DNA from: a virus
IMG/VR virus record: IMGVR_UViG_3300015360_000029
Location: 23,460 to 87,459 of that record
Strand: one strand, 5' to 3'
Length of the DNA stretch: 64,000 nucleotides
In this document: piece after piece, positions 1 through 64,000 of the stretch
Numbering within the stretch: position 1 is the first letter of the stretch
How the letters are laid out: every line of letters starts with the position of its first letter
Position numbers and translations under genes: made by a program
Notes under the pieces: generated by a model
What the model was told of the DNA's origin: nothing
What the model saw: only the letters and a program-made list of their open reading frames with translations
Database searches by the model: none

Positions 1-19
1 CCGTGATCGTGTCAGGTAT

Positions 20-241
20 TTATGTCGGTAGTTGATCGTCAGGGATCGAACCTTTTCGGACGAGCCACATTCGCTTCATAGTCTCGATGTTCGAGAGTTC
101 AAGGACCTTCTTCTTGTACGGTGCCGGGATGTAGTTCTCGTCGTCTTCCTCTTCATCGAGGTCGGACTTCCAGTTCCAAGTGATCTGCCCAGTCTCGTCT
201 TCGATCTTGCCTTCGGCGATGAATTGTTTGAACGAGATCAT
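20..241 (-). CDS. Small protein with capsid-targeting-like N-terminus (possibly a truncated internal protein)
   Basis: Starts MISFKQFIAE, resembling the T4 internal-protein CTS MKTYQEFIAE; overlaps the gp25 stop (ATGA). Confidence 0.55.
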   Translation of the reverse strand: MISFKQFIAEGKIEDETGQITWNWKSDLDEEEDDENYIPAPYKKKVLELSNIETMKRMWLVRKGSIPDDQLPT

Positions 242-615
242 GATCCAACTGGAAATTCAAGTTTCAACGTTTCCGTGATGTTCAATTTCACGTATTCGAC
301 ATCGATCATTGCTACGATTGCATTGTTATTTGGGAGCGGCAGAACAGCGATGTCGATCAAGCGAACTCGCGGGTCATAATTCATTACCATCATAAGATCT
401 TCCTTGATAATGGAAATGCTTGTTTGATCTAGCGGTTCAAAAGCCATCAACGGGATTCGAGTTCCGAACTTAGGCTGCATCACACGTTCACCTGGAATTG
501 TATAAATGTGGTTCAGCAGATCGCGTTTCACAGTCTCGACATCGATTGTCGAGAAGGTCTTCCCGCCATTCTCGACATGAGCTTGTGTACTAAATCCACG
601 ATAGATTGATCTCAT
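238..615 (-). CDS. gp25: Baseplate wedge protein, gp25-like
   Basis: DLLNHIYTIPGERVMQPKFGT...FEPLD...YDPRV motifs typical of gp25/GPW; start reassigned to MRSIYRGF at 615. Confidence 0.9.
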   Translation of the reverse strand: MRSIYRGFSTQAHVENGGKTFSTIDVETVKRDLLNHIYTIPGERVMQPKFGTRIPLMAFEPLDQTSISIIKEDLMMVMNYDPRVRLIDIAVLPLPNNNAIVAMIDVEYVKLNITETLKLEFPVGS

Positions 616-619
616 AATG

Positions 620-1732
620 TCATTCCTTCCAATTCTTGCCGCGCACGATCTTCGATATTGGACGCTTCCATGGTTCATGTGACGGGATTAATGATGGTTG
701 ATCAGCGCACGGCGCTAGTGCAGCTTCATTGCCATTCAAATGAATCTGAGGTGCCGACTGCATCAGATTTCCGGCTGCAAGAATGTTGAACGTCTCGCCA
801 GATGTGATGTTTACACCACCTGCGCCTGTGAGCGAAAGATCAGAGCACGCTTCTGCTCGTAATGATTCCGAAGCGTTCAAATTTAGATTCTTACCAGCGC
901 TGATATTCACGTTCCCAAGCGCTTGCAAATTGAAGTCTCCACCTGCGGACATGCTGATAGATTCAGCTGCGTATACATGAACATGCCCGTCGCGATCCAT
1001 CTCTAGCCACGATCGACCTTGTGAAGTTGAAACATAGATTCGTTCATTCGCATCATCAAAGATAATCTGATGCCCTTCGGCTGTTTTGATTCGAACGCGA
1101 GCGCTTCCAGGATGATCTTGCATGATGATCGCGTGCCGACCTGGCGTAGTGATGCAATACGTCTGCGGATCAAGGCGCCCAATGTTTGAATCAGCAGATC
1201 GAATCACTCGCGGCGAATATCCTTCAGAATCCGTCTTTTCGTCTGTTGGCTGAGCTGCCATTCGTTCGTAAGCTCCGCGCGTTCGAGATATCGACGATGC
1301 AAGATCACCTTGGAATTGTGCCTTCAAATTCGTTGCCGTTGGCTCGATGATGCCACCGCTGTCAGATGTCGGTGCATCATCGTTCACATTTCTGCCAGCT
1401 GGAAGACTTCGATTACCGTGATCGGGGAAGAATGATCCCATGTATACACGTTGATTGTAATCTCCGTACAAGAACCCAATTAAGACTTGAGCACCGAGTT
1501 TTGGAACAGCCCAGAATCCGTATGATACAGGCCCAGAAGAAGCAGCACTTGATCCGCCAGCTGGGTACCCATAAGCCTGTCCAGCCAGCGGCGAAACATA
1601 CAGCACCCATGGGAGGATGTCAACGTTAGGATTCTGACCGTCGATAGATGGGCACCAAACTTTAATGCGACCCATCTCTTGTGGATCAGCGGTGTCAACA
1701 ACAACCCCGTCAATAAGTCCTGAGTTTGCCAT
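620..1732 (-). CDS. gp5: Baseplate spike/hub protein, gp5/VgrG-like OB-fold, no lysozyme domain evident
   Basis: GVVVDTADPQEMGRIKVWCP, VPKLGAQVLIGF..GD and C-terminal beta-helix-like repeats ending IHLN. Confidence 0.85.
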   Translation of the reverse strand: MANSGLIDGVVVDTADPQEMGRIKVWCPSIDGQNPNVDILPWVLYVSPLAGQAYGYPAGGSSAASSGPVSYGFWAVPKLGAQVLIGFLYGDYNQRVYMGSFFPDHGNRSLPAGRNVNDDAPTSDSGGIIEPTATNLKAQFQGDLASSISRTRGAYERMAAQPTDEKTDSEGYSPRVIRSADSNIGRLDPQTYCITTPGRHAIIMQDHPGSARVRIKTAEGHQIIFDDANERIYVSTSQGRSWLEMDRDGHVHVYAAESISMSAGGDFNLQALGNVNISAGKNLNLNASESLRAEACSDLSLTGAGGVNITSGETFNILAAGNLMQSAPQIHLNGNEAALAPCADQPSLIPSHEPWKRPISKIVRGKNWKE

Positions 1733-3825
1733 CAGGTTTTGACCTTTTCAATCTTGGAACCGCCAAAGATGTTGTGTGAGTACAATTCTAATTCTTGCGT
1801 AAACAAATGTCCTGCGAAGATGTTCGTGACTTTGAAGATTACGTAAAAGTTATTCGAGAGCACACTTGATGCGAACGTACCGTCCTGTAACGCTTCATTC
1901 GTCTTGAAATTGACAGCTGGTCCTTTGATGTTCACCTTTGCGAACACAGGCGCGACTGCGTATGATTTCGTACTCAACGGTTTCTGAATTGTGAATGCAT
2001 TCCCAACTTGTGAGATGTCTGAATTTTCATTCAAGATATCCTTTTCCAGACTTTCACGATACTGCCCGCGGCTAATTACTCCACTTTCGGTAGTTGATTG
2101 TCCGGATGTCGATGGCGATGAAGCATCGCCAGTATGAAGCAGCAATTGTCCGATGTTGAACTTGCTCATGATCAACGGATTCCCTTTAATCGTCATAGCG
2201 ACGACAATTGGCGAACCAGCATAGAACATCGAAAGATTCTTTGAGTACTGCAATGATTCTGCGATTCGCTGTTGGCTCATTGGTTTCGATGCAACTGAAG
2301 AAGTATACCTTGTAAAGTTATCGAGAGCACTCTTCGAATCAAGTGGTAGCACTAATGGGTCGAATTCTCGAGCGAATGATATCGCATCCGTCTTTGCTGC
2401 AGAGTCTGGGGTATCACCGCTGCTGTCAGTGACGTTCCTCATTGCACTATCGCCAACTCTCATGTTCGAAGCAAGCAAGAATTGAAAGTCTTGAATCTTT
2501 ACATCAAAATTCAAAATAGAATCGTTCTTACCTGTGAAGATGAAGTCCCATTCTAGAAAGTCTTTTGGTTTTCTAATAGGCAGCCCGTTTTCATCAACAG
2601 AACTAAAATAGTATTGATTGTCGAGTTTTGATATATTGTTCGTCGACACGTCAGCATCTGTGAACAAGTTCGGAACTTGAAACTCGACAACATCGACGTG
2701 CACGACCATTGTGACATTATCAGTTGTGAGTCCTACAAGTTGCTTGAAGAACTTGATGATACCGCCTTGAACAGCATCGCTCTGTTTGAAGTTCCCCATC
2801 GCAGCGATCTCTGGAACAGTTTTGAAAATAGCTTCAAGAACGTCAGTGATCAGCGCACCAGTGTTGGATGCGAAATACGAGCTTCGAATTTGACCGATTG
2901 TTTGGGACGATCCGACTGGTGGTTCTTTGATTGCTTCAGCATCAGCTCTAGCTTTGTCAATCTGGTCTTTGAACAAAGTTTCAACAATCTTCCCAGTGTT
3001 AGATCCCGACAATTGAAACTTGTCCCAATCCTTTGGAATCGTGATCATGTATTGGACTTTGCGACCGATTTTTTTAGCAGTCCTGGATTCATTGAACTTG
3101 TTCACGATGCTTTGAACAGAGTCATAGTATTCGGTTGATTTTCGATTCAGCTCTTGTTCAAGGCTTGTGATCAATCCAAGCAAGGAATTATCAGATGACA
3201 AAGCATTCGTGGCTGTCGAGATCGTAAGAAATCGAGAATTCTGATTCACATCAAAATTCATGTTCGGCATGAATTCTAGAACGTAAGATCCCTTAGCATA
3301 ATCAAGATTGATTTCCATTTGCTGAAGATGCATCGGAATCGTTTCAGTTTGAATTATGTCGGTACTTCCGTCAGGTTTATGCCCGACGAACATCACACGA
3401 AGCATGAACACGATCCCATCGTAATTCGTCTTCATCTGCGAATCAAGCAACCACTGCATAAAATTCGCGAACGAAATTCCGACAGAATCGAGAACTGTCA
3501 TCGACAGATCAGCTGCGAGATTCGATGGTGCTGCACCCTTATGCAAACCATTAACGTATACATCGTACTTCAAACTTTCAACAGTGAATTGTGAGAATCG
3601 ACGAGTATCAATTACTAGAAAGATTTCGTCTTTGCGGCCATTAAAGATTACAGGCGCTCCGAGATACTTCGCATCGTCTATTGCTTTCAGCGACGATGCC
3701 ATCGTATCTTTATCTTCCGAAGTGAATAATTTCGCAGTAACTGTCGTTCGACAAGCAAGAAGAACGTAATGTATCGAATACGTTTGGAACTCGTCAAGCG
3801 GATTGAAAGGTGTTCCGTTTGCCAT
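1732..3825 (-). CDS. Probable baseplate hub protein (gp27-like position)
   Basis: 697-aa ORF between gp53-like and gp5-like genes; MTIKGNP and YVIFKVTNIF.G.FTQEL resemble hub/gpD C-termini. Confidence 0.55.
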   Translation of the reverse strand: MANGTPFNPLDEFQTYSIHYVLLACRTTVTAKLFTSEDKDTMASSLKAIDDAKYLGAPVIFNGRKDEIFLVIDTRRFSQFTVESLKYDVYVNGLHKGAAPSNLAADLSMTVLDSVGISFANFMQWLLDSQMKTNYDGIVFMLRVMFVGHKPDGSTDIIQTETIPMHLQQMEINLDYAKGSYVLEFMPNMNFDVNQNSRFLTISTATNALSSDNSLLGLITSLEQELNRKSTEYYDSVQSIVNKFNESRTAKKIGRKVQYMITIPKDWDKFQLSGSNTGKIVETLFKDQIDKARADAEAIKEPPVGSSQTIGQIRSSYFASNTGALITDVLEAIFKTVPEIAAMGNFKQSDAVQGGIIKFFKQLVGLTTDNVTMVVHVDVVEFQVPNLFTDADVSTNNISKLDNQYYFSSVDENGLPIRKPKDFLEWDFIFTGKNDSILNFDVKIQDFQFLLASNMRVGDSAMRNVTDSSGDTPDSAAKTDAISFAREFDPLVLPLDSKSALDNFTRYTSSVASKPMSQQRIAESLQYSKNLSMFYAGSPIVVAMTIKGNPLIMSKFNIGQLLLHTGDASSPSTSGQSTTESGVISRGQYRESLEKDILNENSDISQVGNAFTIQKPLSTKSYAVAPVFAKVNIKGPAVNFKTNEALQDGTFASSVLSNNFYVIFKVTNIFAGHLFTQELELYSHNIFGGSKIEKVKT

Positions 3826-4196
3826 TATACGATCGGGAGGATTGAAATTGGAACTTCGCGCTTCGATGGTACGCCACCAATTTTATTTGACATGATTGTT
3901 TTGATTCTGTCAATTGTCGGAATGTACAAGATCATTCCTTCTGTGATTTCCGAAGATGGATCAAGAATGTTGTTGTATTGTGCAACAACCCACCAATATC
4001 GCGGCTCGTCAAGAAATGTTGCGGTTATCCAATCAAGTCGACCAACAAATTTCTTCTCTACAATGTAAGTTGTATCATCAGAATTCATTGGGAACACGAC
4101 ACGTTCCCACCATTCGATAGCTATTGGATTCACCTCAGTGGTACCACCGGCGCTGTATCGTGATGTTCGAATTTGGGTGCTATTCTTTTCAGCCAT
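3825..4196 (-). CDS. gp53: Baseplate wedge protein, gp53-like (LysM-like)
   Basis: GRLDWITATFLDEPRYWWVVAQYNNILDP...G.ILYIP motif. Confidence 0.8.
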   Translation of the reverse strand: MAEKNSTQIRTSRYSAGGTTEVNPIAIEWWERVVFPMNSDDTTYIVEKKFVGRLDWITATFLDEPRYWWVVAQYNNILDPSSEITEGMILYIPTIDRIKTIMSNKIGGVPSKREVPISILPIV

Positions 4197-4197
4197 G

Positions 4198-5877
4198 TTA
4201 TGGTCCTAGGGCAGCGAGCTGCTCTGTAGCTCTTTGGAAATCACCTGATGCTCTTTTTATATCTGAAATTGCAGCATCGAGTTCTAAATTTATAGCAAAC
4301 ATTTCAGCTTTAGTGGTCGCTGCTGCCAGACGCGGTTCAAGGCTGTTATATTGAGCTTTGTGAAATTGAAGTTCTTTGATAACTACACCAATTTCGTTGT
4401 TAAGAGCACTCTTCTTAGCTTCAATTTCTGAGGAAGTTAAAGCTGGTGCAGGTTGTGCTGCAGGTTGTGCTGCTGACACAGATACAGCTGGTGCCACCTC
4501 AATAGATCCAGATTCGCCAGCACCGGATTCAGAAGCGGCCGTCTTCAATTCTGAAATAGCAGGTGTAACAAGATCAGGGATTACATTACCTCGACCGCCT
4601 TTAACAGAATCGCCAAGCCCAGCAAAAACTCTTTGTGCTGAATCGATATCGGAACGTATCCCACGTCCTCGGCCCCCATTTGGAACTGATTGAGCTTCTT
4701 GTTGAGGGATCTCATTTGTAGAAGTTCCAAAGTTCTGGCCTTCGTATCGAGATTTCGTATCGGCTGTTGGTTGCCCATAAGCATCAATCATGTTCCCGAG
4801 AAGGTAATCTTCAAGACTGAATTGATTGAATTCTTTTGTGCTGAAGCTCTCGACAAGTTGAATTGAAAGTTGGATTACCGTTGGGAACGGGATGTTTGAA
4901 GCTGATTCATCTGGCGACATTGCTGGGATGTAATCTACATCTTTCGGCCAATTCCAACTCAGTGACGTAATGACAACTGGCACCTCGCCGATCATCGATT
5001 TCCTGAATCCACGAAACTTCAAAACAGGTGGTGGCGCGCCAAGTCTGTTCTTGAATCGACCAGATTCGAGTGTGTGATCACCAAAGAACGGCATCGTCCA
5101 GCCGCGCAGCCAGTTCAAGTTCTTCAAGTTCAAAGATGCTTCGGCTGATGTTCGTGAAATAAATGTAGCATTCATTTGCCATTGAACACTTTCAGTGCCT
5201 TTATACTTTTGAAAAGAACCTGGGAACTGTGATGGGGATACAGCTTCGTATGATACTGACCGATTCTCAACGATCTCTGGCATCACTATGAATTCAATGA
5301 TCTCACGAGTGATGGTATTTTCAAGAACAACCAAATGCGAACGATCTTCTCCAGCATCTTGAATTTTGATTACTTCGTTCACAGATTGTGCTGTCGCTGT
5401 CACATCAAGACTGCTGCCGCCGAATCCGAGTCCGAAAGTGTTCCCGCCAAGAGCTCCGAACAAATTTGGTGGGGCAAATTGGGTAGGAGCAGTTCCACCT
5501 AAAAGGCTAGCTGTTGATGGCAGCTTTGATCCTAAATTTTGAAAAGAATTTATTCCATTCGTAAATCTATTTTTTAGATCAGATATACCTTCTCCAACTT
5601 TAGTGCCAAGATCTGAAACAAACATTCCAACTGCGCGGTATGCTTCACCTCGTCCCTTTGCTTGTTGGAGACTCGACATAGCTGCTAACCGATTTTGAGC
5701 TCGTTCGACAAATTCGGCAGGGGCCTGACCATTTTCAACCGCTGCCGCGAGTTCCCGAAGATCGTTTTCATCTTGTGTGGGAGTATCGACCCCCGGTAAC
5801 AACAGATACCCACCAACAAGGTTCTCAGAATTACTGCCTAAGATGCTTGTGTTAAAGGTTGAATCTGGAATTTCCAT
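4198..5877 (-). CDS. Baseplate/tail-tube junction protein (tube-initiator-like core with low-complexity extensions)
   Basis: Central YKGTESVQW...LRGWTMP...GAPPPVLKF...VPVVITSLSWNWP; located in the baseplate cluster. Confidence 0.65.
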   Translation of the reverse strand: MEIPDSTFNTSILGSNSENLVGGYLLLPGVDTPTQDENDLRELAAAVENGQAPAEFVERAQNRLAAMSSLQQAKGRGEAYRAVGMFVSDLGTKVGEGISDLKNRFTNGINSFQNLGSKLPSTASLLGGTAPTQFAPPNLFGALGGNTFGLGFGGSSLDVTATAQSVNEVIKIQDAGEDRSHLVVLENTITREIIEFIVMPEIVENRSVSYEAVSPSQFPGSFQKYKGTESVQWQMNATFISRTSAEASLNLKNLNWLRGWTMPFFGDHTLESGRFKNRLGAPPPVLKFRGFRKSMIGEVPVVITSLSWNWPKDVDYIPAMSPDESASNIPFPTVIQLSIQLVESFSTKEFNQFSLEDYLLGNMIDAYGQPTADTKSRYEGQNFGTSTNEIPQQEAQSVPNGGRGRGIRSDIDSAQRVFAGLGDSVKGGRGNVIPDLVTPAISELKTAASESGAGESGSIEVAPAVSVSAAQPAAQPAPALTSSEIEAKKSALNNEIGVVIKELQFHKAQYNSLEPRLAAATTKAEMFAINLELDAAISDIKRASGDFQRATEQLAALGP

Positions 5878-6575
5878 TATTTCTTGATTTCTGCATTAGG
5901 TGAATTCAACGAAATTTTGACTTTCTTGAAAATAATGTCAGCAAGTTTCTGATTGACACCAAGAATACTGGCGAACGCTTTCTTTTTACCAAGCTTCACA
6001 GCCAGCCGAGCCATCGATGCCGACATCATGTGAATCGGGATTTCTTTACCATTCTCAGCCATGTCTAAGAGTTCTTCAGACGGAACACCATCATCAGGGT
6101 CAGCACGCTCATCAAGTCCTGGCAAGATGATGTGTTTCAATTTTGAACCGTCAGCTGCAGTGAAATACTTATCTAGCAACTCAATGTATTTCGCAGCACG
6201 ATCTGATCCGGCTGCGATCGCGTACGGCTCAAAACCAGCCTTTCGAACGTCTTTGAAAGCATCGAACGCTGTTTTTGAAGTGATGAACTTCACCCCGTTC
6301 GCATTCCCAGATGCTGTCATGAACTTGATTCTGTCTTCTGCCGAGAGTGGGTTCCTCTTCAAATCTTTAGAAGTATTATCGTTAGCTACGACTACGACGA
6401 TTGGAGTTACCTTGTGCCCCATAGCCACTGTGAATGCTGTCATCAACTTAATGGCACTATAGTGGCCTTGAGTTGGTGGATTGAACCGCCCTACCATGAC
6501 AACCGCCCTTTTCGATTGCTCGCCGACAGTTTCCTCCAACAAGTATTCATTCATGATGTCTCCAAATTCGATCAT
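5877..6575 (-). CDS. Cytidylyltransferase-like (HIGH-class) nucleotidyltransferase
   Basis: GRFNPPTQGH, NPLS, AGSDR and MSASMAR motifs; true start may be the later MNEYLLEE. Confidence 0.8.
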   Translation of the reverse strand: MIEFGDIMNEYLLEETVGEQSKRAVVMVGRFNPPTQGHYSAIKLMTAFTVAMGHKVTPIVVVVANDNTSKDLKRNPLSAEDRIKFMTASGNANGVKFITSKTAFDAFKDVRKAGFEPYAIAAGSDRAAKYIELLDKYFTAADGSKLKHIILPGLDERADPDDGVPSEELLDMAENGKEIPIHMMSASMARLAVKLGKKKAFASILGVNQKLADIIFKKVKISLNSPNAEIKK

Positions 6576-6680
6576 GTATTTACGAGTTCGGTCAGATCCT
6601 CGTTTTTGATCGATTGCGGTTCGATGTATGTTACAATCAATTTTGTGTCGCCTTTAAACTCTCTTAGGAAAGAGGACATC

Positions 6681-7217
6681 ATGGCGACAAAAAAGATTTT
6701 GACGGCTACCGGAAGCCAACCAGAAGTGATCCCGAAGAAGGTGATCAAAGTAAAGAAGGCGAAATCGACTTCAACTCGCGGGCATTACGTGACGAACGCT
6801 CAGCTGATTGAAGCGATCGCCGCGGACAAACTTACCAAGGATGCAACGAATCCAAACGGAAAACTTTCTGGAAAGTTGGCGAAGTATCTCTGGATGATTG
6901 CCGAACGGTATTCATACAGTCCGTCTTTCGCAGGATATTCGTTCCGCGAAGATATGGTTTCAATCGCTGTCGTGAATCTCTGTGCGAATTGGTACAAGTT
7001 CGACCCAGCGAAGTCTGACAACCCTTTCGCATTCTACACGACGGCTGCATATCGATCGTTCTTGCAGTACCTCGCAGACGAGAAAAAGCATCGCGAAATT
7101 CGTGATTCGCTGTTAGTCGAGCATGGTGCGAACCCGTCATTTGCTTTCCAAGATAGAACACGACCAGGTAAGACTTCGGATGAGACTGCATTTCGTTCCT
7201 CATCTGGGGAGGAGTGA
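6681..7217 (+). CDS. gp55: Late transcription sigma factor, gp55-like
   Basis: HYVTNAQL, IAERYSYSPSFAGYSFREDM, FDPAKSDNPFAFYT; RBS AGAGGA before ATG 6681. Confidence 0.92.
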   Translation: MATKKILTATGSQPEVIPKKVIKVKKAKSTSTRGHYVTNAQLIEAIAADKLTKDATNPNGKLSGKLAKYLWMIAERYSYSPSFAGYSFREDMVSIAVVNLCANWYKFDPAKSDNPFAFYTTAAYRSFLQYLADEKKHREIRDSLLVEHGANPSFAFQDRTRPGKTSDETAFRSSSGEE

Positions 7218-7221
7218 GTCA

Positions 7222-8307
7222 ATGGCAATCATTACAACTGCTCGGAGTTCTCCATTGAAAAAAGAACTCGGCGAAATCAGAAAGCTCTGTGCTTTTACGG
7301 ACATCCATTTTGGCGCCAGAAACAATAGCGATCAGCATAATTTGGATTGTTTGGACTTCATCGATTGGTTCATCACAAAAGTGAAGATGATCAAGCCAAG
7401 CCACATCGCATTTCTTGGAGACTTCTTTGAGAATCGGAACGCGATCAACGTTCGCACTTTGAATGCTGCGACTGAATGCTGCCGCCGTTTGAACGCCTTA
7501 GGCATCCCGATCTTTTGGATCGTTGGAAATCATGATCTGTATCACCGTTCGAATCGAAAGATCTTCTCGACTGACATCTTCTCAGATCACGATAACTTCA
7601 TCGTCATCAACGAGCCAATCGAATTGAACAAGGATTGGTTCGCTGCTCCTTTCCTATTCAAAGACGAGTACCCGTCGTTGGCTGCCGACATCAACAGCCA
7701 CAAGTACGTGATGGGGCACTTCGAGTTCAGGAACTTCGTTGTTGCTGGATCAACTCGAACTCTCGATCACGGACCTGAGGCTGAAGCATTTTCAGGTCCG
7801 AAGTATATCTTCACTGGACACTTTCATAAGCGGCAGTTCAATCGGAACATTGTATACATCGGGAATACATTCCCGACGAACTACGGCGATGCCGGCGATG
7901 CCGCTCGTGGAATGGCCATCTTCGATGTTGAAAGTGATGAAGTGTATTTTGAAGATTGGGAAGATGCTCCGTTATTTTTCAAGACAAAGCTCAGTCAAGT
8001 TCTCGAAGGCGAAAGCGAATGGCCGCCGAAGAGTCGTGTTCGCTGTACCCTTGATGCTGATATTGGGTACAGCGACGTTCAAGCTCTTCGCGAAGAGATG
8101 ATCAAGTCGTTCAGTCTTCGTGAATTTTCAGTCGAAGAAGATCAAGCACTTCGAAAGGGAATGCTGAGTGAAGGTTTAGAATTAGAGACAGAACTTGACA
8201 CGAGTTCGCTTGATTCGACAGTGAGACAGTTGATCATCGATGGTGTTCAACCATCGCCGACGATTGATCCCGCAGTTCTGGTTCGTTTGTACGAGGAGTT
8301 AGTGTGA
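7222..8307 (+). CDS. gp47: Recombination endonuclease subunit (Mre11/SbcD-like)
   Basis: Metallophosphoesterase motifs DIHFG, GDFF, GNHD, GHFE, GHFH. Confidence 0.93.
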   Translation: MAIITTARSSPLKKELGEIRKLCAFTDIHFGARNNSDQHNLDCLDFIDWFITKVKMIKPSHIAFLGDFFENRNAINVRTLNAATECCRRLNALGIPIFWIVGNHDLYHRSNRKIFSTDIFSDHDNFIVINEPIELNKDWFAAPFLFKDEYPSLAADINSHKYVMGHFEFRNFVVAGSTRTLDHGPEAEAFSGPKYIFTGHFHKRQFNRNIVYIGNTFPTNYGDAGDAARGMAIFDVESDEVYFEDWEDAPLFFKTKLSQVLEGESEWPPKSRVRCTLDADIGYSDVQALREEMIKSFSLREFSVEEDQALRKGMLSEGLELETELDTSSLDSTVRQLIIDGVQPSPTIDPAVLVRLYEELV

Positions 8308-8435
8308 TGGAGAATTTAGCTGTGATGCTCTGGGCTATCGTCGGCGCTACGTTGATTGGAATTTGGGCAGGTTCTCCAATGCTCGGCATCGGTGTGTACT
8401 GCTGCATTGCGGCAACAGGAGGTTGGAAGTCATGA
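8307..8435 (+). CDS. 42-aa hydrophobic (membrane) peptide, absent from the ORF track
   Basis: MENLAVMLWAIVGATLIGIWAGSPMLGIGVYCCIAATGGWKS; TGATG and ATGA overlaps on both sides; GAGGAG upstream. Confidence 0.6.
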   Translation: MENLAVMLWAIVGATLIGIWAGSPMLGIGVYCCIAATGGWKS

Positions 8436-10171
8436 GCATCCCGCTAATCTTCAAATCACTCTCGCTGAAGAATTTCATGAGCGTTGGAAATGCGGAAAGC
8501 ACGATCGAGCTTGACTGTCAAGGTACTGTCACTGTCACTGGCGAGAACCTTGACAATGGCGGATCGAACGGTGCTGGGAAAACGACGATCATCAATGCTC
8601 TGTGTTATGCTCTGTATAACAAGGCGTTCGACGCAATCACCTTACAGCGTCTTGTGAATACTACGAACGCGTTGAAGAATACGCAAATGGAAGTGCGTCT
8701 TGTGTTTGAGAAAAACGGTTGCGAGTACGAAGTATTTCGGGCGCGCGGCACAGATTACAAGATCGAAATTACGAAGGATGGCGAGGACATCACTCCTGGA
8801 AAGGGTGCTGTCGAATGTGATGCGCTGCTTGTTGACATCGTAGGGATCAGTTACGAGTTGTTCACGAAAACAATCATATTCTCAGGGAATTCACCTGCAT
8901 TCCTGCAACTCCCTTTGTTTCAACAACGGAATCAGATCGAAGAGCTGTTCAACATTACGATGCTCTCCGAAAAGGCAACGATCTTGAAAGAAAAGATCAA
9001 GGCAACAGAACAAGACATCAAAGTTCAAGAAGCTGTGTGCAAGCAGCAAGAGAGTGCTGTTGAGCTGCATAAAAGGCAAGTGAAAGAAGCTGAATCACGA
9101 GTTCTTCGTTGGGAATCACAACGAGTTTCAGAGATCGAAGAAATTGAAGAAACATTGCTGATCGTTGGACAGATCGATTTCGATGCTGAAAAAGCGCGGC
9201 ATGCCGAACGAAATTTGCTGAAGCAAGATGGCGCGTACCTTGCTGCGAAGCTTGCACCGCTGAAGAAAGACCATCAGCACTTGTCGCAAGCTGTTCAGAA
9301 GTTGATAGCTGAACACTCACACCTTGAAGATGCCACGTGCCCGTATTGTGCTCAATCGTTTCCAGATGCCCCGTCGAAGATTGCACTTGTTGATGCAGAC
9401 ATTCAAACCAAAGGTTCAAAGCTTCTTGAAGTTGAAGAGAAAGTTCAAGACTTCGGAGCGAAACTTCGTGACGCGAATTCGAAACTTGGCATTGTTGAAG
9501 GTGCGATCCAATATCAAGATCTCGATGAACTTCTTTCTGCTCGTGAGAACGCACAAGGTCTTCGTGCGAAGGCTACAGAACTCAAAATCGCAGTGAACCC
9601 ACATATCGAAGCTCGAGAAAAGCTTTCATCTGGAAAGGTTCTAGAAGTAGAGTATCTTCGCGTTGACGACATGCGGAAGCGACTTGACCATCAGCAATTC
9701 TTACTGAAGCTTCTCACTGATAAGAATTCATTCCTTCGTCGTCGGATCATCAACAAAACAATTCCGTTCTTGAACAATCGCTTGAATCATTTCACGAATG
9801 CTCTTGGGTTGCCACACATCGTGAAGTTCGATGCAGACATGAGCTGTACTGTAACAGAATTTGGACGTGAGCTAGACTTCGGGAACCTTTCTGCTGGTGA
9901 AAAGAAACGGGTAAACACGTCAATGGCACTCGCGTTCCGTGACGTGTTGCATCACTTACACGCTAAGACGAATCTTTTGATGATTGACGAGCTCGATGGC
10001 GCGCTTGATCAGCCTGGTATTGATGGCATCATTCGAATTCTGAAAGAGAAGAGTCGCGATGAGAACTTGTCTGTGTTCATCATCTCGCACCACCCGTCGA
10101 TCGTCGGGCGCCTCGACAGAAATCTTCGAGTTGTGAAAGAGAACGGGTTCACTTCCATAGAGATGGAGTAA
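8432..10171 (+). CDS. gp46: Recombination ATPase (Rad50/SbcC-like)
   Basis: Walker A NGAGKTT, zinc hook CPYC, signature LSAGEK, Walker B IDELDG. Confidence 0.95.
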   Translation: MSIPLIFKSLSLKNFMSVGNAESTIELDCQGTVTVTGENLDNGGSNGAGKTTIINALCYALYNKAFDAITLQRLVNTTNALKNTQMEVRLVFEKNGCEYEVFRARGTDYKIEITKDGEDITPGKGAVECDALLVDIVGISYELFTKTIIFSGNSPAFLQLPLFQQRNQIEELFNITMLSEKATILKEKIKATEQDIKVQEAVCKQQESAVELHKRQVKEAESRVLRWESQRVSEIEEIEETLLIVGQIDFDAEKARHAERNLLKQDGAYLAAKLAPLKKDHQHLSQAVQKLIAEHSHLEDATCPYCAQSFPDAPSKIALVDADIQTKGSKLLEVEEKVQDFGAKLRDANSKLGIVEGAIQYQDLDELLSARENAQGLRAKATELKIAVNPHIEAREKLSSGKVLEVEYLRVDDMRKRLDHQQFLLKLLTDKNSFLRRRIINKTIPFLNNRLNHFTNALGLPHIVKFDADMSCTVTEFGRELDFGNLSAGEKKRVNTSMALAFRDVLHHLHAKTNLLMIDELDGALDQPGIDGIIRILKEKSRDENLSVFIISHHPSIVGRLDRNLRVVKENGFTSIEME

Positions 10172-10195
10172 ATACTAGATGCTTTGGAGACTTGA

Positions 10196-10771
10196 ATGAA
10201 AAAGAACGACTTACAAAATCTTGGAAGATCACTTCGCGAAAGTGCATCTGTGAGTTCGCGATTTAAGATTGCTATCGATAAAGTACGCGAAGACATCAAA
10301 GCTCTTGATGTCCTATTGAAGGAAGCAAATCGTCTCGGTTTGATTGATCTTTCAGAAGAAGCGATTGAAGTCGAATCAGCCGAGAATGTTTGGAAGGCTT
10401 CGAAAGATTCTGCTAAAACATACATTAGCAACACAGCGTACTTCGTAAAACAGCTGAAAGACGATTCCGAATTCGAAGTTATGATTGACACTGCCGGGAA
10501 GCGGAAGTTCTTCGCGAAGCTCTCGAATATCGATCTCAAAAAGTCATTCACTCCGATGCGCCCGAACCAGACTCCTGATGTTGAAGGGTATGTTCAGTAT
10601 CGCGACATCGAACAGGTCGAAGCATTCGCGTACTCTGAAGACACAGTGAAGCTGAACACAGATGCTCTGCTGAACAAGGGTGATTATCTCGTTCGCAAGA
10701 TTGATGGTAATGATTTCATCTACGAAGTTCAAAAGGCGAGAGATTTCGAAGCATCGTATTCTGAGAAGTGA
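10196..10771 (+). CDS. Hypothetical protein
   Basis: 191-aa ORF after a TAAATA motif. Confidence 0.65.
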   Translation: MKKNDLQNLGRSLRESASVSSRFKIAIDKVREDIKALDVLLKEANRLGLIDLSEEAIEVESAENVWKASKDSAKTYISNTAYFVKQLKDDSEFEVMIDTAGKRKFFAKLSNIDLKKSFTPMRPNQTPDVEGYVQYRDIEQVEAFAYSEDTVKLNTDALLNKGDYLVRKIDGNDFIYEVQKARDFEASYSEK

Positions 10772-10796
10772 GCGGTTCTGAAGCAATAAATAAGGG

Positions 10797-11192
10797 ATGG
10801 AAACATCCCCTCAAAAGTTAAAAACCAAAGACATCGCTTCGACTCGTCGTTCTCTTCTAGAACGACAACAGTTCAAATGTGCGGTTTGCGGGTACGAATG
10901 CTTGGAAGAACAAGCTGTTCTTGACCACGATCACAAAGATGGACACGTTCGAGAAGCATTGCATCGTGGTTGCAATGCAGTTGAAGGCAAAATCGTGAAT
11001 GCGATGCGAAGGTATGCTATCAAAGATACAAGAGCATTCCTCGAAGGTCTGGTTAAGTACCATGAGAAGCATGCCACGAATCGATCTGGCTTGATCCACC
11101 CGACCCACAAAACCCCTGAAGAAAAAGTAGCGCGAGTTAAGGCGAGGGCCAAGAAGAAGCGCGAAGCCATCAAGAAGACAAAGCAACAGTAA
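10797..11192 (+). CDS. gp49: Recombination endonuclease VII (Holliday junction resolvase)
   Basis: CAVC...VLDHDHKDGHVREALHRGCNAVEG. Confidence 0.9.
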   Translation: METSPQKLKTKDIASTRRSLLERQQFKCAVCGYECLEEQAVLDHDHKDGHVREALHRGCNAVEGKIVNAMRRYAIKDTRAFLEGLVKYHEKHATNRSGLIHPTHKTPEEKVARVKARAKKKREAIKKTKQQ

Positions 11193-11199
11193 TCATCCA

Positions 11200-11793
11200 A
11201 TGACAGAAACATCTCTCCATCGATGGAGCGCTCGCCTCGATGCTCATCGAGAACATGGGTTCTCAGATCTCGTTCCAATTGTCTCAACACACTTCAGAGC
11301 TCACGAAGCTGTTGAGAAATTCTTAGGCCCGTACAACGCTCGACAACGAAATTCTGCGATGCCGTACTCAGCGCCAGATCGTGAAACTCTTCGCCAGCTG
11401 ATCCCACAAGGCAGAATGAATGAATTTTCGTACTCCGCGTACTTGAATAGCATCATTCGATTCTGTGAATCCTCAAGGGGCACTCGTGGCCTTCCAACGC
11501 CACATCCATCTGCAATTCACAGCATTCAGCTGCCTGAACCTGCTTTCGAACTCAAGGCTATGGTTTCAGGTGATACAATGGTGAATATCATTGGAATTCC
11601 TGAAGCCATCATCGTTCGTGGTCTTCGAAATGCAAATGATATGAAGTTCATCATCGTGCGGCCGAAATTGAGTCAGCTTGGAACTGCATCAGCAAAGAAT
11701 TGGGAAGTTCTGTTTTATCGTCAAGCACTCGGGTACATTGCTGACTGGGTTGACAGTACCTTGAATCCGCGCTATTCAGGACGTCTACAATAA
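11200..11793 (+). CDS. Hypothetical protein
   Basis: 197-aa ORF in the operon. Confidence 0.6.
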   Translation: MTETSLHRWSARLDAHREHGFSDLVPIVSTHFRAHEAVEKFLGPYNARQRNSAMPYSAPDRETLRQLIPQGRMNEFSYSAYLNSIIRFCESSRGTRGLPTPHPSAIHSIQLPEPAFELKAMVSGDTMVNIIGIPEAIIVRGLRNANDMKFIIVRPKLSQLGTASAKNWEVLFYRQALGYIADWVDSTLNPRYSGRLQ

Positions 11794-11803
11794 AGGAGTT
11801 TTC

Positions 11804-11995
11804 ATGCTCATTCAATACACACCCGTCTCGTCTCTCAGTACTGAAGCTCGCCAGCGTTTAATCGCATCGGCTCAAAGCTTGTTGCTTACAAATGAAGCTT
11901 CACGTGGGCATGTCATTTTCGAAGGCAAATACTTCAATGTCAGCGAGGTTCGCGCAGCCGCATCCTCGAATCGTATCTTCCTTGCTGAAGGCTGA
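11804..11995 (+). CDS. Hypothetical protein
   Basis: 63 aa with strong RBS AAGGAG. Confidence 0.6.
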   Translation: MLIQYTPVSSLSTEARQRLIASAQSLLLTNEASRGHVIFEGKYFNVSEVRAAASSNRIFLAEG

Positions 11996-12028
11996 TGTGA
12001 TACAATAACTTTATTAACAGGAGTTATC

Positions 12029-12361
12029 GTGTCAGCAAAGCAAGCAAAGCGCCTTCGTAAGGCAGCTATGGGTCTCGCAGTGTCAGTTTCGGAAGCAGGC
12101 AGGGAAATCAGAGGCCGCACGCTGCTTGCTCAAGAGCATCGTCGAACAGCTGCATCATCCACAGTCACATCTTCAGCCTCAATGAAGCCTGATCAAATTG
12201 TTTCCGACGATGTTCATATCGAGACCTTCGCTGTGTCTGCAATCAATGCGCCGAACTCGCTGCGCGGCATCATTCGTTCCCTAAAGAAGGGCATGAAGAA
12301 TGGCACGCTCGACAAGATGCCACCGCGGTCGCGGTGCTCCACCAGCTCCGAACTTCGCTGA
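12029..12361 (+). CDS. Hypothetical basic protein
   Basis: GTG start, RBS AGGAG, extended -10 TGATACAAT upstream. Confidence 0.65.
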   Translation: MSAKQAKRLRKAAMGLAVSVSEAGREIRGRTLLAQEHRRTAASSTVTSSASMKPDQIVSDDVHIETFAVSAINAPNSLRGIIRSLKKGMKNGTLDKMPPRSRCSTSSELR

Positions 12362-12364
12362 AGA

Positions 12365-13609
12365 ATGAGCATTCTGTACAGAGTGAGTGGTGGAAGCGTT
12401 CATCACTCTGATCCATTGCACTGGTCGAACTTCTACCCAGACAAGCAAAGACACCATCGTGAAACAATGAACAAGCGACAGGATTTGATCCTGTATCTTG
12501 CGAGTTTGCATGCATCAGCTTGTAGATCAGAAATGCCGCTTGGGATGATTCACATCCCAATGCGGCTGATGTCATTGCGCGATTGGGTTCAAGACTACCG
12601 AGTTGTACTCGATGCGTTTTTTGATGTGCAGCAACTCGGGTATAATCTCGGCGATGGGAACCACGAAATCAGTATCCTCACACCAAAGCATTGGAAGAAA
12701 GATGAAAGGATCAAGAGCGCTTCGAATGCTGCTTGTGCTTTGAAGTACGAACCTGGTCTTCGACCTGATACTGAAATCGTTTCAAAAGTATACATTCAGC
12801 AACAGCGCGCAGATCACATCCTCGAAAAGCTGGCGCGCTGCGGGCGCCTCGATTTGCACTCCCCAGTTGAATGGTTGCTTTCACAGAGCGAAGTGAACTT
12901 CCATTTTGAACGAGCTGGAAAACTCCAGCAACGTGATACGTCTGTGTGGCCCGTTAGTGGAGTTGAAACGTGGCCAAGCTGGCTTCGTGAAGATCTATTC
13001 GGGCCAGGCATTGACATCGATTCTGCATACACACAATTCTTGTTGAAGCATCTTCGCGAAGCATACATGGACAGACCACAACTTCTCCAATTGATGTTCC
13101 CAGATCTGCTGAGATCGTTGGTTGACAAGAAGGCTTGGCGCATCGAATTGTGTGCAGATGTTCTCGGGATGGAAGTGTCAAATGAGAACATCGGCATCGT
13201 GAAGCGTCTCTGCATGAGCCTCGCGAACGGCTCACGCATCAGCCCAATGATTCTGACAGGCTCGAGAGCGTTCAGCATCACAGCTGATCTCGTAATTCAA
13301 AACACCGATGACGTATCTGTTTGTAATTTGATTCGTATCGGTGATCGCCTACAGTCGATCTCGAGGCAGTACGTGCAAGCTCGAAAGATCATCTGCATTA
13401 AGGTTCTTGGGCGAAGCCCATCAAGAAAGAACCAAAAGAGTGTGTTCGCTTCGTATTTTGAATGGGAGCGAATAGCGCGCTACATGATCTGGGAAGAAGT
13501 CGGCAGACACGGTGTCATGGTTCATGATGGCATTGATGGCATCCCGCAAGAACATCTTGACCGATTGCCTGCGATCATGGAAGGTCTAAGCCTTCGCCTC
13601 ACAACGTGA
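12365..13609 (+). CDS. Family-A-related (TV-Pol-like) polymerase palm protein
   Basis: Motif A-like IDIDSAYTQFL, motif B-like KRLCMSLANG and motif C-like VMVHDG in the correct order. Confidence 0.55.
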   Translation: MSILYRVSGGSVHHSDPLHWSNFYPDKQRHHRETMNKRQDLILYLASLHASACRSEMPLGMIHIPMRLMSLRDWVQDYRVVLDAFFDVQQLGYNLGDGNHEISILTPKHWKKDERIKSASNAACALKYEPGLRPDTEIVSKVYIQQQRADHILEKLARCGRLDLHSPVEWLLSQSEVNFHFERAGKLQQRDTSVWPVSGVETWPSWLREDLFGPGIDIDSAYTQFLLKHLREAYMDRPQLLQLMFPDLLRSLVDKKAWRIELCADVLGMEVSNENIGIVKRLCMSLANGSRISPMILTGSRAFSITADLVIQNTDDVSVCNLIRIGDRLQSISRQYVQARKIICIKVLGRSPSRKNQKSVFASYFEWERIARYMIWEEVGRHGVMVHDGIDGIPQEHLDRLPAIMEGLSLRLTT

Positions 13610-13616
13610 GCGTTAT

Positions 13617-13670
13617 TACAGCATTAGGTGCTGAATAAGGAATGGGAGCCATTGGCTCCCATTATTGTTT
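13617..13670. repeat. 3' cassette repeat copy A, containing a terminator hairpin (13641-13663)
   Basis: Reverse complement of 42290-42344 with 1 mismatch and 1 indel; hairpin AATGGGAGCC-ATT-GGCTCCCATT between convergent genes. Confidence 0.9.
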
Positions 13671-14038
13671 TATGAAGAGCGATCCATAGCATTCTCGAGC
13701 TTAGCAATTCCGCTCATAAGCACTTCCATTTCTTTTTCAAGAACTTTCAAGTCATCGTCAGCCCGACTATCATATTGATCCCCAGACCGTGATCTTTGTG
13801 AATGATATTGATTTTTCCGTTCTACATCAATCCGTTGTTGAAGCTCTTCTTTTTTAGACAGTGCTTGATCGATCTTTGTTTGTAAAGAAGATTTAAGCAT
13901 GTTCTCACCGTCTTCAACCAGACCAGTAACTTCACGTGTCTTCGCAACGAAGTACTCGTGCATCGTAACAGCAGCTTGCTCTTGACGATCGTTGATGATG
14001 TCTTGAAGCATTGCCTTCAGTGTTTCTTTATTGCTCAT
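13670..14038 (-). CDS. Prohead-core-like paralog 1 (MLQDIINDR module plus coiled-coil cargo)
   Basis: N-terminal ~35 aa shared with 32143..32328 and 41776..42264; RBS AGGAGA and TATAAATA upstream. Confidence 0.75.
   Translation of the reverse strand: MSNKETLKAMLQDIINDRQEQAAVTMHEYFVAKTREVTGLVEDGENMLKSSLQTKIDQALSKKEELQQRIDVERKNQYHSQRSRSGDQYDSRADDDLKVLEKEMEVLMSGIAKLENAMDRSS
13912..14011 (-). repeat. 5' cassette repeat copy A (100 bp)
   Basis: 97/100 identical to 41797-41896 in inverted orientation. Confidence 0.92.
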
Positions 14039-14062
14039 GTTTTTCTCCTAGGGTTGATTCTG

Positions 14063-14070
14063 TATTTATA
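14063..14070 (-). promoter_or_regulatory. T4-type late promoter TATAAATA
   Basis: Exact T4 late consensus upstream of 14038. Confidence 0.8.
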
Positions 14071-14120
14071 CAGGTTTGCCGTTAAAATAAACTGCTTTGA
14101 ACGGATTTTGAATGTTTGCA

Positions 14121-14690
14121 TCACATCTCAAGTTGATCAACGTACAGCTTCGACACAGGATTCTTGACCAGACGTTTAGAGCCTTGAGCGTACAAGCCTT
14201 GTTTGATCTCGTCCGCCATGTTCTTTGTGATGTTCCTGGATCGCATTCCACCACGCAGGAAGAAGTGAACTGGAACAGGCTCGTCACCATTGACACGTCG
14301 AACCATTCGCATCCGTCCACGACCTTCGTGTCCTACGATCTTCGGAAGCGTCTTGCCTTCGTCGTCGATCATGATCTCGAAGAACGGGATCCCGATTGCG
14401 TACCCTTCTTCAACGAACTTCTCAAGATCACGTGACGTTGGCTCTTGCTGACCTTCGTCGTCGAGAGCGAGCGACATGAACACTGACGGCTTCACAAAAC
14501 CGACGAACCCCATGTACCATACGTTCGTGTTGTTCGGAACTGAGCCGAACCCTTTGCTCGAAGAGAACGTGATCTTCCCGACTGTGTAATCTTCTTCTGC
14601 TAAAGCTGGTGACCAAGCCGGAACATCACCAAGCCTCTTGGCATGAATCTCGCGCTCAGCCTCGGCAAGGAATTGTTTGAATGTGTGCAT
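14121..14690 (-). CDS. Capsid-targeted protein with ParB/Srx-like motif
   Basis: Starts MHTFKQFLAE; IVGHEGRGRM resembles the ParB GxxR motif. Confidence 0.6.
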   Translation of the reverse strand: MHTFKQFLAEAEREIHAKRLGDVPAWSPALAEEDYTVGKITFSSSKGFGSVPNNTNVWYMGFVGFVKPSVFMSLALDDEGQQEPTSRDLEKFVEEGYAIGIPFFEIMIDDEGKTLPKIVGHEGRGRMRMVRRVNGDEPVPVHFFLRGGMRSRNITKNMADEIKQGLYAQGSKRLVKNPVSKLYVDQLEM

Positions 14691-14702
14691 AGTTTATTTA
14701 CA

Positions 14703-14728
14703 ACAAAGGGACCTACGGGTCCCTTTGT
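14703..14728 (-). terminator. Rho-independent terminator after the tail sheath gene
   Basis: ACAAAGGGACC-TACG-GGTCCCTTTGT hairpin. Confidence 0.75.
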
Positions 14729-14742
14729 GAAGCGGTTGATCC

Positions 14743-16581
14743 TTAGATCTGCGCGCCAGTTGAAACAACACGGATCGGGATATGGATGAATTCTGCGGCA
14801 CGCGTTGGCTTGATTGCAATATCGAGATACATCTCGTTCGCGTCGATGCGGGCTGCGGTGTTGTTCGTAGCATCACAGTATGATGCGTAGTCGGTAAGAC
14901 CACGCTTAGATAAGATGTCGTTCATCACGCCATCAGCTGCTGCTTTCAAGTTATCACGTGTAAGCTGATCGTTCGGCTCGAATACAAATGGCTGCGCACC
15001 TTTGCGAAGGACGCGGCGAAGATACATCACGAGGCGAACAACGTTGATCCGGTCAAGAGCCGAAGCTGCCGGAGCCGAAGTCTTCTGACCCCAGACAATA
15101 ATTCCGCGACCTGGGAAGAACACGATTGGGTTGATGTTCTTGTAGTATTCATACAAGTTGTCGCGTTGACCGCTGTTCAAAGAAACTGGAACGAAGGTGG
15201 TTGCTGTCCCAAGAGCGCCAGTCACGAACCCAACATTGTCCACACCGAATGTAATGCCGCGTGAGATACCAGCTGGAGCTACCCAAACGTACGATTGATT
15301 GTCGCTGTATGCAAACGTTCGAAGAGCGACACCTGATGGTGCGCCAAGAACATTTCGACCGTCGAGATTTGATTGAACTGCCCACGGGTAGTAGTACGAA
15401 ATTGAATTTCCTGACTGGCGGGCGGATGTGAGCGCCCATTGCGCTGTCTGATCTGGATTCAGATTGGACGGAGTATCGGCAATCACCATCGCTTCGTCCT
15501 TAACATCGACTGAAAGCAGTGTCAATTCGCCAGCGCATTCGAAGTATCCAGGACAGAGGATCAAGTTGAACTCATAAAATTCCGAGCGAACGTCTTGATT
15601 GATGTTGATCGAAGCTTGAAGAGCAGTGACGATCGACAGACGGCGAGCTGCATCATCTGCGCCGAGCGGGTTCGTAACTGTAACAGATGAAGATGTTACA
15701 GTGAATGAATCACCAACCGCGAACAGTGTTACGCCTGGAACGATTGTGAAGTTCAGGTAGTTATCGTCATATGGCGAATTCACAGCGCCCACACCTGCAG
15801 GTCCTATCAAGTACGCAACTGTGAAGTTCGAAGCAGTCGTGAACGTAATCGTAGCAACGTTGTTCCCGAGCGAAACATCAGGTGCAAGATTCTGAACTGC
15901 CCCGTTGCCGACGTTGCCAACACCTGGAGTTGCTGCGTACGCAAGAGCGAACATGAACTTGTCACCGGCTACGAATGGTACGAGGCCCGCAGAAACAGTG
16001 AAGCCAACGACTTGCGACGTGAGAGGAGCACCGACATTGCCGTCTTTGATGAAGCCTGCAACGGAACCAGTAACACCGAATTCAGTACCAGAAGTGAATG
16101 TGACAGTGATGATCTGTGGCTTCACAGCTAATGATGTCGCAATGCGTGCGCTAATCGTACCGTTACCAACGCCAACGAACGAAGCTGCGCCTGACATTGG
16201 GATACCAAGTGAAACGAAAGTTTCAGCAGCATCGTCAAGATCAACGTTCGCACGAACAACGTATGCGCGATTTCCAATCCCCAAGAATGAATTCAAAGCG
16301 AGCAATCCGTATTCATTCCGAGCATCGCCGTGGTATTCGTTACCAGAGATGTCATTCAAGAAATACGGAACACCGTACAGCTCAAGCGATTGAGTTTGTG
16401 ACGTCACTGTGCGAACAACGCCGTGCTCAAGAGTACCAGCAGCCAAAGTCGAACCGTTAGGTTGCAACTTTCCTGTACGAGTAGCAATGAACAGAAGTGG
16501 AACTGTCGTTGCCGTCGTCGGAAAGAAAAAGCTTTGATCTGTAACTGTGACGCTTACGCCAGGGGAGATAAGGTTGGACAT
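14743..16581 (-). CDS. gp18: Tail sheath protein
   Basis: SPGVSVTVTD N-terminus; WVAPAG..RG, INPI, WGQKT, LDRINVVRL, FEPND, AEFI. Confidence 0.97.
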   Translation of the reverse strand: MSNLISPGVSVTVTDQSFFFPTTATTVPLLFIATRTGKLQPNGSTLAAGTLEHGVVRTVTSQTQSLELYGVPYFLNDISGNEYHGDARNEYGLLALNSFLGIGNRAYVVRANVDLDDAAETFVSLGIPMSGAASFVGVGNGTISARIATSLAVKPQIITVTFTSGTEFGVTGSVAGFIKDGNVGAPLTSQVVGFTVSAGLVPFVAGDKFMFALAYAATPGVGNVGNGAVQNLAPDVSLGNNVATITFTTASNFTVAYLIGPAGVGAVNSPYDDNYLNFTIVPGVTLFAVGDSFTVTSSSVTVTNPLGADDAARRLSIVTALQASININQDVRSEFYEFNLILCPGYFECAGELTLLSVDVKDEAMVIADTPSNLNPDQTAQWALTSARQSGNSISYYYPWAVQSNLDGRNVLGAPSGVALRTFAYSDNQSYVWVAPAGISRGITFGVDNVGFVTGALGTATTFVPVSLNSGQRDNLYEYYKNINPIVFFPGRGIIVWGQKTSAPAASALDRINVVRLVMYLRRVLRKGAQPFVFEPNDQLTRDNLKAAADGVMNDILSKRGLTDYASYCDATNNTAARIDANEMYLDIAIKPTRAAEFIHIPIRVVSTGAQI

Positions 16582-16635
16582 TGAAATACTCCTGCTAAAG
16601 ATGGCAGCAACTGCTGCTCTGGTTGTTCGTAAGAG

Positions 16636-16642
16636 TATTTAT
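16636..16642 (-). promoter_or_regulatory. Late promoter (ATAAATA) for the sheath gene
   Basis: TATTTAT on + strand, in the intergenic region upstream of gp18. Confidence 0.7.
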
Positions 16643-16674
16643 GAAATCGGCAGTTTTTGATAGTCAATCTTGAT

Positions 16675-18162
16675 TCACTTTCTGATACCGAGCTTCTTCA
16701 GAATGTCATCTTCCCATAATGTTCCTGAGATATTTACATCTTGAAGCGTTATTCCTAGACGCTTCAGGATCAAACGGAATTCAGCTTTGTGCCTGTCACT
16801 AGATTTCTTGATTCCAAGTTCAGAGAACGCTCGAAACAGCCCGCTAAGCAACTTACTTTGAAACCAGTCTTTTGCATATCGTTGTCGAGTTGAGTTACTT
16901 GTAATTCTGCCTGCTTTGGCATCGGCCATCCAAACATTCAATTCTTTGGCTATATCTTCTTGATCACCGAACTCGAGGATGTCTGCAAGTGATCGAGAAT
17001 CTAAGTCAGTATTCTCATCTGCAGCTTCGACCTTTCCAAGAATCTTCGTGACTTTCTTCAAGTATTCATTTCGTTCTGCAGCTGGATCGATCGCGATTTC
17101 TAGAGCAAGAACGAATCGCAGAATAGTATCATAGATCAAATCGTACTTCGTGTGGTATTCAGCATTCCCGGCAATTCGGAATTCAAGATATCCACTCTTT
17201 ATCTTCTCAATGTGCACAGACGAATACTTAGCTGTTGAAAGAGCTGAGCGAGCGAGTTTCACCATCGCATCAGCTTCCTTTGGAAGCTTTCCAATGCCAG
17301 TAAGAGAAGTGACGATCGCATCGGTCTGCGGCTTCGTAAATGTGTTCGAAAGACGATCAAATTGTTTCAGAACATATCTATCACCCATGAACAATACGAG
17401 CTTCAACAGATCAGCATTCTCAATCCCAGGCATACTGATGTTTATGTGCAAGCCAGTGGTGATGTTCGTTTCAACATTTTGCCGAACCATCCAGCTAAAC
17501 ATTGATTTCAAATCTTGAAGTGCTTTCATCAAAGTCTGCGGCGGCGAGATAATTTCTGCACCAACCCCTACGGCACCTGCAGTAATTGATCTGTCAGGAA
17601 CTACAAGCCAGTCACCTCTATCGAAGTGTTCTTTAGATTCGCGCCAGGCTATCGTGACATTTTGCTCAAGATGATCTGACAAATCGTCCTCTATGTTCGA
17701 GAATGTTCCCTTTTGCATCTCTTCGATATCCATGTCGGCTAGACCGCCGATGTAGATTCTAGCCGATGATTGCCCAGTATCAGCTTCCCAACCGTATGTT
17801 GGGATGAAACCATTGGCTTTCACGAAATTGTACACAGATTTATATTCGTCAGAGATGAAGTTCTCCCATTCGATTTCATCATCTTCCGATTTCGTTTGAA
17901 CCCAATTGTCGTATTCTTTGGTAATTGTCTTTTTCTCAACTTTGTCAATTTCGAAATAATCAAATAATTCATTGAAGTCTGTGATTTTGTTCAATGACGT
18001 CCATTCGCGATTCACTTCTCCATTCGCAAGAAGTTCGGACTTTTCAGAAATGACGCACTCGAATTCGAACCCAATTTTTGCATCGCTATGCCGCTCCGCT
18101 GCTTTTGCGAATTCAGCACGGTTCATCGCCTTCTCAGCAAGGAAGTTTTTGAATGTAATCAT
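16675..18162 (-). CDS. Putative amidoligase (COOH-NH2 ligase family) with capsid-targeting N-terminus
   Basis: IGFEFE, PDRSI, GAEIISPP, TGLHINIS, KYSSV, YLEFRIAG; starts MITFKNFLAE. Confidence 0.8.
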   Translation of the reverse strand: MITFKNFLAEKAMNRAEFAKAAERHSDAKIGFEFECVISEKSELLANGEVNREWTSLNKITDFNELFDYFEIDKVEKKTITKEYDNWVQTKSEDDEIEWENFISDEYKSVYNFVKANGFIPTYGWEADTGQSSARIYIGGLADMDIEEMQKGTFSNIEDDLSDHLEQNVTIAWRESKEHFDRGDWLVVPDRSITAGAVGVGAEIISPPQTLMKALQDLKSMFSWMVRQNVETNITTGLHINISMPGIENADLLKLVLFMGDRYVLKQFDRLSNTFTKPQTDAIVTSLTGIGKLPKEADAMVKLARSALSTAKYSSVHIEKIKSGYLEFRIAGNAEYHTKYDLIYDTILRFVLALEIAIDPAAERNEYLKKVTKILGKVEAADENTDLDSRSLADILEFGDQEDIAKELNVWMADAKAGRITSNSTRQRYAKDWFQSKLLSGLFRAFSELGIKKSSDRHKAEFRLILKRLGITLQDVNISGTLWEDDILKKLGIRK

Positions 18163-19103
18163 GGGTATTGAACCTGGTTAGGCTCAGGCGGGCTTCGAGT
18201 TCCTCGCTGAGGAGCGATGTATTTTTCGATTTCGTACCAGCGCACCCCGTCCCAACGCTTTGCAATGTTCGATGTCATGTCGAACCAAGTTTCATCGACT
18301 TCTGGATTTGCCGGCGCAATGTTCTGAACGTACGTGCATTCAGCTGCACTCGGTACTTCGTTAGTGTCGAAGTCGAGGCGCGTGAATGGTTCATCGAACG
18401 GAACTAAATTTCCAAAGTCATCAACTTCATTAATATTCATCGATCCAAGGTTTCCAATTTGAATGATAACTCGACGAACCAGATCATCTTTCACGCCCAT
18501 TGGAATACTGAGGAAGATTGGAAGTTCGAACGCCAAAGTCCATAAAATTATTCGACGATCGGATCCAGATGGATAATTCTCTTCGTTGCTAATCGAAGTG
18601 AGTTCGACTTTTGTAATTCGAGTCCAATCAAACGGGCCATCAGACTTCTGAATTTGCAGATCTGGATTGAACAACACAAGCACTTGCTCAAGGATTTGAT
18701 CTCGTTGTTGTGTATTCGAGGTGTAAATGCTGAGTTCAACAGTAATGTTGTACGGGATCGGCATCGCTCGCTTCACAACAGTCAGATCTGTTGGGAACAC
18801 ACCGCCAATTGGAAGCGTGACGCGTTGATCAACGTATGCTTGAACCTTTCGACGCTCTGGCGCTGGATCGATTTGCGTCAGGTGGGCCGCCATCGTCGGA
18901 AGACTGAACACACGATTCTGTGTGTTCCCTGCCATGATCGCAGCGACAACACGATCTTTGTGCCCGATCACGATTGGCACTGTGATAAATTCTGCATCGC
19001 CGCATTCGCCGATCCCAGTTTGAACTTGGAGACCGTGAAAGATACTGACGAATTGCAAAAGGTACTGTCGCAGTTGATTGTCGAAGTGGTAGTGAGTGAT
19101 CAT
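18159..19103 (-). CDS. gp15: Tail sheath stabilizer/terminator
   Basis: HFDNQLRQYLLQF, VPI, PIPYNITVELSIY, QILEQVLVLFNP. Confidence 0.88.
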   Translation of the reverse strand: MITHYHFDNQLRQYLLQFVSIFHGLQVQTGIGECGDAEFITVPIVIGHKDRVVAAIMAGNTQNRVFSLPTMAAHLTQIDPAPERRKVQAYVDQRVTLPIGGVFPTDLTVVKRAMPIPYNITVELSIYTSNTQQRDQILEQVLVLFNPDLQIQKSDGPFDWTRITKVELTSISNEENYPSGSDRRIILWTLAFELPIFLSIPMGVKDDLVRRVIIQIGNLGSMNINEVDDFGNLVPFDEPFTRLDFDTNEVPSAAECTYVQNIAPANPEVDETWFDMTSNIAKRWDGVRWYEIEKYIAPQRGTRSPPEPNQVQYP

Positions 19104-19183
19104 TTGAATAACTTCGGATGAGTGTCAATGTATTCGGCGGCCTTGTCTGTCATTTCAGCAATGAATTGTTTGAATGTGGTCAT
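19100..19183 (-). CDS. 27-aa peptide that is little more than a capsid-targeting sequence (possible remnant)
   Basis: MTTFKQFIAEMTDKAAEYIDTHPKLFK; ATGA overlaps with both neighbours. Confidence 0.5.
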   Translation of the reverse strand: MTTFKQFIAEMTDKAAEYIDTHPKLFK

Positions 19184-19515
19184 GACACCTTCGATTCTTC
19201 AAGTTGTTCTTGCGAAACGATTCTGCCTGGGAGATATTCAACTTCCATATCTATAGCTTTTTGAAGGCGATGAACACCATCCAACACGACCCATTTGCGT
19301 TTCCAAATCGTCATCAACAGCGGAGCATTTAAGTCAGCAGATTTCACACGCGCAGCATCATTGTCTTCAGCAAGGATCCATTCAATGTCAGCAACTTTGA
19401 AATACGAGACTGGGTTCTTATCAACAAGTCTAAACACCGTGTTTATGTCATACTTCTGCTTGTCATGGGTAAACGAACCACCTTTTGTCTCTTGATATAA
19501 TTCAAAAAGCTTCAT
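19180..19515 (-). CDS. ParB/Srx-like small protein with MKLFEL-type N-terminus
   Basis: ADLNAPLL...VVLDGVHRLQKA. Confidence 0.7.
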   Translation of the reverse strand: MKLFELYQETKGGSFTHDKQKYDINTVFRLVDKNPVSYFKVADIEWILAEDNDAARVKSADLNAPLLMTIWKRKWVVLDGVHRLQKAIDMEVEYLPGRIVSQEQLEESKVS

Positions 19516-21395
19516 GTGATCTTCTTGGTTGTGAGACTCATTGTCTGAGTGCGATTCAAGATTTCAAGCTGTGACGGACGATGTGCCGAACGATCATTCC
19601 TTCGATCTTGTTCAACAAAAATCCACTTGTTCTTTGCAAGACTGAACTTGTACAATCTTGCTGCGAGCTTCAACGCAGAATCGTATTCAAGCCTGAAGAA
19701 GTTCCCATCAAGTTGGCCAGCTACATCTGGCAATTTATTGTACCCAGTCTGATAAGGTGCGCCATCAGGTGGTAAACCATCTTCGACATATGGTCCGACA
19801 CCATCGTATGAGCCAGGCTGATTGAATCGATTTGTACCTGAAGCTTGTTCACGAACGTTCGTGCCCTTCTCAGGAACAGCGATCTTCGCATCTGCTGAAT
19901 TCTTTTCCGTGATAGTCAATGGCGCTGTTTGAATCTGCTCGACACCGCTGAAGAACGAACCATCGTCAATGATGTACTTCTGTGTGTCGACAGTACCAAC
20001 GATGTCTCGCGTTTCTTGCGAAGGAATCAGAAGCTGCGCCTGAAATCTATACATGATAGGGCGCCAGTTCGTGCTGAATCCTTCAGCACTCCACGAGACA
20101 TCATTCACTTCGAGGAATTTACGAACTGGGCGAAGATTATGATCGTACTGAAGTTCATTCGGGACTTCGATCACATCACCTACAACGATTGGACGTCCGA
20201 GCACTGTAACCATGAGCGCGAAACTCGTAGTGAATGTGTATACGTCAGCGATATTGAATCCGAACTTGCTCAAATCTGAAATCGCATCGAATGGGGTGTA
20301 CGCAGCTTTCAGAGAGATCGAAGCTTTCGCGTAGTCACGATCTCGATTCTCCATGTATAACGTGTCTTGAATGTCATCAAGTCGCGTCTGCTGAAAGTCA
20401 AAGAGTTCCAGCTTTTCGACTGTCCATGAATCATTCGTGAGAGCACCAGTGAAGCTCAATGGGACGATACGCCAGTATCGTGCTCCAGCTGAAGCTTTGA
20501 TTCGAATCATAGCTGAAGTTTGCACGTTCGGCAAGTTCACAACATCAACACGAAGCCACGATAGCTCGATCGGGACGGAAAAGAGATCGTTCGCAGCATA
20601 TGGGATGCTGCCTGCCATAATCGTGAACGACCCAATTAGTGAGTTGAATCGAACACCAACAGTCGCGAGACCAAGCACTGAAGTACCACCAGGACCAGTG
20701 AACATGATGCTGAAGAGTGTTGATGACGATGCAATCGCCATGATAGTGCCTGGCTTCGGCGAAACACCTGAATTGAAGGAACCGAACCCGCCATTCCCGA
20801 CGCCTGTGAACGACACTTTCAATGGGTCAATGAAGTACCCGCCATCGGAACGATCAACACGAACTTGCAGAGCTCGTTGAGAAGCACTTGAACTCTGCTG
20901 GATTCTGAACGAAGTGATGTGCATTCTAACACCAATGTCTGGGGCATTCTCTGGTTGACCGTACGAAGTCAACCTGATACCGAAATCATACCCAAGGAAT
21001 GCAGGTACTGACACGACACTCGATCCAGTTTCAGTTGAAATCCAAGATCCCGCAAGCGAGTCGAATGCGTTCGCCGGAGTGCCTGAACCAAGGGCCTGAC
21101 CATTTCCAGTCAGATCAATTAACTTCCCTTGCTCGTGAATGCCGAGGAGCTTGAAGATGTTCAGCGGTGCACCAGAGACCAGCAGGTTCTCGATCGCTAC
21201 CGATTCTTGATACGACGAATCAGCGGCTGAAGTACTATCCGTAAGCGAGTATTCTGGGGTGCAGTACGCCGGTGGAACATACGGGTTCGCACCAGAACCT
21301 GGTGGCGTCGTTTGGATCGGGAGCCCAGAGCCGGGCAATGTTGGGTTATTGATAGAGCCGGCAGCGTCAGCACAATCATCAAGTGTTGTTCGCAT
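19512..21395 (-). CDS. gp14: Neck protein gp14-like with inserted discoidin-like and beta-rich domains
   Basis: IQDTLYMENRDRDY, DLSKFG, LGRPIVVGDVIE; lies between gp13 and gp15. Confidence 0.75.
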   Translation of the reverse strand: MRTTLDDCADAAGSINNPTLPGSGLPIQTTPPGSGANPYVPPAYCTPEYSLTDSTSAADSSYQESVAIENLLVSGAPLNIFKLLGIHEQGKLIDLTGNGQALGSGTPANAFDSLAGSWISTETGSSVVSVPAFLGYDFGIRLTSYGQPENAPDIGVRMHITSFRIQQSSSASQRALQVRVDRSDGGYFIDPLKVSFTGVGNGGFGSFNSGVSPKPGTIMAIASSSTLFSIMFTGPGGTSVLGLATVGVRFNSLIGSFTIMAGSIPYAANDLFSVPIELSWLRVDVVNLPNVQTSAMIRIKASAGARYWRIVPLSFTGALTNDSWTVEKLELFDFQQTRLDDIQDTLYMENRDRDYAKASISLKAAYTPFDAISDLSKFGFNIADVYTFTTSFALMVTVLGRPIVVGDVIEVPNELQYDHNLRPVRKFLEVNDVSWSAEGFSTNWRPIMYRFQAQLLIPSQETRDIVGTVDTQKYIIDDGSFFSGVEQIQTAPLTITEKNSADAKIAVPEKGTNVREQASGTNRFNQPGSYDGVGPYVEDGLPPDGAPYQTGYNKLPDVAGQLDGNFFRLEYDSALKLAARLYKFSLAKNKWIFVEQDRRNDRSAHRPSQLEILNRTQTMSLTTKKIT

Positions 21396-22012
21396 TACGA
21401 AGCCACCGGATCGGTGAACACAAGTTGAGCTCGACCTTTGTCATCTCGCATCATGACGTTCTTATCGTGCAGATCGACGCCATTCAGATTCGCAAAGTAC
21501 TTCGCAACAACTCGAACATCGTCATCAGTTGTTTTGCTAGCGATGCGGCCCCAGTGCTCATCGAGCTCTTGGAAATCGGTGTAATCAATCATGTCATCGA
21601 ACAGCGGATCGTCTTGTCCGCCTTGATCGAAGTACTTCGGTGGGACCGTTTTGAGAACACGTTGCACAGCAGCTTTGATTTCTTTCTTAGTGGCTGGCCG
21701 AAGCTTTTGAAAGAAGATGATGTGCGCACTCACCGTCCCGCCATCTCTTAGGAACTTATCATCAACATCGACCTTATGAATGCTGACGATCTTTGGCAGC
21801 CATTCGTTGTTCGGGTTCTTCTCACAGAACTTTGCGAACTGCATGTACTCTGGATCGTATTCAACAACCTTGACTGCGACGTTGTGGTACACTGGATGTT
21901 GGAACACCGACGCGTACACACCAGTGCCGAGCTTCTTGATGTTCAGCGATTTCACAAGCTTATCGGTGTATTGATCAAGCGTCTCTTCTTGAATGAGTTC
22001 AAATACTTTCAT
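21395..22012 (-). CDS. Atypical protein kinase-like enzyme with MKVFEL-type N-terminus
   Basis: Gly loop LGTGVYASV, VAVK lysine, catalytic DLHDKNVM, FTDP. Confidence 0.78.
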   Translation of the reverse strand: MKVFELIQEETLDQYTDKLVKSLNIKKLGTGVYASVFQHPVYHNVAVKVVEYDPEYMQFAKFCEKNPNNEWLPKIVSIHKVDVDDKFLRDGGTVSAHIIFFQKLRPATKKEIKAAVQRVLKTVPPKYFDQGGQDDPLFDDMIDYTDFQELDEHWGRIASKTTDDDVRVVAKYFANLNGVDLHDKNVMMRDDKGRAQLVFTDPVAS

Positions 22013-22318
22013 GCTCTTCTCCCCACGATGCGAAAACCATTCTGGTAAGAACCGTACAGCTCAATCTTGTACAAGCTTGTTCGCTTGATGCCATGTTCTT
22101 CTGAAAATTTCACGATGTCCTTGATCTGCTTATTCCCGTCGAGGTCTTCGATCGCTTCTCGGCACCTTTTTGCCTACGAATTTTCAGAACACTTTGATCA
22201 ACGGTTGAGTAGTATTTATCTCGTCCGGCACCCATTCGATCAAATTGTTCAAGCGCCAGTTTGTGAGCTTTTGCCTTGATCGCTTCGACTCGCTTGATAA
22301 CGCTCCCTGCTGAAACAG
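22009..22318 (-). pseudogene. Frameshifted remnant, possibly a homing-endonuclease DNA-binding C-terminus
   Basis: Two overlapping coding-like frames (...KIRRQKGAEKRSK / IEDLDGNKQIKDIVKFSEEHGIKRTSLY...GFRI) with no convincing start codon. Confidence 0.4.
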
Positions 22319-24205
22319 CTACCCAATCAAGAAGCTCACATTCCCTTGGTTCACGTGTCCACCGTACTCGAAGTTCAAGATTTCTTCCTTGAGCTCAGTC
22401 ATGTCTTGTCTGGCTTCCGAAACCAGAAGCTCTCCGTTCTGCGAAATCGTGCCAGCAGCACCAGGCGTACCAGAGCTAAAGCGTGATCGAATCAAACCAA
22501 GCTGCATCTTGCATTCAGCTAACGCCCAATTTTGAATGAATTGTTTTGCCCAACGATCTACTAGAATCTCTTGTTCAGTACGCTCCATCATGCATTCAAG
22601 GATCACTTTTTCAGTTCGAGCCACTCGCCGAGTCAACAGCAATTCGCGACTTGGTTCATCCCAGAGGAACGTCATGTCGCCTGCGAAGATTCGTTGGAAC
22701 TCTTCGGAGAGCGAGCTGATCAGATGCAACGATAAGATGTCGACTGTAGCTGCAGAATAATACGAAGTCAGGATACCAGATGACCAGATCGCATCATTCC
22801 CATTCGCAGTCTCGATACCAAGAACGTTCAGCCGATGAACCTTCTGAACATCGACAATTCGATCAGTCCTGTTCGATGAAGAATTCAAGTAGTACGTTTG
22901 CTGGCCAGGCATCAAAGTGAACATCACGAACTGTTTTCTGTACGCAGCGTCTGTCCATTGGCGATAGTTGTCGAGCGCGTTGTCGATCCCAATATTGAAT
23001 TGTTCTTCCTTGAGCTCTACACAGGTCTGAGGCCACCCAAGTTGACCCTTGAGAATTTTGATCACTCGAATTCGCTCATCATACGAACCGTCGTTTCCTA
23101 TGGCGATCTTGTCAGTCGTTGGGGTTCCTTGCTGGTGAGTATTAACTTGAATCCAAGACACACCATTGAACGCACCAAGAACACGAAGTTTCGTATTGTA
23201 GAAAAGCAAACCAAGATATGGATCGATCAATGGCTCACTTTCAGTTTTCAAAGCCATTGTGAATGCTGGGATCAAACTGCTTCCAGTATTGAACAAAGAG
23301 TTGGATGCATCTGGATAAATCCAGGCGGTACCATTGTAGTACGCAGCACGTTCTTCAGTATAATTCCAAACGAAATCACCAACACTTGCAGTATTTGGAA
23401 ACGTTGTCACACCGCGAACTTCAGCAAGAGGCGTCCAAGCTGGTCCTGGAATTTTGAATTGGACATTCGTTGAATTTCCGTTCTGCCAGCGAGCCCCGTC
23501 AAATACTTTCAGTTGTGAACCATTCAAAAGATACGTTTGTCCAGAAACACCTGGGTACGCATCGCCAGTACGAATCCAATCAGAACGAGTTGAGATCCAC
23601 TGTGATCCTGTCCAGTACTGAACGAAATTCAGCTGCTCGTCGAAGTACACTGTTCCGGGTGTTGGAGCAAGAGGGGCTTCTGGCAGTGAAGGAATACTTC
23701 CAGAGAATGTTGACGAATCTTTCTCGACGCGCGAGGCTTCAAGTGGGTACGATTGTACTCCAATTGGGTAGTACTGCAGGATGTTTGACGACGGGTGGAT
23801 TGATGCGAAGTACAGCGTAGTACCGTCTGTATTCGTAATCGTGATCTCGAACGTTTCAGTCTTGTTCGCGACATCAATAAGTGTTGCAGCAGGCCACGGC
23901 TGATTCAAGATCTGAGAATAGAACGCAACAACGTGCGCTCCGCTCACCCCTTCTATTCGATCCGCTGGTACGTTCATGTCCGTCGATGAAGTATATTGCA
24001 CCCCATCAGACGGATAGTTCACGGGCGAGATCGCCTTTTCATTCAAGACGATTACTGCGCCATCAACAGTTCCAGCGTCAGTCGGACGAACAATCGTGAG
24101 TTTGATTGTCGTAAGTGACGGGCGAGAGATGTCGATCTTGAAGAGACGTGCTTCGACCCATAAATCGTGGGTCGAGCGAGCTGAGATGTCAGAGCTGGAA
24201 GCCAT
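22319..24205 (-). CDS. gp13: Neck protein gp13-like with long N-terminal extension
   Basis: LKGQLGWPQTCVEL...IDNAL, WAKQFIQNWALAECKMQLGLIRSRF, NGELL. Confidence 0.88.
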   Translation of the reverse strand: MASSSDISARSTHDLWVEARLFKIDISRPSLTTIKLTIVRPTDAGTVDGAVIVLNEKAISPVNYPSDGVQYTSSTDMNVPADRIEGVSGAHVVAFYSQILNQPWPAATLIDVANKTETFEITITNTDGTTLYFASIHPSSNILQYYPIGVQSYPLEASRVEKDSSTFSGSIPSLPEAPLAPTPGTVYFDEQLNFVQYWTGSQWISTRSDWIRTGDAYPGVSGQTYLLNGSQLKVFDGARWQNGNSTNVQFKIPGPAWTPLAEVRGVTTFPNTASVGDFVWNYTEERAAYYNGTAWIYPDASNSLFNTGSSLIPAFTMALKTESEPLIDPYLGLLFYNTKLRVLGAFNGVSWIQVNTHQQGTPTTDKIAIGNDGSYDERIRVIKILKGQLGWPQTCVELKEEQFNIGIDNALDNYRQWTDAAYRKQFVMFTLMPGQQTYYLNSSSNRTDRIVDVQKVHRLNVLGIETANGNDAIWSSGILTSYYSAATVDILSLHLISSLSEEFQRIFAGDMTFLWDEPSRELLLTRRVARTEKVILECMMERTEQEILVDRWAKQFIQNWALAECKMQLGLIRSRFSSGTPGAAGTISQNGELLVSEARQDMTELKEEILNFEYGGHVNQGNVSFLIG

Positions 24206-24220
24206 TCGGTTCCTTCGATG

Positions 24221-24243
24221 TAAATACCATGATCAGTATTTAT
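24221..24243. promoter_or_regulatory. Overlapping divergent late promoters (+ TAAATA 24221-24226; - ATAAATA 24237-24243)
   Basis: Both motifs lie in the short gap between gp13 and the 24257 ORF. Confidence 0.6.
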
Positions 24244-24256
24244 GCCAAAAAGAACT

Positions 24257-24478
24257 ATGTCTTTCGTACTTCACACCTTTCGTCCTTCAGAGACAATCGA
24301 TGCTGTCATTCGCCTTCTAGGTCGTCACAATCTGTCTCACGAAGAATTGATTCCACTTCGGGCGGAATTCAATCGAATGAACGATTCAACGTTGCCTAGA
24401 CCTGGGATGACGATGAAAATTCCGTTACCTACGGCTTCAAATCTGAAAACAGAATCTTCTTCAATTCCTGCCGAATGA
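24257..24478 (+). CDS. Small LysM/tail-X-like protein
   Basis: HTFRPSETIDAVI...N....LPRPGMTMKIP pattern. Confidence 0.55.
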   Translation: MSFVLHTFRPSETIDAVIRLLGRHNLSHEELIPLRAEFNRMNDSTLPRPGMTMKIPLPTASNLKTESSSIPAE

Positions 24479-24773
24479 TCAACCGATTCGCATTGAACTT
24501 CGCTTGAACGGTAGTCGAAGCTTCTTGAAGCTCGTGACCAGCGAACGGTTGGTACCAAATCCTCGCCCAATCGTAACATTGCTGGTCAAGCTCGGCAGCA
24601 AAGTTCAAAATACCAACTCGAGTTGGTTCAACTGAAGCGTACTTGAAAGACGCTTCAATGCAGTCCTTGTACAACGAAGTAGCCATCGTTGCAGGGACTG
24701 CACTTGGGTCTGCTGATGCCGAAAGCATCGAACACAGACAAATTGCAGCAACGATTTTAGATTGAAAGCTCAT
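24429..24773 (-). CDS. Hypothetical exported protein
   Basis: Signal-peptide-like MSFQSKIVAAICLCSMLSASA; paired Cys. Confidence 0.6.
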   Translation of the reverse strand: MSFQSKIVAAICLCSMLSASADPSAVPATMATSLYKDCIEASFKYASVEPTRVGILNFAAELDQQCYDWARIWYQPFAGHELQEASTTVQAKFNANRLIIRQELKKILFSDLKP

Positions 24774-25029
24774 CAAGAATCGCTTTTCGAACTTCGTCGG
24801 CATCAAAAATTGTCCGTGGTCCCGAGTGCAAGACTATTTCGTTGTTTATCTTTTCAGTCAACGTATATCTGAACTTGTATTCTTGAATTGCAGAATCGAG
24901 TGTATCATGAACATTGGCCATATCGATCACGATCATTCCTGGAAGCTGTACGTCGTTCTCGTGAAGAATAAATCCGCGAACGGAAGCATAATCGATCCAA
25001 CTGAACGTTTCGACAAGAGTTGCTTTCAC
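24757..25029 (-). CDS. Hypothetical protein
   Basis: 90-aa ORF overlapping neighbours in the operon. Confidence 0.55.
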   Translation of the reverse strand: MKATLVETFSWIDYASVRGFILHENDVQLPGMIVIDMANVHDTLDSAIQEYKFRYTLTEKINNEIVLHSGPRTIFDADEVRKAILDELSI

Positions 25030-25610
25030 GACAGCACCTTCATCACGATCTTGGCGATGTTCGCTGCGTCATCCGCGCCGTTATGATGACGACCATCGAG
25101 CGTCAGACCGTAGAACTTCAGAGCGCGTTCCATTCCAATCTCTTTCGCGAGTCCTTCTTTCAGCGCCATCAACGTCTTCACGTTGAAGTGAGCACGCATT
25201 CGGTCGAAGATGTTCTGATGACGTTGAATGCCGTACAGCTCGTACAGACCTCCACGCTCACCTTCGCGTGAGCTCAACTTCACTCGGTCGTATTCACCGA
25301 AGCTGAACCAAACGTTGTCTTTCGTGATCTCGTAATCTTTCTCGATCTGCTCGATTGTGGACAGAATGTCGGCGCCTTCGTCGACTGCTTCTTGCGTCCA
25401 ACCAGTGAGCTGCGTGCAAAATGGCGAGACCTTTGTTCGGCTCGGTTTCACTACGTACGACGAAACGTCTTGAACACCCTTGATCTTGTCAAGAACACAG
25501 ATGCCGATCTCGATGATCTCGTTCGGCATTGAACCTTGTTCTTCGCGAGTCTCCCAGCACGTAGCTTCAAGATCAACGATGAAAACCCTGTCAAGTGCGG
25601 CTCCCATCAA
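25026..25610 (-). CDS. DEDDh 3'-5' exonuclease (ERI-1/KapD-like)
   Basis: VDLEATCW, EIIEIG, FCTQLTG, GEYD, GRHHNGADDA. Confidence 0.92.
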   Translation of the reverse strand: MMGAALDRVFIVDLEATCWETREEQGSMPNEIIEIGICVLDKIKGVQDVSSYVVKPSRTKVSPFCTQLTGWTQEAVDEGADILSTIEQIEKDYEITKDNVWFSFGEYDRVKLSSREGERGGLYELYGIQRHQNIFDRMRAHFNVKTLMALKEGLAKEIGMERALKFYGLTLDGRHHNGADDAANIAKIVMKVLS

Positions 25611-25855
25611 TCATTCCCCAGCACAGATGGTACAGTTGACTTTTGGCTTTCCATGTATTCTTCGATGCAGTTCTTCTCGATGTTCAGCTGAAGTTGCTCA
25701 GCGATCATAGCGTGCATCACAACTGAATGTTGAGCTGCGTACTGTGGGCGCGTTTGATATCGCGATTGACGAAGGGTCAATTCGTTGATCATTCTGCCAA
25801 GCAGGAAGATCCGAGCTTCAAGCCAGCTCAGTCGTTCGTTCGAAATTGGATACAT
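25607..25855 (-). CDS. Hypothetical protein
   Basis: Probable start MYPISNER with AAGGA RBS. Confidence 0.5.
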   Translation of the reverse strand: MYPISNERLSWLEARIFLLGRMINELTLRQSRYQTRPQYAAQHSVVMHAMIAEQLQLNIEKNCIEEYMESQKSTVPSVLGND

Positions 25856-26471
25856 GAAAGTCCTTCGTGCCGGCTTTGAACCAGCTTGGGGTTGTGCGGT
25901 TGGTCCAGCGAGCAAACGGTGCTTTCGCGCCAATGTAATAATTTTGGTAAGCCAGGACTGGATCATCTTGAACCTTGAATTCGTCACCCATCGCTTGTGG
26001 CCACGGAGTGAGGTCACCAGCCGGTATGTTCTTTGGTGGCGAACTCAAGAAGTCTTTTGTGTCCGTCCACGTCTTGTGTATCTTACCATACCTGTGAGTG
26101 AACTCGGCAGCTGTTTCTTGGAGGAGCTTAAACAGCCAAAGATAGTTCGAATCCGATTCACGACACCAGATCGCGCACGGATGATTCTGATGCGAGAGGT
26201 TGTAGCAAATCGGATCGACGATGTAGTGCTTCTCGACCGTGGTGCCGGTGAACGGGTTCAGACGCGATTCGAAGATCGTGACTTCTTTACCGAGGAGCTG
26301 AATCTTTTGCTTCTTGCCTGATGGCAGAATCTCGACGACTTGCCGACCGTCGCGGATGCGATGAGCTGTTGAAAGAAGCTGCGCGTACTCGATGATCATC
26401 TTGACGACGTGCTTGTCAAGATGCATTTGAGCTGCAATCTTCGGGTCTTCGTTCAGAACAAAGATGTTCAT
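25818..26471 (-). CDS. Pyrimidine-dimer DNA glycosylase-like (DenV-related)
   Basis: MNIFVL..DP..AAQMHLDKHVVKMIIEYAQLLSTAH, HQNHPCAIW, RYGKIHK, AYQNYY. Confidence 0.82.
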   Translation of the reverse strand: MNIFVLNEDPKIAAQMHLDKHVVKMIIEYAQLLSTAHRIRDGRQVVEILPSGKKQKIQLLGKEVTIFESRLNPFTGTTVEKHYIVDPICYNLSHQNHPCAIWCRESDSNYLWLFKLLQETAAEFTHRYGKIHKTWTDTKDFLSSPPKNIPAGDLTPWPQAMGDEFKVQDDPVLAYQNYYIGAKAPFARWTNRTTPSWFKAGTKDFHVSNFERTTELA

Positions 26472-26473
26472 GA

Positions 26474-27682
26474 TCAGGCCTTGTCGTACAGCTTTTTCAT
26501 AGCAGTGTCGATGTTCATTTGAAGGACCTTGCCGTAGCTCAGTTCTAAGGCTCCAAGAACTGAAACCATGTTGTTCGGGCTTTGACCGTCGAGGCCGATG
26601 ATGTCGAACGTGTCGATGATCGTGTTCAGAGCATCGATGCCAGTGGCCGAGTTGTAGAAGACGAGCGAAGCGAACAGCATCCGTGCCCGGTTCGGCATGA
26701 TGCCAGTCTTGAGGAACGGACGAAGAAGCACGTCGAGAGCTTGCACGCCAGTCTTGCCGGCTTGAACCATTTCGAACGTGACACGACCGCCTGGCTTTTG
26801 AGCGATCAAGTTCGCGTACGAAGCTGTCGGCAGCAGAGCCTTGGCCCAGACGAGTGGATCATCCTCGAGAGTGAGGTTGTCACGACGAGCACGAATGATC
26901 GAGATTTCACGAAAGGCCAACTGGCGAAGCATGCCAGCTGAAGGACCTTCGTTGACAGTCAGGTCAGCGCCAGCAGCCTTGAAGTCCTTGGCCAGCGTGA
27001 AGAAGACAGTGCGAGGATCCAGACGACCGTTGTGCAGAATCGTGCTGAGCTGCGTTTGACCGTCGTGCCGATCACGAGTGACGTGGTACGTTGGAGCCAT
27101 TTTGCGTGCTCGCTTCATCGCTTCGTCACGATCCAGCAAAGCGTTCAGCGTCGGCTTTGGGTACGTGCGATTCGAGACCGAAGCGCCGAGGTTGTACGGC
27201 GTGACGGTCTTCGAGAACTTGTACGGCTTGAACGAGTCGATGCTTTTGACGTGCGTCATCCAACGTGACTTCGCAGTCATTTTGAGGCAGGTGTCGTCGA
27301 CCAAAGCGCTGTCCACGAACGAATGTGGAACGGAGATTTTGGAGCAATCAATGGTGTGGTACATGCCGAACAGCGGCATGTCGATCACGACCTCGTCGTA
27401 CCCGTGAAGCTTGACCAGCATGTTGATGTGCGCGATCGGATCAGCTTCCTTGAAGACGTGAAGCTTGCAGTCTTGGTCGGCCTGAAGATCGAAGTCGAAC
27501 GCGTGAAGCGATTCGTAGAACGCATCGAGGTTCGCTTGCGAGCACCGCTTGTACATCGCACGTTCACGTTCGCCTGCGAAGTAATACGGTGAATAGAACA
27601 CGAACGTGACTTCACCGTCCAGCGAAGCTGTCAGACGTGAGTCGGTGCGAAGGGAATTTGTGATCCAGACGAGTGTACGCAT
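26474..27682 (-). CDS. Divergent DNA photolyase/cryptochrome family protein
   Basis: WITNSLRTD, TQLSTILHNGRLDPR, LRQLAFRE, GKTG...D.L...KTGIMPNRARM match photolyase FAD-domain motifs. Confidence 0.8.
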   Translation of the reverse strand: MRTLVWITNSLRTDSRLTASLDGEVTFVFYSPYYFAGERERAMYKRCSQANLDAFYESLHAFDFDLQADQDCKLHVFKEADPIAHINMLVKLHGYDEVVIDMPLFGMYHTIDCSKISVPHSFVDSALVDDTCLKMTAKSRWMTHVKSIDSFKPYKFSKTVTPYNLGASVSNRTYPKPTLNALLDRDEAMKRARKMAPTYHVTRDRHDGQTQLSTILHNGRLDPRTVFFTLAKDFKAAGADLTVNEGPSAGMLRQLAFREISIIRARRDNLTLEDDPLVWAKALLPTASYANLIAQKPGGRVTFEMVQAGKTGVQALDVLLRPFLKTGIMPNRARMLFASLVFYNSATGIDALNTIIDTFDIIGLDGQSPNNMVSVLGALELSYGKVLQMNIDTAMKKLYDKA

Positions 27683-27689
27683 GAATGCA

Positions 27690-27750
27690 TTATACCATAC
27701 CCTGCGGATTCAGGTTCAGCGAATTTGTAACGATTCCTGAACCTGTAACG
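27690..27750 (-). promoter_or_regulatory. Early/middle promoter with extended -10 (TGGTATAAT) and tandem CGTTACA boxes
   Basis: TGAACC-17-TATAAT; CGTTACAAATTC at 27721-27732 is also found at 63122 and 63141. Confidence 0.6.
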
Positions 27751-27762
27751 ACGAGCGCAGGA

Positions 27763-28632
27763 TCAAGCCTGAACCAGGACGATCCCAGTTTGAGATGTTG
27801 TGAACGTGATCAGCAGTTGGTTCGCGCTTGAGAATGTGACGTCCAACGGTGAGACAATTTTATATCCTGCGACACCAGTATCAATGAAGACTTGAACAAT
27901 CCCAACGAATGGCGCAACGAGGCCAAGACTGTGAAGTACGTTCCAACTTGTTGATGGCGTGTTTTGCGTATGCCGATACGAAGATCCTGAAGAGACAACA
28001 ACCCACCCAGAAGAAGTTCGAACATTCAGCGTGCTTGCGATGCTGTTGAACCAAGTTTGACCAATGTACGGGGATGTTGGTGCCGTTCCACTTGAAAAGT
28101 TCTGAGCAAGATCGATGAGGTTCTGAGAATACGATTCTCCCCATGGGGATACGTTCCTACCTGTAAGTTCAATAGGACGATTTGTAAGTGTTACACCAGG
28201 CGGAATCAAAACAGAAGATTCACCGGCAATTGGAATCAAGTACGTGCTGATGTTCGTGATCTTACCTGTCGTCACATCGCCAATTGTGAGAGCTGAACCA
28301 ACCGTTTCATTCACCCTGATTTCTGTGCTTCCAGAAATGAACTGGCTTGATGGGTTCGTGCCAGAATCAAGAAGAGACACAGGCGTATACACTGTGTACT
28401 TCCCTGCGTAGCTCGCATTGTTCGTGACTTCAAATGTTGTTGCGACAATCGAGTCGTATCCAACAGGCGTTGTTCCTGAAGTGTAGAACGCTTGTGTCGC
28501 GAACGGCGATACTTGCTGCCGATAGAACTTCCCTTGAAAAGAGCTGACAAGGTTCCCAGCGATCTTCAAAACTGCTGGAGAACCTGGAGCACCAGAAGGC
28601 GAAATTTGAACGATTGAAAATGAGCGTGCCAT
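27763..28632 (-). CDS. Virion structural protein (fibre/baseplate associated)
   Basis: WGESYSQNLIDLAQNF..GTAP.SPYIGQTWF; W.VLHSLG C-terminus; late promoter at 28660-28666. Confidence 0.7.
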   Translation of the reverse strand: MARSFSIVQISPSGAPGSPAVLKIAGNLVSSFQGKFYRQQVSPFATQAFYTSGTTPVGYDSIVATTFEVTNNASYAGKYTVYTPVSLLDSGTNPSSQFISGSTEIRVNETVGSALTIGDVTTGKITNISTYLIPIAGESSVLIPPGVTLTNRPIELTGRNVSPWGESYSQNLIDLAQNFSSGTAPTSPYIGQTWFNSIASTLNVRTSSGWVVVSSGSSYRHTQNTPSTSWNVLHSLGLVAPFVGIVQVFIDTGVAGYKIVSPLDVTFSSANQLLITFTTSQTGIVLVQA

Positions 28633-28684
28633 GTGATACCTGATCTTTGTTCGATTAGGTATTTATGACTTTCAGGAAACGTTC

Positions 28685-29149
28685 TTAGACGAATACTTTG
28701 GAGAACAGACCAACGTTGTCGGCGTGAGATGGAGCAGTCCAGCCTGCAGGCTTGATCATGTCAGGCAAGCCAAGTGGATTCAGGCGTGATGGATTGACGC
28801 CTGGTTCTTTCGTCATGTTCGCATCACGAACACGTGCCCAAGCTTCGTAGCTGTCGACATCGAATGCGTTCAAAGTGCCGATCGCAACGACGCACAGGTC
28901 AATCAAAGCATCGACAGTGTTGTCGGCACGCTCTGACGGAGTGTGATTCAGATTGTTATCGAACTCGTCTGACAGCTCCGTCAGTTCTTCACGAAGGAAG
29001 TCAATGCGGAACTTCAAGAACGTTCGAAGCTTCTCGCGATCGAGATTCCGAATGACTGGGTTCACACCGAACTTGTCGTGCATGTTAGCGATGTCCTGAA
29101 CCCAATCACCTTCAAGGGTGAAGTCGATGTCTTGTGCTTGCAAAATCAT
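28685..29149 (-). CDS. MazG-like/PRA-PH nucleoside triphosphate pyrophosphohydrolase
   Basis: FLREELTEL...DALIDLCVV...V.DANMTK...KPAGW. Confidence 0.85.
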   Translation of the reverse strand: MILQAQDIDFTLEGDWVQDIANMHDKFGVNPVIRNLDREKLRTFLKFRIDFLREELTELSDEFDNNLNHTPSERADNTVDALIDLCVVAIGTLNAFDVDSYEAWARVRDANMTKEPGVNPSRLNPLGLPDMIKPAGWTAPSHADNVGLFSKVFV

Positions 29150-29218
29150 GGTTGCTCCAGTTGTGAAGCATAAACAGATTGTATCATGAAGATTTGATTG
29201 CTGATCCGTGATTCAGGA

Positions 29219-29401
29219 TCAGGTGTTCATTGGGTTCGATCGCATCAAAGCTTGACGCTGAAGCTGCCTTTTAACACGCTGAAGATCTTCGATGTCGATG
29301 AACACTTCGATCGTTCCGTCGACGTACGTGACGCGGCATTCGACTTCGTGAGGATCGTTTTCATCGAGCTGAATGTACTCAACAGTTTTGAACATCTTCA
29401 T
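29219..29401 (-). CDS. Hypothetical protein
   Basis: 60 aa, ATGA overlap with the ACP gene. Confidence 0.5.
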   Translation of the reverse strand: MKMFKTVEYIQLDENDPHEVECRVTYVDGTIEVFIDIEDLQRVKRQLQRQALMRSNPMNT

Positions 29402-29637
29402 TCTTTGACCTTGTTCAAGTACGCCAGAACATCACCGAACGTTCTGAACGAATCAGCATCTTCGTCGCTGATCTCGATCTTGTACTCGTCTTCGAGCGTC
29501 ATCACGAACTCGAGGACATCGAGTGAATTCATTTCGATCTCTGCGAACTTTGTAGTTTCGACGATCTTTGTGGTGACATCTGAATTGAACGACATGAGCT
29601 CTGAAAGGATAAGCTTCAAATGATCGATTGTCATCAT
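29398..29637 (-). CDS. acpP: Acyl carrier protein
   Basis: EMNSLDVLEFVMTLEDEYKIEISDEDADSFRTFGDV; acidic, 79 aa; RBS AAGGAG. Confidence 0.85.
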   Translation of the reverse strand: MMTIDHLKLILSELMSFNSDVTTKIVETTKFAEIEMNSLDVLEFVMTLEDEYKIEISDEDADSFRTFGDVLAYLNKVKE

Positions 29638-29672
29638 GGGAACTCCTTAGTTAGAAGTTCTAATTCTAAACA

Positions 29673-29699
29673 GAAAGGGCTCCCGTTGGGAGCCCTTTC
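29673..29699 (-). terminator. Terminator after the major capsid gene
   Basis: GAAAGGGCTCCC-GTT-GGGAGCCCTTTC with T-rich tail on the - strand. Confidence 0.8.
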
Positions 29700-29736
29700 G
29701 AGGATCGACCGAACCTCTTTCGAGGTTCATCTTGGA

Positions 29737-31041
29737 TCAGCTGAACGTGACGTTCTTCACGAGGATACGTGAGTAGTAATCGGCTGAGTTACCAAGGGAA
29801 GTACCGACGTTCGTGAACGTAGCCTTGCCGTAACGGGTCATCAGCGACACTGCTGGCATGAACGTGTTTGCGTCCATGACGATGCCAGTGCTCATCAGCG
29901 GGATGTATGGGCAGTAGAAGTACCCTGAGTCGAGCTCAGATGCACCACCCTTGTAACCGATCAAGATGTCTTCGCCGACGTCGCCTGAGGCGTTGACGAT
30001 GCCAGCACCTGAGCCTGTCAGTGAGAACGCGTCATTCAGGCCCCAGTTATATGAGTACACTTTCATTTGACCGTTCATGGTACCAACGAGCTTGTTGCCT
30101 GTTGGATCTGAGAACGAACCAGATACAGCCGGTGCGAACACGGACTTTGCAGCAGATTGCAGGATCGAAGTGATCAGGTGACCACCAACGAGCCAGTTAC
30201 CAGGTCCACGACGTGTCTTGGCACCAATTTCATTGGCCATCTTGTTCACGAGGATACCCAAGTGAGCGTAACGGTCGCCGAGGTAGTTCGGTGCGAAGCC
30301 AGCTGGTGGAGCAGCAAAGTCGAATGTCGAAACAGTCGAAGCCAGTCCGAGCAAGTCGGTCAGGATTTCGTTGTCGATTTCGTGAGCGATTTGTGCCGAC
30401 AGAGCAGCTGTCAGTTCAGACTCGAGGTCCAGACCGTGTTGGCTGTTCAGGTCTTGAGCAGCTTCCATTGTCCAACGAGCTTGCAACTTGCGTGAGCCGG
30501 CCGAGATCGTTTGCTTCAGGACTGACAGACGCATTGCGCGGCCACCGAAGCCTTCAGCGTCAGCTGTTGTTGCAGCGAAACCGTTCGAAGTCGTAGCAGT
30601 CAGAGCTGGCGGATAGCCAGTTGTGCCAACGTTCGAGGATGAATAGAAACGCTTCATCTTCGATGGCGATGCGCCATATTGGCCGAATGCTTCATCACCA
30701 GCGGCGATGTCATTGCCAGCAACGACCGTTGCGCCTGTTGCATCAGCTGCTTCAGAGAAAGCAAAACGCAGCGAGTACACCAGACCGACTGGGCCTGACA
30801 TTGGCTGAACACCAACGAGATCTGACGAGATCGTACCTGGAAGGATACGACGGATCATCGGGATCGTGATCTTCTGGAAGTTCGAGATTGCCGAAGCATC
30901 CATCCCGAGAGCGGATTGGGCGGTTTCCATCAGATGCTGCTTCTGGTTTTCCAGAAGGGTAGACATCACGGATTTCTTGGAACCTTGGAGGCCTTCAAGC
31001 AGGGCGTCTTTGGTTTCTTGCCAGTTTTCAATCAATTGCAT
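29737..31041 (-). CDS. gp23: Major capsid protein
   Basis: LLENQ, VGVQPMSGPVGLVYSLR, SRKLQARWTMEAAQDL, EIDNEI, FYCPYIPL, MTRYG. Confidence 0.98.
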   Translation of the reverse strand: MQLIENWQETKDALLEGLQGSKKSVMSTLLENQKQHLMETAQSALGMDASAISNFQKITIPMIRRILPGTISSDLVGVQPMSGPVGLVYSLRFAFSEAADATGATVVAGNDIAAGDEAFGQYGASPSKMKRFYSSSNVGTTGYPPALTATTSNGFAATTADAEGFGGRAMRLSVLKQTISAGSRKLQARWTMEAAQDLNSQHGLDLESELTAALSAQIAHEIDNEILTDLLGLASTVSTFDFAAPPAGFAPNYLGDRYAHLGILVNKMANEIGAKTRRGPGNWLVGGHLITSILQSAAKSVFAPAVSGSFSDPTGNKLVGTMNGQMKVYSYNWGLNDAFSLTGSGAGIVNASGDVGEDILIGYKGGASELDSGYFYCPYIPLMSTGIVMDANTFMPAVSLMTRYGKATFTNVGTSLGNSADYYSRILVKNVTFS

Positions 31042-31067
31042 AGTTTTCTCCTGTGAGAGTGGAAGTC

Positions 31068-31964
31068 TTAACGAATACCTGCGAGGCGGCGGAGGTTGGC
31101 CAGGCTGTCGGATGACGACTTGGTACCTTGGGATTCCACGATCGTGACTGGCTCGCCAGTCACGATAGTAGTCTTTGATTCTCTAGCAGTCTTGCTCTCA
31201 ACGACAACAGCAGGCTTTATAGCAGACTCGTCACCTTCTTTGAGGATGCGACCGATGAAGAATTTGTAGCTTTCTTCGAGGCGGCTTGTTTCGATGTTCC
31301 GAAGGACCATCGCCATTTGCTCGCGCTTCTTGCCCGTCAGTGCGGACAGAACGGATTCCATCTTTGCTTCACGGATCATCTTGTTCAACTCTTCTTCGCG
31401 GATAGCGAGAGCCGTCTCTGCGTCAGCAAGTTTGCTTTCTGCAACGATAAGCTTCGTTTGAGCTGCGTCTTCGTCAACGTATGTCGTGCCGTATGTCGAT
31501 GCGAATGCTTCAAAGATCTTGCGACCGAAATCATTCTGCTTCACTACTTCGAGATCTTCCTTCAGCTCTTCCATCTCAGCGTGAAGGCGCATCTCGAAAA
31601 ATTGATCGATCTTGTCGACAAGACTGTCGAGTTCGGTGGCAACTTCTTCAGCGAGCGCGTGCTTCTCTTCCACGATCTTCTCGGCGTATTCAGCCTCGAG
31701 ATCACGGAATCGATCGATGTCACCGCGCAGCTCTGCGATTTCCTTGGTCAGGGCTTCCGAAACGAATTGATCGACTTTATCGATCAGCTCATCACGTTCC
31801 CCTGCCCACTGTTCTGCGAGCTCAAGGCGAACTGTTCCTGAAACTTCTTCGCGGACTTGCGTCTTGAAGGCTTCAACAGAGATCGTCCATTGCTCGGAGA
31901 GTTCAGCTTTAGTTTCTTCGCTGAGGAGCTCGGATTTCAGAAGCTTGTTCAGAATCTCATCCAT
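31068..31964 (-). CDS. gp22: Prohead core scaffolding protein
   Basis: Acidic coiled coil immediately upstream of gp23; FGRKIFEAF; ends LRRLAGIR. Confidence 0.88.
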   Translation of the reverse strand: MDEILNKLLKSELLSEETKAELSEQWTISVEAFKTQVREEVSGTVRLELAEQWAGERDELIDKVDQFVSEALTKEIAELRGDIDRFRDLEAEYAEKIVEEKHALAEEVATELDSLVDKIDQFFEMRLHAEMEELKEDLEVVKQNDFGRKIFEAFASTYGTTYVDEDAAQTKLIVAESKLADAETALAIREEELNKMIREAKMESVLSALTGKKREQMAMVLRNIETSRLEESYKFFIGRILKEGDESAIKPAVVVESKTARESKTTIVTGEPVTIVESQGTKSSSDSLANLRRLAGIR

Positions 31965-32092
31965 TGCTTTCTCCTTTGTGTGGTTGATAAATTTCGTAGA
32001 TCGTCACTGGACAACCTACACTTGGGTTTTAGCGAGACGATGATTCAGAATCGAAGTCTCTTCGCATTTCTTATTTAGCAAAATGCACAAAA

Positions 32093-32122
32093 AAGGCAAA
32101 GATTCCAAGCAATCTTTGCCTT
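32093..32122 (-). terminator. Terminator upstream of the gp22 late promoter (TAAATA 32072-32077)
   Basis: AAGGCAAAGATT...AATCTTTGCCTT hairpin with T-run on the - strand. Confidence 0.65.
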
Positions 32123-32142
32123 CGAAGCTCATGTGTATGAGC

Positions 32143-32328
32143 TTATTCTTTATTAATTTCGTGTTCGATTACTTCAAATTCGCGAGCTTCTGGAGTTTCC
32201 GCGCTAAGACCCGAAATTTCACAAGTTTTAAGGACGAAGTAATCGTGCATAGTGACCGATGCTTGCTCTTGACGATCATTGATGATGTCTTGCAACATCG
32301 ACTTCAATACTTCTGAATGTTCGCTCAT
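32143..32328 (-). CDS. Prohead-core-like paralog 2 (MLQDIINDR module only)
   Basis: KSMLQDIINDRQEQASVTMHDYF; lies in the head cluster. Confidence 0.7.
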   Translation of the reverse strand: MSEHSEVLKSMLQDIINDRQEQASVTMHDYFVLKTCEISGLSAETPEAREFEVIEHEINKE

Positions 32329-32389
32329 TGTTGAATCCTTTTGTTTGTTGATCGGACCAGCGTATTTAGTAGCGCTGAAAGATCAAATC

Positions 32390-32827
32390 TTAGCGCGATG
32401 CGTCCTTGCCACCATCGTCGTATCCAGCTTCGTACGCATCTGAAACCGAATCACGAATGGCCTTCTGCACATCGCCGTTCCCAACTGTCAGACCAAGCTT
32501 CTTCAAAGCTGCTGAGAGTTCGCCGCAAACGATATTGACAGCTCCAGCCTTCTTGCCAGCGGCACCTTCGGAAATGATCCCGGCCAAGGCGAGCAATCGC
32601 ACTTGATCTTCTTTCATCAACTTTGGTTTTGGAGCTTCCTTCTCGCCGATCATCGATGCGATCATCGAGCAGATCTCGTCGCCAGTGAGTGAATCTGGTT
32701 CGCCAGTGATGTAGTCATCCATTTCCTTGGCATAGAAGTCCGCGAACTTCTGCGAGCCCAGCATGCCGAGTGTTCCGAGAACTGGCTTCGACCAGGCGCG
32801 CTTTGGTTTGTAACTTTTGAATGGCAT
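32390..32827 (-). CDS. Hypothetical head-cluster protein
   Basis: Contains RLLALAGIISE, similar to the scaffold C-terminal LRRLAGI. Confidence 0.65.
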   Translation of the reverse strand: MPFKSYKPKRAWSKPVLGTLGMLGSQKFADFYAKEMDDYITGEPDSLTGDEICSMIASMIGEKEAPKPKLMKEDQVRLLALAGIISEGAAGKKAGAVNIVCGELSAALKKLGLTVGNGDVQKAIRDSVSDAYEAGYDDGGKDASR

Positions 32828-32830
32828 GAT

Positions 32831-33040
32831 TTATCCTTTGAGAACTTGAGTGATTGGGGAGGTCAATGAGCAGGTGCGCTTGACACCAGGTGTATCAGCA
32901 GCTGAATCCTTCGTGAAGCCAAGGGTGCGAACGGCAGCAGCGAGCGAAGCAAGAATGCTAGCAGCAGGATCTTTAGCTTCTTCGAGCTGCGCCGCCTCAA
33001 AGAGGCCGGCGAGTTCGAGTGTGCGAGCAAGTTGATTCAT
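32831..33040 (-). CDS. Hypothetical head-cluster protein
   Basis: RTLELAGLFE motif; follows gp21. Confidence 0.55.
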   Translation of the reverse strand: MNQLARTLELAGLFEAAQLEEAKDPAASILASLAAAVRTLGFTKDSAADTPGVKRTCSLTSPITQVLKG

Positions 33041-33042
33041 GA

Positions 33043-33651
33043 TTACTTTCGAAACTTGAGCGATTCAAGGAACGTCTTGATCTCTTTGGCGAAGTGCTTC
33101 TGTGCCTTCGGATCATGAACCATTGCTTCAGCCAGAGTCAGAATCTTCTTCGAGCCCATGGCTTCTTGAACGACGTTCGGGTACGCTTCAGGTGCCGATG
33201 GCTGGTACACGATGTCAACTGTGACGAAGCTGAAGTCCGAAACCGAACCGCCTTCATTCACGTTCCCAGTCCCGCGGGACGAGACACCGAGACGAACGCC
33301 ACCTTCAATCAAACCCTTGGCGATGTTCCCTGAAGGTGTATTGAGAAGTTTCATCTTGCCCAGAGCGTTCGCACCATCCATTCGAACTTCTGTGATCGCA
33401 TGCGAAACGTTCGCAAGGTTGATCGACAGAACATCAGGGTGATTGAGTTCGCCGAGGATGTAATGACCTTCGGTGATTCGTTTCGATGCCGTTTCGACTG
33501 CCTTTGAGATCTCGGCGAGCGGATACTTCCGACCATTGCCATTGACGAGGTCAGCTTGCATCATGATGCCAGACAAGTACAGATCGTTCCCGCGCTTCAT
33601 CTCAGTCAGCATTGCTGCAACTGGTGACAGGTCTTCGGAGAGTAGTTTCAT
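33043..33651 (-). CDS. gp21: Prohead protease
   Basis: NGNGRKYP, GELNHP, VSH, LLNTPSG, GVSSRGTG, DIVYQPSAPEA. Confidence 0.96.
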   Translation of the reverse strand: MKLLSEDLSPVAAMLTEMKRGNDLYLSGIMMQADLVNGNGRKYPLAEISKAVETASKRITEGHYILGELNHPDVLSINLANVSHAITEVRMDGANALGKMKLLNTPSGNIAKGLIEGGVRLGVSSRGTGNVNEGGSVSDFSFVTVDIVYQPSAPEAYPNVVQEAMGSKKILTLAEAMVHDPKAQKHFAKEIKTFLESLKFRK

Positions 33652-33757
33652 TTGTGATCCTTATTCGGAAACGGCATCGACGCGACCAGCTGTACGCCAG
33701 CCAAAAAATTAATACGATAGAGTTCCATTATGCCTCCTAAATGATCATGTATTTAGT

Positions 33758-35437
33758 TCAAACAGCGGGAGGAGGCTCAACTCTAGCACCGGTTGCAGGC
33801 TCTTCTGCTGGTTCTTCAGGTGCTGCGCTGAAGAAATCACCAGGTGCAGGAAGCTCACTGCCAGCGCTAAAGTCTTCTTCGCTACCAGGGTCTCCACCAA
33901 TTTCAGCTTCGGCAGCGCTGCTTTCAACTTTCTGAGCTTCACGGTTCTCGTACACGGCTGGGTCATAGATTTGTTGCAATTCTGAGATGTTCGATGTCCC
34001 CGAGATCATACGCTCCTCTTTGAGCATCACTTCGTTCATCTGGATCTCGTCATCGGTCAGACCGAGGTAACGCTTCAGAATGAATCGGCGGCTCAAGTAC
34101 TTAGTACCTTCAATGTTGTTGAATGAACCGATCAGATCTGCGTCAAGAGCAGCTTGACGGTACAAAGCGAAGTTCGCTGGATCAGGAAGTTTGATCTTAA
34201 AAATTTCGTCGTCGATCTTCAGACCAACAACTTTCAAGTACACCTTGAATTCTTGATCAATGATTTCTTCGATACGATCTTGAAGGCGCATCACAAAATT
34301 CGCGAATCGCAATTCTTCAATGTATGCAATTCCGACCTTACCGTCATTCGTTGCAGCTCCTGCCTGTCCTTCGGCCCCAGTTCCCATGTACGATGTTGGG
34401 ATTCGAAGACCGCGGAACACTTTGTTCTGAAAGTACGCGAGCAAATTTGTACCGAAATCTTCAGTACCACCAGGCAACGTTTCAACACGTGACCCACGTC
34501 CTGATGATGTTACAGGAAAAAACAGATCTTCTTGAATCGACGTCGGATCGTATGCACCGTCAACCGTATCCTTGCCACCAGCTGATGTTGGCGATCGTTT
34601 CTGACGAATTTCATTCTTGATCTGCTCAAGGTATTGTTTCACTCGTTGTGGCGGCAAGTTTCCTGTGTCAACGTAGAACACACGACGTTCTGGGGCACGA
34701 ACAATTCTGTAAATGATAACTGCGTCTTCAATCATCGCAAGCTGACGATACACCCTATAAATCGGTTGCAGTACAGAAGCGCCGAACGGGGCAGAATATC
34801 CCATATCATCGGACATCGTGATGTGAATCATTGCCGCCGCTGGAATAATCTGTAGCTCTTCGTTCTTAGGTGAATACGGGTTCTGAACGCCTGTGTTCGC
34901 CTTCTTCACATGATAGCTGATCTTATCGCCGAGTTCATTGATCTCAATCCCGTGCACAAGCGATGGATCAACGTATTTCCATTTCTTCGTATCGGAAGTC
35001 TTTTGAAAGAAGCAATCGCCGTATTTGATCAAACAACGAGCGATGCTGAATAATCGTTTGTTGAAATCTTGAATTTCTGCCCATTGTCGAAGAGCTTGTC
35101 GAAGAGTAACTGATGTCGAATCGCTGATGTCTTGATTGTCTTCTTTCTGGTATTCAATTATGAACGGAAGATTTGTTTTGCTTTCTTTGCCAGACATTTC
35201 TTCTGCAATGATGTCAAGTGATCGTGAGATGTCAATGTCAGTGTCCATAGCATCGTACTGTTTGTACGACTGTGAGCGCGAGCCAGGTCCTCGCAAGACT
35301 TGCGAGTACCATTGGATCGACGACAACGAAGAGACATCTGTCTTTCGCGGGTCATACGCATCGGTTGCAAGCGAAGTGTACATCTGCTTCCGCGAAGCAG
35401 GTGTAATGATTCGCCAGTAGTTTGAAAATTGTGACAC
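33758..35437 (-). CDS. gp20: Portal protein
   Basis: QLAMIEDAVIIYRIVRAPERRVFYVDTG, EDLFFP..GRGSRVETLPGG, EELRF. Confidence 0.97.
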   Translation of the reverse strand: MSQFSNYWRIITPASRKQMYTSLATDAYDPRKTDVSSLSSIQWYSQVLRGPGSRSQSYKQYDAMDTDIDISRSLDIIAEEMSGKESKTNLPFIIEYQKEDNQDISDSTSVTLRQALRQWAEIQDFNKRLFSIARCLIKYGDCFFQKTSDTKKWKYVDPSLVHGIEINELGDKISYHVKKANTGVQNPYSPKNEELQIIPAAAMIHITMSDDMGYSAPFGASVLQPIYRVYRQLAMIEDAVIIYRIVRAPERRVFYVDTGNLPPQRVKQYLEQIKNEIRQKRSPTSAGGKDTVDGAYDPTSIQEDLFFPVTSSGRGSRVETLPGGTEDFGTNLLAYFQNKVFRGLRIPTSYMGTGAEGQAGAATNDGKVGIAYIEELRFANFVMRLQDRIEEIIDQEFKVYLKVVGLKIDDEIFKIKLPDPANFALYRQAALDADLIGSFNNIEGTKYLSRRFILKRYLGLTDDEIQMNEVMLKEERMISGTSNISELQQIYDPAVYENREAQKVESSAAEAEIGGDPGSEEDFSAGSELPAPGDFFSAAPEEPAEEPATGARVEPPPAV

Positions 35438-35450
35438 GTTGTTCCCTACA

Positions 35451-38400
35451 TTAAGACTGTGCTAAAACAGCTCTATTCATGAAACGATTATCAGGTAAAC
35501 GGGATTGAAACGCTGGTGCACGAAGCATCTGGGCAGCAATCTCGATTTGAGCATTCTCTGCAATTAAAGTTTGTTGAAGAACTACAAGAATTTGCTGAAG
35601 CGTACTTCCTTGATCTGAACCTGAAATAGCACTTGGTGTTGCAGCCTGAGTTTGATCCAGTGTTTGAACTATAGCCTGCGGTGCTATAGTATTTACGGGT
35701 ACAGGAATGACTGAGGTTACAGCTGTTGGAGGAAGAGTTGCAATAATAGAAGGGGTTGTACTCACAGGCGAAGATTCGATCTTAGCAGCACTAGAAGGGG
35801 TTGTACTCACAGGCGAAGATTCGATCTTAGCAGCACTAGCGTTCTCTGCTTCTTTCTTTTTCTGCTCAGGTGTTTTCTGACTTTCAACACGAGCTGCAAT
35901 TTTCTTATCAGATACTTTTGAATAAGATTCAGCTGTCTGAGTTGCATTTTCAGTTAACGATCTTAAATTCGATGTTGAAACAACTGTTACCCCAGCGCCA
36001 GCACGACTTTCTTTTGTGAGTTCAATTGTGTTCGTCTTTGTTGCTTCTGTGTTCTTCGCGATTTCCTTCGCGCGCTTATCTTCGTCAGATTCCAGACCTG
36101 CCCACCACGTGCCGATAGATTTGCCGACCGTTCCGCCAATGGACGAACCAATAGCGACGCCAATTGGTCCACCGAAAGCGCCAGCGAGGCCGCCGACGAT
36201 GGAACCGACAGTCCCGCCAACACCTTCAGCAACAGCTTGTTTCTTCAGCTTTTCAACATCACCGTCACCACCATTCTCTGGCTTCGCCCGCTCTTCAGCT
36301 GAGTTGTAATCCATCAAGGCCATTCCGCCATAAAGAGCGGCCGCAACGACTCCGGCTTTTCCGATGTTCTTTATATTCGCGCCGATACCTCTTCCACCTC
36401 TTCCGCCCAGTACATCGGGGCCACCGAGGCCTGCGGCGTATCGAGCAACAGCCCTACCAATAAGATCGGCCTGCGCTACAAGGTAAGCTGATCCAGCAAG
36501 GACAGCAAGGAGACCAGCACCAGCCATGAACAACGGACTCTTAGTCATTCCTTCAAATGCTGCCCAAGCTTTACCCAATGTGATCTCTAAATCGGATAAG
36601 GTCTTGTTTATGTCTTTTTGCTTTTGGGGTCCAGTTTGTTCCTGTGCGCGTACAGACATCGCTGCATCTATGTCCTTTTGCACCCCAGCTTCTTGAAGCT
36701 TGTCACCCATTGCTTCAACTTGGAACTGCATCCCTGGCCCGCCAGTCTGCTTCAGCTCTTCGGACCGTTGCCCGTATTCACCAAGGATTCGCGTATATTC
36801 TTTTTGTTCAACATCCGTCTTGTTTCGAATGCTTGCGAGCTCTTGCGCTCGAGCGACCTTGTCTGGGCTCATTCCGACAAGAGACATGGCTTGTCCCAAA
36901 CGGCCACGCTGTTGGAATCGCTCTTTGACCGTTGATTTCCGTTGTGCCAGAATCGAATCCGTCAGTGCGCGCTGTGCTGATTCTGAAAGGCCAAGTTGCT
37001 TACCCCATGCTGTTGTTTGAGCAATTTGAGTCAAACGCTTTTGACGATCTTCTGGCGCAAGACCGATCAATTCTTTCTGAACAATTTCGGACTCGTGAAG
37101 TTGCTTTATCAAATCGCCAAATGACTCTGCCGTAAGACCTACAGATTTTCGTAGATTTTCAAAGACACTCATTTGACCTGTCACTGACTTCGAAAGGTCT
37201 GTAACTGGAATGCCGAGCGATTGAGCGCCACCAGCCATCGCCATCGAAAGACGAGTAGCATCTTCGCCGAACACTCCGAACTTTTCAAGAGCATCTCGAC
37301 CGACATCAAGTTGCTTGTCGAATTCTTCGAAACTTCCTGAACGTGAAACAAGACCCATGTTCTCGTCCATCATCTTCGTATAATCACGAAGTGACATCCC
37401 AGCCATTGCAGCATTCACCGACAAGGTGGTCAAATTCGAAGTGAATACTCCATATCCACGAGACCCAGTTACTTCAAAAGCATCTTCAGCAACGGCAACT
37501 AAGTTGTTCAATAAATTGCTTCGAAGCTCGTCGAAAATTTTGATGAAGCCAGTCTTCAAACCGCCAAAGAAAGTCTTCTTGCCTTTATCGCTGCCGTCTG
37601 GACTTGAAAGATCACCGCCATCACGACCATCGCCGCCACCACCCGCGCCTCCGCCGTTCTTCAAAATAGCGCGAGTTGCTCGAAGTTGAGCATTCACGGC
37701 TCTCAATAGAAGTTCCATTCTTGAAAGATGTGTTCCTATCCCGCCCCTGCGAGTCATTGATGAAACCAACACACCGAGACCTGCGCCGAGCGTAGAGAAT
37801 GCGGCCGAAACGCCTGGAGCTTTCAACATCGTGGCGAAGGAATCGATAGCAAGATTCGTGCCAAGAAGCTTAAGTCGCATTTTGTCGAATCTAGGATTGA
37901 TCTTTTCGTCAAGAATTTTATTCAGCTTGTCGAAGTTTGTGGTGATTGCAGAAGTATCGATTGCTCCGACTGGTGTGCTGCTGATAGTTGCTGCAGCTGC
38001 AGCAACAGCTGATTGTAGTGTATCGAACGAAGTGCTGAAATCGATGTTCGTCAGCTGAGTTCTAGCAGTAGTGAAGCTTGTGAAGGCACTTCCAAATGCC
38101 CCAGTTAAACTATGCAATCCGCTGGCGCTAAGTCCAGATTGTTCCGTGAATTTTTCGAGACTGGTCTTTCCAAAATCGGATTGTGTTTGAAGATCCTTTA
38201 AGCTGTTGACACTGACGTCAGTTTGCTCCTTCAGCTTCTCTAAACCAGTTGATCCAAAATCGGCTCTATCTTTCAGGTTCTTCAGGCCACCTGCCCCTTC
38301 ATCGGTTTGCTTCTTGAATTTCGATAACGAATTTTCAGCACCAAGGGCCTTGTTCCCAAGTCGATGAATAGCTTTCGATGTTGCAATGATTGATTCCCGA

Positions 38401-38567
38401 AGAGCCTTCTCCTGTCCAGCATTCACACGACCAGCTGAAACAGAAGTTCGTGGAGTCGTTCCACCACCCTGCTGTCCGCCTGGGAATGCGTTTTGCATCA
38501 AGCGTTTCAATTCAATCAGAGTTTTTTCTGTCGCTGGTGCGTTTGGCTCTAACATCCTAGGACCCAT
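35451..38567 (-). CDS. Tape-measure-like/baseplate hub protein (gp29 position)
   Basis: 1038 aa, helical, with hydrophobic glycine-zipper GGxxG segment; divergent from gp26. Confidence 0.65.
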   Translation of the reverse strand: MGPRMLEPNAPATEKTLIELKRLMQNAFPGGQQGGGTTPRTSVSAGRVNAGQEKALRESIIATSKAIHRLGNKALGAENSLSKFKKQTDEGAGGLKNLKDRADFGSTGLEKLKEQTDVSVNSLKDLQTQSDFGKTSLEKFTEQSGLSASGLHSLTGAFGSAFTSFTTARTQLTNIDFSTSFDTLQSAVAAAAATISSTPVGAIDTSAITTNFDKLNKILDEKINPRFDKMRLKLLGTNLAIDSFATMLKAPGVSAAFSTLGAGLGVLVSSMTRRGGIGTHLSRMELLLRAVNAQLRATRAILKNGGGAGGGGDGRDGGDLSSPDGSDKGKKTFFGGLKTGFIKIFDELRSNLLNNLVAVAEDAFEVTGSRGYGVFTSNLTTLSVNAAMAGMSLRDYTKMMDENMGLVSRSGSFEEFDKQLDVGRDALEKFGVFGEDATRLSMAMAGGAQSLGIPVTDLSKSVTGQMSVFENLRKSVGLTAESFGDLIKQLHESEIVQKELIGLAPEDRQKRLTQIAQTTAWGKQLGLSESAQRALTDSILAQRKSTVKERFQQRGRLGQAMSLVGMSPDKVARAQELASIRNKTDVEQKEYTRILGEYGQRSEELKQTGGPGMQFQVEAMGDKLQEAGVQKDIDAAMSVRAQEQTGPQKQKDINKTLSDLEITLGKAWAAFEGMTKSPLFMAGAGLLAVLAGSAYLVAQADLIGRAVARYAAGLGGPDVLGGRGGRGIGANIKNIGKAGVVAAALYGGMALMDYNSAEERAKPENGGDGDVEKLKKQAVAEGVGGTVGSIVGGLAGAFGGPIGVAIGSSIGGTVGKSIGTWWAGLESDEDKRAKEIAKNTEATKTNTIELTKESRAGAGVTVVSTSNLRSLTENATQTAESYSKVSDKKIAARVESQKTPEQKKKEAENASAAKIESSPVSTTPSSAAKIESSPVSTTPSIIATLPPTAVTSVIPVPVNTIAPQAIVQTLDQTQAATPSAISGSDQGSTLQQILVVLQQTLIAENAQIEIAAQMLRAPAFQSRLPDNRFMNRAVLAQS
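35747..35839. repeat. Perfect 45-bp tandem duplication (SAAKIESSPVSTTPS x2)
   Basis: TAGAAGGGGTTGTACTCACAGGCGAAGATTCGATCTTAGCAGCAC twice. Confidence 0.95.
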
Positions 38568-38590
38568 TCTTTTGCTGTAAACCTGAAGTC

Positions 38591-38618
38591 ATAAATACAT
38601 TTCAGATACCTCTATTTA
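38591..38618. promoter_or_regulatory. Overlapping divergent late promoters (+ ATAAATA 38591-38597; - TAAATA 38613-38618)
   Basis: Both motifs lie in the 70-bp gap between divergent genes. Confidence 0.65.
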
Positions 38619-38637
38619 GTGACAGGAGCAAACCCAT

Positions 38638-39423
38638 ATGTCTGACTCAAATACGAACCCCCTTCTTACGAAGCTGAAACTTCCAGGCAGAACATTTCAA
38701 CTCCCGTCACGCGGCGCTCTGTATAAGAATGGCGAACTTGGCAGCGAAGAAGGTGAAATCCACGTTCATTCACTTTCAGCTCTTGCAGAAATTAACCTGA
38801 AAAATCCAGATTTGTTATTCAACGGAAAAGCGATCGAAGCTGTGTTCGCAGAATGTATCCCAGAAATCAAAAAAGGAACGCTACTATACGGTCGTGACAT
38901 CGACGCGATCATGTATTATCTTCGAATCGTTACGTATGGACCGCAGTTCCAGATCAACGTGAAGCATACATGTGATGGAGCGAAAGATCATTCGTATATT
39001 GTCGACCTCGAGCAGAAACTTCAAGAGATGGTATTTCTTGATCCAATGCTTGCTGAAAAGAATTTTGTTGCAACGATGCCAAATGGACAGATCGTAAAGG
39101 TGCACCCGATTCGATTCGAGCATATGATCAAGCTATTCCAGCTGAATGCTGGAAAGCAAGAATTCACTTCTGACGATCAGAAGAAGAACCTCGTGTTCAA
39201 CTTGACAAGCGTAATCGAAGAAATCGACGGTATTACTGATCGCGCTCACATTGAAGAATGGGTGCGAGCTGTAAGCTCGCCATATCACAATCGAATTACT
39301 GAAGCGATTGAACGTACGAATGAATGGGGTCCTGCATCAACGTCAAAATTGAAGTGCAAGGATTGTGGTGAAATTATTGAAGTAGAACTTCCGCTGAATC
39401 CTATTTCTTTTTTCACAGAATGA
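38638..39423 (+). CDS. gp26: Baseplate hub subunit, gp26-like
   Basis: LPSRG..Y, DIDAIMYYLRIVTYG, C-terminal CKDC...PISFF. Confidence 0.82.
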   Translation: MSDSNTNPLLTKLKLPGRTFQLPSRGALYKNGELGSEEGEIHVHSLSALAEINLKNPDLLFNGKAIEAVFAECIPEIKKGTLLYGRDIDAIMYYLRIVTYGPQFQINVKHTCDGAKDHSYIVDLEQKLQEMVFLDPMLAEKNFVATMPNGQIVKVHPIRFEHMIKLFQLNAGKQEFTSDDQKKNLVFNLTSVIEEIDGITDRAHIEEWVRAVSSPYHNRITEAIERTNEWGPASTSKLKCKDCGEIIEVELPLNPISFFTE

Positions 39424-39644
39424 TCATGAGCGGCGATACAAGCAGGATCGCCGAGATGATCAATTCGATGGCAACAGATGTTCGGAACCTGCTTAAACAA
39501 GCTTTTGAGATCGCGTGGTATTCTAGAGGATCAATCCAATACGAGACAGCTTTAGGAATGTCCCCGCTCGAGCGAGATATTGCAATTACGTTTGTAAATG
39601 ATCGTCTGGAAATGCAGAAAAAGAATCCACACCCTGTGTACTAA
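39420..39644 (+). CDS. Baseplate hub assembly protein, gp51-like
   Basis: YETALGMSPLERDI motif; follows gp26. Confidence 0.6.
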   Translation: MIMSGDTSRIAEMINSMATDVRNLLKQAFEIAWYSRGSIQYETALGMSPLERDIAITFVNDRLEMQKKNPHPVY

Positions 39645-39691
39645 TTGCATAAATAAATCTCAACACTCAGACTCAGACTCGGACTGTACAC

Positions 39692-41344
39692 ATGAAAATT
39701 TATCAAGGGGCAGAACTTTCCCGCGATCCACTGGTGGATATGGAAGCTGCTACAAAACGATACGTTGACAATCAGATCACAGGATCTGCCGTCGTCGGTG
39801 GCTTGTTCTTCACGAACATCACCCCCACTTCTTCTGGCATCGTCGGAAGCAAAGCATATGTATCTGGTACAGTCCCAACGAATACTGTAATTACCGAAGG
39901 AACTGCCGATACCGACAACGTGACAGTCACGTTGTACGCTGAAGGTGGTTCAGCTTTTTTCTCTCCGACAATCACAATTACCACAGTGCCAGCACAAGGT
40001 AGCGGTCCAATCGTTGCTACTCTCACAGTCCCATCGCCTGGCGATCGAGTATTCACTGCAACAGCTGCTCTTACAGGCATCACAGCTGACACAATTGTTT
40101 CGGCTGTTTCAACAACGAACGCAACTGCTTCAGCAACCGTTCGACGTGCTGCAGCTGGCCCAACGATCACTCTGCTGACAATTGGTTCTTTGCCAGGTTC
40201 ACAGACCGAAGTCAAGAGCGGCGACGTGGTGCCTGTTACGGGCACAGTACAGAATACAGCTACGTACTTTGAAATCATTTCAAGTGGCGCTTCCGGATCG
40301 ATCTCGGTTCTTTCACTTGGAGCAGCTAATTCTGGTGGCGCAGGCTTCAAGACTGTCAGCGGCACTTTCGTTGTCAGCGGATTGTCAGGATCACAATCTG
40401 TTAGCGGCCGTGCTCAGAACGCACTTGGTACTTTCGGTTCAACATTACAATCATCGAATTCGATAACGCTGAATCAAACATTCCCATCAATCGGCGCTCG
40501 CACGATCACGTACCCAGCAACTCAGTCTGGTCTGAAGAATACAGAAACGGCAACAATCGCATCAACTGTTACGAATTTCGACACGATCGTATATGCTGGA
40601 ACTGGAATTATTGTTTCAGCCTCGACAACTTACGGTGCTACAAAAACGGTAACGCTGAACTCCACTGGATACGTGTTCGGGACGAACAACTACACGATCA
40701 CAGCCACTAAAGCTTCGAACGGTGCGGTTTCAACAGCTTCTTCAGCAATCACTATTGCAACGACAGCCCCAACAGCCGCCATTACGTACACGCCGGCTGG
40801 CCGGATGGCTTCTTCAGCAGCAGGCGTGAGTCACACTGTCACTATCACTGCATCCCAACGTCTGAATGTCGCACCTTCAATGGTCGCTTCGTCTGGCACT
40901 TGGCAGGGTTCATGGACTCAAGGCGCGAACTCGTCTATCTGGACGCGCGTTCTGTTGATCGCCGATTCTGCTCCAAAGGGTTCGCAAACATTCAACACGT
41001 TGTCATTGACGAACTTGGCGAACGTTGCTGGTTCAACTATCACTTCAGGTTCTGCTTACACAGTCGGTGGCTTTGTTTCGCGCACGATCACGTTCCCGGC
41101 ATTCGCACGGTTCACAGCGATTGGAACGAACATTGTTGACATCACGAAAGTTACAGCCTCGTACACAGGCGGTTCAGTCTTGTCTCGACAGACATCTACA
41201 GTAGATGTGTTCCAAGGGTTCACGATCGTAGACATCAACGGGGATTACAGCGCAACCGGTGCGTATCTCTTCATTTCTGACTCGGCATTCGCTGGCTCGA
41301 ATACTTCAGGCACATTACAGCTTGACATCGCGGAGGCTGCATAA
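39692..41344 (+). CDS. Thr/Ser-rich virion protein with Ig-like beta domains
   Basis: AATKRYVD fibre motif; beta-rich repeats; late promoter at 39649-39655. Confidence 0.7.
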   Translation: MKIYQGAELSRDPLVDMEAATKRYVDNQITGSAVVGGLFFTNITPTSSGIVGSKAYVSGTVPTNTVITEGTADTDNVTVTLYAEGGSAFFSPTITITTVPAQGSGPIVATLTVPSPGDRVFTATAALTGITADTIVSAVSTTNATASATVRRAAAGPTITLLTIGSLPGSQTEVKSGDVVPVTGTVQNTATYFEIISSGASGSISVLSLGAANSGGAGFKTVSGTFVVSGLSGSQSVSGRAQNALGTFGSTLQSSNSITLNQTFPSIGARTITYPATQSGLKNTETATIASTVTNFDTIVYAGTGIIVSASTTYGATKTVTLNSTGYVFGTNNYTITATKASNGAVSTASSAITIATTAPTAAITYTPAGRMASSAAGVSHTVTITASQRLNVAPSMVASSGTWQGSWTQGANSSIWTRVLLIADSAPKGSQTFNTLSLTNLANVAGSTITSGSAYTVGGFVSRTITFPAFARFTAIGTNIVDITKVTASYTGGSVLSRQTSTVDVFQGFTIVDINGDYSATGAYLFISDSAFAGSNTSGTLQLDIAEAA

Positions 41345-41766
41345 TGAGCGCTTTTGAGGACTTCGTCCAAACAGAACTTCCAAAGCGTCCGTATCTGAAT
41401 GCTGACGTAAGTCAGGAAACGATGATCATCAGGCGCGGTGCTGGTCCGCGCCAACTAGCTGCGATCACTTTCACAGAAGGTCAGATCCTTGTGATGAGTT
41501 CAGGTGTTTTGACACCTATGACCCTTTCGCAGATCGCAGGGATGTTCGGTGGCGGACTCAGAAGCTATGTACTCGCAGTTCCAATCGCTTCACAAACTTG
41601 GACTGTAACACACAATTTGAATTCTGAGAACGTGATCGTTCAAGCATTCGATGAAAGCAAATTCGTTGTGTTCCCGAATACAATCCAAATTGTAAGTGCA
41701 AACGTTGTTCAACTGACATTCAACACTGCGCAAGCCGGCGTGGCACGAGTCGTCTTCCTCGATTAA
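41344..41766 (+). CDS. Virion structural protein
   Basis: WTVTHNLNS..VIVQ..D C-terminal domain resembles that of 27763..28632. Confidence 0.65.
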   Translation: MSAFEDFVQTELPKRPYLNADVSQETMIIRRGAGPRQLAAITFTEGQILVMSSGVLTPMTLSQIAGMFGGGLRSYVLAVPIASQTWTVTHNLNSENVIVQAFDESKFVVFPNTIQIVSANVVQLTFNTAQAGVARVVFLD

Positions 41767-41775
41767 GGGAACTTT

Positions 41776-42264
41776 ATGTCACATCTTCTCAAATCGATGC
41801 TTCAAGACATCATCAATGATCGTCACGAGCAAGCTGCTGTTACGATGCACGAGTACTTCGTTGCGAAGACACGTGAAGTTACTGGTCTTGTTGAAGCTGA
41901 ACTATCCGAAGACGAAGTCGAAGACATTCTTGAATCGGCTGAAGATGAAGAACTTGACGAAGCACTTCGAGCTGGATTTGCAGGAGCAAGAAATTCAAGC
42001 GGCGAAAGAGAGATCGCATTGCCTGTTGGCACTGCTGAGCGTCAAAAACTTGCTAAACAAATCAAAGACAACCGTTCTGACAACAGAGATCCGAACTCCC
42101 GCGGTGCAGCAAATGATGCACAAAAAATGGAGCGTGAACCAGGAGAATCCGCTGGTGACTTCATGAAGCGAAAAGCTGCACTTTTGGCGAAGCGACATGG
42201 TGCAGCATCAGGAATGCAACGAGATTCTGGCGGCATCAGAGCAGATCTACGTCAGCATCCTTGA
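41776..42264 (+). CDS. Prohead-core-like paralog 3 (MLQDIINDR module plus charged cargo)
   Basis: N-terminus nearly identical to 13670..14038. Confidence 0.75.
   Translation: MSHLLKSMLQDIINDRHEQAAVTMHEYFVAKTREVTGLVEAELSEDEVEDILESAEDEELDEALRAGFAGARNSSGEREIALPVGTAERQKLAKQIKDNRSDNRDPNSRGAANDAQKMEREPGESAGDFMKRKAALLAKRHGAASGMQRDSGGIRADLRQHP
41797..41896 (+). repeat. 5' cassette repeat copy B (100 bp)
   Basis: 97/100 identical to the reverse complement of 13912-14011. Confidence 0.92.
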
Positions 42265-42289
42265 TGCTCAATAAATCGTTCTGTCCATG

Positions 42290-42344
42290 AAACAACAATG
42301 GGAGCCAATTGGCTCCCATTCCTTATTCAGCACCTAATGCTGTA
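42290..42344. repeat. 3' cassette repeat copy B with terminator hairpin
   Basis: AATGGGAGCCAATTGGCTCCCATTCCTTATTCAGCACCTAATGCTGTA; inverted copy of 13617-13670. Confidence 0.9.
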
Positions 42345-42890
42345 TTATGCGCGCATAATGAATTCAGCGCACTTGTCCATCAAGATACCTCGACCAGGTG
42401 TTTCAAGACTTGGTGTGTCGCGGTCGTCGCGGAACAGCACTTGATGATTCGGTCCGTACTTCAAGTACTCGTCGATGCCAGCATTGAACTGCTCGATCGT
42501 CAAGCTGATCCGATCGTCGATGAACTCGGTCTGGATATGCGGACGAGTGACGAACACTTCCATCACATCGAACCGCCGCTTGAACTCAGCGTAATACTGG
42601 CGCGATAGTGCGACGTCCTCGCCTCGAAGAACTTTGTCGTACACGAGGTTCGAGACGATAAATCGATCGAGCAAGTACGTCTTGGTTTTGTCGAGCAAGT
42701 CGAACATCGTGAACAGAATCTCGAAGTCCTTTTCGGTGTTCATTCGAAGCAACGTGCCGGATGGCATTGTCTTCGGGAACTTTACTTCGACTGCACGCGG
42801 CCACAAGTCACGAGCTAAGTCTTTCAGCATCGTCGACTTCCCGCAGTTGTCCATGCCGTCGAACACGATGAACTTAGTTTTGACGGACAC
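42345..42890 (-). CDS. dNMP (thymidylate-kinase-like) kinase
   Basis: P-loop FDGMDNCGKST and LLDRFIVSNLVY; probable GTG start at 42890 after GGGAG. Confidence 0.85.
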   Translation of the reverse strand: MSVKTKFIVFDGMDNCGKSTMLKDLARDLWPRAVEVKFPKTMPSGTLLRMNTEKDFEILFTMFDLLDKTKTYLLDRFIVSNLVYDKVLRGEDVALSRQYYAEFKRRFDVMEVFVTRPHIQTEFIDDRISLTIEQFNAGIDEYLKYGPNHQVLFRDDRDTPSLETPGRGILMDKCAEFIMRA

Positions 42891-43920
42891 TGATGAACTC
42901 CCTGTTGTAGTACGAATCGTTCTCAAGGGCGCGATACACGAACTGCCGAACTTGAGTGTCTATGACATTATAACTCAAGTCTTCAATGGCCTTACGAAGC
43001 CATCTTAGGTCTGGGATCGTGTTCTCATTGTCGTAGATCTTCGAGGTGTACGTAATGACTGGGCAGCGATAATGAAAGAACTCGATCGTGCCTGGGTGAA
43101 GAACGGTATCCATGTCATCAAGCATCACGATCAGCGGACGCGCAGCCAACATCTGATAGTACTCACTCTTTGACAGCTTCTTCGACATCACGAACGACTT
43201 GTCGCACTCGAGAGTATCGTTCGGGTCAGTGCAAAAGATCAAGTATCCTTCATCATGAAGACCTTGCGCTTCGAACGCTTCGAGGAACTGTTCCCACTGG
43301 TACGCTTTGTCGGAGATTCGAAACGGCCAGAACACCAGCTTTTCGGCCTTGTTCGTCTTGTCGAACTTCGGGAGAAGCGATTCATGAGCGCACTTCGAAT
43401 TGACGATCACCTTGTCGAGCAGATCAGGCCGAACTTCCAGAATGTATTCGCGCTGTCGCGGGTTCAGCACGGTTGTGAACAAGCTTTGCTCGATCGACTT
43501 CAGGTCTTGCTCGAAGAACTTGTCGATGTACGGACGATCAAGTTCTGGAAGTTTCGTGATGTTGAAGTTGTACACCACTGGCAATTGACCAGTGTACCCA
43601 GTCACATCTGAGATTACGATGTCGAACCACGACTCAGCGAAGTCCATCTCGGTCGAGTTCTTCGACCAGAACTGCTCACGAGTCTGAACCGCGTTCAAAC
43701 CGTAATCCATCTCCTTGAATTGAATGTGCGAGCGACCCTCGAACTTCAACTTCAGTTCGTCGAGATCCGATGAGTCTCGTGGGACCGCGATCGAGATCTG
43801 GTCGAAGTCAGATGCGAGGACACGAGCCATCGCGAGCTGAAAGTTCCCGTCCTTCAGGATCGAGTACTTCCCAGTATCGTAAGACCGCATCGAGAAAATC
43901 GGAATCCAGAGAACTCTCAT
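42874..43920 (-). CDS. Glycosyltransferase (GT-B-like), putative DNA/nucleotide modifier
   Basis: MRVLWIP N-terminus, VFWPFRISDK, LSKSEYYQMLA, GTIEFF...PVI. Confidence 0.65.
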   Translation of the reverse strand: MRVLWIPIFSMRSYDTGKYSILKDGNFQLAMARVLASDFDQISIAVPRDSSDLDELKLKFEGRSHIQFKEMDYGLNAVQTREQFWSKNSTEMDFAESWFDIVISDVTGYTGQLPVVYNFNITKLPELDRPYIDKFFEQDLKSIEQSLFTTVLNPRQREYILEVRPDLLDKVIVNSKCAHESLLPKFDKTNKAEKLVFWPFRISDKAYQWEQFLEAFEAQGLHDEGYLIFCTDPNDTLECDKSFVMSKKLSKSEYYQMLAARPLIVMLDDMDTVLHPGTIEFFHYRCPVITYTSKIYDNENTIPDLRWLRKAIEDLSYNVIDTQVRQFVYRALENDSYYNREFISVRQN

Positions 43921-44618
43921 TGCAGGAACTCGCTGATGTACTTGAAGTCACGTTCGAAGACATGCCCGTTGTGCATCGTCACGTGGTATTCTGTGTTTTC
44001 GTGAGCGATGCCGAGTTCATCGGCGATCTTGTGAAGCAACTTGATCTGAAGATAGATGTCAAGCTGAAGAACAACGGCGATGTTCTGCGAACGCATCGTC
44101 GTGCTCATGATCAACTTCCCGCTGCGAATCTGGAAGTTGAACGAGATCGTGCACGGGAACTCGAGCGTCTCGTCCTTGTCCAGAAGCTGAAGGTCGTTCG
44201 CATCGAGGATCATCATCGTCGCACGACGGGTCGTCGGCGTTCGCTTCAGCTCAGCGACGATCGAATCGTATTGCTTCGCGATCCGCGGACCGTAGAACGT
44301 GTTGAAGTTCGCTGGGAGCGCATCGCTCTTCGGCTTCGTCAGGAACTTCGCAACACCAGGATAGTCCTTCAGCGCTTCTTGCGCATCAGTCCCGCCGGAG
44401 ATCATGAACTGCCAGAACGTCTCAGCGTAATCGTATCCGATTCGATTGATTCGAGGATCTGTGAACTTGTAGTCTAGCGTCGAAGTGGAGCTAGCTTGAA
44501 CGTCGATCAGTTCGCGAGCCTTTCCGATTCGAGTGTCAGATTCATGATCCGGATGATTCATCGCAAGCTCGTTCAACAGCTTGAACAGCTGCTCCATTGA
44601 CTTCGTTTCGATTCTCAT
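43917..44618 (-). CDS. Thymidylate-synthase-fold dCMP-modifying enzyme
   Basis: YGPRI, TRRA, catalytic FPCT, MRSQN...LDI with Asp at the TS Asn177-equivalent position. Confidence 0.85.
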   Translation of the reverse strand: MRIETKSMEQLFKLLNELAMNHPDHESDTRIGKARELIDVQASSTSTLDYKFTDPRINRIGYDYAETFWQFMISGGTDAQEALKDYPGVAKFLTKPKSDALPANFNTFYGPRIAKQYDSIVAELKRTPTTRRATMMILDANDLQLLDKDETLEFPCTISFNFQIRSGKLIMSTTMRSQNIAVVLQLDIYLQIKLLHKIADELGIAHENTEYHVTMHNGHVFERDFKYISEFLQ

Positions 44619-44627
44619 TTGTTCTCC

Positions 44628-45131
44628 TTAGATTTCTTGACCAGCGCGGAATGCGAGATCGAGGTACGCTTCAGCTAGTTCAGGCGAGAGGCGGGGTCCA
44701 ACGTTGTCGAACACATAGAACGTTGAGCGAAGACCACAGTACGTCATCGCTTCGGACATGTTCTTCGTGTTGTATTCCTTTTGCTGTCCCATACTCAAAA
44801 GACAGGTCGCATCCTTCCAGAACTTAGGCTTCATTTTATCTCCTTCAAGATCGAACGCGAACCCCTTGACGAAGTTCGTTTGGAGATAATTCACGAGGAT
44901 CGCTGGTGGCATCTCCCACCATACTGGGTACGCGAAGCTGATGTGATCAGCATTCAAAATTAAACCTTGATGATCAAGTGTGGAAGTTTCTGGATTGTAC
45001 AGGTTGTACGAGAAAACAGTATGCCCAGCATAGTGTGCGCCGCCTCTGAACTTTGTGGCGAGCCGTCCTATGAATGAAGATTGAGACAAGTCTGGGTGAG
45101 CAAAGATTTGAAGTACGTTCATACAGTCCAA
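44628..45131 (-). CDS. Flavodoxin-like NAD(P)H-dependent oxidoreductase (Flavodoxin_2/MdaB-KefF type)
   Basis: IFAHP...S, ADHISFAYPVWWEMPPAIL, GFAF. Confidence 0.85.
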   Translation of the reverse strand: MDCMNVLQIFAHPDLSQSSFIGRLATKFRGGAHYAGHTVFSYNLYNPETSTLDHQGLILNADHISFAYPVWWEMPPAILVNYLQTNFVKGFAFDLEGDKMKPKFWKDATCLLSMGQQKEYNTKNMSEAMTYCGLRSTFYVFDNVGPRLSPELAEAYLDLAFRAGQEI

Positions 45132-45291
45132 TAAATAACAGTAAGATTGATTGTAACAAACCCTTTGGGTTTGGCAACCTAAGTTCAGGATCTGTTCGAC
45201 CTCTTTTCAAGATACACCCTGAAATCGAGTCTGCTCGATAAATAGATCATACGCACTAGCTCCAGACATTGAGCTCACAGGAGAGAAAACA

Positions 45292-45885
45292 ATGGCAACA
45301 CTCAGTAACTTCGGCATCCCAGGTGCCGGTGCAGGTATTCTGCATCCACGCCTGAAGAACAAGTTCCGTATCACGTTCTTGAACATGGGCCAACTTGTCC
45401 CGGGTACGAACTCGCGGAATCTCACTATGCAGGTTACGAATATCACTCTCCCGAATTTGACATTCGAAGAAGTTATTCTACATCGATATAACTCGACGGC
45501 TTACGTTGCTGGGAAGCACTCGTGGGAACCAATCAGCGTCACAGTTGAAGACGACATCACAGGTCTCGCGGCTACAGTTGTCAAGGGTCAACTTGAAACT
45601 CAGCAGCGCATCATTGGTTCCGATCTCGATGGTCGTTGGTTGAACACAGCCGCGACTGGTTCGGACTACAAGTTCGGTGTGAAGATCGACCAGCTTGACG
45701 GTGACGAAGGCGTCGTTCAGACTTGGATCCTCGAAGGTGCAATGATGACTTCTGCTGACTTTGGCGATCGTGACTATTCGGCTTCAGAAGCAGCAACGAT
45801 CACAATGAACATCCGGTACGACCACGCCCGCCATATCGAGTCTGGTTCTGGATACGGTACAGCTCTGGGCGGTAACGTAGCTTGA
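45292..45885 (+). CDS. gp19: Tail tube protein
   Basis: PRLKNKFRITF, YVAGKHSWEPISVTVEDD, YKF, W.LEG, IRYDHA; late promoter at 45238-45244. Confidence 0.92.
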   Translation: MATLSNFGIPGAGAGILHPRLKNKFRITFLNMGQLVPGTNSRNLTMQVTNITLPNLTFEEVILHRYNSTAYVAGKHSWEPISVTVEDDITGLAATVVKGQLETQQRIIGSDLDGRWLNTAATGSDYKFGVKIDQLDGDEGVVQTWILEGAMMTSADFGDRDYSASEAATITMNIRYDHARHIESGSGYGTALGGNVA

Positions 45886-45893
45886 AAGACCTA

Positions 45894-45923
45894 AGAATGC
45901 TATTGCCAAGGCAATAGCATTCT
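45894..45923. terminator. Perfect 14-bp inverted repeat after the tube gene
   Basis: AGAATGCTATTGCC-AA-GGCAATAGCATTCT; no U-tract. Confidence 0.5.
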
Positions 45924-46036
45924 AGCTGGCAATCAATTGCCATCTTCTAGATCTGAACTACAAGAATCCAGCACTATAGCATTGGCTAAGACTTCTGCGA
46001 GCTCGTAAATAGATTCATCAAAGTAATCGAGCCCTT

Positions 46037-47422
46037 ATGCCATTTTCAGTTAAAAGCCTTCTTAATGAATCCAAGATCTCGCTTGAGAAAGCTGCGACTG
46101 ATAAGTTCGGGTCTGTGGTTGAAGACTTTACAAAGAATGCGATTGGTTCAATATTTCCGTCGAGTTCACAATCGAAGCCGGCCTCGGCATACGATGGATC
46201 GTGGTACGCAACTTCGTATGCAGCACACCTTGCCGGTGCGACAAGTTTCAGACCAAAGCTCAAATTTCTTTTCAAAGTTCAATTTATCTTCACAGAAGAA
46301 GCTAAGAGGATGTATCCTAAAGCACTCGGAAATACGGCACTTTCGAATCAATTCGTATTCATGATAAAGACTGTTGATCGGCCGAAAGTCGATTTTGAGT
46401 ACGAAGAAGATGTGAACATGTACAACTTCAGGACAAAAGTCTTGAAGAAGATTCGACATCGCGATCTTACCATATCATTCATGGATGACAGCGGAAATAG
46501 AGTATTTGAATTCTTTCGGTCATTGATGATGGTTCACTCCCCGATTACACGAACGCAAATGGATCGTGACAATACATTGAAGAACCCATCAACCGGCCTT
46601 CAAAAGCTCTCGACAAGCTCTGGAATGTCATTCGCAGGGAATCAAACTGATAGCGCGCACCGCGCCGTCGTGAACTCATCATTTGGAAATTCTATTGAAG
46701 CTATTCGAGTTCAACAAATTTTCGTTGATTCATCGGAATCTCTTGATCGCGCGACGAAGATGGTGTCATTCGATTTCATCAATCCGCGTATTGTCTCATT
46801 TGATCTTGACGAACTTAGCCATGAAGCAAATGACGTGAATCTGCTTACGATGGTATTCGACTATGATTGGATGGAAATGGTCGATGTCGGCGTACTTGGC
46901 ACAGCACAAACGCAATATGGTTCGGATGTTCCGGTGCTCCCGCCAGCAAAGAATATCACACAGTACGCACCATCAGACATCACACCGAACAAGCCAAACG
47001 GCGTTTCAGAGAGCGCAGCAGGAAACGGAGCTGGACCACCTGGATTCTTTGGTGCTCTTGCAAATTCAGCAGCAAGTATCCTTGGACGAGGTGCTTCTAA
47101 GCTTACATCTGATTTGATTGGCAGATCAGTACGAACTATTGCTGGAAACGGTAGATTCGCAACAGCACTTGGCGGCATTGTTTCGAGCAACCTTTCAGGC
47201 CCTATTGGCGGAATCGTTTCAGGTGCTGCCAGGGAACAACTTTCGGGTATTGCCGGAACTGCGAGCAACATACTGAGTGGCACTAATGCACGTGCATTAG
47301 CACGTGCTGTTGGCGATGCTTCAACGGCAGGATTCGATGAAGCAAAATCTATTGTGTCATCTTCTTCGGCTTCAGCTGCTTCGAATCCTGCGATTGACAA
47401 TCGACCAAGAGGCGGAACATAA
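46037..47422 (+). CDS. Tail-tube-fold baseplate initiator (gp54/gp48-like)
   Basis: PKLKFLFKVQF, IKTVDRPK, NMYN, ISFMDD, FDYD parallel the gp19 fold. Confidence 0.75.
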   Translation: MPFSVKSLLNESKISLEKAATDKFGSVVEDFTKNAIGSIFPSSSQSKPASAYDGSWYATSYAAHLAGATSFRPKLKFLFKVQFIFTEEAKRMYPKALGNTALSNQFVFMIKTVDRPKVDFEYEEDVNMYNFRTKVLKKIRHRDLTISFMDDSGNRVFEFFRSLMMVHSPITRTQMDRDNTLKNPSTGLQKLSTSSGMSFAGNQTDSAHRAVVNSSFGNSIEAIRVQQIFVDSSESLDRATKMVSFDFINPRIVSFDLDELSHEANDVNLLTMVFDYDWMEMVDVGVLGTAQTQYGSDVPVLPPAKNITQYAPSDITPNKPNGVSESAAGNGAGPPGFFGALANSAASILGRGASKLTSDLIGRSVRTIAGNGRFATALGGIVSSNLSGPIGGIVSGAAREQLSGIAGTASNILSGTNARALARAVGDASTAGFDEAKSIVSSSSASAASNPAIDNRPRGGT

Positions 47423-47877
47423 TGGCTGCGGCTTCAGGTCGATTCGTTCCAAAGAATCCGGCGAAGTATGTTGGGAGGAGCGCTCGTCAAATAATGTTCC
47501 GATCTTCTTGGGAACTCGCATTCATGAAATGGCTTGACACGAACAATGCTGTGTTGCGCTGGGGCTCAGAAGAACTGGCAATTCCTTATGTTCATCCTGT
47601 TGATCAGCGCGTCCATAGATACTTTCCTGACATGGTGATCATGTATCTTGACACAGCTGGCCAAATTCAAAAAGAAATCATTGAAATCAAGCCTTACAAA
47701 GAAAGTGTTGCTACGCCGCGAATGACTGAACGTGATGCGGCGGCCCTCCAAGTCAATCAAGCAAAATGGGAGTACGCAGCTGACTGGGCAACTAGGAACG
47801 GCGCGAAGTTCAGAGTTTTGACAGAGCGCACAATGTTTAAGCAGAAAACAAAGAAAGCAATTGGGAGCGCAGTATGA
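47422..47877 (+). CDS. gp4: Head completion nuclease
   Basis: PKNPAKYVG, FRSSWE, WGSEE..IPY, HRYFPD, IEIKP, VNQAKW, FRVLTE. Confidence 0.93.
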   Translation: MAAASGRFVPKNPAKYVGRSARQIMFRSSWELAFMKWLDTNNAVLRWGSEELAIPYVHPVDQRVHRYFPDMVIMYLDTAGQIQKEIIEIKPYKESVATPRMTERDAAALQVNQAKWEYAADWATRNGAKFRVLTERTMFKQKTKKAIGSAV

Positions 47878-48344
47878 AACCAAATGATCTTTTGAAAACT
47901 AAAATTACGAATCCATTGGATGAACTGTTCAACACACTTCCTAATGATCTCGAAGAAGATGGAGATTACATCCCGATGTCAGAAGGCACACTTGCGTCCC
48001 TTGGACCAGCCGAGCTAGTCGCAGTCGAGAAAGACGAAGAAGACATCGAGATTGATCGGAAGGTAGATGAAGTGTACGGTGCTGCGATCGATGCGTTCAA
48101 TAACCAAACAGCGTACATGGAAGTTATTGAACCTCGTTATGCGGCTAGAAATGCCGAGGTCGCTGCGAACTACTTGAATATCGCGCTAAATGCTGCTTCA
48201 GTTCGCGCGAAAGTGAAGGGCGATCGGAAGAAGAACGCAGCGTTCGTTCCATTCGGCAATAACAAGACGAATGGTGCCGTCGTTGCTTCTCGCGAAGACA
48301 TTATGAAAATGATCGCAGTTGATGCAGAAATGAAAAGAGGATGA
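47874..48344 (+). CDS. gp16: Terminase small subunit
   Basis: EPRYAARNAEVAANYL...K and C-terminal VVASREDIMK pattern. Confidence 0.65.
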   Translation: MKPNDLLKTKITNPLDELFNTLPNDLEEDGDYIPMSEGTLASLGPAELVAVEKDEEDIEIDRKVDEVYGAAIDAFNNQTAYMEVIEPRYAARNAEVAANYLNIALNAASVRAKVKGDRKKNAAFVPFGNNKTNGAVVASREDIMKMIAVDAEMKRG

Positions 48345-48733
48345 TTTTGAAGATTTCTGAGCTGATCGAAGATGTGAACAAGAAAGTGTTTATGCAAGGG
48401 TTCGAACAAGAGCGTGGAATCCTTGACGGTAAATACATTCTTGTAGCAAAGCACGGTTACCTTCCGTACACAACACCACAAACTCGTGTAAGTAATCAGT
48501 TCAGAATCGAAGTCAAAACAGCTCGCGGTGTTCAAGTTGGCTGGGTGAACTTCGAGAACATCAACGATGATCTTGAGGCACTTGACCTTTCAGTTTCTGA
48601 GAAGCATCGTCGAAAAGGCATTGCTTCGGAGATGTACAAGTTCGCTCGTGATCTCGGGAACACAATCAAACCATCATCGAAGCAGACCGCAATGGGTAAG
48701 AAGTTCTGGTCGGATAAGGACCACTCGAAATGA
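48341..48733 (+). CDS. GNAT acetyltransferase with MxxKISEL-type N-terminus
   Basis: Acetyl-CoA motif VSEKHRRKGIASEMY; QTAMGKKFW. Confidence 0.8.
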   Translation: MILKISELIEDVNKKVFMQGFEQERGILDGKYILVAKHGYLPYTTPQTRVSNQFRIEVKTARGVQVGWVNFENINDDLEALDLSVSEKHRRKGIASEMYKFARDLGNTIKPSSKQTAMGKKFWSDKDHSK

Positions 48734-49869
48734 TTACATTCAAACAGTACTTGGCTGAAGGTTCAAGCGGCCCAGACAAATGGGAGAAGTATTTCTCTTC
48801 GGGTGACGTCGAGACACTCGCAAAGAAGGATGCTGACTTGTTCGATGTGTTCGACAAGAAAGTAAAGAAAACTGTTAAAAAAGGCGACAAGATCAAGGTC
48901 CTCTTTTCCGACAAGTACGTGACAAAGGTTAAAGTTCGAATCGGCGACGGTGAGTACTTGATGAAGTTCACAGATGTGGACAAGCCGTTCAAGGTGGAGC
49001 GCGTTGTTGGCATTGACTTAAAGCCAGACAAGCTCGGACTGTTCGGGCCGAAGTTCATGTCAAAATACGGCGCCGAAGTGAAGAGACTTCTTGATTCGCA
49101 CACTGACATCCCGACAGAACGTGCCGATTATCTGAAGGCTCTTGTTGATCTTGCCGAGTCTCCAGATGATAATGATCTTGAAGATGCTGCCAAAGAACTG
49201 TACATCTCGACAGGCACGAAGGATGATCAAGCGTTCAAGAACACGATCAACAATGACTTCATGGAAGTTCTCGGTCCGTTCTTCGTTGTCAATGAGAAGC
49301 CTGAGTACAAGGCAGGCGGTGTTCAATTCCCAGTGCTCGGAAACCAGCCGCTGTACGACTTCACGATGAAAGCGAAGCAAGGCGCAAACGAGAACATCGT
49401 TAGCTTCAGTTCAAAGCGCTCTGGTGGGAACACGAACACGCTGAAAGTGTCCGCAGTATTAAATGCGTTGAAAGATGCTGATCCGAAGTTCAAGAAAAAG
49501 TTCTCGAGAGAGATCGAGTTAATGAAGCTGATCGACGAGAACTCCATCAAAGCAACCCCCGGCAAAATCAATCAATGGCTCGCGAACACATTTTCATCGT
49601 ACGAAAAGTTACCTGATGCAACTGACATTGCATCTAATGTTAATCTCGAGCGCTTAGTTACGAAGTGGATCAATGAAAACTCAGGCATGACATTTATTCC
49701 TGTGGTTCAGCAAGCAGTTCCAGACCTGTGGTATGTGAAGTCGCGATTGGCTTCTGATGGCACGCTCAAAGTGGAACCTTTGAAGTCAGGTCAAGAAATC
49801 ACCAAAGCGATCTTTAGGTCGAAGTCATCTTCAGGTCACATGGCCGACAAGCTTGGTTTCGCTCTGTAA
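48730..49869 (+). CDS. Capsid-targeted hypothetical protein, possibly PD-(D/E)xK nuclease-like
   Basis: Starts MITFKQYLAE; E...FP..N.PLYDF...SFSSK pattern. Confidence 0.55.
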   Translation: MITFKQYLAEGSSGPDKWEKYFSSGDVETLAKKDADLFDVFDKKVKKTVKKGDKIKVLFSDKYVTKVKVRIGDGEYLMKFTDVDKPFKVERVVGIDLKPDKLGLFGPKFMSKYGAEVKRLLDSHTDIPTERADYLKALVDLAESPDDNDLEDAAKELYISTGTKDDQAFKNTINNDFMEVLGPFFVVNEKPEYKAGGVQFPVLGNQPLYDFTMKAKQGANENIVSFSSKRSGGNTNTLKVSAVLNALKDADPKFKKKFSREIELMKLIDENSIKATPGKINQWLANTFSSYEKLPDATDIASNVNLERLVTKWINENSGMTFIPVVQQAVPDLWYVKSRLASDGTLKVEPLKSGQEITKAIFRSKSSSGHMADKLGFAL

Positions 49870-49914
49870 GTAGTCGACAAACATAAATACTTGATCTAAA
49901 TCGGAGTCAAACAA

Positions 49915-52092
49915 ATGACACTTCTCAAAGAACTGTTCGCGCTAACCGAACTTAAGAATCACATGGGCGAAACTGAGTATAGCTCATACAAGTCTTGGAA
50001 AGCTGCTGTGAAGAAAGTTGTTGGCGACTCACCTGTGACATTCATTGGTGACTCTAGTATGGACGAAGCTCATGTCAAGGATGACAATGGCAAGATGCGT
50101 GCCGTTGGCGAATGGGATGGCTACGTTGGCGTCGTCTACAAGAAGCCAGCTGGCATGAAGGTTGATGAAAGTCGCCTCCGCTCGGCGAAAGAACGAGATG
50201 CTCACGATCTTGGTTTCAAAAATGCTTCAAAGGGTACGCCGACTGAACTCAAAGACACGTGCCCGTACACAAGCGGGACACCTGAGTACCGCGCGTATTA
50301 CCGCGGTGTTGAAGATCACGCTATGGCGAATCCAAAGAAGGCGAAGTCATTGAAAGAAGGCCGTGGCTGTCCTTCATGGTTCAAGAACGGTGCGAAAGTG
50401 AAGCTTCGTTCAGAGTACGCTGACAAGGACCCTCAAGAAGTGTTCACGCTTTCGAACGTTGATGACGAACAAGGCGATGGCAAGATTTCGGATGACGACG
50501 GCAAAGGCTGGACAGTCAAGCACTTCAAGGTGTACCCAGCGAACCTGAAGACTGAACCTGTCGATGAGACGCTGACGACGGCTAAGGCTGAAAGTCATGG
50601 CGGCGAATGGCTCGTGAAGTTCATACACTGCCCTTCGGCTACAGACAAGCGTCAGCTTTCGATTCGTTCAATCAAGGCGATCACGTCCGGACAAGCTGTC
50701 GCTCTCGCAAAGGCGAAGCTCCCGAAGGAACTTCAAGACTGCGCTGAAGTCGAGTCGGTCAAGATGATGTCTGAGCCTGTCAAAGAAACACTGGGTGAAG
50801 ACGCCGATTACGCAAAGCAGCTCGTGCGCGGCGAGAAGGCTGGACCTGGCGTTATGAACAAGCTTAATCAATGGTTCACAAAGCTTGTTGTCGATAAGGA
50901 TGCAAATCGTTTCCTTCCGGCAGACAAGGCACTGGATCAGCTCGCACGAGCTGGATTCAGCAAGGATCAAATTCAGAAGATTCGCGATGCAGCTGCCGTT
51001 GCTTGTAACACTGCAATCGAACGGATGCAATCGAAGCACGGAGATCGTGTTCCAGCAAAGTACATCTCGAAGATGGGATCAAGCTTCGGCGTGTTTGATC
51101 TGTATCTCAATGTCTCCGAAGAGATTCACAAAGAGTTCGCAGCGTTGATGCGCAAGCTGTTTGATGCGAAGCTCGACAAGATGAAGGACGATTTGCTGTT
51201 GCCAAAAGCCGCTATTGGGAAGTCGCAAGAAGCGTCGATGAAGGGTGATTGGGGAACTGCCAAAAAGCATTTTGATACGTACGATAAGGGTACAAAGCTC
51301 AAAGAGGATGATGCTCTGCAAAGTCTCGGGAAGATTCTTTCTGGAAAGGCGACTGAAGCACCTGCCAAAGACGAAGTCACCGATTCAACAGATGCTTCAA
51401 TCTCCACAGCACCGGTTGAAGAACCAGCACTTGAAGGTCCAGTGTTCAAGGCCGGTGACAAGGTGAAGCCAAAGTCAGGTCCGCACGCTGGTGAAATTCA
51501 TACAGTTCAGAAAGTCCTTGCGAACGGCTCGCTCGACATCGTTCCGGATAACGTCACCAAAGTGAAGTACGCAAAGGGTGGAGCGAATGCACGCCCAGAA
51601 CAACTTGAACTTTTTGAAGGTTTTAAGTTTCTTGGTTTGTTCAAGAAAGGTTCATTGCTCGCTCAATTCTCGCTGATGGAAACTAAATGGACACCAAAGA
51701 AAGACGATGTGTCATTTCACAATAGCTCTGAAGAATGGAAGAGCGGGTACACGGATTACATGAACGGTCAGAACTGGAGCTTTCCTACAGCTCGATTGAA
51801 ATCTGCCGAAGGTAAGAAGTACCGCAGCGGTTGGGACGAAGCTGAAGCAGCAAAGAAGCGCATGAAAGAACAGGGCAAGGTCACTGAAGCTCGTTCGAAC
51901 GATGACTTCATGCCATTGTCGTACGGTGCCAAGAAGGGTCACACGATCGAAGCGTACGGTCGCAAGGGCATGAATAGTTTGAAGTGGCGCAAGATGTTCG
52001 TGTCTCAGAAAAAGCTTGATGATTGGGTCGAAGCTAATGACGCAAAAGTTGAAGGCATGCGCAAGCTCGACGACAACGAAAAGGTGAAGTGA
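49915..52092 (+). CDS. Multidomain internal head protein (putative polyprotein)
   Basis: Late promoter at 49883; MTLLKELF start; small domains separated by L/VxE motifs. Confidence 0.65.
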   Translation: MTLLKELFALTELKNHMGETEYSSYKSWKAAVKKVVGDSPVTFIGDSSMDEAHVKDDNGKMRAVGEWDGYVGVVYKKPAGMKVDESRLRSAKERDAHDLGFKNASKGTPTELKDTCPYTSGTPEYRAYYRGVEDHAMANPKKAKSLKEGRGCPSWFKNGAKVKLRSEYADKDPQEVFTLSNVDDEQGDGKISDDDGKGWTVKHFKVYPANLKTEPVDETLTTAKAESHGGEWLVKFIHCPSATDKRQLSIRSIKAITSGQAVALAKAKLPKELQDCAEVESVKMMSEPVKETLGEDADYAKQLVRGEKAGPGVMNKLNQWFTKLVVDKDANRFLPADKALDQLARAGFSKDQIQKIRDAAAVACNTAIERMQSKHGDRVPAKYISKMGSSFGVFDLYLNVSEEIHKEFAALMRKLFDAKLDKMKDDLLLPKAAIGKSQEASMKGDWGTAKKHFDTYDKGTKLKEDDALQSLGKILSGKATEAPAKDEVTDSTDASISTAPVEEPALEGPVFKAGDKVKPKSGPHAGEIHTVQKVLANGSLDIVPDNVTKVKYAKGGANARPEQLELFEGFKFLGLFKKGSLLAQFSLMETKWTPKKDDVSFHNSSEEWKSGYTDYMNGQNWSFPTARLKSAEGKKYRSGWDEAEAAKKRMKEQGKVTEARSNDDFMPLSYGAKKGHTIEAYGRKGMNSLKWRKMFVSQKKLDDWVEANDAKVEGMRKLDDNEKVK

Positions 52093-52406
52093 TGAAAGTC
52101 TCAGAACTTTTTGAAGGTGTTGATACGCCACCGCGCCGTCCGAAGTCTGTGATTCAATTCAGCGCTAAGGTCGCCGCTGAAGAACTTCGAAAGAAGGGTT
52201 TGAGCGTTCGAATCGATACTCGTGTTGTTGGGCGACATGAGAAATCAGATCGAACTGTGATGACAGTTACTGGTGACATTGAAGAAGCAGACATCTTGAA
52301 GGTGCTGAAGAAACACAAAGTCGTGTTTGCCACTGTTGGCTCGACGATGAAGGGTGACAAGAAGATCAGAATGATTCGTCTCGTTCAACCAAAGGAAGCT
52401 CAATGA
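52089..52406 (+). CDS. Small protein with MKVSELFE N-terminus
   Basis: Overlaps the upstream stop; shared N-terminal motif. Confidence 0.6.
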   Translation: MMKVSELFEGVDTPPRRPKSVIQFSAKVAAEELRKKGLSVRIDTRVVGRHEKSDRTVMTVTGDIEEADILKVLKKHKVVFATVGSTMKGDKKIRMIRLVQPKEAQ

Positions 52407-52504
52407 AAGTTCACGAGCTATGTTCGATCAAGCTGACACGCGTACTAATCTTATCACGCTCAATGGTATCATCACAATCATGCCAGGCGCGTGATGCAAC
52501 GTAA
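52403..52504 (+). pseudogene. 33-aa MKVHEL-start remnant
   Basis: ATGA overlap and RBS; motif start followed by apparently out-of-frame sequence. Confidence 0.35.
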
Positions 52505-52522
52505 ACGTCTCTTGCTAAAAGA

Positions 52523-53284
52523 ATGATTTCATTTAAGCAATTCCTTGAAGAGGCTAAGAAGAAGCCTAAAGAAGACAACTGGCACTCTGGGCCAGAAGCG
52601 TATGCTTCAGGGTACTCGAACCTTCGCGACATTCAAGCAAACCTTAATGTCGAGATGGATGGGCGAAAGAAGTTCCAGTTGTTCGTTCCGAAGCGGCGCG
52701 ATCCACAAGTCGAGATCGATCGTGCTCGTGATCGTCGGTATCGTGAAGCGAAACGTGAAGTCGACGCTGAGCTGAAAGAAGAGAAAGCACCAGTTCTAAC
52801 TGGGTTCAACGAAGCTCCTCCCGGTGACAACAAGCCTGGCAGGTCTTTCTGGACATCAACAGCGATTGATCGAAACGATGGTACGTACACATCCGATTGG
52901 TATCTGTACGTCAAGAACAATCATCGTGGCTGGCAAACTGATTACGGGTACTTGTTCGAAGTTCAACCTGACGCTCGAGTATTCAACATCAGCTACGCAG
53001 AACAATACTATCAATGGGCGATGGATCAGAAGCGAATGAAGCTTCCAGAGCGTGAATACTATCGCCCGTACTCACGCGACGATATGCGTTCAAGGTTCCC
53101 TTGGGATGAGCTCAGTCGGCACTTCGATGCTGTTCATTGTTCGCATCCGGACCGCGGGCACGGATACGGCGACGATTTTACATACGGCTGGGATGTTGAA
53201 TCTACAGCGTGGTTCAACACTGCTGCTCTTAAATACAAAGGTGCCGTGAAACTGTTTCGCGGCGGAGATCCAGATGATGAATAA
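52523..53284 (+). CDS. Capsid-targeted hypothetical protein
   Basis: Starts MISFKQFLEE; internal LKE; aromatic-rich C-terminal domain (FWTS...FDAV...WDVES). Confidence 0.65.
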   Translation: MISFKQFLEEAKKKPKEDNWHSGPEAYASGYSNLRDIQANLNVEMDGRKKFQLFVPKRRDPQVEIDRARDRRYREAKREVDAELKEEKAPVLTGFNEAPPGDNKPGRSFWTSTAIDRNDGTYTSDWYLYVKNNHRGWQTDYGYLFEVQPDARVFNISYAEQYYQWAMDQKRMKLPEREYYRPYSRDDMRSRFPWDELSRHFDAVHCSHPDRGHGYGDDFTYGWDVESTAWFNTAALKYKGAVKLFRGGDPDDE

Positions 53285-54161
53285 GCTGACGTTCAAACAA
53301 TTCCTCGAAGATGCTCGTGGCGCTCATGGCGAATACACGAATGACATTGGTGAGAAGACAATGGTTCATGCGATCATCAATGCTTTGTTTGGCGGGCGGA
53401 AAACTGACGAGAACTATGATCGCGTGTATAGTTTCCTTGAAGAGAACGAGCAGTTCTACGATGCCTTCTACGATGCATTCGCTGAGAAGGCAAACATGAA
53501 GGCGGCGATTTCATACGCTGAACGAAACAAACTTTCAATACCGGCGACAGCGCTCTCTCCAGAAGCTTCGAAGAAAATACAGGAGTTCAAGATTCAATTG
53601 AAGCAAGAGTTCAATGATTGGGAGAACTTGAATGAAGACAAGGAACTCAAGGGCAAGACGAAATCAAGTAAGCGTGCCTATAAAGACTACACGAATTTCA
53701 AGGGTGTCAGTGCCGAAGATAAGAAAGAGCTGAAGAGCACGATGGATCGTGAACTCAGAAAGTTCAAGAAGTCTGACCATAAGGACCCGAAGTCGTACCC
53801 AAAAGATTGGCCAGCTGACAAGAAGTACAATGCGAAGCTGAAAGAAAAAGGTAAAGAACTTCCGAAGTCGAAGTACACAGATAAGTACAAGGCAATGTAC
53901 GGCGAAGTTCAGCTTTCAATCAATGATGAAATGTTATCTGAAGGTAATGTTGATGTGGCTTTGAAGAACAAAGCTGAGAAGACTGGTATTAAACAAAGCA
54001 CTCTTCGCGCTGTTTTGAATCGCGGTCTTGCTGCTTGGCGTCAACATCATCGTCCAGGTGTTGGACAGATTCAATGGGCAATGGGTCGTGTTAATAGCTT
54101 CATCACCGGTGGTGGCGCTCGCAAAGCCGACAAAGACCTGTGGGACAAAAGGAACGCATAA
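53274..54161 (+). CDS. Capsid-targeted multidomain protein with DUF5824-like C-terminus
   Basis: LTFKQFLED start; LRAVLNRGLAAWRQHHRPG...QWAMGRVNSFI. Confidence 0.65.
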   Translation: MMNKLTFKQFLEDARGAHGEYTNDIGEKTMVHAIINALFGGRKTDENYDRVYSFLEENEQFYDAFYDAFAEKANMKAAISYAERNKLSIPATALSPEASKKIQEFKIQLKQEFNDWENLNEDKELKGKTKSSKRAYKDYTNFKGVSAEDKKELKSTMDRELRKFKKSDHKDPKSYPKDWPADKKYNAKLKEKGKELPKSKYTDKYKAMYGEVQLSINDEMLSEGNVDVALKNKAEKTGIKQSTLRAVLNRGLAAWRQHHRPGVGQIQWAMGRVNSFITGGGARKADKDLWDKRNA

Positions 54162-54571
54162 TGGATTTTTCTCAAGATTATAACCCGAATGCGGCTCGCC
54201 GCCCAGTTGACCCGATGGCGAACCTCGTCTCAAAGCTGATGCTCGCTCGCACAGTCGCGCACATGTGGCATTGGAAAGTGAAGTCGTTCGCGATGCACAT
54301 CGCTCTTGGCGAGTTGTACGACGGGCTCACTGAGCTTACGGATCAGCTTATGGAGATGTACATGGGTTCGTACGGAACTGAAGCTCACATCGAGCTTAGC
54401 GACCCGAACGCATTCAGCGAGCAAGATCCAACCGAGTTCATTCGGCAGCTTCATGAGTTCTTGAAAACAGAGCATTCGCTGGTCCCGCAAGACCCGTTCA
54501 TTGTGAACAAGTTCGAAGAGATTCAAGCTCTTGTATCCACAACTAAATACAAGCTAGAGAACTTACGATGA
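54161..54571 (+). CDS. Ferritin/Dps-like four-helix protein
   Basis: AHMWHW...HIALGELYD...DQLMEMYMG...YKL. Confidence 0.78.
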   Translation: MDFSQDYNPNAARRPVDPMANLVSKLMLARTVAHMWHWKVKSFAMHIALGELYDGLTELTDQLMEMYMGSYGTEAHIELSDPNAFSEQDPTEFIRQLHEFLKTEHSLVPQDPFIVNKFEEIQALVSTTKYKLENLR

Positions 54572-54921
54572 CATTCAAGAAGCTGGAAAACCTTCCGAAA
54601 GTACCGCACACGTACGATGACGTGATGAAGGCAATGGCTGAACTTTACAAGGGCGTGTTGAAACAATCACACATGTATGGTGGCAAGAGCTCGAAGCTAT
54701 TCATCCCACAGGTTGTTGAAACTTCGCTGATGAAATCAATCAACGCTGATGATCTATACGAGAATGACGAAATCTGCTGCCTGCTTGATCTCGCTGATCG
54801 TTCGTGTGAAGATCTGGCAAGTCGTCTGAAGGACCAAAATGATGAACGCAGTCTTCAACTGCTGACGTCTCTTCTTCGCGGAATGCATTTAGCTATCAAT
54901 GCCGATAGAAGTAAGAACTGA
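54568..54921 (+). CDS. Hypothetical protein
   Basis: 117 aa, ATGA overlap. Confidence 0.55.
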   Translation: MTFKKLENLPKVPHTYDDVMKAMAELYKGVLKQSHMYGGKSSKLFIPQVVETSLMKSINADDLYENDEICCLLDLADRSCEDLASRLKDQNDERSLQLLTSLLRGMHLAINADRSKN

Positions 54922-54942
54922 CTGATTTAGTATCATAAATAT

Positions 54943-55548
54943 ATGATGGAAAAAAGAAACCCATCAATGAAAACTGTTGCATACATTCACGGCTTCAATT
55001 CGTCTTCACGATCGTTCTCATACTTACTCAAGAATCTTCAAATTCACAATGTGATTCTTGTGAATTACGAAAGTCATCAAAAACTTCAAGATTCGCTTGA
55101 TCAAGTTTTTCGACAACTCCCGAAGGGTGAGATCGCGCTTCTTGGACACAGCCTTGGCGGTTTGATCGCGACCCTCTTGGCAATTGACGAACCTCAACGA
55201 ATCACAGATCTCGTAACGATTTCGGCGCCGCTAGCTGGATCGAAAGCTGCAAATGCTCTTCGTTGGCTTCCAGGCTCTCCGGCACTTCTCGAAGGCATCA
55301 CACAGACTTCGCCATTCATTCGGAAAGTATCAACAGCGAAACTTTCAATTCCAACGTTGAGCATCTTTAGCACTAGTGGTCATTTGAAAGCTCTTGGCGA
55401 AACTAATGACAGCATCGTTTCAGTTGCAAGTCAAAAGGCTTTAAAATTCGGAAAGAAAGCTGAAGTGAAGGCGAATCATTTTGAAGTTCTGCTTCACGAT
55501 CGAACAACAGATCTTATTCAGAAACACCTCTTTGGAGATCGATCATGA
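54943..55548 (+). CDS. Alpha/beta hydrolase (esterase/lipase-like)
   Basis: IHGFNS, nucleophile GHSLGG, NDSIV, NHF triad. Confidence 0.9.
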   Translation: MMEKRNPSMKTVAYIHGFNSSSRSFSYLLKNLQIHNVILVNYESHQKLQDSLDQVFRQLPKGEIALLGHSLGGLIATLLAIDEPQRITDLVTISAPLAGSKAANALRWLPGSPALLEGITQTSPFIRKVSTAKLSIPTLSIFSTSGHLKALGETNDSIVSVASQKALKFGKKAEVKANHFEVLLHDRTTDLIQKHLFGDRS

Positions 55549-56297
55549 TTCTTTCTACGCGCGCCCAAAAAATCTCAAATACTGAAGAACTTCGTCGTTG
55601 TGCTTTGGACCCGAAGTACTTCATGATGAAATACATTCTATCGGAAGTTTCGAGTGTTCAAGAGAAATTCATCGACGGAATCCTTGAATTCAAGCAGCTC
55701 ATCGTGAAACATCCTCGTCAAGGCGGATTCACAACTGCATCAATGGCATATCTTCTTTGGGAGATGATGTTCATGCCGAATCGAACATCGGTTGTTGTTC
55801 TTTCCACAGTTCAAATTGCGACAAATTTAACTGCAATCGTTCGGGTAATGCAACAAAAGCTTCCAAGCTGGCTGAGATCTGAAATTTTGTATGAGGGGCG
55901 AGATTTATTGAAATTCGAAAATGAATCAAAACTATCATTCGTAGCATGTTCAGAAAGATCTATGCATGGCGTCATGTTCGATACTCTATACATCGGAGAC
56001 ATGGCGTATGCTGATGAAGCTCATCTTCAAGGATTCTGGAAAAATGTTGCATCGCGCATTGATTCGCATACGAGAGTTTTGATTCATAGTACACCAAAAC
56101 CTGATGAAAATTTGTTCAAAACACTGTTTCAAAAAGCAGCTAAGGAACGCTCTATGCTTCAAACAATGAGCTTCGAGTACTGCGAGATGCCATACGCTTC
56201 GTTGCAGCATGAATCACAGACGATAAGCTACATCGGTTTTAGCGCTTTTAGAATTGAATTCATGGCACTATTCGAAAATGAAGAACCCACAGCTTAA
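55545..56297 (+). CDS. Degenerate terminase large-subunit ATPase-domain paralog
   Basis: ELRRCALDPKYF, PRQGGFTT (Walker A Lys lost), LYIGDMAY (Walker B DE lost), HSTP. Confidence 0.75.
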   Translation: MILSTRAQKISNTEELRRCALDPKYFMMKYILSEVSSVQEKFIDGILEFKQLIVKHPRQGGFTTASMAYLLWEMMFMPNRTSVVVLSTVQIATNLTAIVRVMQQKLPSWLRSEILYEGRDLLKFENESKLSFVACSERSMHGVMFDTLYIGDMAYADEAHLQGFWKNVASRIDSHTRVLIHSTPKPDENLFKTLFQKAAKERSMLQTMSFEYCEMPYASLQHESQTISYIGFSAFRIEFMALFENEEPTA

Positions 56298-57831
56298 GAA
56301 GGCATTCGCCACGGATGAATATACTCCGTACATGATATCGGAGCTTCGGAAGTGCAAGGATGACCCGATTTATTTCATGCGGAATTACATTAAGATTCAG
56401 CATCCGACGAAGGGCACTATCAAGTTTAATCTATTTGAATACCAAGAACGGTTCGTGAAATGCATGCACGAAAATCGATTCGTTCTCACGCTTCAACCGC
56501 GACAGTGTGGAAAGACACTCACAGTCGCTATGTATCTTCTTTGGTTTTCATGCTTTACTGATGATGTTACAGTTCTGATTGCTTCTAAGAATCAAAGTCA
56601 CGCACTCGAGATCGCAGCTCGTGTTCGATTCGCGTATGAAGAATTGCCGAACTGGCTGAAGCCAGGATTGAAGTATTTCAACAGGCACAATGTCGAGCTT
56701 GATAACGGGTCACGCATTGTTTCGGAAGCAACAACCGAAAAGACAGGTCGAGGTCTCTCGATTTCGAAGCTGTATCTTGACGAGCTAGCTTTTATCTCGC
56801 CACGAATTCAAGAATTGATGTGGGCATCGCTCGCGCCAACTCTATCGACTGGTGGTTCAGCGATCATCTCAAGCACGCCGAACGGTGACACAGAACTGTT
56901 CGCTCAATTGTGGCGTCGCGCGATGTCAGGCCTTCAAGACGAGCTAGGGACGAATTTCGTTCCGTTTCAAGTTAATTGGCGCGAACATCCAGAACGTGAT
57001 GATAGGTATTGGGATACAATGGTGAACATGCTCGGTCTATTGAAGACTCGGCAAGAAGTCGGTGTCGAATTTCTTTCTTCTGATGCGATGTTAATTTCAT
57101 CAATGAAGCTTCAGCAAATCGCTGGGAAGATGGTTCATCATGAAGACATGGGATTCAAGTTCTGGGTTTCTGAAGAAGAGCTCGGCGGGGCCGGCAAGAC
57201 ATATCTTGTATCAATCGATCCTGCGACTGGGAATGGAAAAGACTTCAGCGTAATTGAAATCTTCGATTTCCCTCGGCTTCAGCAGATTGCTGAATGGCGT
57301 TCGAATGAAATCAACATCCCGCTGTTGTACGCGAAAGTAAAGTGGATTTTGAATAAACTCTCGGCTGTTGTGAATCGCGGCAGGGCCGAAGTGCTGTGGA
57401 CGTTCGAACGGAACGGGATCGGCGAAGCCATGTCTGCTCTGTACTTCAATGACGAAAATCAGCCAGAACACCCAGAACTTTATTGTGATGTTCCTGGAAA
57501 ACTCGGAGTGTATACGACTGGGAAAACGAAGATTCAAGCATGTCTTCAAACGAAGGGATTGATTGAAAAGACGAAGAACGGGTTCGATCTTGCTTCCGAA
57601 ACACTGATCTTCGAGCTGAAGAACTATGTAGCGAAAGGCGGATCATATGAAGCAAAGTCTGGTGCGACTGATGATTGCGTTTCAGCTTTACTCGGCATCG
57701 CACGCCTTATCAAGCGATTATCTGAGTACAATGATGATGCATTCAAGCAGGTGAACGAATACGTGAATCCTGAAGCTGAAGATACCGAAGATAGTTGGGG
57801 TGGCGAGCCTGTCCCGTTTGTGATAGTGTAA
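56278..57831 (+). CDS. gp17: Terminase large subunit
   Basis: ELRKCKDDPIYF, PRQCGKT, GRG, LYLDELAF, SSTPNG, nuclease IDPATG..D, ERN, DDCV. Confidence 0.97.
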   Translation: MKNPQLKKAFATDEYTPYMISELRKCKDDPIYFMRNYIKIQHPTKGTIKFNLFEYQERFVKCMHENRFVLTLQPRQCGKTLTVAMYLLWFSCFTDDVTVLIASKNQSHALEIAARVRFAYEELPNWLKPGLKYFNRHNVELDNGSRIVSEATTEKTGRGLSISKLYLDELAFISPRIQELMWASLAPTLSTGGSAIISSTPNGDTELFAQLWRRAMSGLQDELGTNFVPFQVNWREHPERDDRYWDTMVNMLGLLKTRQEVGVEFLSSDAMLISSMKLQQIAGKMVHHEDMGFKFWVSEEELGGAGKTYLVSIDPATGNGKDFSVIEIFDFPRLQQIAEWRSNEINIPLLYAKVKWILNKLSAVVNRGRAEVLWTFERNGIGEAMSALYFNDENQPEHPELYCDVPGKLGVYTTGKTKIQACLQTKGLIEKTKNGFDLASETLIFELKNYVAKGGSYEAKSGATDDCVSALLGIARLIKRLSEYNDDAFKQVNEYVNPEAEDTEDSWGGEPVPFVIV

Positions 57832-57855
57832 AGTTCTCAGCTAAGTGCTTCATAG

Positions 57856-57863
57856 TATAAATA
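57856..57863 (+). promoter_or_regulatory. T4-type late promoter TATAAATA
   Basis: Exact consensus upstream of the tail fibre gene with RBS AGGAG. Confidence 0.82.
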
Positions 57864-57890
57864 CCGTCTGAACAACTAGGAGTTCTCCTT

Positions 57891-60800
57891 ATGCTTACTG
57901 ACGGTATTCAATTCATCGAAGGTTCGAACGTTTCGAATCTCACCATTGCTGCAGGCACAGTTTTCCCAAGTTCGCCTTCTGCAGGCGAACTTTTCTATCG
58001 TACTGATAATCAGGCGATGTACATTTCGAACGGAAGTATTTGGAGCGTCGCAGGCGCTGGTTCCGTTACTTCGATTCAAGCTGCTGGCGGCTCAACGGGT
58101 CTTTCGTTCTCAGGTGGCCCAATCTCTACATCCGGTACTTTGACACTTTCAGGTATCCTTGCTCTGGCAAATGGCGGTACAGGCGCAACGACGCAATCAG
58201 GCGCAGCAAATGCAATTCTTCCGTCGCAGGCCGCCGCAAGCGGGATGTATTTGACTTCAAACGGCAGCACAGTATCATGGGCATCGGTCGCTGGTGGCAC
58301 AAGTGCTGGTAGTGCTCTGACAGGTACTTCACTCGCTTCGAACATCGTTACTTCGTCATTGACGTCTGTTGGCACGATCACGACTGGTACTTGGTCTGGT
58401 CTGTTCGGTGCCGTCTCAGGCGCGAACTTGACTACGCTGAACGCATCAAATCTGTCTTCAGGTACAGTTGGCACAGCGCGTCTTGGATCTGGCACAGCAA
58501 ATTCAACTACGTATCTTCGCGGTGATGGCACATGGGCTACTGCTGGAACTGGTGATGCCGGTTCCTTGACAGGCACGACACTTGCAGCGAACGTTGTTAC
58601 TTCGTCATTGACGTCCGTTGGCACACTATCGTCGCTGACAGTAAGCGGTTCTACAACGCTCGGTACTGCGTACACAGAATCTGCAGTATCGATTACAGCA
58701 GCAGCGACAACGAATTTGAACTGCGCCCTTGGAAATATCTTTTCGATCGCTCTTGGTACCGCAATTACTTCACTTACGTTCTCGAACATTCCTGCATCAG
58801 GTCGCGTGTACTCAGCAACACTGTTCATTACACAAGGTGCAGGTGGTAGCTTCTCGGTCACATGGCCCGGAAGCATTCAATGGGCTGGCAACGTTGCTCC
58901 GGTTCTCGCAACTGTTACAGGTCGCACTGACATCATAACTCTGGTTACTCGCGATGCTGGTGCCTCGTGGAACGGGCTTGCAGCTGACACTGCAGCAGTG
59001 TTCGGTGCAGGAGATTTGTCAGGTACAACACTTGCAGCGAACATTGTCTCTTCGTCATTGACGTCTGTTGGCACTCTGTCTTCATTGGCTGTCACTGGCG
59101 GTATCACTGGTGCTTCGTTCACCGGTGCGCATTCTGGCTCAGGTGATGGTTTGACTGGGACAGCTTCAGGTCTCAGCATTGGTGGTAATGCTGCAACGGC
59201 TACGACAGCCACAACAGCAACATCTGCTACAACAGCAACATCTGCTACAACAGCAACATCTGCTACAACAGCAGGCACGGTCAGTACCGCAGCACAACCA
59301 ACAATTACTTCTGTTGGTACATTGACTTCATTGGCTGTCACTGGGAACATCACAGCCGCAGAACCAACAACGAATACTCATCTCGCCACGAAATTCTATG
59401 TCGACAGCCTAGTTCAAGGGCTGACATGGAAGACTGCAGCTCGTGTTGCAACGACTGCGGACATCATCTTGTCAGGCACACAAACAATCGATGGCGTTGC
59501 TGTCGTCGCTGGCAATCGTGTTCTTGTCAAAAATGAGACAACCCCAGCTTCGAACGGCGTGTACGTTGTCGCAGCTGGCGCATGGACACGATCAATCGAC
59601 ATGGACGGCTCGCCAGACGTAGGTGAAGTAAACGGTGCTGCAGTCTACATCACTGATGGTACAACGAACGGTGACACCACTTGGACACAAACAGCGACGA
59701 TCGTGACCGTCGGCACTGAAGCAATGGTGTTCGCACAGCTTTCAGGTGCTGGTGGAGGTTCAACTTCAGCTTCAACTTTGACAGGCACGACACTTGCAGC
59801 GAACGTTGTCTCTTCTTCATTGACGTCCGTTGGCACGATCACGACTGGCACTTGGTCTGGTCTGTTCGGTTCAGTCTCAGGTGCAAGCTTGACTGCACTG
59901 AACGCATCAAATCTGTCTTCAGGTACAGTTGGCACAGCACGTCTTGGAACTGGCACAGCGAGTTCAACTACGTATCTTCGTGGTGATGGCACATGGGCTA
60001 CTGCTGCTGGCGGCGCTGGCACGTTCAACTGGACTGGACGAAATGAATTCGTTTCTACAGGCGGAGTGATTTCTTCATCCAATTCCTCCCCATTGATCGC
60101 TTGGTCGACTGGTGGAGCGAATGGCTCGTTCATGGTGTTCGAGCGCAGCGGTTCGTTCTCATTCAACATGGGTGTCGATACGGACAACATCTTCAAGATC
60201 GGCGGAAACGGGTTAGGCACATTGCTCACACTGGCACCGACGACCGGGAATGTTGTGATTACTGGCACTGTGTCTGGATCGAGCTTCATCGGTTCAGGTG
60301 CAAGCTTGACTGCACTGAACGCATCAAATCTGTCTTCAGGTACAGTTGGCACAGCACGTCTTGGAACTGGCACTGCTGACAGCACAACGTATCTTCGTGG
60401 TGATGGCACATGGTCTACAGTCTCAGGTTCAAGTGCTGGTAGCACTTTGACAGGTACTTCGCTTGCCGCGAACATCGTATCTTCGTCATTGACATCTGTA
60501 GGCACCCTGTCTTCACTTGCAGTGACCGGTACTACCACGTCCACTGGCGCAACGAACCTAGCTGGAGCATCTTCACCACTTCAAGTTGGTGGTTCTGCTG
60601 GTACATCTGGACAAGTGTTGACATCTGCAGGTTCTGGTACTACACCAACTTGGACAACAAGTACTGGTGCAAGCCTTTCAGGTACGAATGCTTGGACTAT
60701 TAGGAATACGTTTACTACTAGCGGTTCAATAGGCACTGCTACGAATACTGAAACTTCATTCTTGAGACTTGCAGCCGCATCTGGAAATTCAACATTCATT

Positions 60801-61898
60801 GGGTTCGAGCGTGTTGGGCAGTATGCTATCAACTTCGGCCTCGATACTGACAACACGTTTAAACTTGGTGGCTGGTCACAAGGCACTGGTTCGTTCCGTT
60901 GGACTTCTGATTCTTCTGGGAACTTCGTTGCACTTGGCACAAGCACAGCAACAAGCTTCATCGGTTCAGGTGCAAGCTTGACTGCACTGAACGCATCGAA
61001 CTTGTCATCAGGCACAGTTGGAACAGCGCGTCTTGGAACTGGCACTGCGAGCTCAACAACGTATCTTCGTGGTGATGGAGCATGGGTAGGACTTGGTGGC
61101 AGTGGCACGAATTCGTGGCTCGGCACGAATTCATTTACCACGACTGGGGCTGTTGGAACTTCTACGAATACAGAAACTCAGTTCGTCAGAATAGCATCAA
61201 ACGGTTCTCAAGCGGCAATGATTGGTTTCGAGCGCCCATCACTTTACGCTATCAACTTCGGCCTCGATACTGACAACACGTTTAAACTTGGTGGCTGGTC
61301 ACAAGGCACAAGTGTGTTCCGTTGGACTTCTGATTCTTCTGGGAACTTCGTTGCACTTGGTTCCATCACGGCTGGAACCAGCATCGCAACTGGCACAGCT
61401 GTCACATCTACAGTTACATCATCGAGTTTCAGATTTAACGGGACTTTCACCTCGACATCGCTCACTAATAGCATCTATCAGGCAGAAGCAAGCAGTATTT
61501 CTATTGCTACGAACGGTAGCGAACGTATTCGCGTTAAGAGTACTGGGCGTATTGATTTTTTGACAGGTGTGACTGATAGAAAGAATTCTCTTGCTTTCTC
61601 AGCAACACCGACTCTAGAAGCAAGTTCTGGGAACACATGGGCACCTACGCTGACTGCCAATATTACAGCAATCACGTTCGGAACTATTCCTGTCGCTGGC
61701 GGCGTGTTTTCGCTGACGTTGTATCTGACGCAAGACGCGACGGGCTCACGAACAGTGACTTGGCCTGCCGCAGTTCGATGGTCTGGCGGTGTTGCACCAA
61801 CACTCACAACTACAGCGAACAAGACTGACATCATCACCATCGTTACACATGATGGTGGATCTATTTGGTACGGGCGCGTTGTTGGCCTGAACTTCTAA
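57891..61898 (+). CDS. Long tail fibre protein with modular repeats
   Basis: Repeated LNASNLSSGTVGTARLG..TYLRGDG.W, SSLTSVGTL and ATKFYVD; LTQDATGSRTVTWP C-terminal domain. Confidence 0.88.
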   Translation: MLTDGIQFIEGSNVSNLTIAAGTVFPSSPSAGELFYRTDNQAMYISNGSIWSVAGAGSVTSIQAAGGSTGLSFSGGPISTSGTLTLSGILALANGGTGATTQSGAANAILPSQAAASGMYLTSNGSTVSWASVAGGTSAGSALTGTSLASNIVTSSLTSVGTITTGTWSGLFGAVSGANLTTLNASNLSSGTVGTARLGSGTANSTTYLRGDGTWATAGTGDAGSLTGTTLAANVVTSSLTSVGTLSSLTVSGSTTLGTAYTESAVSITAAATTNLNCALGNIFSIALGTAITSLTFSNIPASGRVYSATLFITQGAGGSFSVTWPGSIQWAGNVAPVLATVTGRTDIITLVTRDAGASWNGLAADTAAVFGAGDLSGTTLAANIVSSSLTSVGTLSSLAVTGGITGASFTGAHSGSGDGLTGTASGLSIGGNAATATTATTATSATTATSATTATSATTAGTVSTAAQPTITSVGTLTSLAVTGNITAAEPTTNTHLATKFYVDSLVQGLTWKTAARVATTADIILSGTQTIDGVAVVAGNRVLVKNETTPASNGVYVVAAGAWTRSIDMDGSPDVGEVNGAAVYITDGTTNGDTTWTQTATIVTVGTEAMVFAQLSGAGGGSTSASTLTGTTLAANVVSSSLTSVGTITTGTWSGLFGSVSGASLTALNASNLSSGTVGTARLGTGTASSTTYLRGDGTWATAAGGAGTFNWTGRNEFVSTGGVISSSNSSPLIAWSTGGANGSFMVFERSGSFSFNMGVDTDNIFKIGGNGLGTLLTLAPTTGNVVITGTVSGSSFIGSGASLTALNASNLSSGTVGTARLGTGTADSTTYLRGDGTWSTVSGSSAGSTLTGTSLAANIVSSSLTSVGTLSSLAVTGTTTSTGATNLAGASSPLQVGGSAGTSGQVLTSAGSGTTPTWTTSTGASLSGTNAWTIRNTFTTSGSIGTATNTETSFLRLAAASGNSTFIGFERVGQYAINFGLDTDNTFKLGGWSQGTGSFRWTSDSSGNFVALGTSTATSFIGSGASLTALNASNLSSGTVGTARLGTGTASSTTYLRGDGAWVGLGGSGTNSWLGTNSFTTTGAVGTSTNTETQFVRIASNGSQAAMIGFERPSLYAINFGLDTDNTFKLGGWSQGTSVFRWTSDSSGNFVALGSITAGTSIATGTAVTSTVTSSSFRFNGTFTSTSLTNSIYQAEASSISIATNGSERIRVKSTGRIDFLTGVTDRKNSLAFSATPTLEASSGNTWAPTLTANITAITFGTIPVAGGVFSLTLYLTQDATGSRTVTWPAAVRWSGGVAPTLTTTANKTDIITIVTHDGGSIWYGRVVGLNF
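59211..59273 (+). repeat. 18-bp tandem repeat (TTATSA) x3.5
   Basis: ACAACAGCAACATCTGCT repeated. Confidence 0.9.
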
Positions 61899-61906
61899 GG
61901 ACGCAT

Positions 61907-62800
61907 ATGTTCACAGTTCGTCATGTCAAGAAGCGTCGTGTGTACACTGATCCGCCAGAACAGGCTGCTGGGCCTGGCGGATCCATTTACACTGCAGATG
62001 GTGATTTCGTAGTTCCGAATGGAGTGTTCTTTATTCATGCTGTTGCAGTAGGTGGCGGTGGCGGTGGTCGCGATGGCGGAACTGGAAATCAAATGGGTGG
62101 CGGCGGCGCTGGCCTTAGGTACATCAATAATCTACCAGTCACGCCAGGAGAAACTATCTCAGTTATCGTTGGTGCCGCTGGATACAGAATTTCCACTGGG
62201 AATTCAGTTTCCGGTGGAGATTCTGAATTGCGTCGTTCTGGGACGCTGTTGCTTCGTGGTGGTGGTGGTTCAGTTTCTCCAGGTCAAAACCAAGTGGCGT
62301 CTGGCGGAACTGGTTCTTCTACCGGGGCTGGTCCACAAGGTGGAACTGTTGGAGGCGGAAATGGCGGAATTGGTGGCCCAACAGGTGACGTATTCGGTAC
62401 TGGCGGCGGTGGCGCGGGCGGGTACTCTGGTAATGGTGGTGCCGGTGGGACTTCAAACTTCAGCACAGGCGCCCGCTTAACCACTGCTGGTGCCGGTGGC
62501 GGTGGCGGTGGCGGTGGCGGCACTGGTGCAGGCGCTCAGGGCGGCGGTGGTGTCGGTCTAATCGCTCAGGGCGGTAACGGTTCTGCTGGCACATCTGGTG
62601 GCGGTGGCGGTGGCGGTTCTGGGGGTGCGAACGGCGGGAACAACAGCGTCGGTCAATATCAGGGCGGCGCCTATGGTGGTGGCGGTGGAGGTTGGCGCGG
62701 CAGCAACGCCGGCAGCGTCGCGTCTGCTTGCCTTGCTGGTGCTGGTGCAGTTCGCATCATCTGGGGTTCTGGACGTTCGTATCCAACGAACTCGGCTTAA
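61907..62800 (+). CDS. Glycine-rich fibre-tip/adhesin-like protein
   Basis: FVVPNGV..I.AVAVGGGGGG; many poly-Gly runs; ends GAVRIIWG. Confidence 0.8.
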   Translation: MFTVRHVKKRRVYTDPPEQAAGPGGSIYTADGDFVVPNGVFFIHAVAVGGGGGGRDGGTGNQMGGGGAGLRYINNLPVTPGETISVIVGAAGYRISTGNSVSGGDSELRRSGTLLLRGGGGSVSPGQNQVASGGTGSSTGAGPQGGTVGGGNGGIGGPTGDVFGTGGGGAGGYSGNGGAGGTSNFSTGARLTTAGAGGGGGGGGGTGAGAQGGGGVGLIAQGGNGSAGTSGGGGGGGSGGANGGNNSVGQYQGGAYGGGGGGWRGSNAGSVASACLAGAGAVRIIWGSGRSYPTNSA

Positions 62801-62856
62801 GTACTTGAACCTAGGTTTTCCGAACACGAATTCCTAGGTTGTGTTACTATCCTTGT

Positions 62857-63120
62857 ATGAACACACCTGGATACATGGTTTACTGGTTCGCTCAAGGACC
62901 AGAATGCGAGTTCTTCACATCGACACAGATGTCCGAAGCGCTCGAGCGGATGAACGATCTTCGGAAGAATTCGGAGAACCAGTTCGTCACGTTCGCCTCG
63001 CAGGATTCGAACCGCGTCGGCAAGGATGGTGTCGACAGCATTGTCAACGGGAAGACGCCTGACGGGCATGATTACGAATGGTCGAAGGCTGGTCGAGCTG
63101 GAAAGACACGTCGGAAGTAA
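62857..63120 (+). CDS. Hypothetical protein
   Basis: MNTPGYMVYWF start, just after an extended -10-like TGTTACTAT. Confidence 0.6.
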   Translation: MNTPGYMVYWFAQGPECEFFTSTQMSEALERMNDLRKNSENQFVTFASQDSNRVGKDGVDSIVNGKTPDGHDYEWSKAGRAGKTRRK

Positions 63121-63121
63121 T

Positions 63122-63184
63122 CGTTACAAATTCAGAGCGGCGTTACAAATTCAGGTGAGCAGGAACCTAGGATCGTGTTATAGT
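63122..63184 (+). promoter_or_regulatory. Early/middle promoter with 14-bp direct repeat CGTTACAAATTCAG x2
   Basis: Repeats at 63122-63135 and 63141-63154, then TGAGCA-17-TATAGT with TG extension. Confidence 0.65.
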
Positions 63185-63207
63185 AGCACTATCGACAAGG
63201 AGATCAA

Positions 63208-63651
63208 ATGCTTTACGTGAAATGTCTGAACGGGATTCCGCTGAAGGTCACGGACACTCCCGACCGCGCTGAGATTCAGCGAGACGGATACAACCTGAAG
63301 AACGGTTGGTCGACACGGAACGACTGGACCTCGTTCGAACAAGTTCAGCTCCTGTCACTGTACATCACCGCGATGACCGGCGAAGCTCACTTGCCGACGG
63401 ATGAAGGTTTGAGCTGCTCCCCTCAGTTCGACATCGTGAAGGCACCGAAGGTCGGCGACAAGGTCAGCTACGGTTTCAACGGTGACTACACTCCCGATGG
63501 CGAGATCGTGAAGATCTCGAAGACTTTTCAGGTCACGACCACTTCTGGCAAGACATACCGTCGAAAGGGAACGACGTCACGTTGGTCGCAACCCGGTGGG
63601 ACCTGGGGTCTGGTTCCAGGTCATCGGTCCGAGCGGAACCCGCACTTCTGA
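63208..63651 (+). CDS. Hypothetical protein
   Basis: RBS AAGGAG; 147 aa. Confidence 0.7.
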   Translation: MLYVKCLNGIPLKVTDTPDRAEIQRDGYNLKNGWSTRNDWTSFEQVQLLSLYITAMTGEAHLPTDEGLSCSPQFDIVKAPKVGDKVSYGFNGDYTPDGEIVKISKTFQVTTTSGKTYRRKGTTSRWSQPGGTWGLVPGHRSERNPHF

Positions 63652-63856
63652 TCGACGAGATCGCCGAACCTAGAAAAAGATGAACAGGAAGAACTTCGGA
63701 ATGTTAGAATCGCAGTACCCGGCGAAATCCGGGAAGTAAATAGTCCTGCACCCTGCTCCCAGTGGTCGCCAAGAAAGCCCTAAGAATTCTTGGACCTGTC
63801 AACAATGACAGGTGCCTCATTCCTCCGGTCTCAATAAACCTAGAAAGGTTACAACC

Positions 63857-64000
63857 ATGAAGAAGATTCTCTCCGCTCTCGCCCTCGCAGTGGCAACGTT
63901 CGCAGCTTCGGCTGTTCCTGTTTCAATCACCAGCGGTGCTGGTCTCACCAACATCACGGTCGATCCTGCCACCGGCACCTCAGGTACGTTCACCATCCTC
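63857..64000 (+). CDS. Exported protein, partial (runs off the window)
   Basis: MKKILSALALAVATFAASA signal peptide. Confidence 0.7.
   Translation, partial: MKKILSALALAVATFAASAVPVSITSGAGLTNITVDPATGTSGTFTIL

Follow-up and report, generated by a model that had tools for sequence, protein, structure and literature searches.

Short T4-type leaders on a dispersed set of probable capsid-targeted proteins in an uncultured jumbo phage

About twelve proteins encoded by a large uncultured T4-related phage begin with one of two forms of a short leader, and probably travel inside the phage particle to reach the host together with the DNA. The genes lie in a stretch of 64 kb (64,000 nucleotides, hereafter the window) that belongs to a jumbo phage of the T4 superfamily and is part of an 87.5-kb contig (87,459 bases). 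The leaders are likely to represent capsid targeting sequences of the T4 kind, such that the cargo would be docked, cleaved, retained in the head and passed to the host. This reading was advanced in the original prediction and finds support in that all of the sequence-level tests run fit with it. The docking, cleavage, head retention and ejection of these proteins, together with a role in host takeover or anti-defence, are what we infer from the genes. Fundamental to the proposed mechanism is an N-terminal helix of 9-13 residues, in which residues 4, 7 and 8 are hydrophobic and residue 10 is Glu, and which would dock the newly made protein on the scaffolding core during prohead assembly. The gp21-type serine protease of the phage would then cut behind the Glu of [LI]-x-E, leaving the mature cargo in the head with the DNA, from where it would enter the host on infection.

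The two leader forms and their distribution

The leader genes and candidates are given below, where a slash marks the predicted cut.

20..241, minus strand: type A gene, 73 aa, MISFKQFIAE; acidic, pI 4.5
5877..6575, minus strand: extra candidate, cytidylyltransferase/NMNAT-like, 232 aa, MIEFGDIMNE; absent from the original prediction
14121..14690, minus strand: type A gene, 189 aa, MHTFKQFLAE; GHEGRGR (ParB-like) motif
16675..18162, minus strand: type A gene, 495 aa, MITFKNFLAE/KAMN; Amidoligase_2-like, between the gp15 and sheath genes
19100..19183, minus strand: type A mini-ORF, 27 aa, MTTFKQFIAE; overlaps the stop of 19180-19515 and the gp15 start
19180..19515, minus strand: type B gene, 111 aa, MKLFELYQE; DGVHR (ParB/Srx-like) motif, phrog_17560
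21395..22012, minus strand: type B gene, 205 aa, MKVFELIQE/ETLDQY; predicted T7 gp0.7-type protein kinase family
48341..48733, plus strand: looser type B gene, 130 aa, MILKISELIED; GNAT-like (marginal)
48730..49869, plus strand: type A gene, 379 aa, MITFKQYLAE/GSSG; modelled SH3-like domain, then an MspI/HinP1I-like (PD-(D/E)xK-like) domain
49915..52092, plus strand: weak type B candidate, 725 aa, MTLLKELFALTE; loose fit only
52092..52406, plus strand: looser type B gene, 104 aa from the ATG, MKVSELFEG; basic, pI 10.1
Start 52403: doubtful type B ORF, 34-35 aa; closing acidic residue absent
52523..53284, plus strand: type A gene, 253 aa, MISFKQFLEE; modelled ADP-ribosyltransferase-superfamily fold
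53274..54161, plus strand: type A gene, 295 aa, MMNKLTFKQFLED; leader displaced by 3 residues, with Asp as its last residue; C-terminal DUF5824

The type A leader, M-x-[ST]-F-K-[QN]-[FY]-[LI]-x-[ED], starts seven ORFs, the same seven that had been named for it beforehand, and these are its sole six-frame matches in the contig. The pattern [FY][KQ][QNE][FY][ILV].[ED] likewise has seven six-frame matches in the window, each directly after a start Met. A looser pattern, run over the whole contig, returns ten matches, made up of the same seven and three internal ones. Residue by residue, F4, F/Y7 and L/I8 are held in all seven leaders and E10 in six, with Asp in the leader that starts at 53274. 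This Asp counts against the capsid-targeting reading: Asp at the last position of the T4 leader blocks processing according to passages of a T4 study (PMC9026906). The Lys codon is AAA in six of the seven leaders, a minor codon used at 35% genome-wide, and some RNA-level preference at the 5' end may contribute to this.

The type B leader, M-K-[LVI]-x-E-L-[FIY]-x-E, is clear on two genes and looser on two to three more. Its distribution is narrower than was first proposed: the pattern given then, MK(L/V)xEL..E, fits two of the 82 called genes (those starting at 19515, MKLFELYQE, and 22012, MKVFELIQEE), and a looser pattern, found at four of 82 N-termini against one of 501 internal Met, adds 48341 and 52089/52092. 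From the same list 49915 is a weak member and 52403, without the closing acid, a doubtful one. The wider formula hydrophobic-x-x-hydrophobic-hydrophobic-x-E is found at seven of 82 N-termini against five of 501 internal Met (p=4e-4) and is matched by the additional nucleotidyltransferase-like protein (5877..6575). Types A and B are best explained as two forms of one signal class. For instance, they interchange among orthologues, with MKINELLNE, MKLKDLFEA and MITFKQF... occurring within the same families.

The leader genes stand singly between tail, neck and packaging genes, and eight of 12 overlap the stop of the upstream gene on the same strand, virion genes being among those upstream. Gene 20..241 overlaps the stop of a baseplate wedge gene (238-678) by 4 nt, and a gap of 52 nt separates 14121..14690 from the sheath gene upstream of it. 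Relatives fill the positions around gp15 with differing leader-bearing genes, and the position of the mini-ORF holds a 65-aa leader ORF in locus L065 and a type A ORF running off the locus end in L022.

Cargo proteins and the boundary of the leader

An all-against-all BLASTP of the cargo gives alignments limited to the first 10-18 residues, in agreement with the earlier claim that these proteins are otherwise unrelated and have the leader alone in common. The cargo set is best explained as an amidoligase, a T7 gp0.7-type kinase and ADP-ribosyltransferase-fold, restriction-endonuclease-like and GNAT-like proteins, accompanied by two proteins with ParB-like motifs and small proteins lacking an assigned function.

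The enzymes named in the original prediction fare unequally. The kinase assignment is upheld at the profile level by phrog_15752 at 3e-14, with PF27024 present in many homologues. The amidoligase itself, at 19 bits, falls short of the 22-bit cut-off, but PF12224 is found, as precomputed domain annotation, in most of the 120 homologues listed. The acetyltransferase is marginal (Acetyltransf_1 at 21.9 bits, cut-off 20.7). For the two ParB/Srx-like proteins the motifs stand, GHEGRGR in 14121-14690 and DGVHR in 19180-19515, but profile support is absent: neither has a Pfam match at E<=0.01, and 19180-19515 has no sequence match in the PDB. No family match was found for the 725-aa ORF (49915..52092).

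Two further proteins are described by AlphaFold2 (AF2) models, and in both the leader stands apart as a short helix spanning residues 4-10 or 4-11. Pfam gave no match for the 52523-53284 protein. Its model (pLDDT 83) has as its top structure matches nearly all ADP-ribosyltransferase-superfamily folds, all below Z 8, including MbcT (Z 7.0), NatT (6.3), the diphtheria-toxin catalytic domain (5.9) and ParT (5.2). Within its family WTS[TS]A and GWDVES are invariant (68 sequences), and position 57 is K/R in 64 of 68. The model of the 379-aa protein (48730-49869; pLDDT 93.4) matches MspI with Z 5.7 over 186 aa and HinP1I with a Foldseek E of 0.03, and there are Atlas leads at 0.78; E179, D210 and K229 are invariant in the family.

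As judged from alignments, the leader is a separable module with a fixed boundary, and leaderless homologues in two cargo families begin at the predicted cut. For the 379-aa protein, 61 of the 119 homologues found were aligned; 12 of the 61 have a leader of 9-12 aa, the closing E of which stands directly before [AGS][ST][ST]G, and the other 49 have one or two residues before that position (46 of them Met alone). One leaderless homologue, a point against capsid targeting, stands among leader-bearing genes in locus L309. With the kinase, around 11 short homologues (172-186 aa; 68 homologues listed) are leaderless, their first residue falling on the mature ET..Y segment or no more than a few residues from it. 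In 90 of the 120 amidoligase homologues listed, [LIVM]x[ED] lies exactly two residues before a conserved M[NSGH], behind propeptides of 8-28 aa that keep this fixed register. The leader peptide is kept across orthologues of 30-50% identity, although codons, and even the leader type, vary.

Head genes and the weighing of other readings

The window also encodes the head genes that a T4-kind packaging route would call upon.

29737..31041, minus strand: major capsid protein, Pfam Gp23 at 1e-88; candidate propeptide end HLME/T
31068..31964, minus strand: probable scaffold (gp22 position), assigned from position and 13 [LI]xE sites in 298 aa
33043..33651, minus strand: prohead protease, Peptidase_S77 (T4 gp21 type), PF03420 at 1.6e-27
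33758..35437, minus strand: portal protein, phrog_213

The capsid protein is 25% identical to T4 gp23 and 52.6% to its counterpart in the Ralstonia jumbo phage RsoM2USA. The scaffold candidate has no Pfam match, and its sole PHROG match is to a family of unknown function. In the protease, the segments LGELNHP and GVSSRG align with H85 and S140 of the T4 enzyme, conserving the catalytic His and Ser; these residue numbers, and cleavage by T4 gp21 after the Glu of I/LxE, are taken from passages of PMC12991175. Called genes have on average 1.07 [LI]xE sites per 100 aa, compared with 4.36 in the scaffold, the highest density in the window, and 3.96 in the protease.

In IMG/VR at least 118 stretches match the type A pattern against 0 for its reversal, and at least 118 match type B against 10. 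Among the 118 type A loci listed, 50 match a T4 core protein and 16 have a primase homologue near the leader ORF. An S77 protease is encoded by nine of ten leader-bearing records tested; on the opposing side, an S77 search of the 142-kb record holding L309 (77% complete) gave no match.

What else might such leaders do? One possibility, which we regard as unlikely, is that the cargo is brought to the core but is used in assembly alone, in a scaffold-like manner, or is degraded, being neither retained nor injected. Most cargo proteins resemble enzymes (kinase, amidoligase, ADP-ribosyltransferase fold, nuclease-like) and have no obvious part in assembly, although leader ORFs of 27 and 73 aa leave no room for an enzyme. 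In T4, processing by gp21 extends to gp67, gp68 and gp22 of the core, which for the most part do not stay in the head (T4 record notes; passages of PMC9026906 and of a bioRxiv text). Yet the [LI]xE density of the cargo, the leader site aside, is not among the densest and is mostly low compared with the scaffold, with partial exceptions in 19180-19515 (2.7) and 53274-54161 (2.03), and an RsoM2USA protein, ORF89, is reported from mature virions in passages of PMC8504454.

A slightly less probable reading sees the leader as an N-terminal module in general use among T4-like phage proteins, which would act not in head loading but as, for example, a cytoplasmic handle for protease-dependent activation, a site for some other common partner, or an optimum of the start region at the RNA level. 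The original prediction had expected the motif to be scarcer among early, non-virion genes, and this is partly touched by T4 gp61.1, a tagged 54-aa protein of the early region whose gene adjoins that of the primase, and by the 16 primase-linked loci among the 118 listed. Neither gp61.1 nor UvsW.1, the second T4 protein tagged outside the known head set, is known as a head protein. The AAA bias in the leaders also leans towards a general module of this sort. Against it, the DNA upstream of the type A ATGs shows no conservation, the peptide persists among divergent orthologues through changes of codon and leader type, the leader Glu marks the point at which leaderless homologues start, and the S77 protease accompanies the leader in nearly all of the records tested. 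The ten leader residues alone, moreover, suffice for packaging in T4, according to passages of PMC9026906.

That the common N-termini arose by chance, or are functionless remnants of gene starts left by duplication or recombination, is very improbable; the 27-aa ORF (19100-19183) could be a recombination remnant, but the reading as a whole is contradicted because all seven six-frame matches are N-terminal, the reversed type A pattern is absent from IMG/VR, the cargo proteins are unrelated, and the leader persists within families that have diverged deeply.

The preferred reading, capsid targeting of the T4 kind, can be extended into a bolder and more tentative proposal, which we hold at a little under even chances: that the generic N-terminal pattern is an address label readable from sequence throughout the T4 superfamily, with two interchangeable flavours, and that it marks a toolkit of at least 12 proteins in the present phage. 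If so, the label, in its flavours MxTFKQFLxE and MKxxELFxE, would span T4, marine T4-like phages and jumbo phages, and the genome of any such phage would suffice to list the proteins that it injects. A pre-made toolkit, possibly including a nucleotidyltransferase, would then set to work on the host ahead of all phage gene expression.

Comparison with T4 and other phages

The closest parallel is with T4, even though the present phage is distant from it and of jumbo type. As in T4, the signal occupies about ten N-terminal residues, with an aromatic residue at 4, F7, I/L8 and E10 in T4 and, for example, M-I-T-F-K-Q-F-L-A-E in the window, and the same genome also codes for a gp23-type capsid protein and an S77 protease of gp21 type. 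Mutagenesis of T4 IPIII assigns residues 4 and 7 to targeting and residues 8 and 10 to processing, as described in passages of PMC9026906. As with the T4 internal proteins, the cargo has the leader alone in common (PMC3012670). Unlike the small basic proteins of T4, however, the seven type A genes within 64 kb mostly encode large, enzyme-like products.

In the T4 record ipII and ipIII begin MKTYQEFIAE, ipI MKTFKEF..., alt MELITELFDE and gp24 MAKINELLRE. Over the T4 genome the type A regex picks out ipII, ipIII and gp61.1 at first starts, with UvsW.1 starting at an internal ATG, and the type B regex, at first starts, picks out only gp24, Alt and the duplicated Alt fragment alt.-1. The window sequences MKVSELFEG, MKVFELIQE and MILKISELIED fit type B, like the N-terminal propeptides that gp21 removes from Alt and gp24. 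Alt is a packaged ADP-ribosyltransferase that is passed on along with the DNA (T4 record note), and also bears a C-terminal propeptide (passages of PMC9026906). The 52523-53284 protein resembles Alt in its modelled ADP-ribosyltransferase-superfamily fold and differs from it in having a type A leader and no sequence similarity (E 1.5).

By capsid protein, the closest cultured relatives are RsoM2USA and the Xanthomonas phage XacN1. In RsoM2USA around 8-10 N-termini are type A-like and a few are type B-like, as in the window phage. The RsoM2USA_89 protein (MKTFKQFLSE, 28.56 kDa) was matched by mass to ORF89 (28.57 kDa), one of ten virion bands whose assignments are worded as 'most likely correspond' in passages of PMC8504454. 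Its ORF385, RsoM2USA_385, next to the capsid gene, has behind a type A leader the ParB-like motif GHEGRNR, similar, at the level of the motif, to the GHEGRGR of 14121-14690. Speaking against the preferred reading, XacN1 has few such leaders, and its virion-packed chitinase and lipase are without one; the available passages of the RsoM2USA and XacN1 papers make no mention of leaders.

Unlike in the phiKZ-like phages, the tag found here is a short T4-type leader ending in [LI]xE. The ejection-protein propeptides of phiKZ-like phages are long and have another cleavage motif. In giants of that group such as SPN3US, many head-internal proteins are cleaved by a prohead protease and ejected, according to the titles and abstracts of PMC5694885, PMC7411985 and PMC10052503.

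Head genes of the phage and placement of its leaders

From sequence, the leader-bearing proteins of this phage are predicted to be loaded into its head, if their leaders act as T4-type capsid targeting sequences (CTS) that are cut after Glu by a gp21-type S77 protease. The window, which takes up the right-hand portion of a virus contig of 87,459 bases, encodes both a capsid protein and a protease of the appropriate types:

29737-31041 (-), major capsid protein, gp23-type (Pfam Gp23, 1e-88)
33043-33651 (-), Peptidase_S77 prohead protease (1.6e-27)

Further virion genes in the window code for a large terminase of the T4 type, a head completion protein like gp4, the portal and parts of the tail (the sheath, tube proteins and a terminator of the gp15 type). 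In a tblastn search the capsid protein came closest to its counterparts in two jumbo phages, RsoM2USA at 52.6% identity and XacN1 at 50%; its identity to T4 gp23 is 25%. At the DNA level, megablast with 10 kb of the window yielded no relative among the records of the phage collection. On alignment the S77 protease is 33% identical to T4 gp21, and the aligned segments include the His and Ser equivalent to H85 and S140, which are the catalytic residue numbers of gp21 in the available text of PMC12991175; the same text places gp21 cleavage after the Glu of I/LxE. The mean for called genes is 1.07 (L/I)xE motifs per 100 residues. With 13 such motifs over 298 residues (4.36 per 100) the probable scaffold is the densest, and the S77 protease reaches 3.96 per 100. 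A candidate propeptide end in the capsid protein is found at HLME/T. A reading of the 725-residue product of 49915-52092 (+), which gave no family match, as a protease-cut polyprotein finds no backing in its site density, with 7 (L/I)xE motifs, or about 0.97 per 100 residues, against the window mean of 1.07.

Two other features of this region were recorded. Between the neck and head genes lies a block (25026-29149, -) of repair-like and nucleotide-related genes, all without a leader, which includes an RNase T-type exonuclease, a weak pyrimidine-dimer glycosylase match, a photolyase-like FAD-binding match and a MazG/PRA-PH-like protein. A 250-residue ORF at 55545-56297 (+) is terminase large subunit-like (phrog_5989, 1e-23) and lies directly upstream of, and overlaps, the true TerL gene (56254-57831).

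The leaders take two forms. Type A reads M-x-(S/T)-F-K-(Q/N)-(F/Y)-(L/I)-x-(E/D), and all seven starts assigned to it in the original prediction translate as they were written there. The pattern (F/Y)(K/Q)(Q/N/E)(F/Y)(I/L/V)x(E/D) gave seven matches in a six-frame translation of the window, every one immediately after an initiator Met, and a looser pattern applied to the whole contig added only three, all internal. Type B, M-K-(L/V/I)-x-E-L-(F/I/Y)-x-E, fared less uniformly. The literal pattern holds for the genes starting at 19515 and 22012 and only a loose form for 49915, while 52403 is doubtful, being an ORF of 34-35 residues that lacks the closing acid. With a looser type B form there were matches at 4 of the 82 N-termini called and at 1 of the 501 internal Met. 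The same phage has a further type B-like leader in a 164-residue ORF (-) that starts MIVQELFDD and lies outside the window, about 4,050 to 3,556 bases ahead of its position 1.

No conserved DNA was found upstream of the leader ATGs, and the cargo proteins, as the leader-bearing proteins are termed here, show no similarity to one another beyond the leader. The Lys codon is the minor AAA in six of the seven type A leaders, which leaves room for an RNA-level contribution; a preference for AAA near gene starts is common.

Among the 12 leader genes, eight start before the same-strand gene upstream has ended, with overlaps of 1-11 nt at its stop codon, and the upstream genes concerned include a baseplate wedge gene, gp15 and the gene for a 627-residue virion protein. 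The T4 late-promoter box TATAAATA has two exact matches in the window, where 0.23 are expected, and neither lies directly upstream of any leader gene there:

14063-14070 (-), TATAAATA box upstream of 13670-14038
57856-57863 (+), TATAAATA box upstream of the 1,335-residue gene at 57891

Since these boxes are few and so placed, the proposed late-operon setting of the leader genes draws on the gene overlaps and not on promoters. The 27-residue ORF at 19100-19183 (-) is scarcely longer than its type A leader and overlaps the stop of 19180-19515 and the start of gp15, by 4 nt each. In relatives its slot holds a 65-residue leader ORF (IMG/VR locus L065) or a leader ORF cut by the locus end (L022).

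The leader as a module in cargo families

The families to which the cargo proteins belong allow the boundary of the leader to be placed. In the family of the 495-residue protein (16675-18162), the type A pattern matches 58 of the 120 homologues listed and many others carry near variants; in 90 of the 120, (L/I/V/M)x(E/D) stands exactly two residues ahead of a conserved M(N/S/G/H), and the peptide before that site varies from 8 to 28 residues. A leader starts nearly all of the 103 homologues listed for the 253-residue protein (52523-53284), of which only 22 fit the type A pattern, the variants having been judged by eye on the N-termini; in this family type A (MITFKQF..) and type B-like forms (MKINELLNE, MKLKDLFEA, MRAKEFLSE) occupy the equivalent position. 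The kinase family shows the same exchange. Most of the 68 homologues listed start with MK(L/V/I)x(E/D)L(L/I)xEE, an unmistakable type A start (MITFKQF...) occurs in at least three and an MRFKEF variant in one other, and about 11 short forms (172-186 residues) have no leader, their first residue falling on the mature ET..Y segment or no more than a few residues from it.

The family of the 379-residue protein (48730-49869) comprises 119 relatives found by exhaustive HMMER search, of which 61 were aligned. In 12 of the 61 a leader of 9-12 residues places its final Glu immediately before the segment (A/G/S)(S/T)(S/T)G, and the other 49 begin one or two residues before that position, 46 of them with Met alone. 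One leaderless homologue lies amid leader-bearing genes in locus L309 (10001-16250 of an IMG/VR record of 141,838 bases), where the genes that follow it start MQRFKSFITE, MQRFKAFILE, MKTFCQWIKE and MKTLKAFILE. The 77%-complete record that holds this locus gave no match to the S77 protease, and a tblastn search of cultured phages with leaderless homologues found one unannotated record. These results speak neither for nor against the idea that phages with leaderless forms are those that lack the T4 protease.

Because leaders are exchanged within cargo families and end at a fixed place, types A and B are read as one class, hydrophobic-x-x-hydrophobic-hydrophobic-x-Glu. On the contig a generic pattern for this class matches 7 of 82 N-termini and 5 of 501 internal Met (p=4e-4); the corresponding figures in RsoM2USA are 13 of 511 and 10 of 2,250.

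Identities of the cargo

The assignments proposed for the cargo were borne out to different degrees. That of a kinase stands, with 21395-22012 falling in a phage protein kinase family (phrog_15752, 3e-14). The amidoligase assignment applies to the family more clearly than to the protein, as PF12224 is found on most homologues listed and 16675-18162 itself lies under the cut-off. The GNAT acetyltransferase match of 48341-48733 is marginal, and the two ParB-like proteins, 14121-14690 and 19180-19515, show motifs only. The product of 53274-54161 has a DUF5824 domain at its C-terminus. With four cargo proteins as queries, sequence searches of the PDB yielded no match under E 0.08.

Structural models add to this picture. 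For 52523-53284 (AF2 model, pLDDT 83), the best structural matches are nearly all ADP-ribosyltransferase-superfamily (ART) folds at Z 5-7, among them MbcT, NatT, the diphtheria-toxin catalytic domain, ParT and PARPs, together with a cyanophage pre-ejectosome chain; WTS(T/S)A and GWDVES are invariant in the family. On its model the protein is called a putative ART-fold protein. As a sequence relative of T4 Alt it was rejected, with no similarity found on sequence comparison. The model of 48730-49869 (pLDDT 93.4) places an SH3-like domain at residues 25-90 (Z up to 8.0); its C-terminal domain is similar to MspI, at Z 5.7 across 186 residues, and to HinP1I, at Foldseek E 0.03. E179, D210 and K229 are invariant in this family, and Atlas places the protein with restriction endonucleases at 0.78, which is taken as a lead only.

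A further leader candidate, absent from the original prediction, is 5877-6575 (-), with the N-terminus MIEFGDIMNE, which fits the generic pattern. The gene lies among baseplate genes, its product is cytidylyltransferase/NMNAT-like (phrog_3041, 2.6e-15), and homologues occur in about 18-19 of 118 IMG/VR type A loci among the matches listed.

If the leader does direct head loading, the packaged and injected proteins of uncultured T4-related phages could be listed from sequence alone, and the ART-fold, nuclease-like, kinase and amidoligase proteins would be candidate first-minute effectors, possibly against bacterial defence systems.

Leaders in other phages and comparison with T4

A degenerate DNA pattern for type A found at least 118 IMG/VR stretches against none for the reversed pattern. 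Among the matches listed, all 122 type A matches stand at ORF starts, chiefly as MKTFKQFLEE and on low-GC contigs, and T4 core proteins (30 tblastn queries) match 50 of the 118 loci, whose mean length is 8.9 kb, most often through gp15, gp13, gp14 and gp17. For type B there were at least 118 stretches against 10 for the reversed control, with a T4 core protein match in 34 of 118 loci among the matches listed against 1 of 10 control loci. The S77 protease is present in nine of ten leader-bearing records searched whole; exact type A matches number 1-5 per record searched against 7 in the window. In syntenic relatives the slots between the 627-residue virion protein gene, gp15 and the sheath gene are filled by differing leader genes of both types.

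The cultured relatives provide a link to the virion. RsoM2USA has two exact type A matches and about 8-10 with a looser pattern, including the following:

RsoM2USA_89, 66030-66791 (-), 253 residues, MKTFKQFLSE, calculated 28.56 kDa

In the available text of PMC8504454, "ORF89, 28.57 kDa" is among the 10 abundant bands of purified RsoM2USA virions, assigned by LC-MS/MS with the wording "most likely correspond". For the portal and capsid genes, that paper's ORF numbering coincides with the locus tags. RsoM2USA_385, which adjoins the capsid gene, bears a leader and a ParB-like GHEGRNR motif. XacN1 has few leaders by protein pattern over the whole genome and none by the loose DNA pattern, and its virion-packed chitinase and lipase are without one.

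Within the T4 record the N-termini are MKTYQEFIAE in ipII and ipIII, MKTFKEFTST in ipI, MELITELFDE in alt and MAKINELLRE in gp24. Across the whole T4 genome, with its 1,634 first-start ORFs, the type B pattern finds gp24, Alt and alt.-1, a duplicate of Alt, and no others among those ORFs. First-start matches to the type A pattern are ipII, ipIII and gp61.1, and an internal ATG that is the UvsW.1 start also matches:

NC_000866 18966-19130, T4 gp61.1, 54 residues, MKTFKEFIKE, adjoins the primase gene
NC_000866 about 114210, T4 UvsW.1 start, MLLEFKQFLYE

Neither gp61.1 nor UvsW.1 is known as a T4 head protein. A gp61.1-like small protein beside the primase gene recurs in marine T4-like contigs, and a primase homologue occurs in 16 of 118 IMG/VR type A loci among the matches listed. 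The tag is therefore not restricted to late virion operons, since gp61.1 and UvsW.1 carry it and gp61.1-like genes recur by the primase gene. This bears in part on the condition set to refute the original prediction, a motif equally common among early non-virion genes.

The idea of leader-directed loading is not new. CTS loading of varied proteins is established in T4 (PMC3012670; available text of PMC9026906), and the latter review had already proposed the CTS as a general device of T4-like phages. In the literature open to full-text search, no paper was found that spells out the FKQFL form, and "capsid targeting" with "cyanophage" returned only the T4 review. The additions made here, namely the evidence that leaderless homologues supply on the exact leader boundary, the swapping of types A and B among orthologues, the virion link of RsoM2USA ORF89 and the cargo list, are modest.

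The closest comparison is with T4 IPIII. The T4 CTS is removed next to residue 10 (available text of preprint 10.1101/2021.01.19.427310), and according to the available text of PMC9026906 the first 10 residues of IPIII are enough for incorporation, with targeting dependent chiefly on residues 4 and 7 and processing on residues 8 and 10; the same text has gp21 process both ends of Alt. The type A leaders of the window keep these four positions, as F4, F/Y7, L/I8 and E10, except that E10 gives way to Asp in the gene at 53274, whose leader has three additional residues; this is the substitution that in IPIII stops processing and leaves targeting intact (PMC9026906, available text).

Follow-up and report, generated by a model that had tools for sequence, protein, structure and literature searches.

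A phage operon that may couple a predicted thymidylate synthase-fold 5-hydroxy-dCMP synthase to its own flavin reductase

Phage enzymes with the thymidylate synthase (TS) fold can hydroxylate dCMP at C5, and the resulting 5-hydroxycytosine (5hoC) pathway has been described only in 2025–2026. RB69 gp48 and Acinetobacter phage DLP3 gp80 produce 5-hydroxy-dCMP (Lee et al., NAR 2026, PMC13326640), and RB69 gp48 is reported in that study to be a flavin-binding, O2-dependent 5-hydroxy-dCMP synthase, with which FMN co-purifies and for which 18O2 is the source of the added oxygen. RB69 gp48 together with a kinase suffices for 5-hydroxydeoxycytidine (5hodC) formation in E. coli, so that the chemistry can proceed without a phage reductase, and D169N has been proposed as the diagnostic residue, with in vivo validation on nine further homologs (PMC13326640). 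The core trio of a kinase, a first glycosyltransferase and a TS homolog is found in RB69 (gp45–gp48), DLP3 (gp78–gp80) and Rhizobium phage RL38JI (gp214–216) (PMC13326640, Table 1). RB69 gp46:47 and DLP3 gp79 have been hypothesised to transfer the first sugar onto 5-hydroxycytosine, MshA (3c4q) being the top structural match listed for gp46:47, and the single DLP3 glycosyltransferases were reported as inactive on 5hoC DNA in vitro. In the reported work on RB69, phosphorylation of 5hodCMP was shown for the gp1-type kinase gp159, not for the Tmk-like kinase of the cluster, and the authors pose as a question how a folate enzyme came to use flavin instead (PMC13326640, Discussion). The hydroxylation chemistry itself, having been published in 2026, is no longer new.

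The window analysed here, a 64,000-nucleotide stretch of an IMG/VR virus record, comes from a phage of a jumbo myovirus lineage that, among cultured phages, is closest to Ralstonia phage RsoM2USA (portal protein 50.7% identical); the 87-kb record amounts to about 24% of the phage genome. Four co-directional, tightly packed minus-strand open reading frames together fill positions 42345–45131 of the window exactly, according to the ORF list, and the tight coupling claimed in an earlier note on this DNA is borne out by a 9-nt spacer, a 4-nt overlap and a 17-nt overlap. The spacer, which separates the stop codon of the reductase gene from the start of the TS gene, contains AAGGAG, and the reductase gene is, as judged from the sequence, translationally coupled to the TS gene; by their coordinates, the TS and glycosyltransferase genes overlap by 4 nt, and the glycosyltransferase and kinase genes by 17 nt. 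The identities that had been given to the first three genes, a Flavodoxin_2 oxidoreductase, a TS homolog and a GT-B glycosyltransferase, were upheld by Pfam, PHROG and AF2/Foldseek comparisons. A sigma-70-like promoter candidate (45150..45177, minus strand; TTGCCA-16-TACAAT with TG) lies just upstream of the reductase gene, the first in the operon, a position that fits one transcription unit, and an intrinsic-terminator-like hairpin with a T-run (42297..42320, minus strand; 10-bp stem with 6 GC pairs) lies directly past the stop codon of the kinase gene. The support from these two signals is one of position, since neither site count exceeds the shuffled expectation: one promoter-like site was found in 41700–45700 against a mean of 3.4 in shuffles, a count that is not significant by itself, and two terminator-like sites were found in the region against 3.6 expected.

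The TS homolog (43917..44618, minus strand; 233 aa) is predicted by homology to be a 5-hydroxy-dCMP synthase (dCMP C5-hydroxylase) of the RB69 gp48 type. It matches the Pfam family Thymidylat_synt (PF00303) with 40.9 bits against a cut-off of 24.3, phrog_160 with an E value of 6e-34, and the PDB entries 9iqu, 9iqc and 9ir2 with an E value of 1.3e-77. A chain of this PDB group is near-identical to RB69 gp48 in a by-eye comparison, and we infer that the entries represent the 5-hydroxy-dCMP synthase of E. coli phage HY126. The LEFPCT and MRSQNIAVVLQLDI motifs are found in the protein; both the catalytic cysteine and the RSxN/Asp motif quoted earlier are there, and alignment with E. coli ThyA places them at Cys146, Asn169 and Asp177. 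In that alignment, the diagnostic residues are Cys146, L143E, D169N and N177D, and the nucleotide-binding residues Arg126/127, Arg166 and Ser167 are retained along with Tyr94 and His207. The C146/E143/N169/D177 signature is shared by the window enzyme and all 39 aligned IMG/VR homologs, whereas D169 is kept in both T4 gp42 and E. coli ThyA, the latter also having N177 and L143. A tree of TS sequences places the homolog within the D169N clade, far from T4 gp42. The enzyme is therefore very probably a 5hodCMP synthase, as far as sequence can tell. The suggestion that it would hydroxylate dCMP at C5 with flavin and without methylene-THF agrees with the chemistry published for homologs (PMC13326640), to which the window enzyme would belong by its 54.8% identity to RB69 gp48 over 230 residues and by all four signature residues.

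The glycosyltransferase gene (42874..43920, minus strand; 348 aa) encodes a GT-B-fold homolog of RB69 gp46:47 and DLP3 gp79. The protein matched no Pfam family and no PDB sequence at E<=1; it belongs to phrog_3891 (E value 3.7e-78), shares 41% identity with RB69 gp47 and 38% with gp46, and has tblastn matches of about 40% identity in 358 phage records, where the matching gene immediately follows that of the TS homolog. Its AF2 model (pLDDT 90.3) has MshA 3c4q as the best Foldseek match and also matches BH4 glucosyltransferases and the phage HY126 glycosyltransferases 9ir0 and 9iqz, and the alignment reveals a C-terminal extension of about 45–60 aa that T4-like relatives do not have. The enzyme probably acts on 5hoC. 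The fourth gene (42345..42890, minus strand) encodes a Tmk/YorR-like P-loop nucleotide kinase of phrog_761 (E value 1.3e-17) that is homologous to RB69 gp45 (31.5% identity, E value 4e-18). Its reading frame extends to a TTG at 42926 (193 aa); by sequence, a start at GTG 42890, preceded by AGGGAG, is more likely and yields 181 aa, and the homolog in L005 begins likewise. The P-loop is present, the Pfam Thymidylate_kin score of 21.4 bits is below the cut-off of 27, and the PDB YorR entries 2axp and 3kb2 are matched with an E value of 2e-4. Assignment as a T4 gp1-type dNMP kinase was rejected, as a PDB search at E<=0.1 gave only YorR and thymidylate kinases and no 1dek or 1del chain. The order of the TS, glycosyltransferase and kinase genes matches that of RB69 gp48, gp47:46 and gp45, and the core of the operon is a new member of the known pathway because these three products are homologs of the RB69 proteins in the same order.

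The reductase gene (44628..45122, minus strand), which encodes a Flavodoxin_2-fold NAD(P)H oxidoreductase proposed as a flavin reductase component, is what this operon adds to the studied 5hoC phages, which have no such gene. The reading frame extends to a TTG at 45131 (167 aa), and homologs begin at the ATG at 45122, which gives 164 aa. The product matches Pfam Flavodoxin_2 (PF02525) with 60.9 bits against a cut-off of 27 (E value 1.7e-16), and its AF2 model (pLDDT 93.1) has as best Foldseek matches 4r81, 3lcm and NQO2, which are NAD(P)H:quinone oxidoreductases and azoreductases (probability 1.00, TMq 0.75–0.85). Pfam and the modelled fold both assign it to the NAD(P)H:quinone/azo-reductase family. 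A typical Flavodoxin_2 enzyme reduces quinones or azo compounds and binds its flavin tightly, rather than acting as a free-flavin reductase. Twenty-two relatives share 50–81% identity with the window protein, and the motifs AHP...SF and PxWWEMPPA are conserved among homologs; the AHP...SF and F-x-Y-P-x-W-W...P-A-x-L loops, which may bind flavin, align with 4r81 and are invariant in 15 homologs. We found no published account of a phage reductase paired with a 5-hydroxy-dCMP synthase, He et al. 2026 being outside this comparison.

Linkage between reductase and TS genes was scanned in IMG/VR contigs, 77 metagenome loci and 50,697 records of cultured phages. Thirteen distinct IMG/VR contigs carry the Flavodoxin_2 gene, each time next to a D169N TS gene and upstream of it. 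A scan with a looser pattern had the same outcome (13 of 13), with a new, distant contig among them whose TS gene lies 5.5 kb downstream. All six window-type metagenome loci have the gene as well, so that the co-occurrence with RSxN/Asp TS homologs, which the earlier note had proposed as a check, is confirmed. The contigs are largely one phage lineage, with tail-tube proteins 79–93% identical and the cassette at the same site, which means that few independent events underlie the 13 of 13 linkage; six state changes on the TS tree are enough to explain all testable rows. In more distant phages, with reductases 30–40% identical, the reductase, TS, glycosyltransferase and kinase genes lie within about 9 kb in other arrangements and away from the tail-tube gene, and L016 and L017, whose TS gene is only 34% identical and of a different TS clade, retain the same reductase, glycosyltransferase and kinase. 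A second family, FMN_red (about 155 aa), has MsuE/SsuE FMN reductases as its best NCBIfam matches, far below cut-off. In 10 of 11 IMG/VR loci, between 5 nt and 5.7 kb separate it from a D169N TS gene. It is also present in 19 of the 22 low-GC metagenome loci whose upstream sequence spans 6 kb or more; the remaining three have no reductase within about 7 kb. A gene for NAD-dependent DNA ligase often stands between the FMN_red and TS genes of these low-GC phages, and FMN_red could therefore belong to a general block of replication genes. All reductase matches in the 77 metagenome loci are upstream of the TS gene, with downstream sequence of similar extent. No reductase was found in seven of seven Straboviridae-type metagenome loci that extend 6 kb or more upstream, in two of two RSSN-type metagenome loci or in three of three MAG-binned contigs. 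T4 itself is without one, and neither family occurs in the sampled T4-like (Straboviridae-type) genomes and loci, in line with the earlier note, which had held that no such reductase is part of the T4 pathway. Neither family was matched by tblastn in the 50,697 cultured phage records, 446 of which are matched by the TS homolog, and the absence of any match indicates that these are not common phage genes.

Strong homology suggests that the catalytic cysteine of the TS-fold enzyme would attack C6 of dCMP, and that reduced flavin and O2, not methylene-THF, would place a hydroxyl on C5 to give 5-hydroxy-dCMP. Gene linkage and fold suggest that the Flavodoxin_2 protein, encoded 9 nt upstream, would oxidise NAD(P)H and hand reduced flavin to the synthase, the two acting like a two-component flavin monooxygenase; that this reductase feeds the synthase is held with moderate confidence. 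The T4-like (Straboviridae) phages that served to work out the pathway lack such a gene and presumably rely on flavin reductases of the host. Host NDP kinase, acting with either the Tmk-like kinase or a gp1-type kinase encoded in the other 76% of the genome, would provide 5-hydroxy-dCTP for the phage polymerase, and the GT-B enzyme would move a sugar from an NDP-sugar onto the 5-OH. As a whole, it appears fairly likely that the four genes form one operon for glycosylated 5-hydroxycytosine DNA in which the operon's own reductase would supply the flavin. The broader proposal, that in uncultured phages the TS-fold cytosine hydroxylase is one half of a true two-component flavin monooxygenase, its NAD(P)H:flavin reductase partner being encoded by the phage and recruited at least twice from different families (Flavodoxin_2 in jumbo myoviruses, SsuE/MsuE-like FMN_red in low-GC aquatic-type phages), is given slightly better than an even chance.

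The TS homolog could instead be an ordinary folate-dependent dCMP hydroxymethylase like T4 gp42, with the operon making glycosyl-hydroxymethylcytosine, as the two enzymes have N177D and an acidic residue 143 in common and many database records label its relatives as dCMP hydroxymethylases. This is highly improbable, however, given an identity of about 25% to T4 gp42 against 55% to RB69 gp48, a position inside the D169N clade and distant from T4 gp42, and Asn at the folate-contacting Asp169, as in all the enzymes that were reported to make 5hodC (PMC13326640).

For the reductase, a role within the pathway other than flavin supply is conceivable and rather unlikely: a two-electron quinone-type reductase could protect the pathway, for instance by returning oxidised 5-hydroxy-dC nucleotides to their reduced state or by keeping down the redox cycling and H2O2 that come from an uncoupled flavin hydroxylase. 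5-Hydroxycytosine is readily oxidised, the protein most closely matches NAD(P)H:quinone oxidoreductases and azoreductases in sequence and fold rather than any named flavin reductase, and linkage to the TS gene would suit any pathway-associated role equally. No data support a quinone-like intermediate, however, and the second, independently linked family is FMN_red, whose best NCBIfam matches are MsuE/SsuE, which classically serve as the reductases of two-component monooxygenases; a shared flavin-supply role accounts for both families more simply. A similarly unlikely reading makes the reductases auxiliary metabolic genes with no relation to the pathway, placed in an early or nucleotide-metabolism block and associated with TS genes by inherited synteny without functional coupling. 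One lineage and one insertion site account for most Flavodoxin_2 loci, up to 5.7 kb and a DNA ligase gene can separate FMN_red from the TS gene in low-GC phages, 3 of the 22 testable low-GC loci have no reductase, and the studied phages manage without one. Against this stand two different reductase families, from either of which a scan meets a nearby D169N TS gene (13/13 and 10/11), the constant upstream side of the matches in the 77 loci, the persistence of the Flavodoxin_2 gene with the cassette after a swap of TS clade and after rearrangement, and the lack of a match to either family in the 50,697 cultured genomes.

A dedicated reductase found repeatedly beside the hydroxylase would reveal which component supplies the electrons, a part missing so far, and with the synthase it would form an enzyme pair suited to reconstitution. 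If flavin supply by the phage reductase is true, 5-hydroxycytosine DNA synthesis would be limited at a step that depends on the host, the supply of reductant, which model coliphages mask because E. coli provides it. The reductase gene would also serve, besides D169N, as a second genomic marker for predicting 5hoC-type DNA in metagenomic phages. With this window, the 5hoC pathway reaches jumbo myoviruses related to a Ralstonia phage. Were the reductase irrelevant, the locus would be one more member of the known pathway. Sugar genes near the loci of other lineages hint at further sugars on 5hoC; in the 87-kb record (about 24% of the genome), there are no sugar-nucleotide genes, and no arabinose-5-P isomerase, NTP-transferase/kinase, HAD phosphatase, epimerase or second glycosyltransferase.

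Compared with RB69 gp48, DLP3 gp80 and the HY126 enzyme, the putative window synthase is alike in its TS fold, its four signature residues and the glycosyltransferase of the same family directly after it, and the core trio consists of the same three families in the same order as in RB69, DLP3 and RL38JI. It differs in that its phage is a jumbo myovirus and not one of the Straboviridae, that a reductase gene is part of the operon, and that the glycosyltransferase has an extra C-terminal segment. With T4 gp42, the T4 alpha- and beta-glucosyltransferases and gp1, the locus shares a logic in which a TS-family enzyme acts on dCMP, its product is activated by a kinase and incorporated by the polymerase, and a glycosyltransferase then decorates it on the DNA. 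The group added in the window pathway would be OH, from flavin and O2, whereas in T4 it is CH2OH, from CH2-THF; gp42 keeps D169, the T4 kinase is of the gp1 type and that of the window is not, and T4 has no reductase. Two-component flavin-dependent monooxygenases such as SsuD/SsuE, MsuD/MsuE and HpaB/HpaC offer a further analogy, as there too a small NAD(P)H:flavin reductase gene lies beside that of an oxygenase using reduced flavin and O2. The likeness would lie in separate reductase and oxygenase genes linked across lineages (13/13, 10/11 and 19/22). The second phage family is itself SsuE/MsuE-like, whereas the window's reductase belongs to Flavodoxin_2 and not to FMN_red or Flavin_Reduct, and the TS fold of the presumed oxygenase is not related to that of any known oxygenase component.

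The interval 42345-45131 of the window is wholly occupied by four minus-strand ORFs, and the Pfam and PHROG matches agree with the ORF listing in confirming the four-gene cassette described in the earlier note. The first gene encodes a Flavodoxin_2 (PF02525) protein of 164 aa (60.9 bits against a Pfam cut-off of 27), the start of which was established as ATG 45122 by an alignment of 15 homologs. This reductase gene is followed by genes for a thymidylate synthase (TS) homolog of 233 aa (PF00303, 40.9 bits; phrog_160, 6e-34), a glycosyltransferase (GT) of 348 aa with no Pfam match (phrog_3891, 3.7e-78), and a P-loop kinase (phrog_761, 1.3e-17; Pfam Thymidylate_kin under the cut-off). The kinase most likely starts at GTG 42890, which has AGGGAG ahead of it, and its homolog in the related locus L005 begins likewise. 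The four genes are tightly coupled: 9 nt separate the reductase stop from the TS start, with AAGGAG inside this spacer, while overlaps of 4 nt and 17 nt join TS to GT and GT to kinase, respectively. The cassette is flanked by a promoter-like site (45177-45150, minus strand) and a terminator-like hairpin (42320-42297, minus strand), although sites of both kinds are no more numerous than expected by chance and their fit is one of position only. Plus-strand virion genes encoding tail-sheath-like and tail-tube proteins lie at its flanks, and the cassette is oriented away from them. Between the homologs of window ORFs 45292-45885 (tail tube) and 46037-47422, L005 has a minus-strand ORF of 265 aa (3494-4291), the N-terminus of which looks by eye like a GIY-YIG homing endonuclease; the window has no corresponding ORF at that position.

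The best matches of the TS homolog in a PDB sequence search are 9iqu, 9iqc, and 9ir2 (E 1.3e-77), titled just "Thymidylate synthase", followed by MilA (4e-7) and T4 dCMP hydroxymethylase (3e-6). The 9iqu chain is, by eye, nearly identical to translated RB69 gp48, and Foldseek describes 9ir0 and 9iqz as "phage HY126 glycosyltransferase"; He et al. 2026 are thus very probably the source of the 9iq and 9ir entries. By tblastn, the TS homolog matches 446 of 50,697 phage records, the best at approximately 55% identity, among them RB69 ORF048c, which occupies the position of T4 gene 42. According to the main text of Lee et al. 2026 (PMC13326640), arabosylated 5-hydroxycytosine (5hoC) is present in RB69 and DLP3 DNA, RB69 gp48 and DLP3 gp80 produce 5-hydroxy-dCMP (5hodCMP) with oxygen derived from 18O2, and FMN co-purifies with both enzymes. 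The same text gives D169N (E. coli ThyA numbering) as the mark of 5hodCMP activity, verified in vivo with nine further homologs. Aligned with E. coli ThyA, T4 gp42, and RB69 gp48, the window TS homolog has C146, E143, N169, and D177, as does RB69 gp48, and this signature is common to all 39 aligned IMG/VR homologs, whereas Asp169 is kept in T4 gp42. A folate-dependent hydroxymethylase was rejected on the basis of D169N and clade membership. Flavin-dependent C5 hydroxylation of dCMP without methylene-THF, as previously proposed for this enzyme, has meanwhile been published, and homology to the enzymes described in that main text supports the proposal and the predicted pathway in the window.

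Flavodoxin_2 genes and D169N TS genes had been expected to co-occur, and they do so in 13 of 13 distinct IMG/VR contigs with the reductase, mostly of one lineage; the TS gene comes after the reductase gene in each, and the GT and kinase genes also follow wherever these contigs extend far enough. Scanned from the TS side, IMG/VR yields 56 loci, of which 13 carry the Flavodoxin_2 reductase, 3 end at the TS gene, and 40, mostly Straboviridae-like and with at least 4.9 kb upstream, have no Flavodoxin_2 match. Most of the 13 reductase contigs belong to one lineage, with 79-93% identity in the tail-tube protein and an insertion site in common, so the linkage represents a small number of independent events. 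Three observations point to more than frozen synteny. L016, L017, and L018 keep the reductase, GT, and kinase with a TS of another clade (RSNN...C[FY]D) that is only 34% identical. At L166, L167, and L169, the reductase is 30-40% identical, and the four genes lie within approximately 9 kb in differing arrangements with no adjoining tail-tube gene. A looser reciprocal scan with the pattern W[WCF]EMPP[AY] returns 13 relatives, all 13 with a TS gene.

L016 and L017 are window-lineage relatives at the same site, and their other-clade TS genes (L016 6021-6707; L017 5675-6286) are accompanied by a GT (55-58% identity), kinase (55-61%), and reductase (45-49%) resembling those of the window, which suggests that the hydroxylase gene was swapped within a conserved cassette. 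The TS homolog of L017 lies in a stop-to-stop frame of 390 aa (5297-6466) and has a C-terminal tail of approximately 60 aa, seen in none of the other aligned TS homologs. The TS and GT genes, overlapping elsewhere, are separated by approximately 860 nt in L004 (1964-2828), possibly an inserted element.

Another family, FMN_red (PF03358), scores above its cut-off in 9 of 21 records with D169N TS genes, all nine belonging to a low-GC (21-33%) group with the TS motif RSQN...KLD, and the HpaC-type Flavin_Reduct family (PF01613) in none of the 21. The FMN_red proteins are approximately 155 aa long, carry a PEWNGSFP motif, have no match among cultured phages, and find their best NCBIfam matches, far under the cut-off, in MsuE/SsuE FMN reductases. 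A reciprocal IMG/VR scan returned 11 FMN_red loci, 10 of which have a D169N TS gene at a distance of 5 nt to 5.7 kb; the eleventh has none on its 15.7-kb contig, which may end too early. A metagenome scan gave 77 TS loci, a set overlapping that of IMG/VR as judged from equal lengths (e.g., L104/L037, L125/L065, L147/L066, and L149/L067), and all reductase matches in it lie upstream of the TS gene. Of the 22 low-GC loci for which at least 6 kb of upstream sequence is available, 19 have an FMN_red gene, the exceptions being L134, L137, and L162. The Flavodoxin_2 gene is found in all six window-type loci and in three of five RSNN-type loci, the remaining two having only approximately 0.6 kb upstream, and neither reductase is found in the seven Straboviridae-type loci (at least 6 kb upstream) or the two RSSN-type loci. 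A GTDB genome scan gave only three TS loci, probably mis-binned phage contigs, with no reductase within 7 kb of any. On a quick maximum-likelihood tree of 102 TS homologs, the Flavodoxin_2-linked genes occupy two separate regions, those linked to FMN_red lie in the low-GC clade and at L095, and no gene of the Straboviridae clade is linked to either; the testable rows can be explained with six state changes, a count that is indicative only, given the quick search and long branches.

The low-GC phages often have a gene for an NAD-dependent DNA ligase between the reductase and TS genes, and after TS carry genes for epimerase/dehydratases or for a SIS isomerase and an NTP-transferase/kinase. The order FMN_red, NAD-dependent DNA ligase, small ORF, and D169N TS is seen in L068 (2179-9715), L066 (4472-9540), and L063 (2035-7011), followed by unassigned proteins of 430-550 aa (possible GTs) and sugar-nucleotide enzymes, namely two epimerase/dehydratases with a Tmk-like kinase in L068 and a SIS isomerase with an NTP-transferase/choline-kinase-like protein in L066. 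Given this gene content, low-GC phages may decorate 5-hydroxycytosine with sugars other than arabinose.

The simplest account of the linkage is a two-component flavin monooxygenase, in which the phage-encoded reductase would be the reductase half and the TS-fold hydroxylase the oxygenase half. RB69 gp48 is functional in E. coli with no reductase of phage origin (PMC13326640), which shows the partner to be dispensable where the host supplies reduced flavin and fits its absence from the sampled Straboviridae-type phages. An alternative is that the synthase takes NAD(P)H directly, which would leave the reductase unnecessary. The predicted reductase structure (pLDDT 93.1) resembles NAD(P)H:quinone oxidoreductases and azoreductases, in agreement with the sequence matches, and 22 relatives in the protein database are 50-81% identical; tblastn finds no match in the cultured phage collection, and PF02525 has none in RB69 or RsoM2USA, the closest cultured phage. 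That the Flavodoxin_2 protein is a protective quinone-type reductase is nevertheless unlikely, and that it is a hitch-hiking metabolic gene is similarly doubtful. A search of full-text literature not covering He et al. 2026 and Mahler et al. 2025, either of which may discuss a reductant or reductase, gave no paper tying a phage flavin reductase to 5-hydroxycytosine. The main text of PMC13326640 contains neither flavodoxin nor NADH nor NADPH, and "reductase" once, for gp50. That flavin reductase genes of more than one family are repeatedly linked to the TS gene appears to be a new feature of the 5hoC pathway.

The portal protein (33758-35437) is nearest to that of the Ralstonia jumbo phage RsoM2USA (344 kb; 50.7% identity), followed by those of Xanthomonas, Stenotrophomonas, Agrobacterium, and Salmonella jumbo phages. 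The window phage is a jumbo myovirus relative and, judged by these portal similarities, brings the pathway into a new host lineage that belongs to neither Straboviridae nor Pootjesviridae. RsoM2USA itself has one distant TS-like match (35% identity over residues 102-232). The adjacent window ORFs 55545-56297 (250 aa) and 56254-57831 (525 aa) each have matches among the terminase large-subunit PHROGs, possibly because the terminase gene was split or duplicated. No sugar-nucleotide genes were detected in the 87,459-bp IMG/VR record, nor were homologs of RB69 gp49-55 of the arabinose pathway, NTP_transferase, Epimerase, or Glycos_transf_1, a lack that says little because the record is only 24% complete by CheckV.

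The core of the pathway has been described before; what the window locus adds is a further member, from a new phage lineage. In 358 phage records (tblastn), the gene that immediately follows the TS homolog encodes a protein approximately 40% identical to the window GT, whose identity to RB69 gp47 and gp46 is 41% and 38%, respectively. According to the main text of Lee et al. (PMC13326640), a sequencing error divided what is a single gene into these two, and gp46:47 is proposed there as the first arabinosyltransferase. Tested singly in vitro by the same authors, none of the DLP3 GTs showed activity on 5hoC DNA. The AF2 model of the window GT (pLDDT 90.3) has a predicted GT-B fold with MshA 3c4q as its top match, the same as that given by Lee et al. 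for gp46:47, but the window-lineage GT carries a C-terminal extension that its Straboviridae relatives lack. The kinase is 31.5% identical to RB69 gp45 and resembles YorR and thymidylate kinases; a T4 gp1-type identity was rejected, as the PDB sequence matches at E<=0.1 are YorR and thymidylate kinases only. The window kinase is Tmk-like, whereas the RB69 kinase shown in PMC13326640 to phosphorylate 5hodCMP, gp159, is of the gp1 type.
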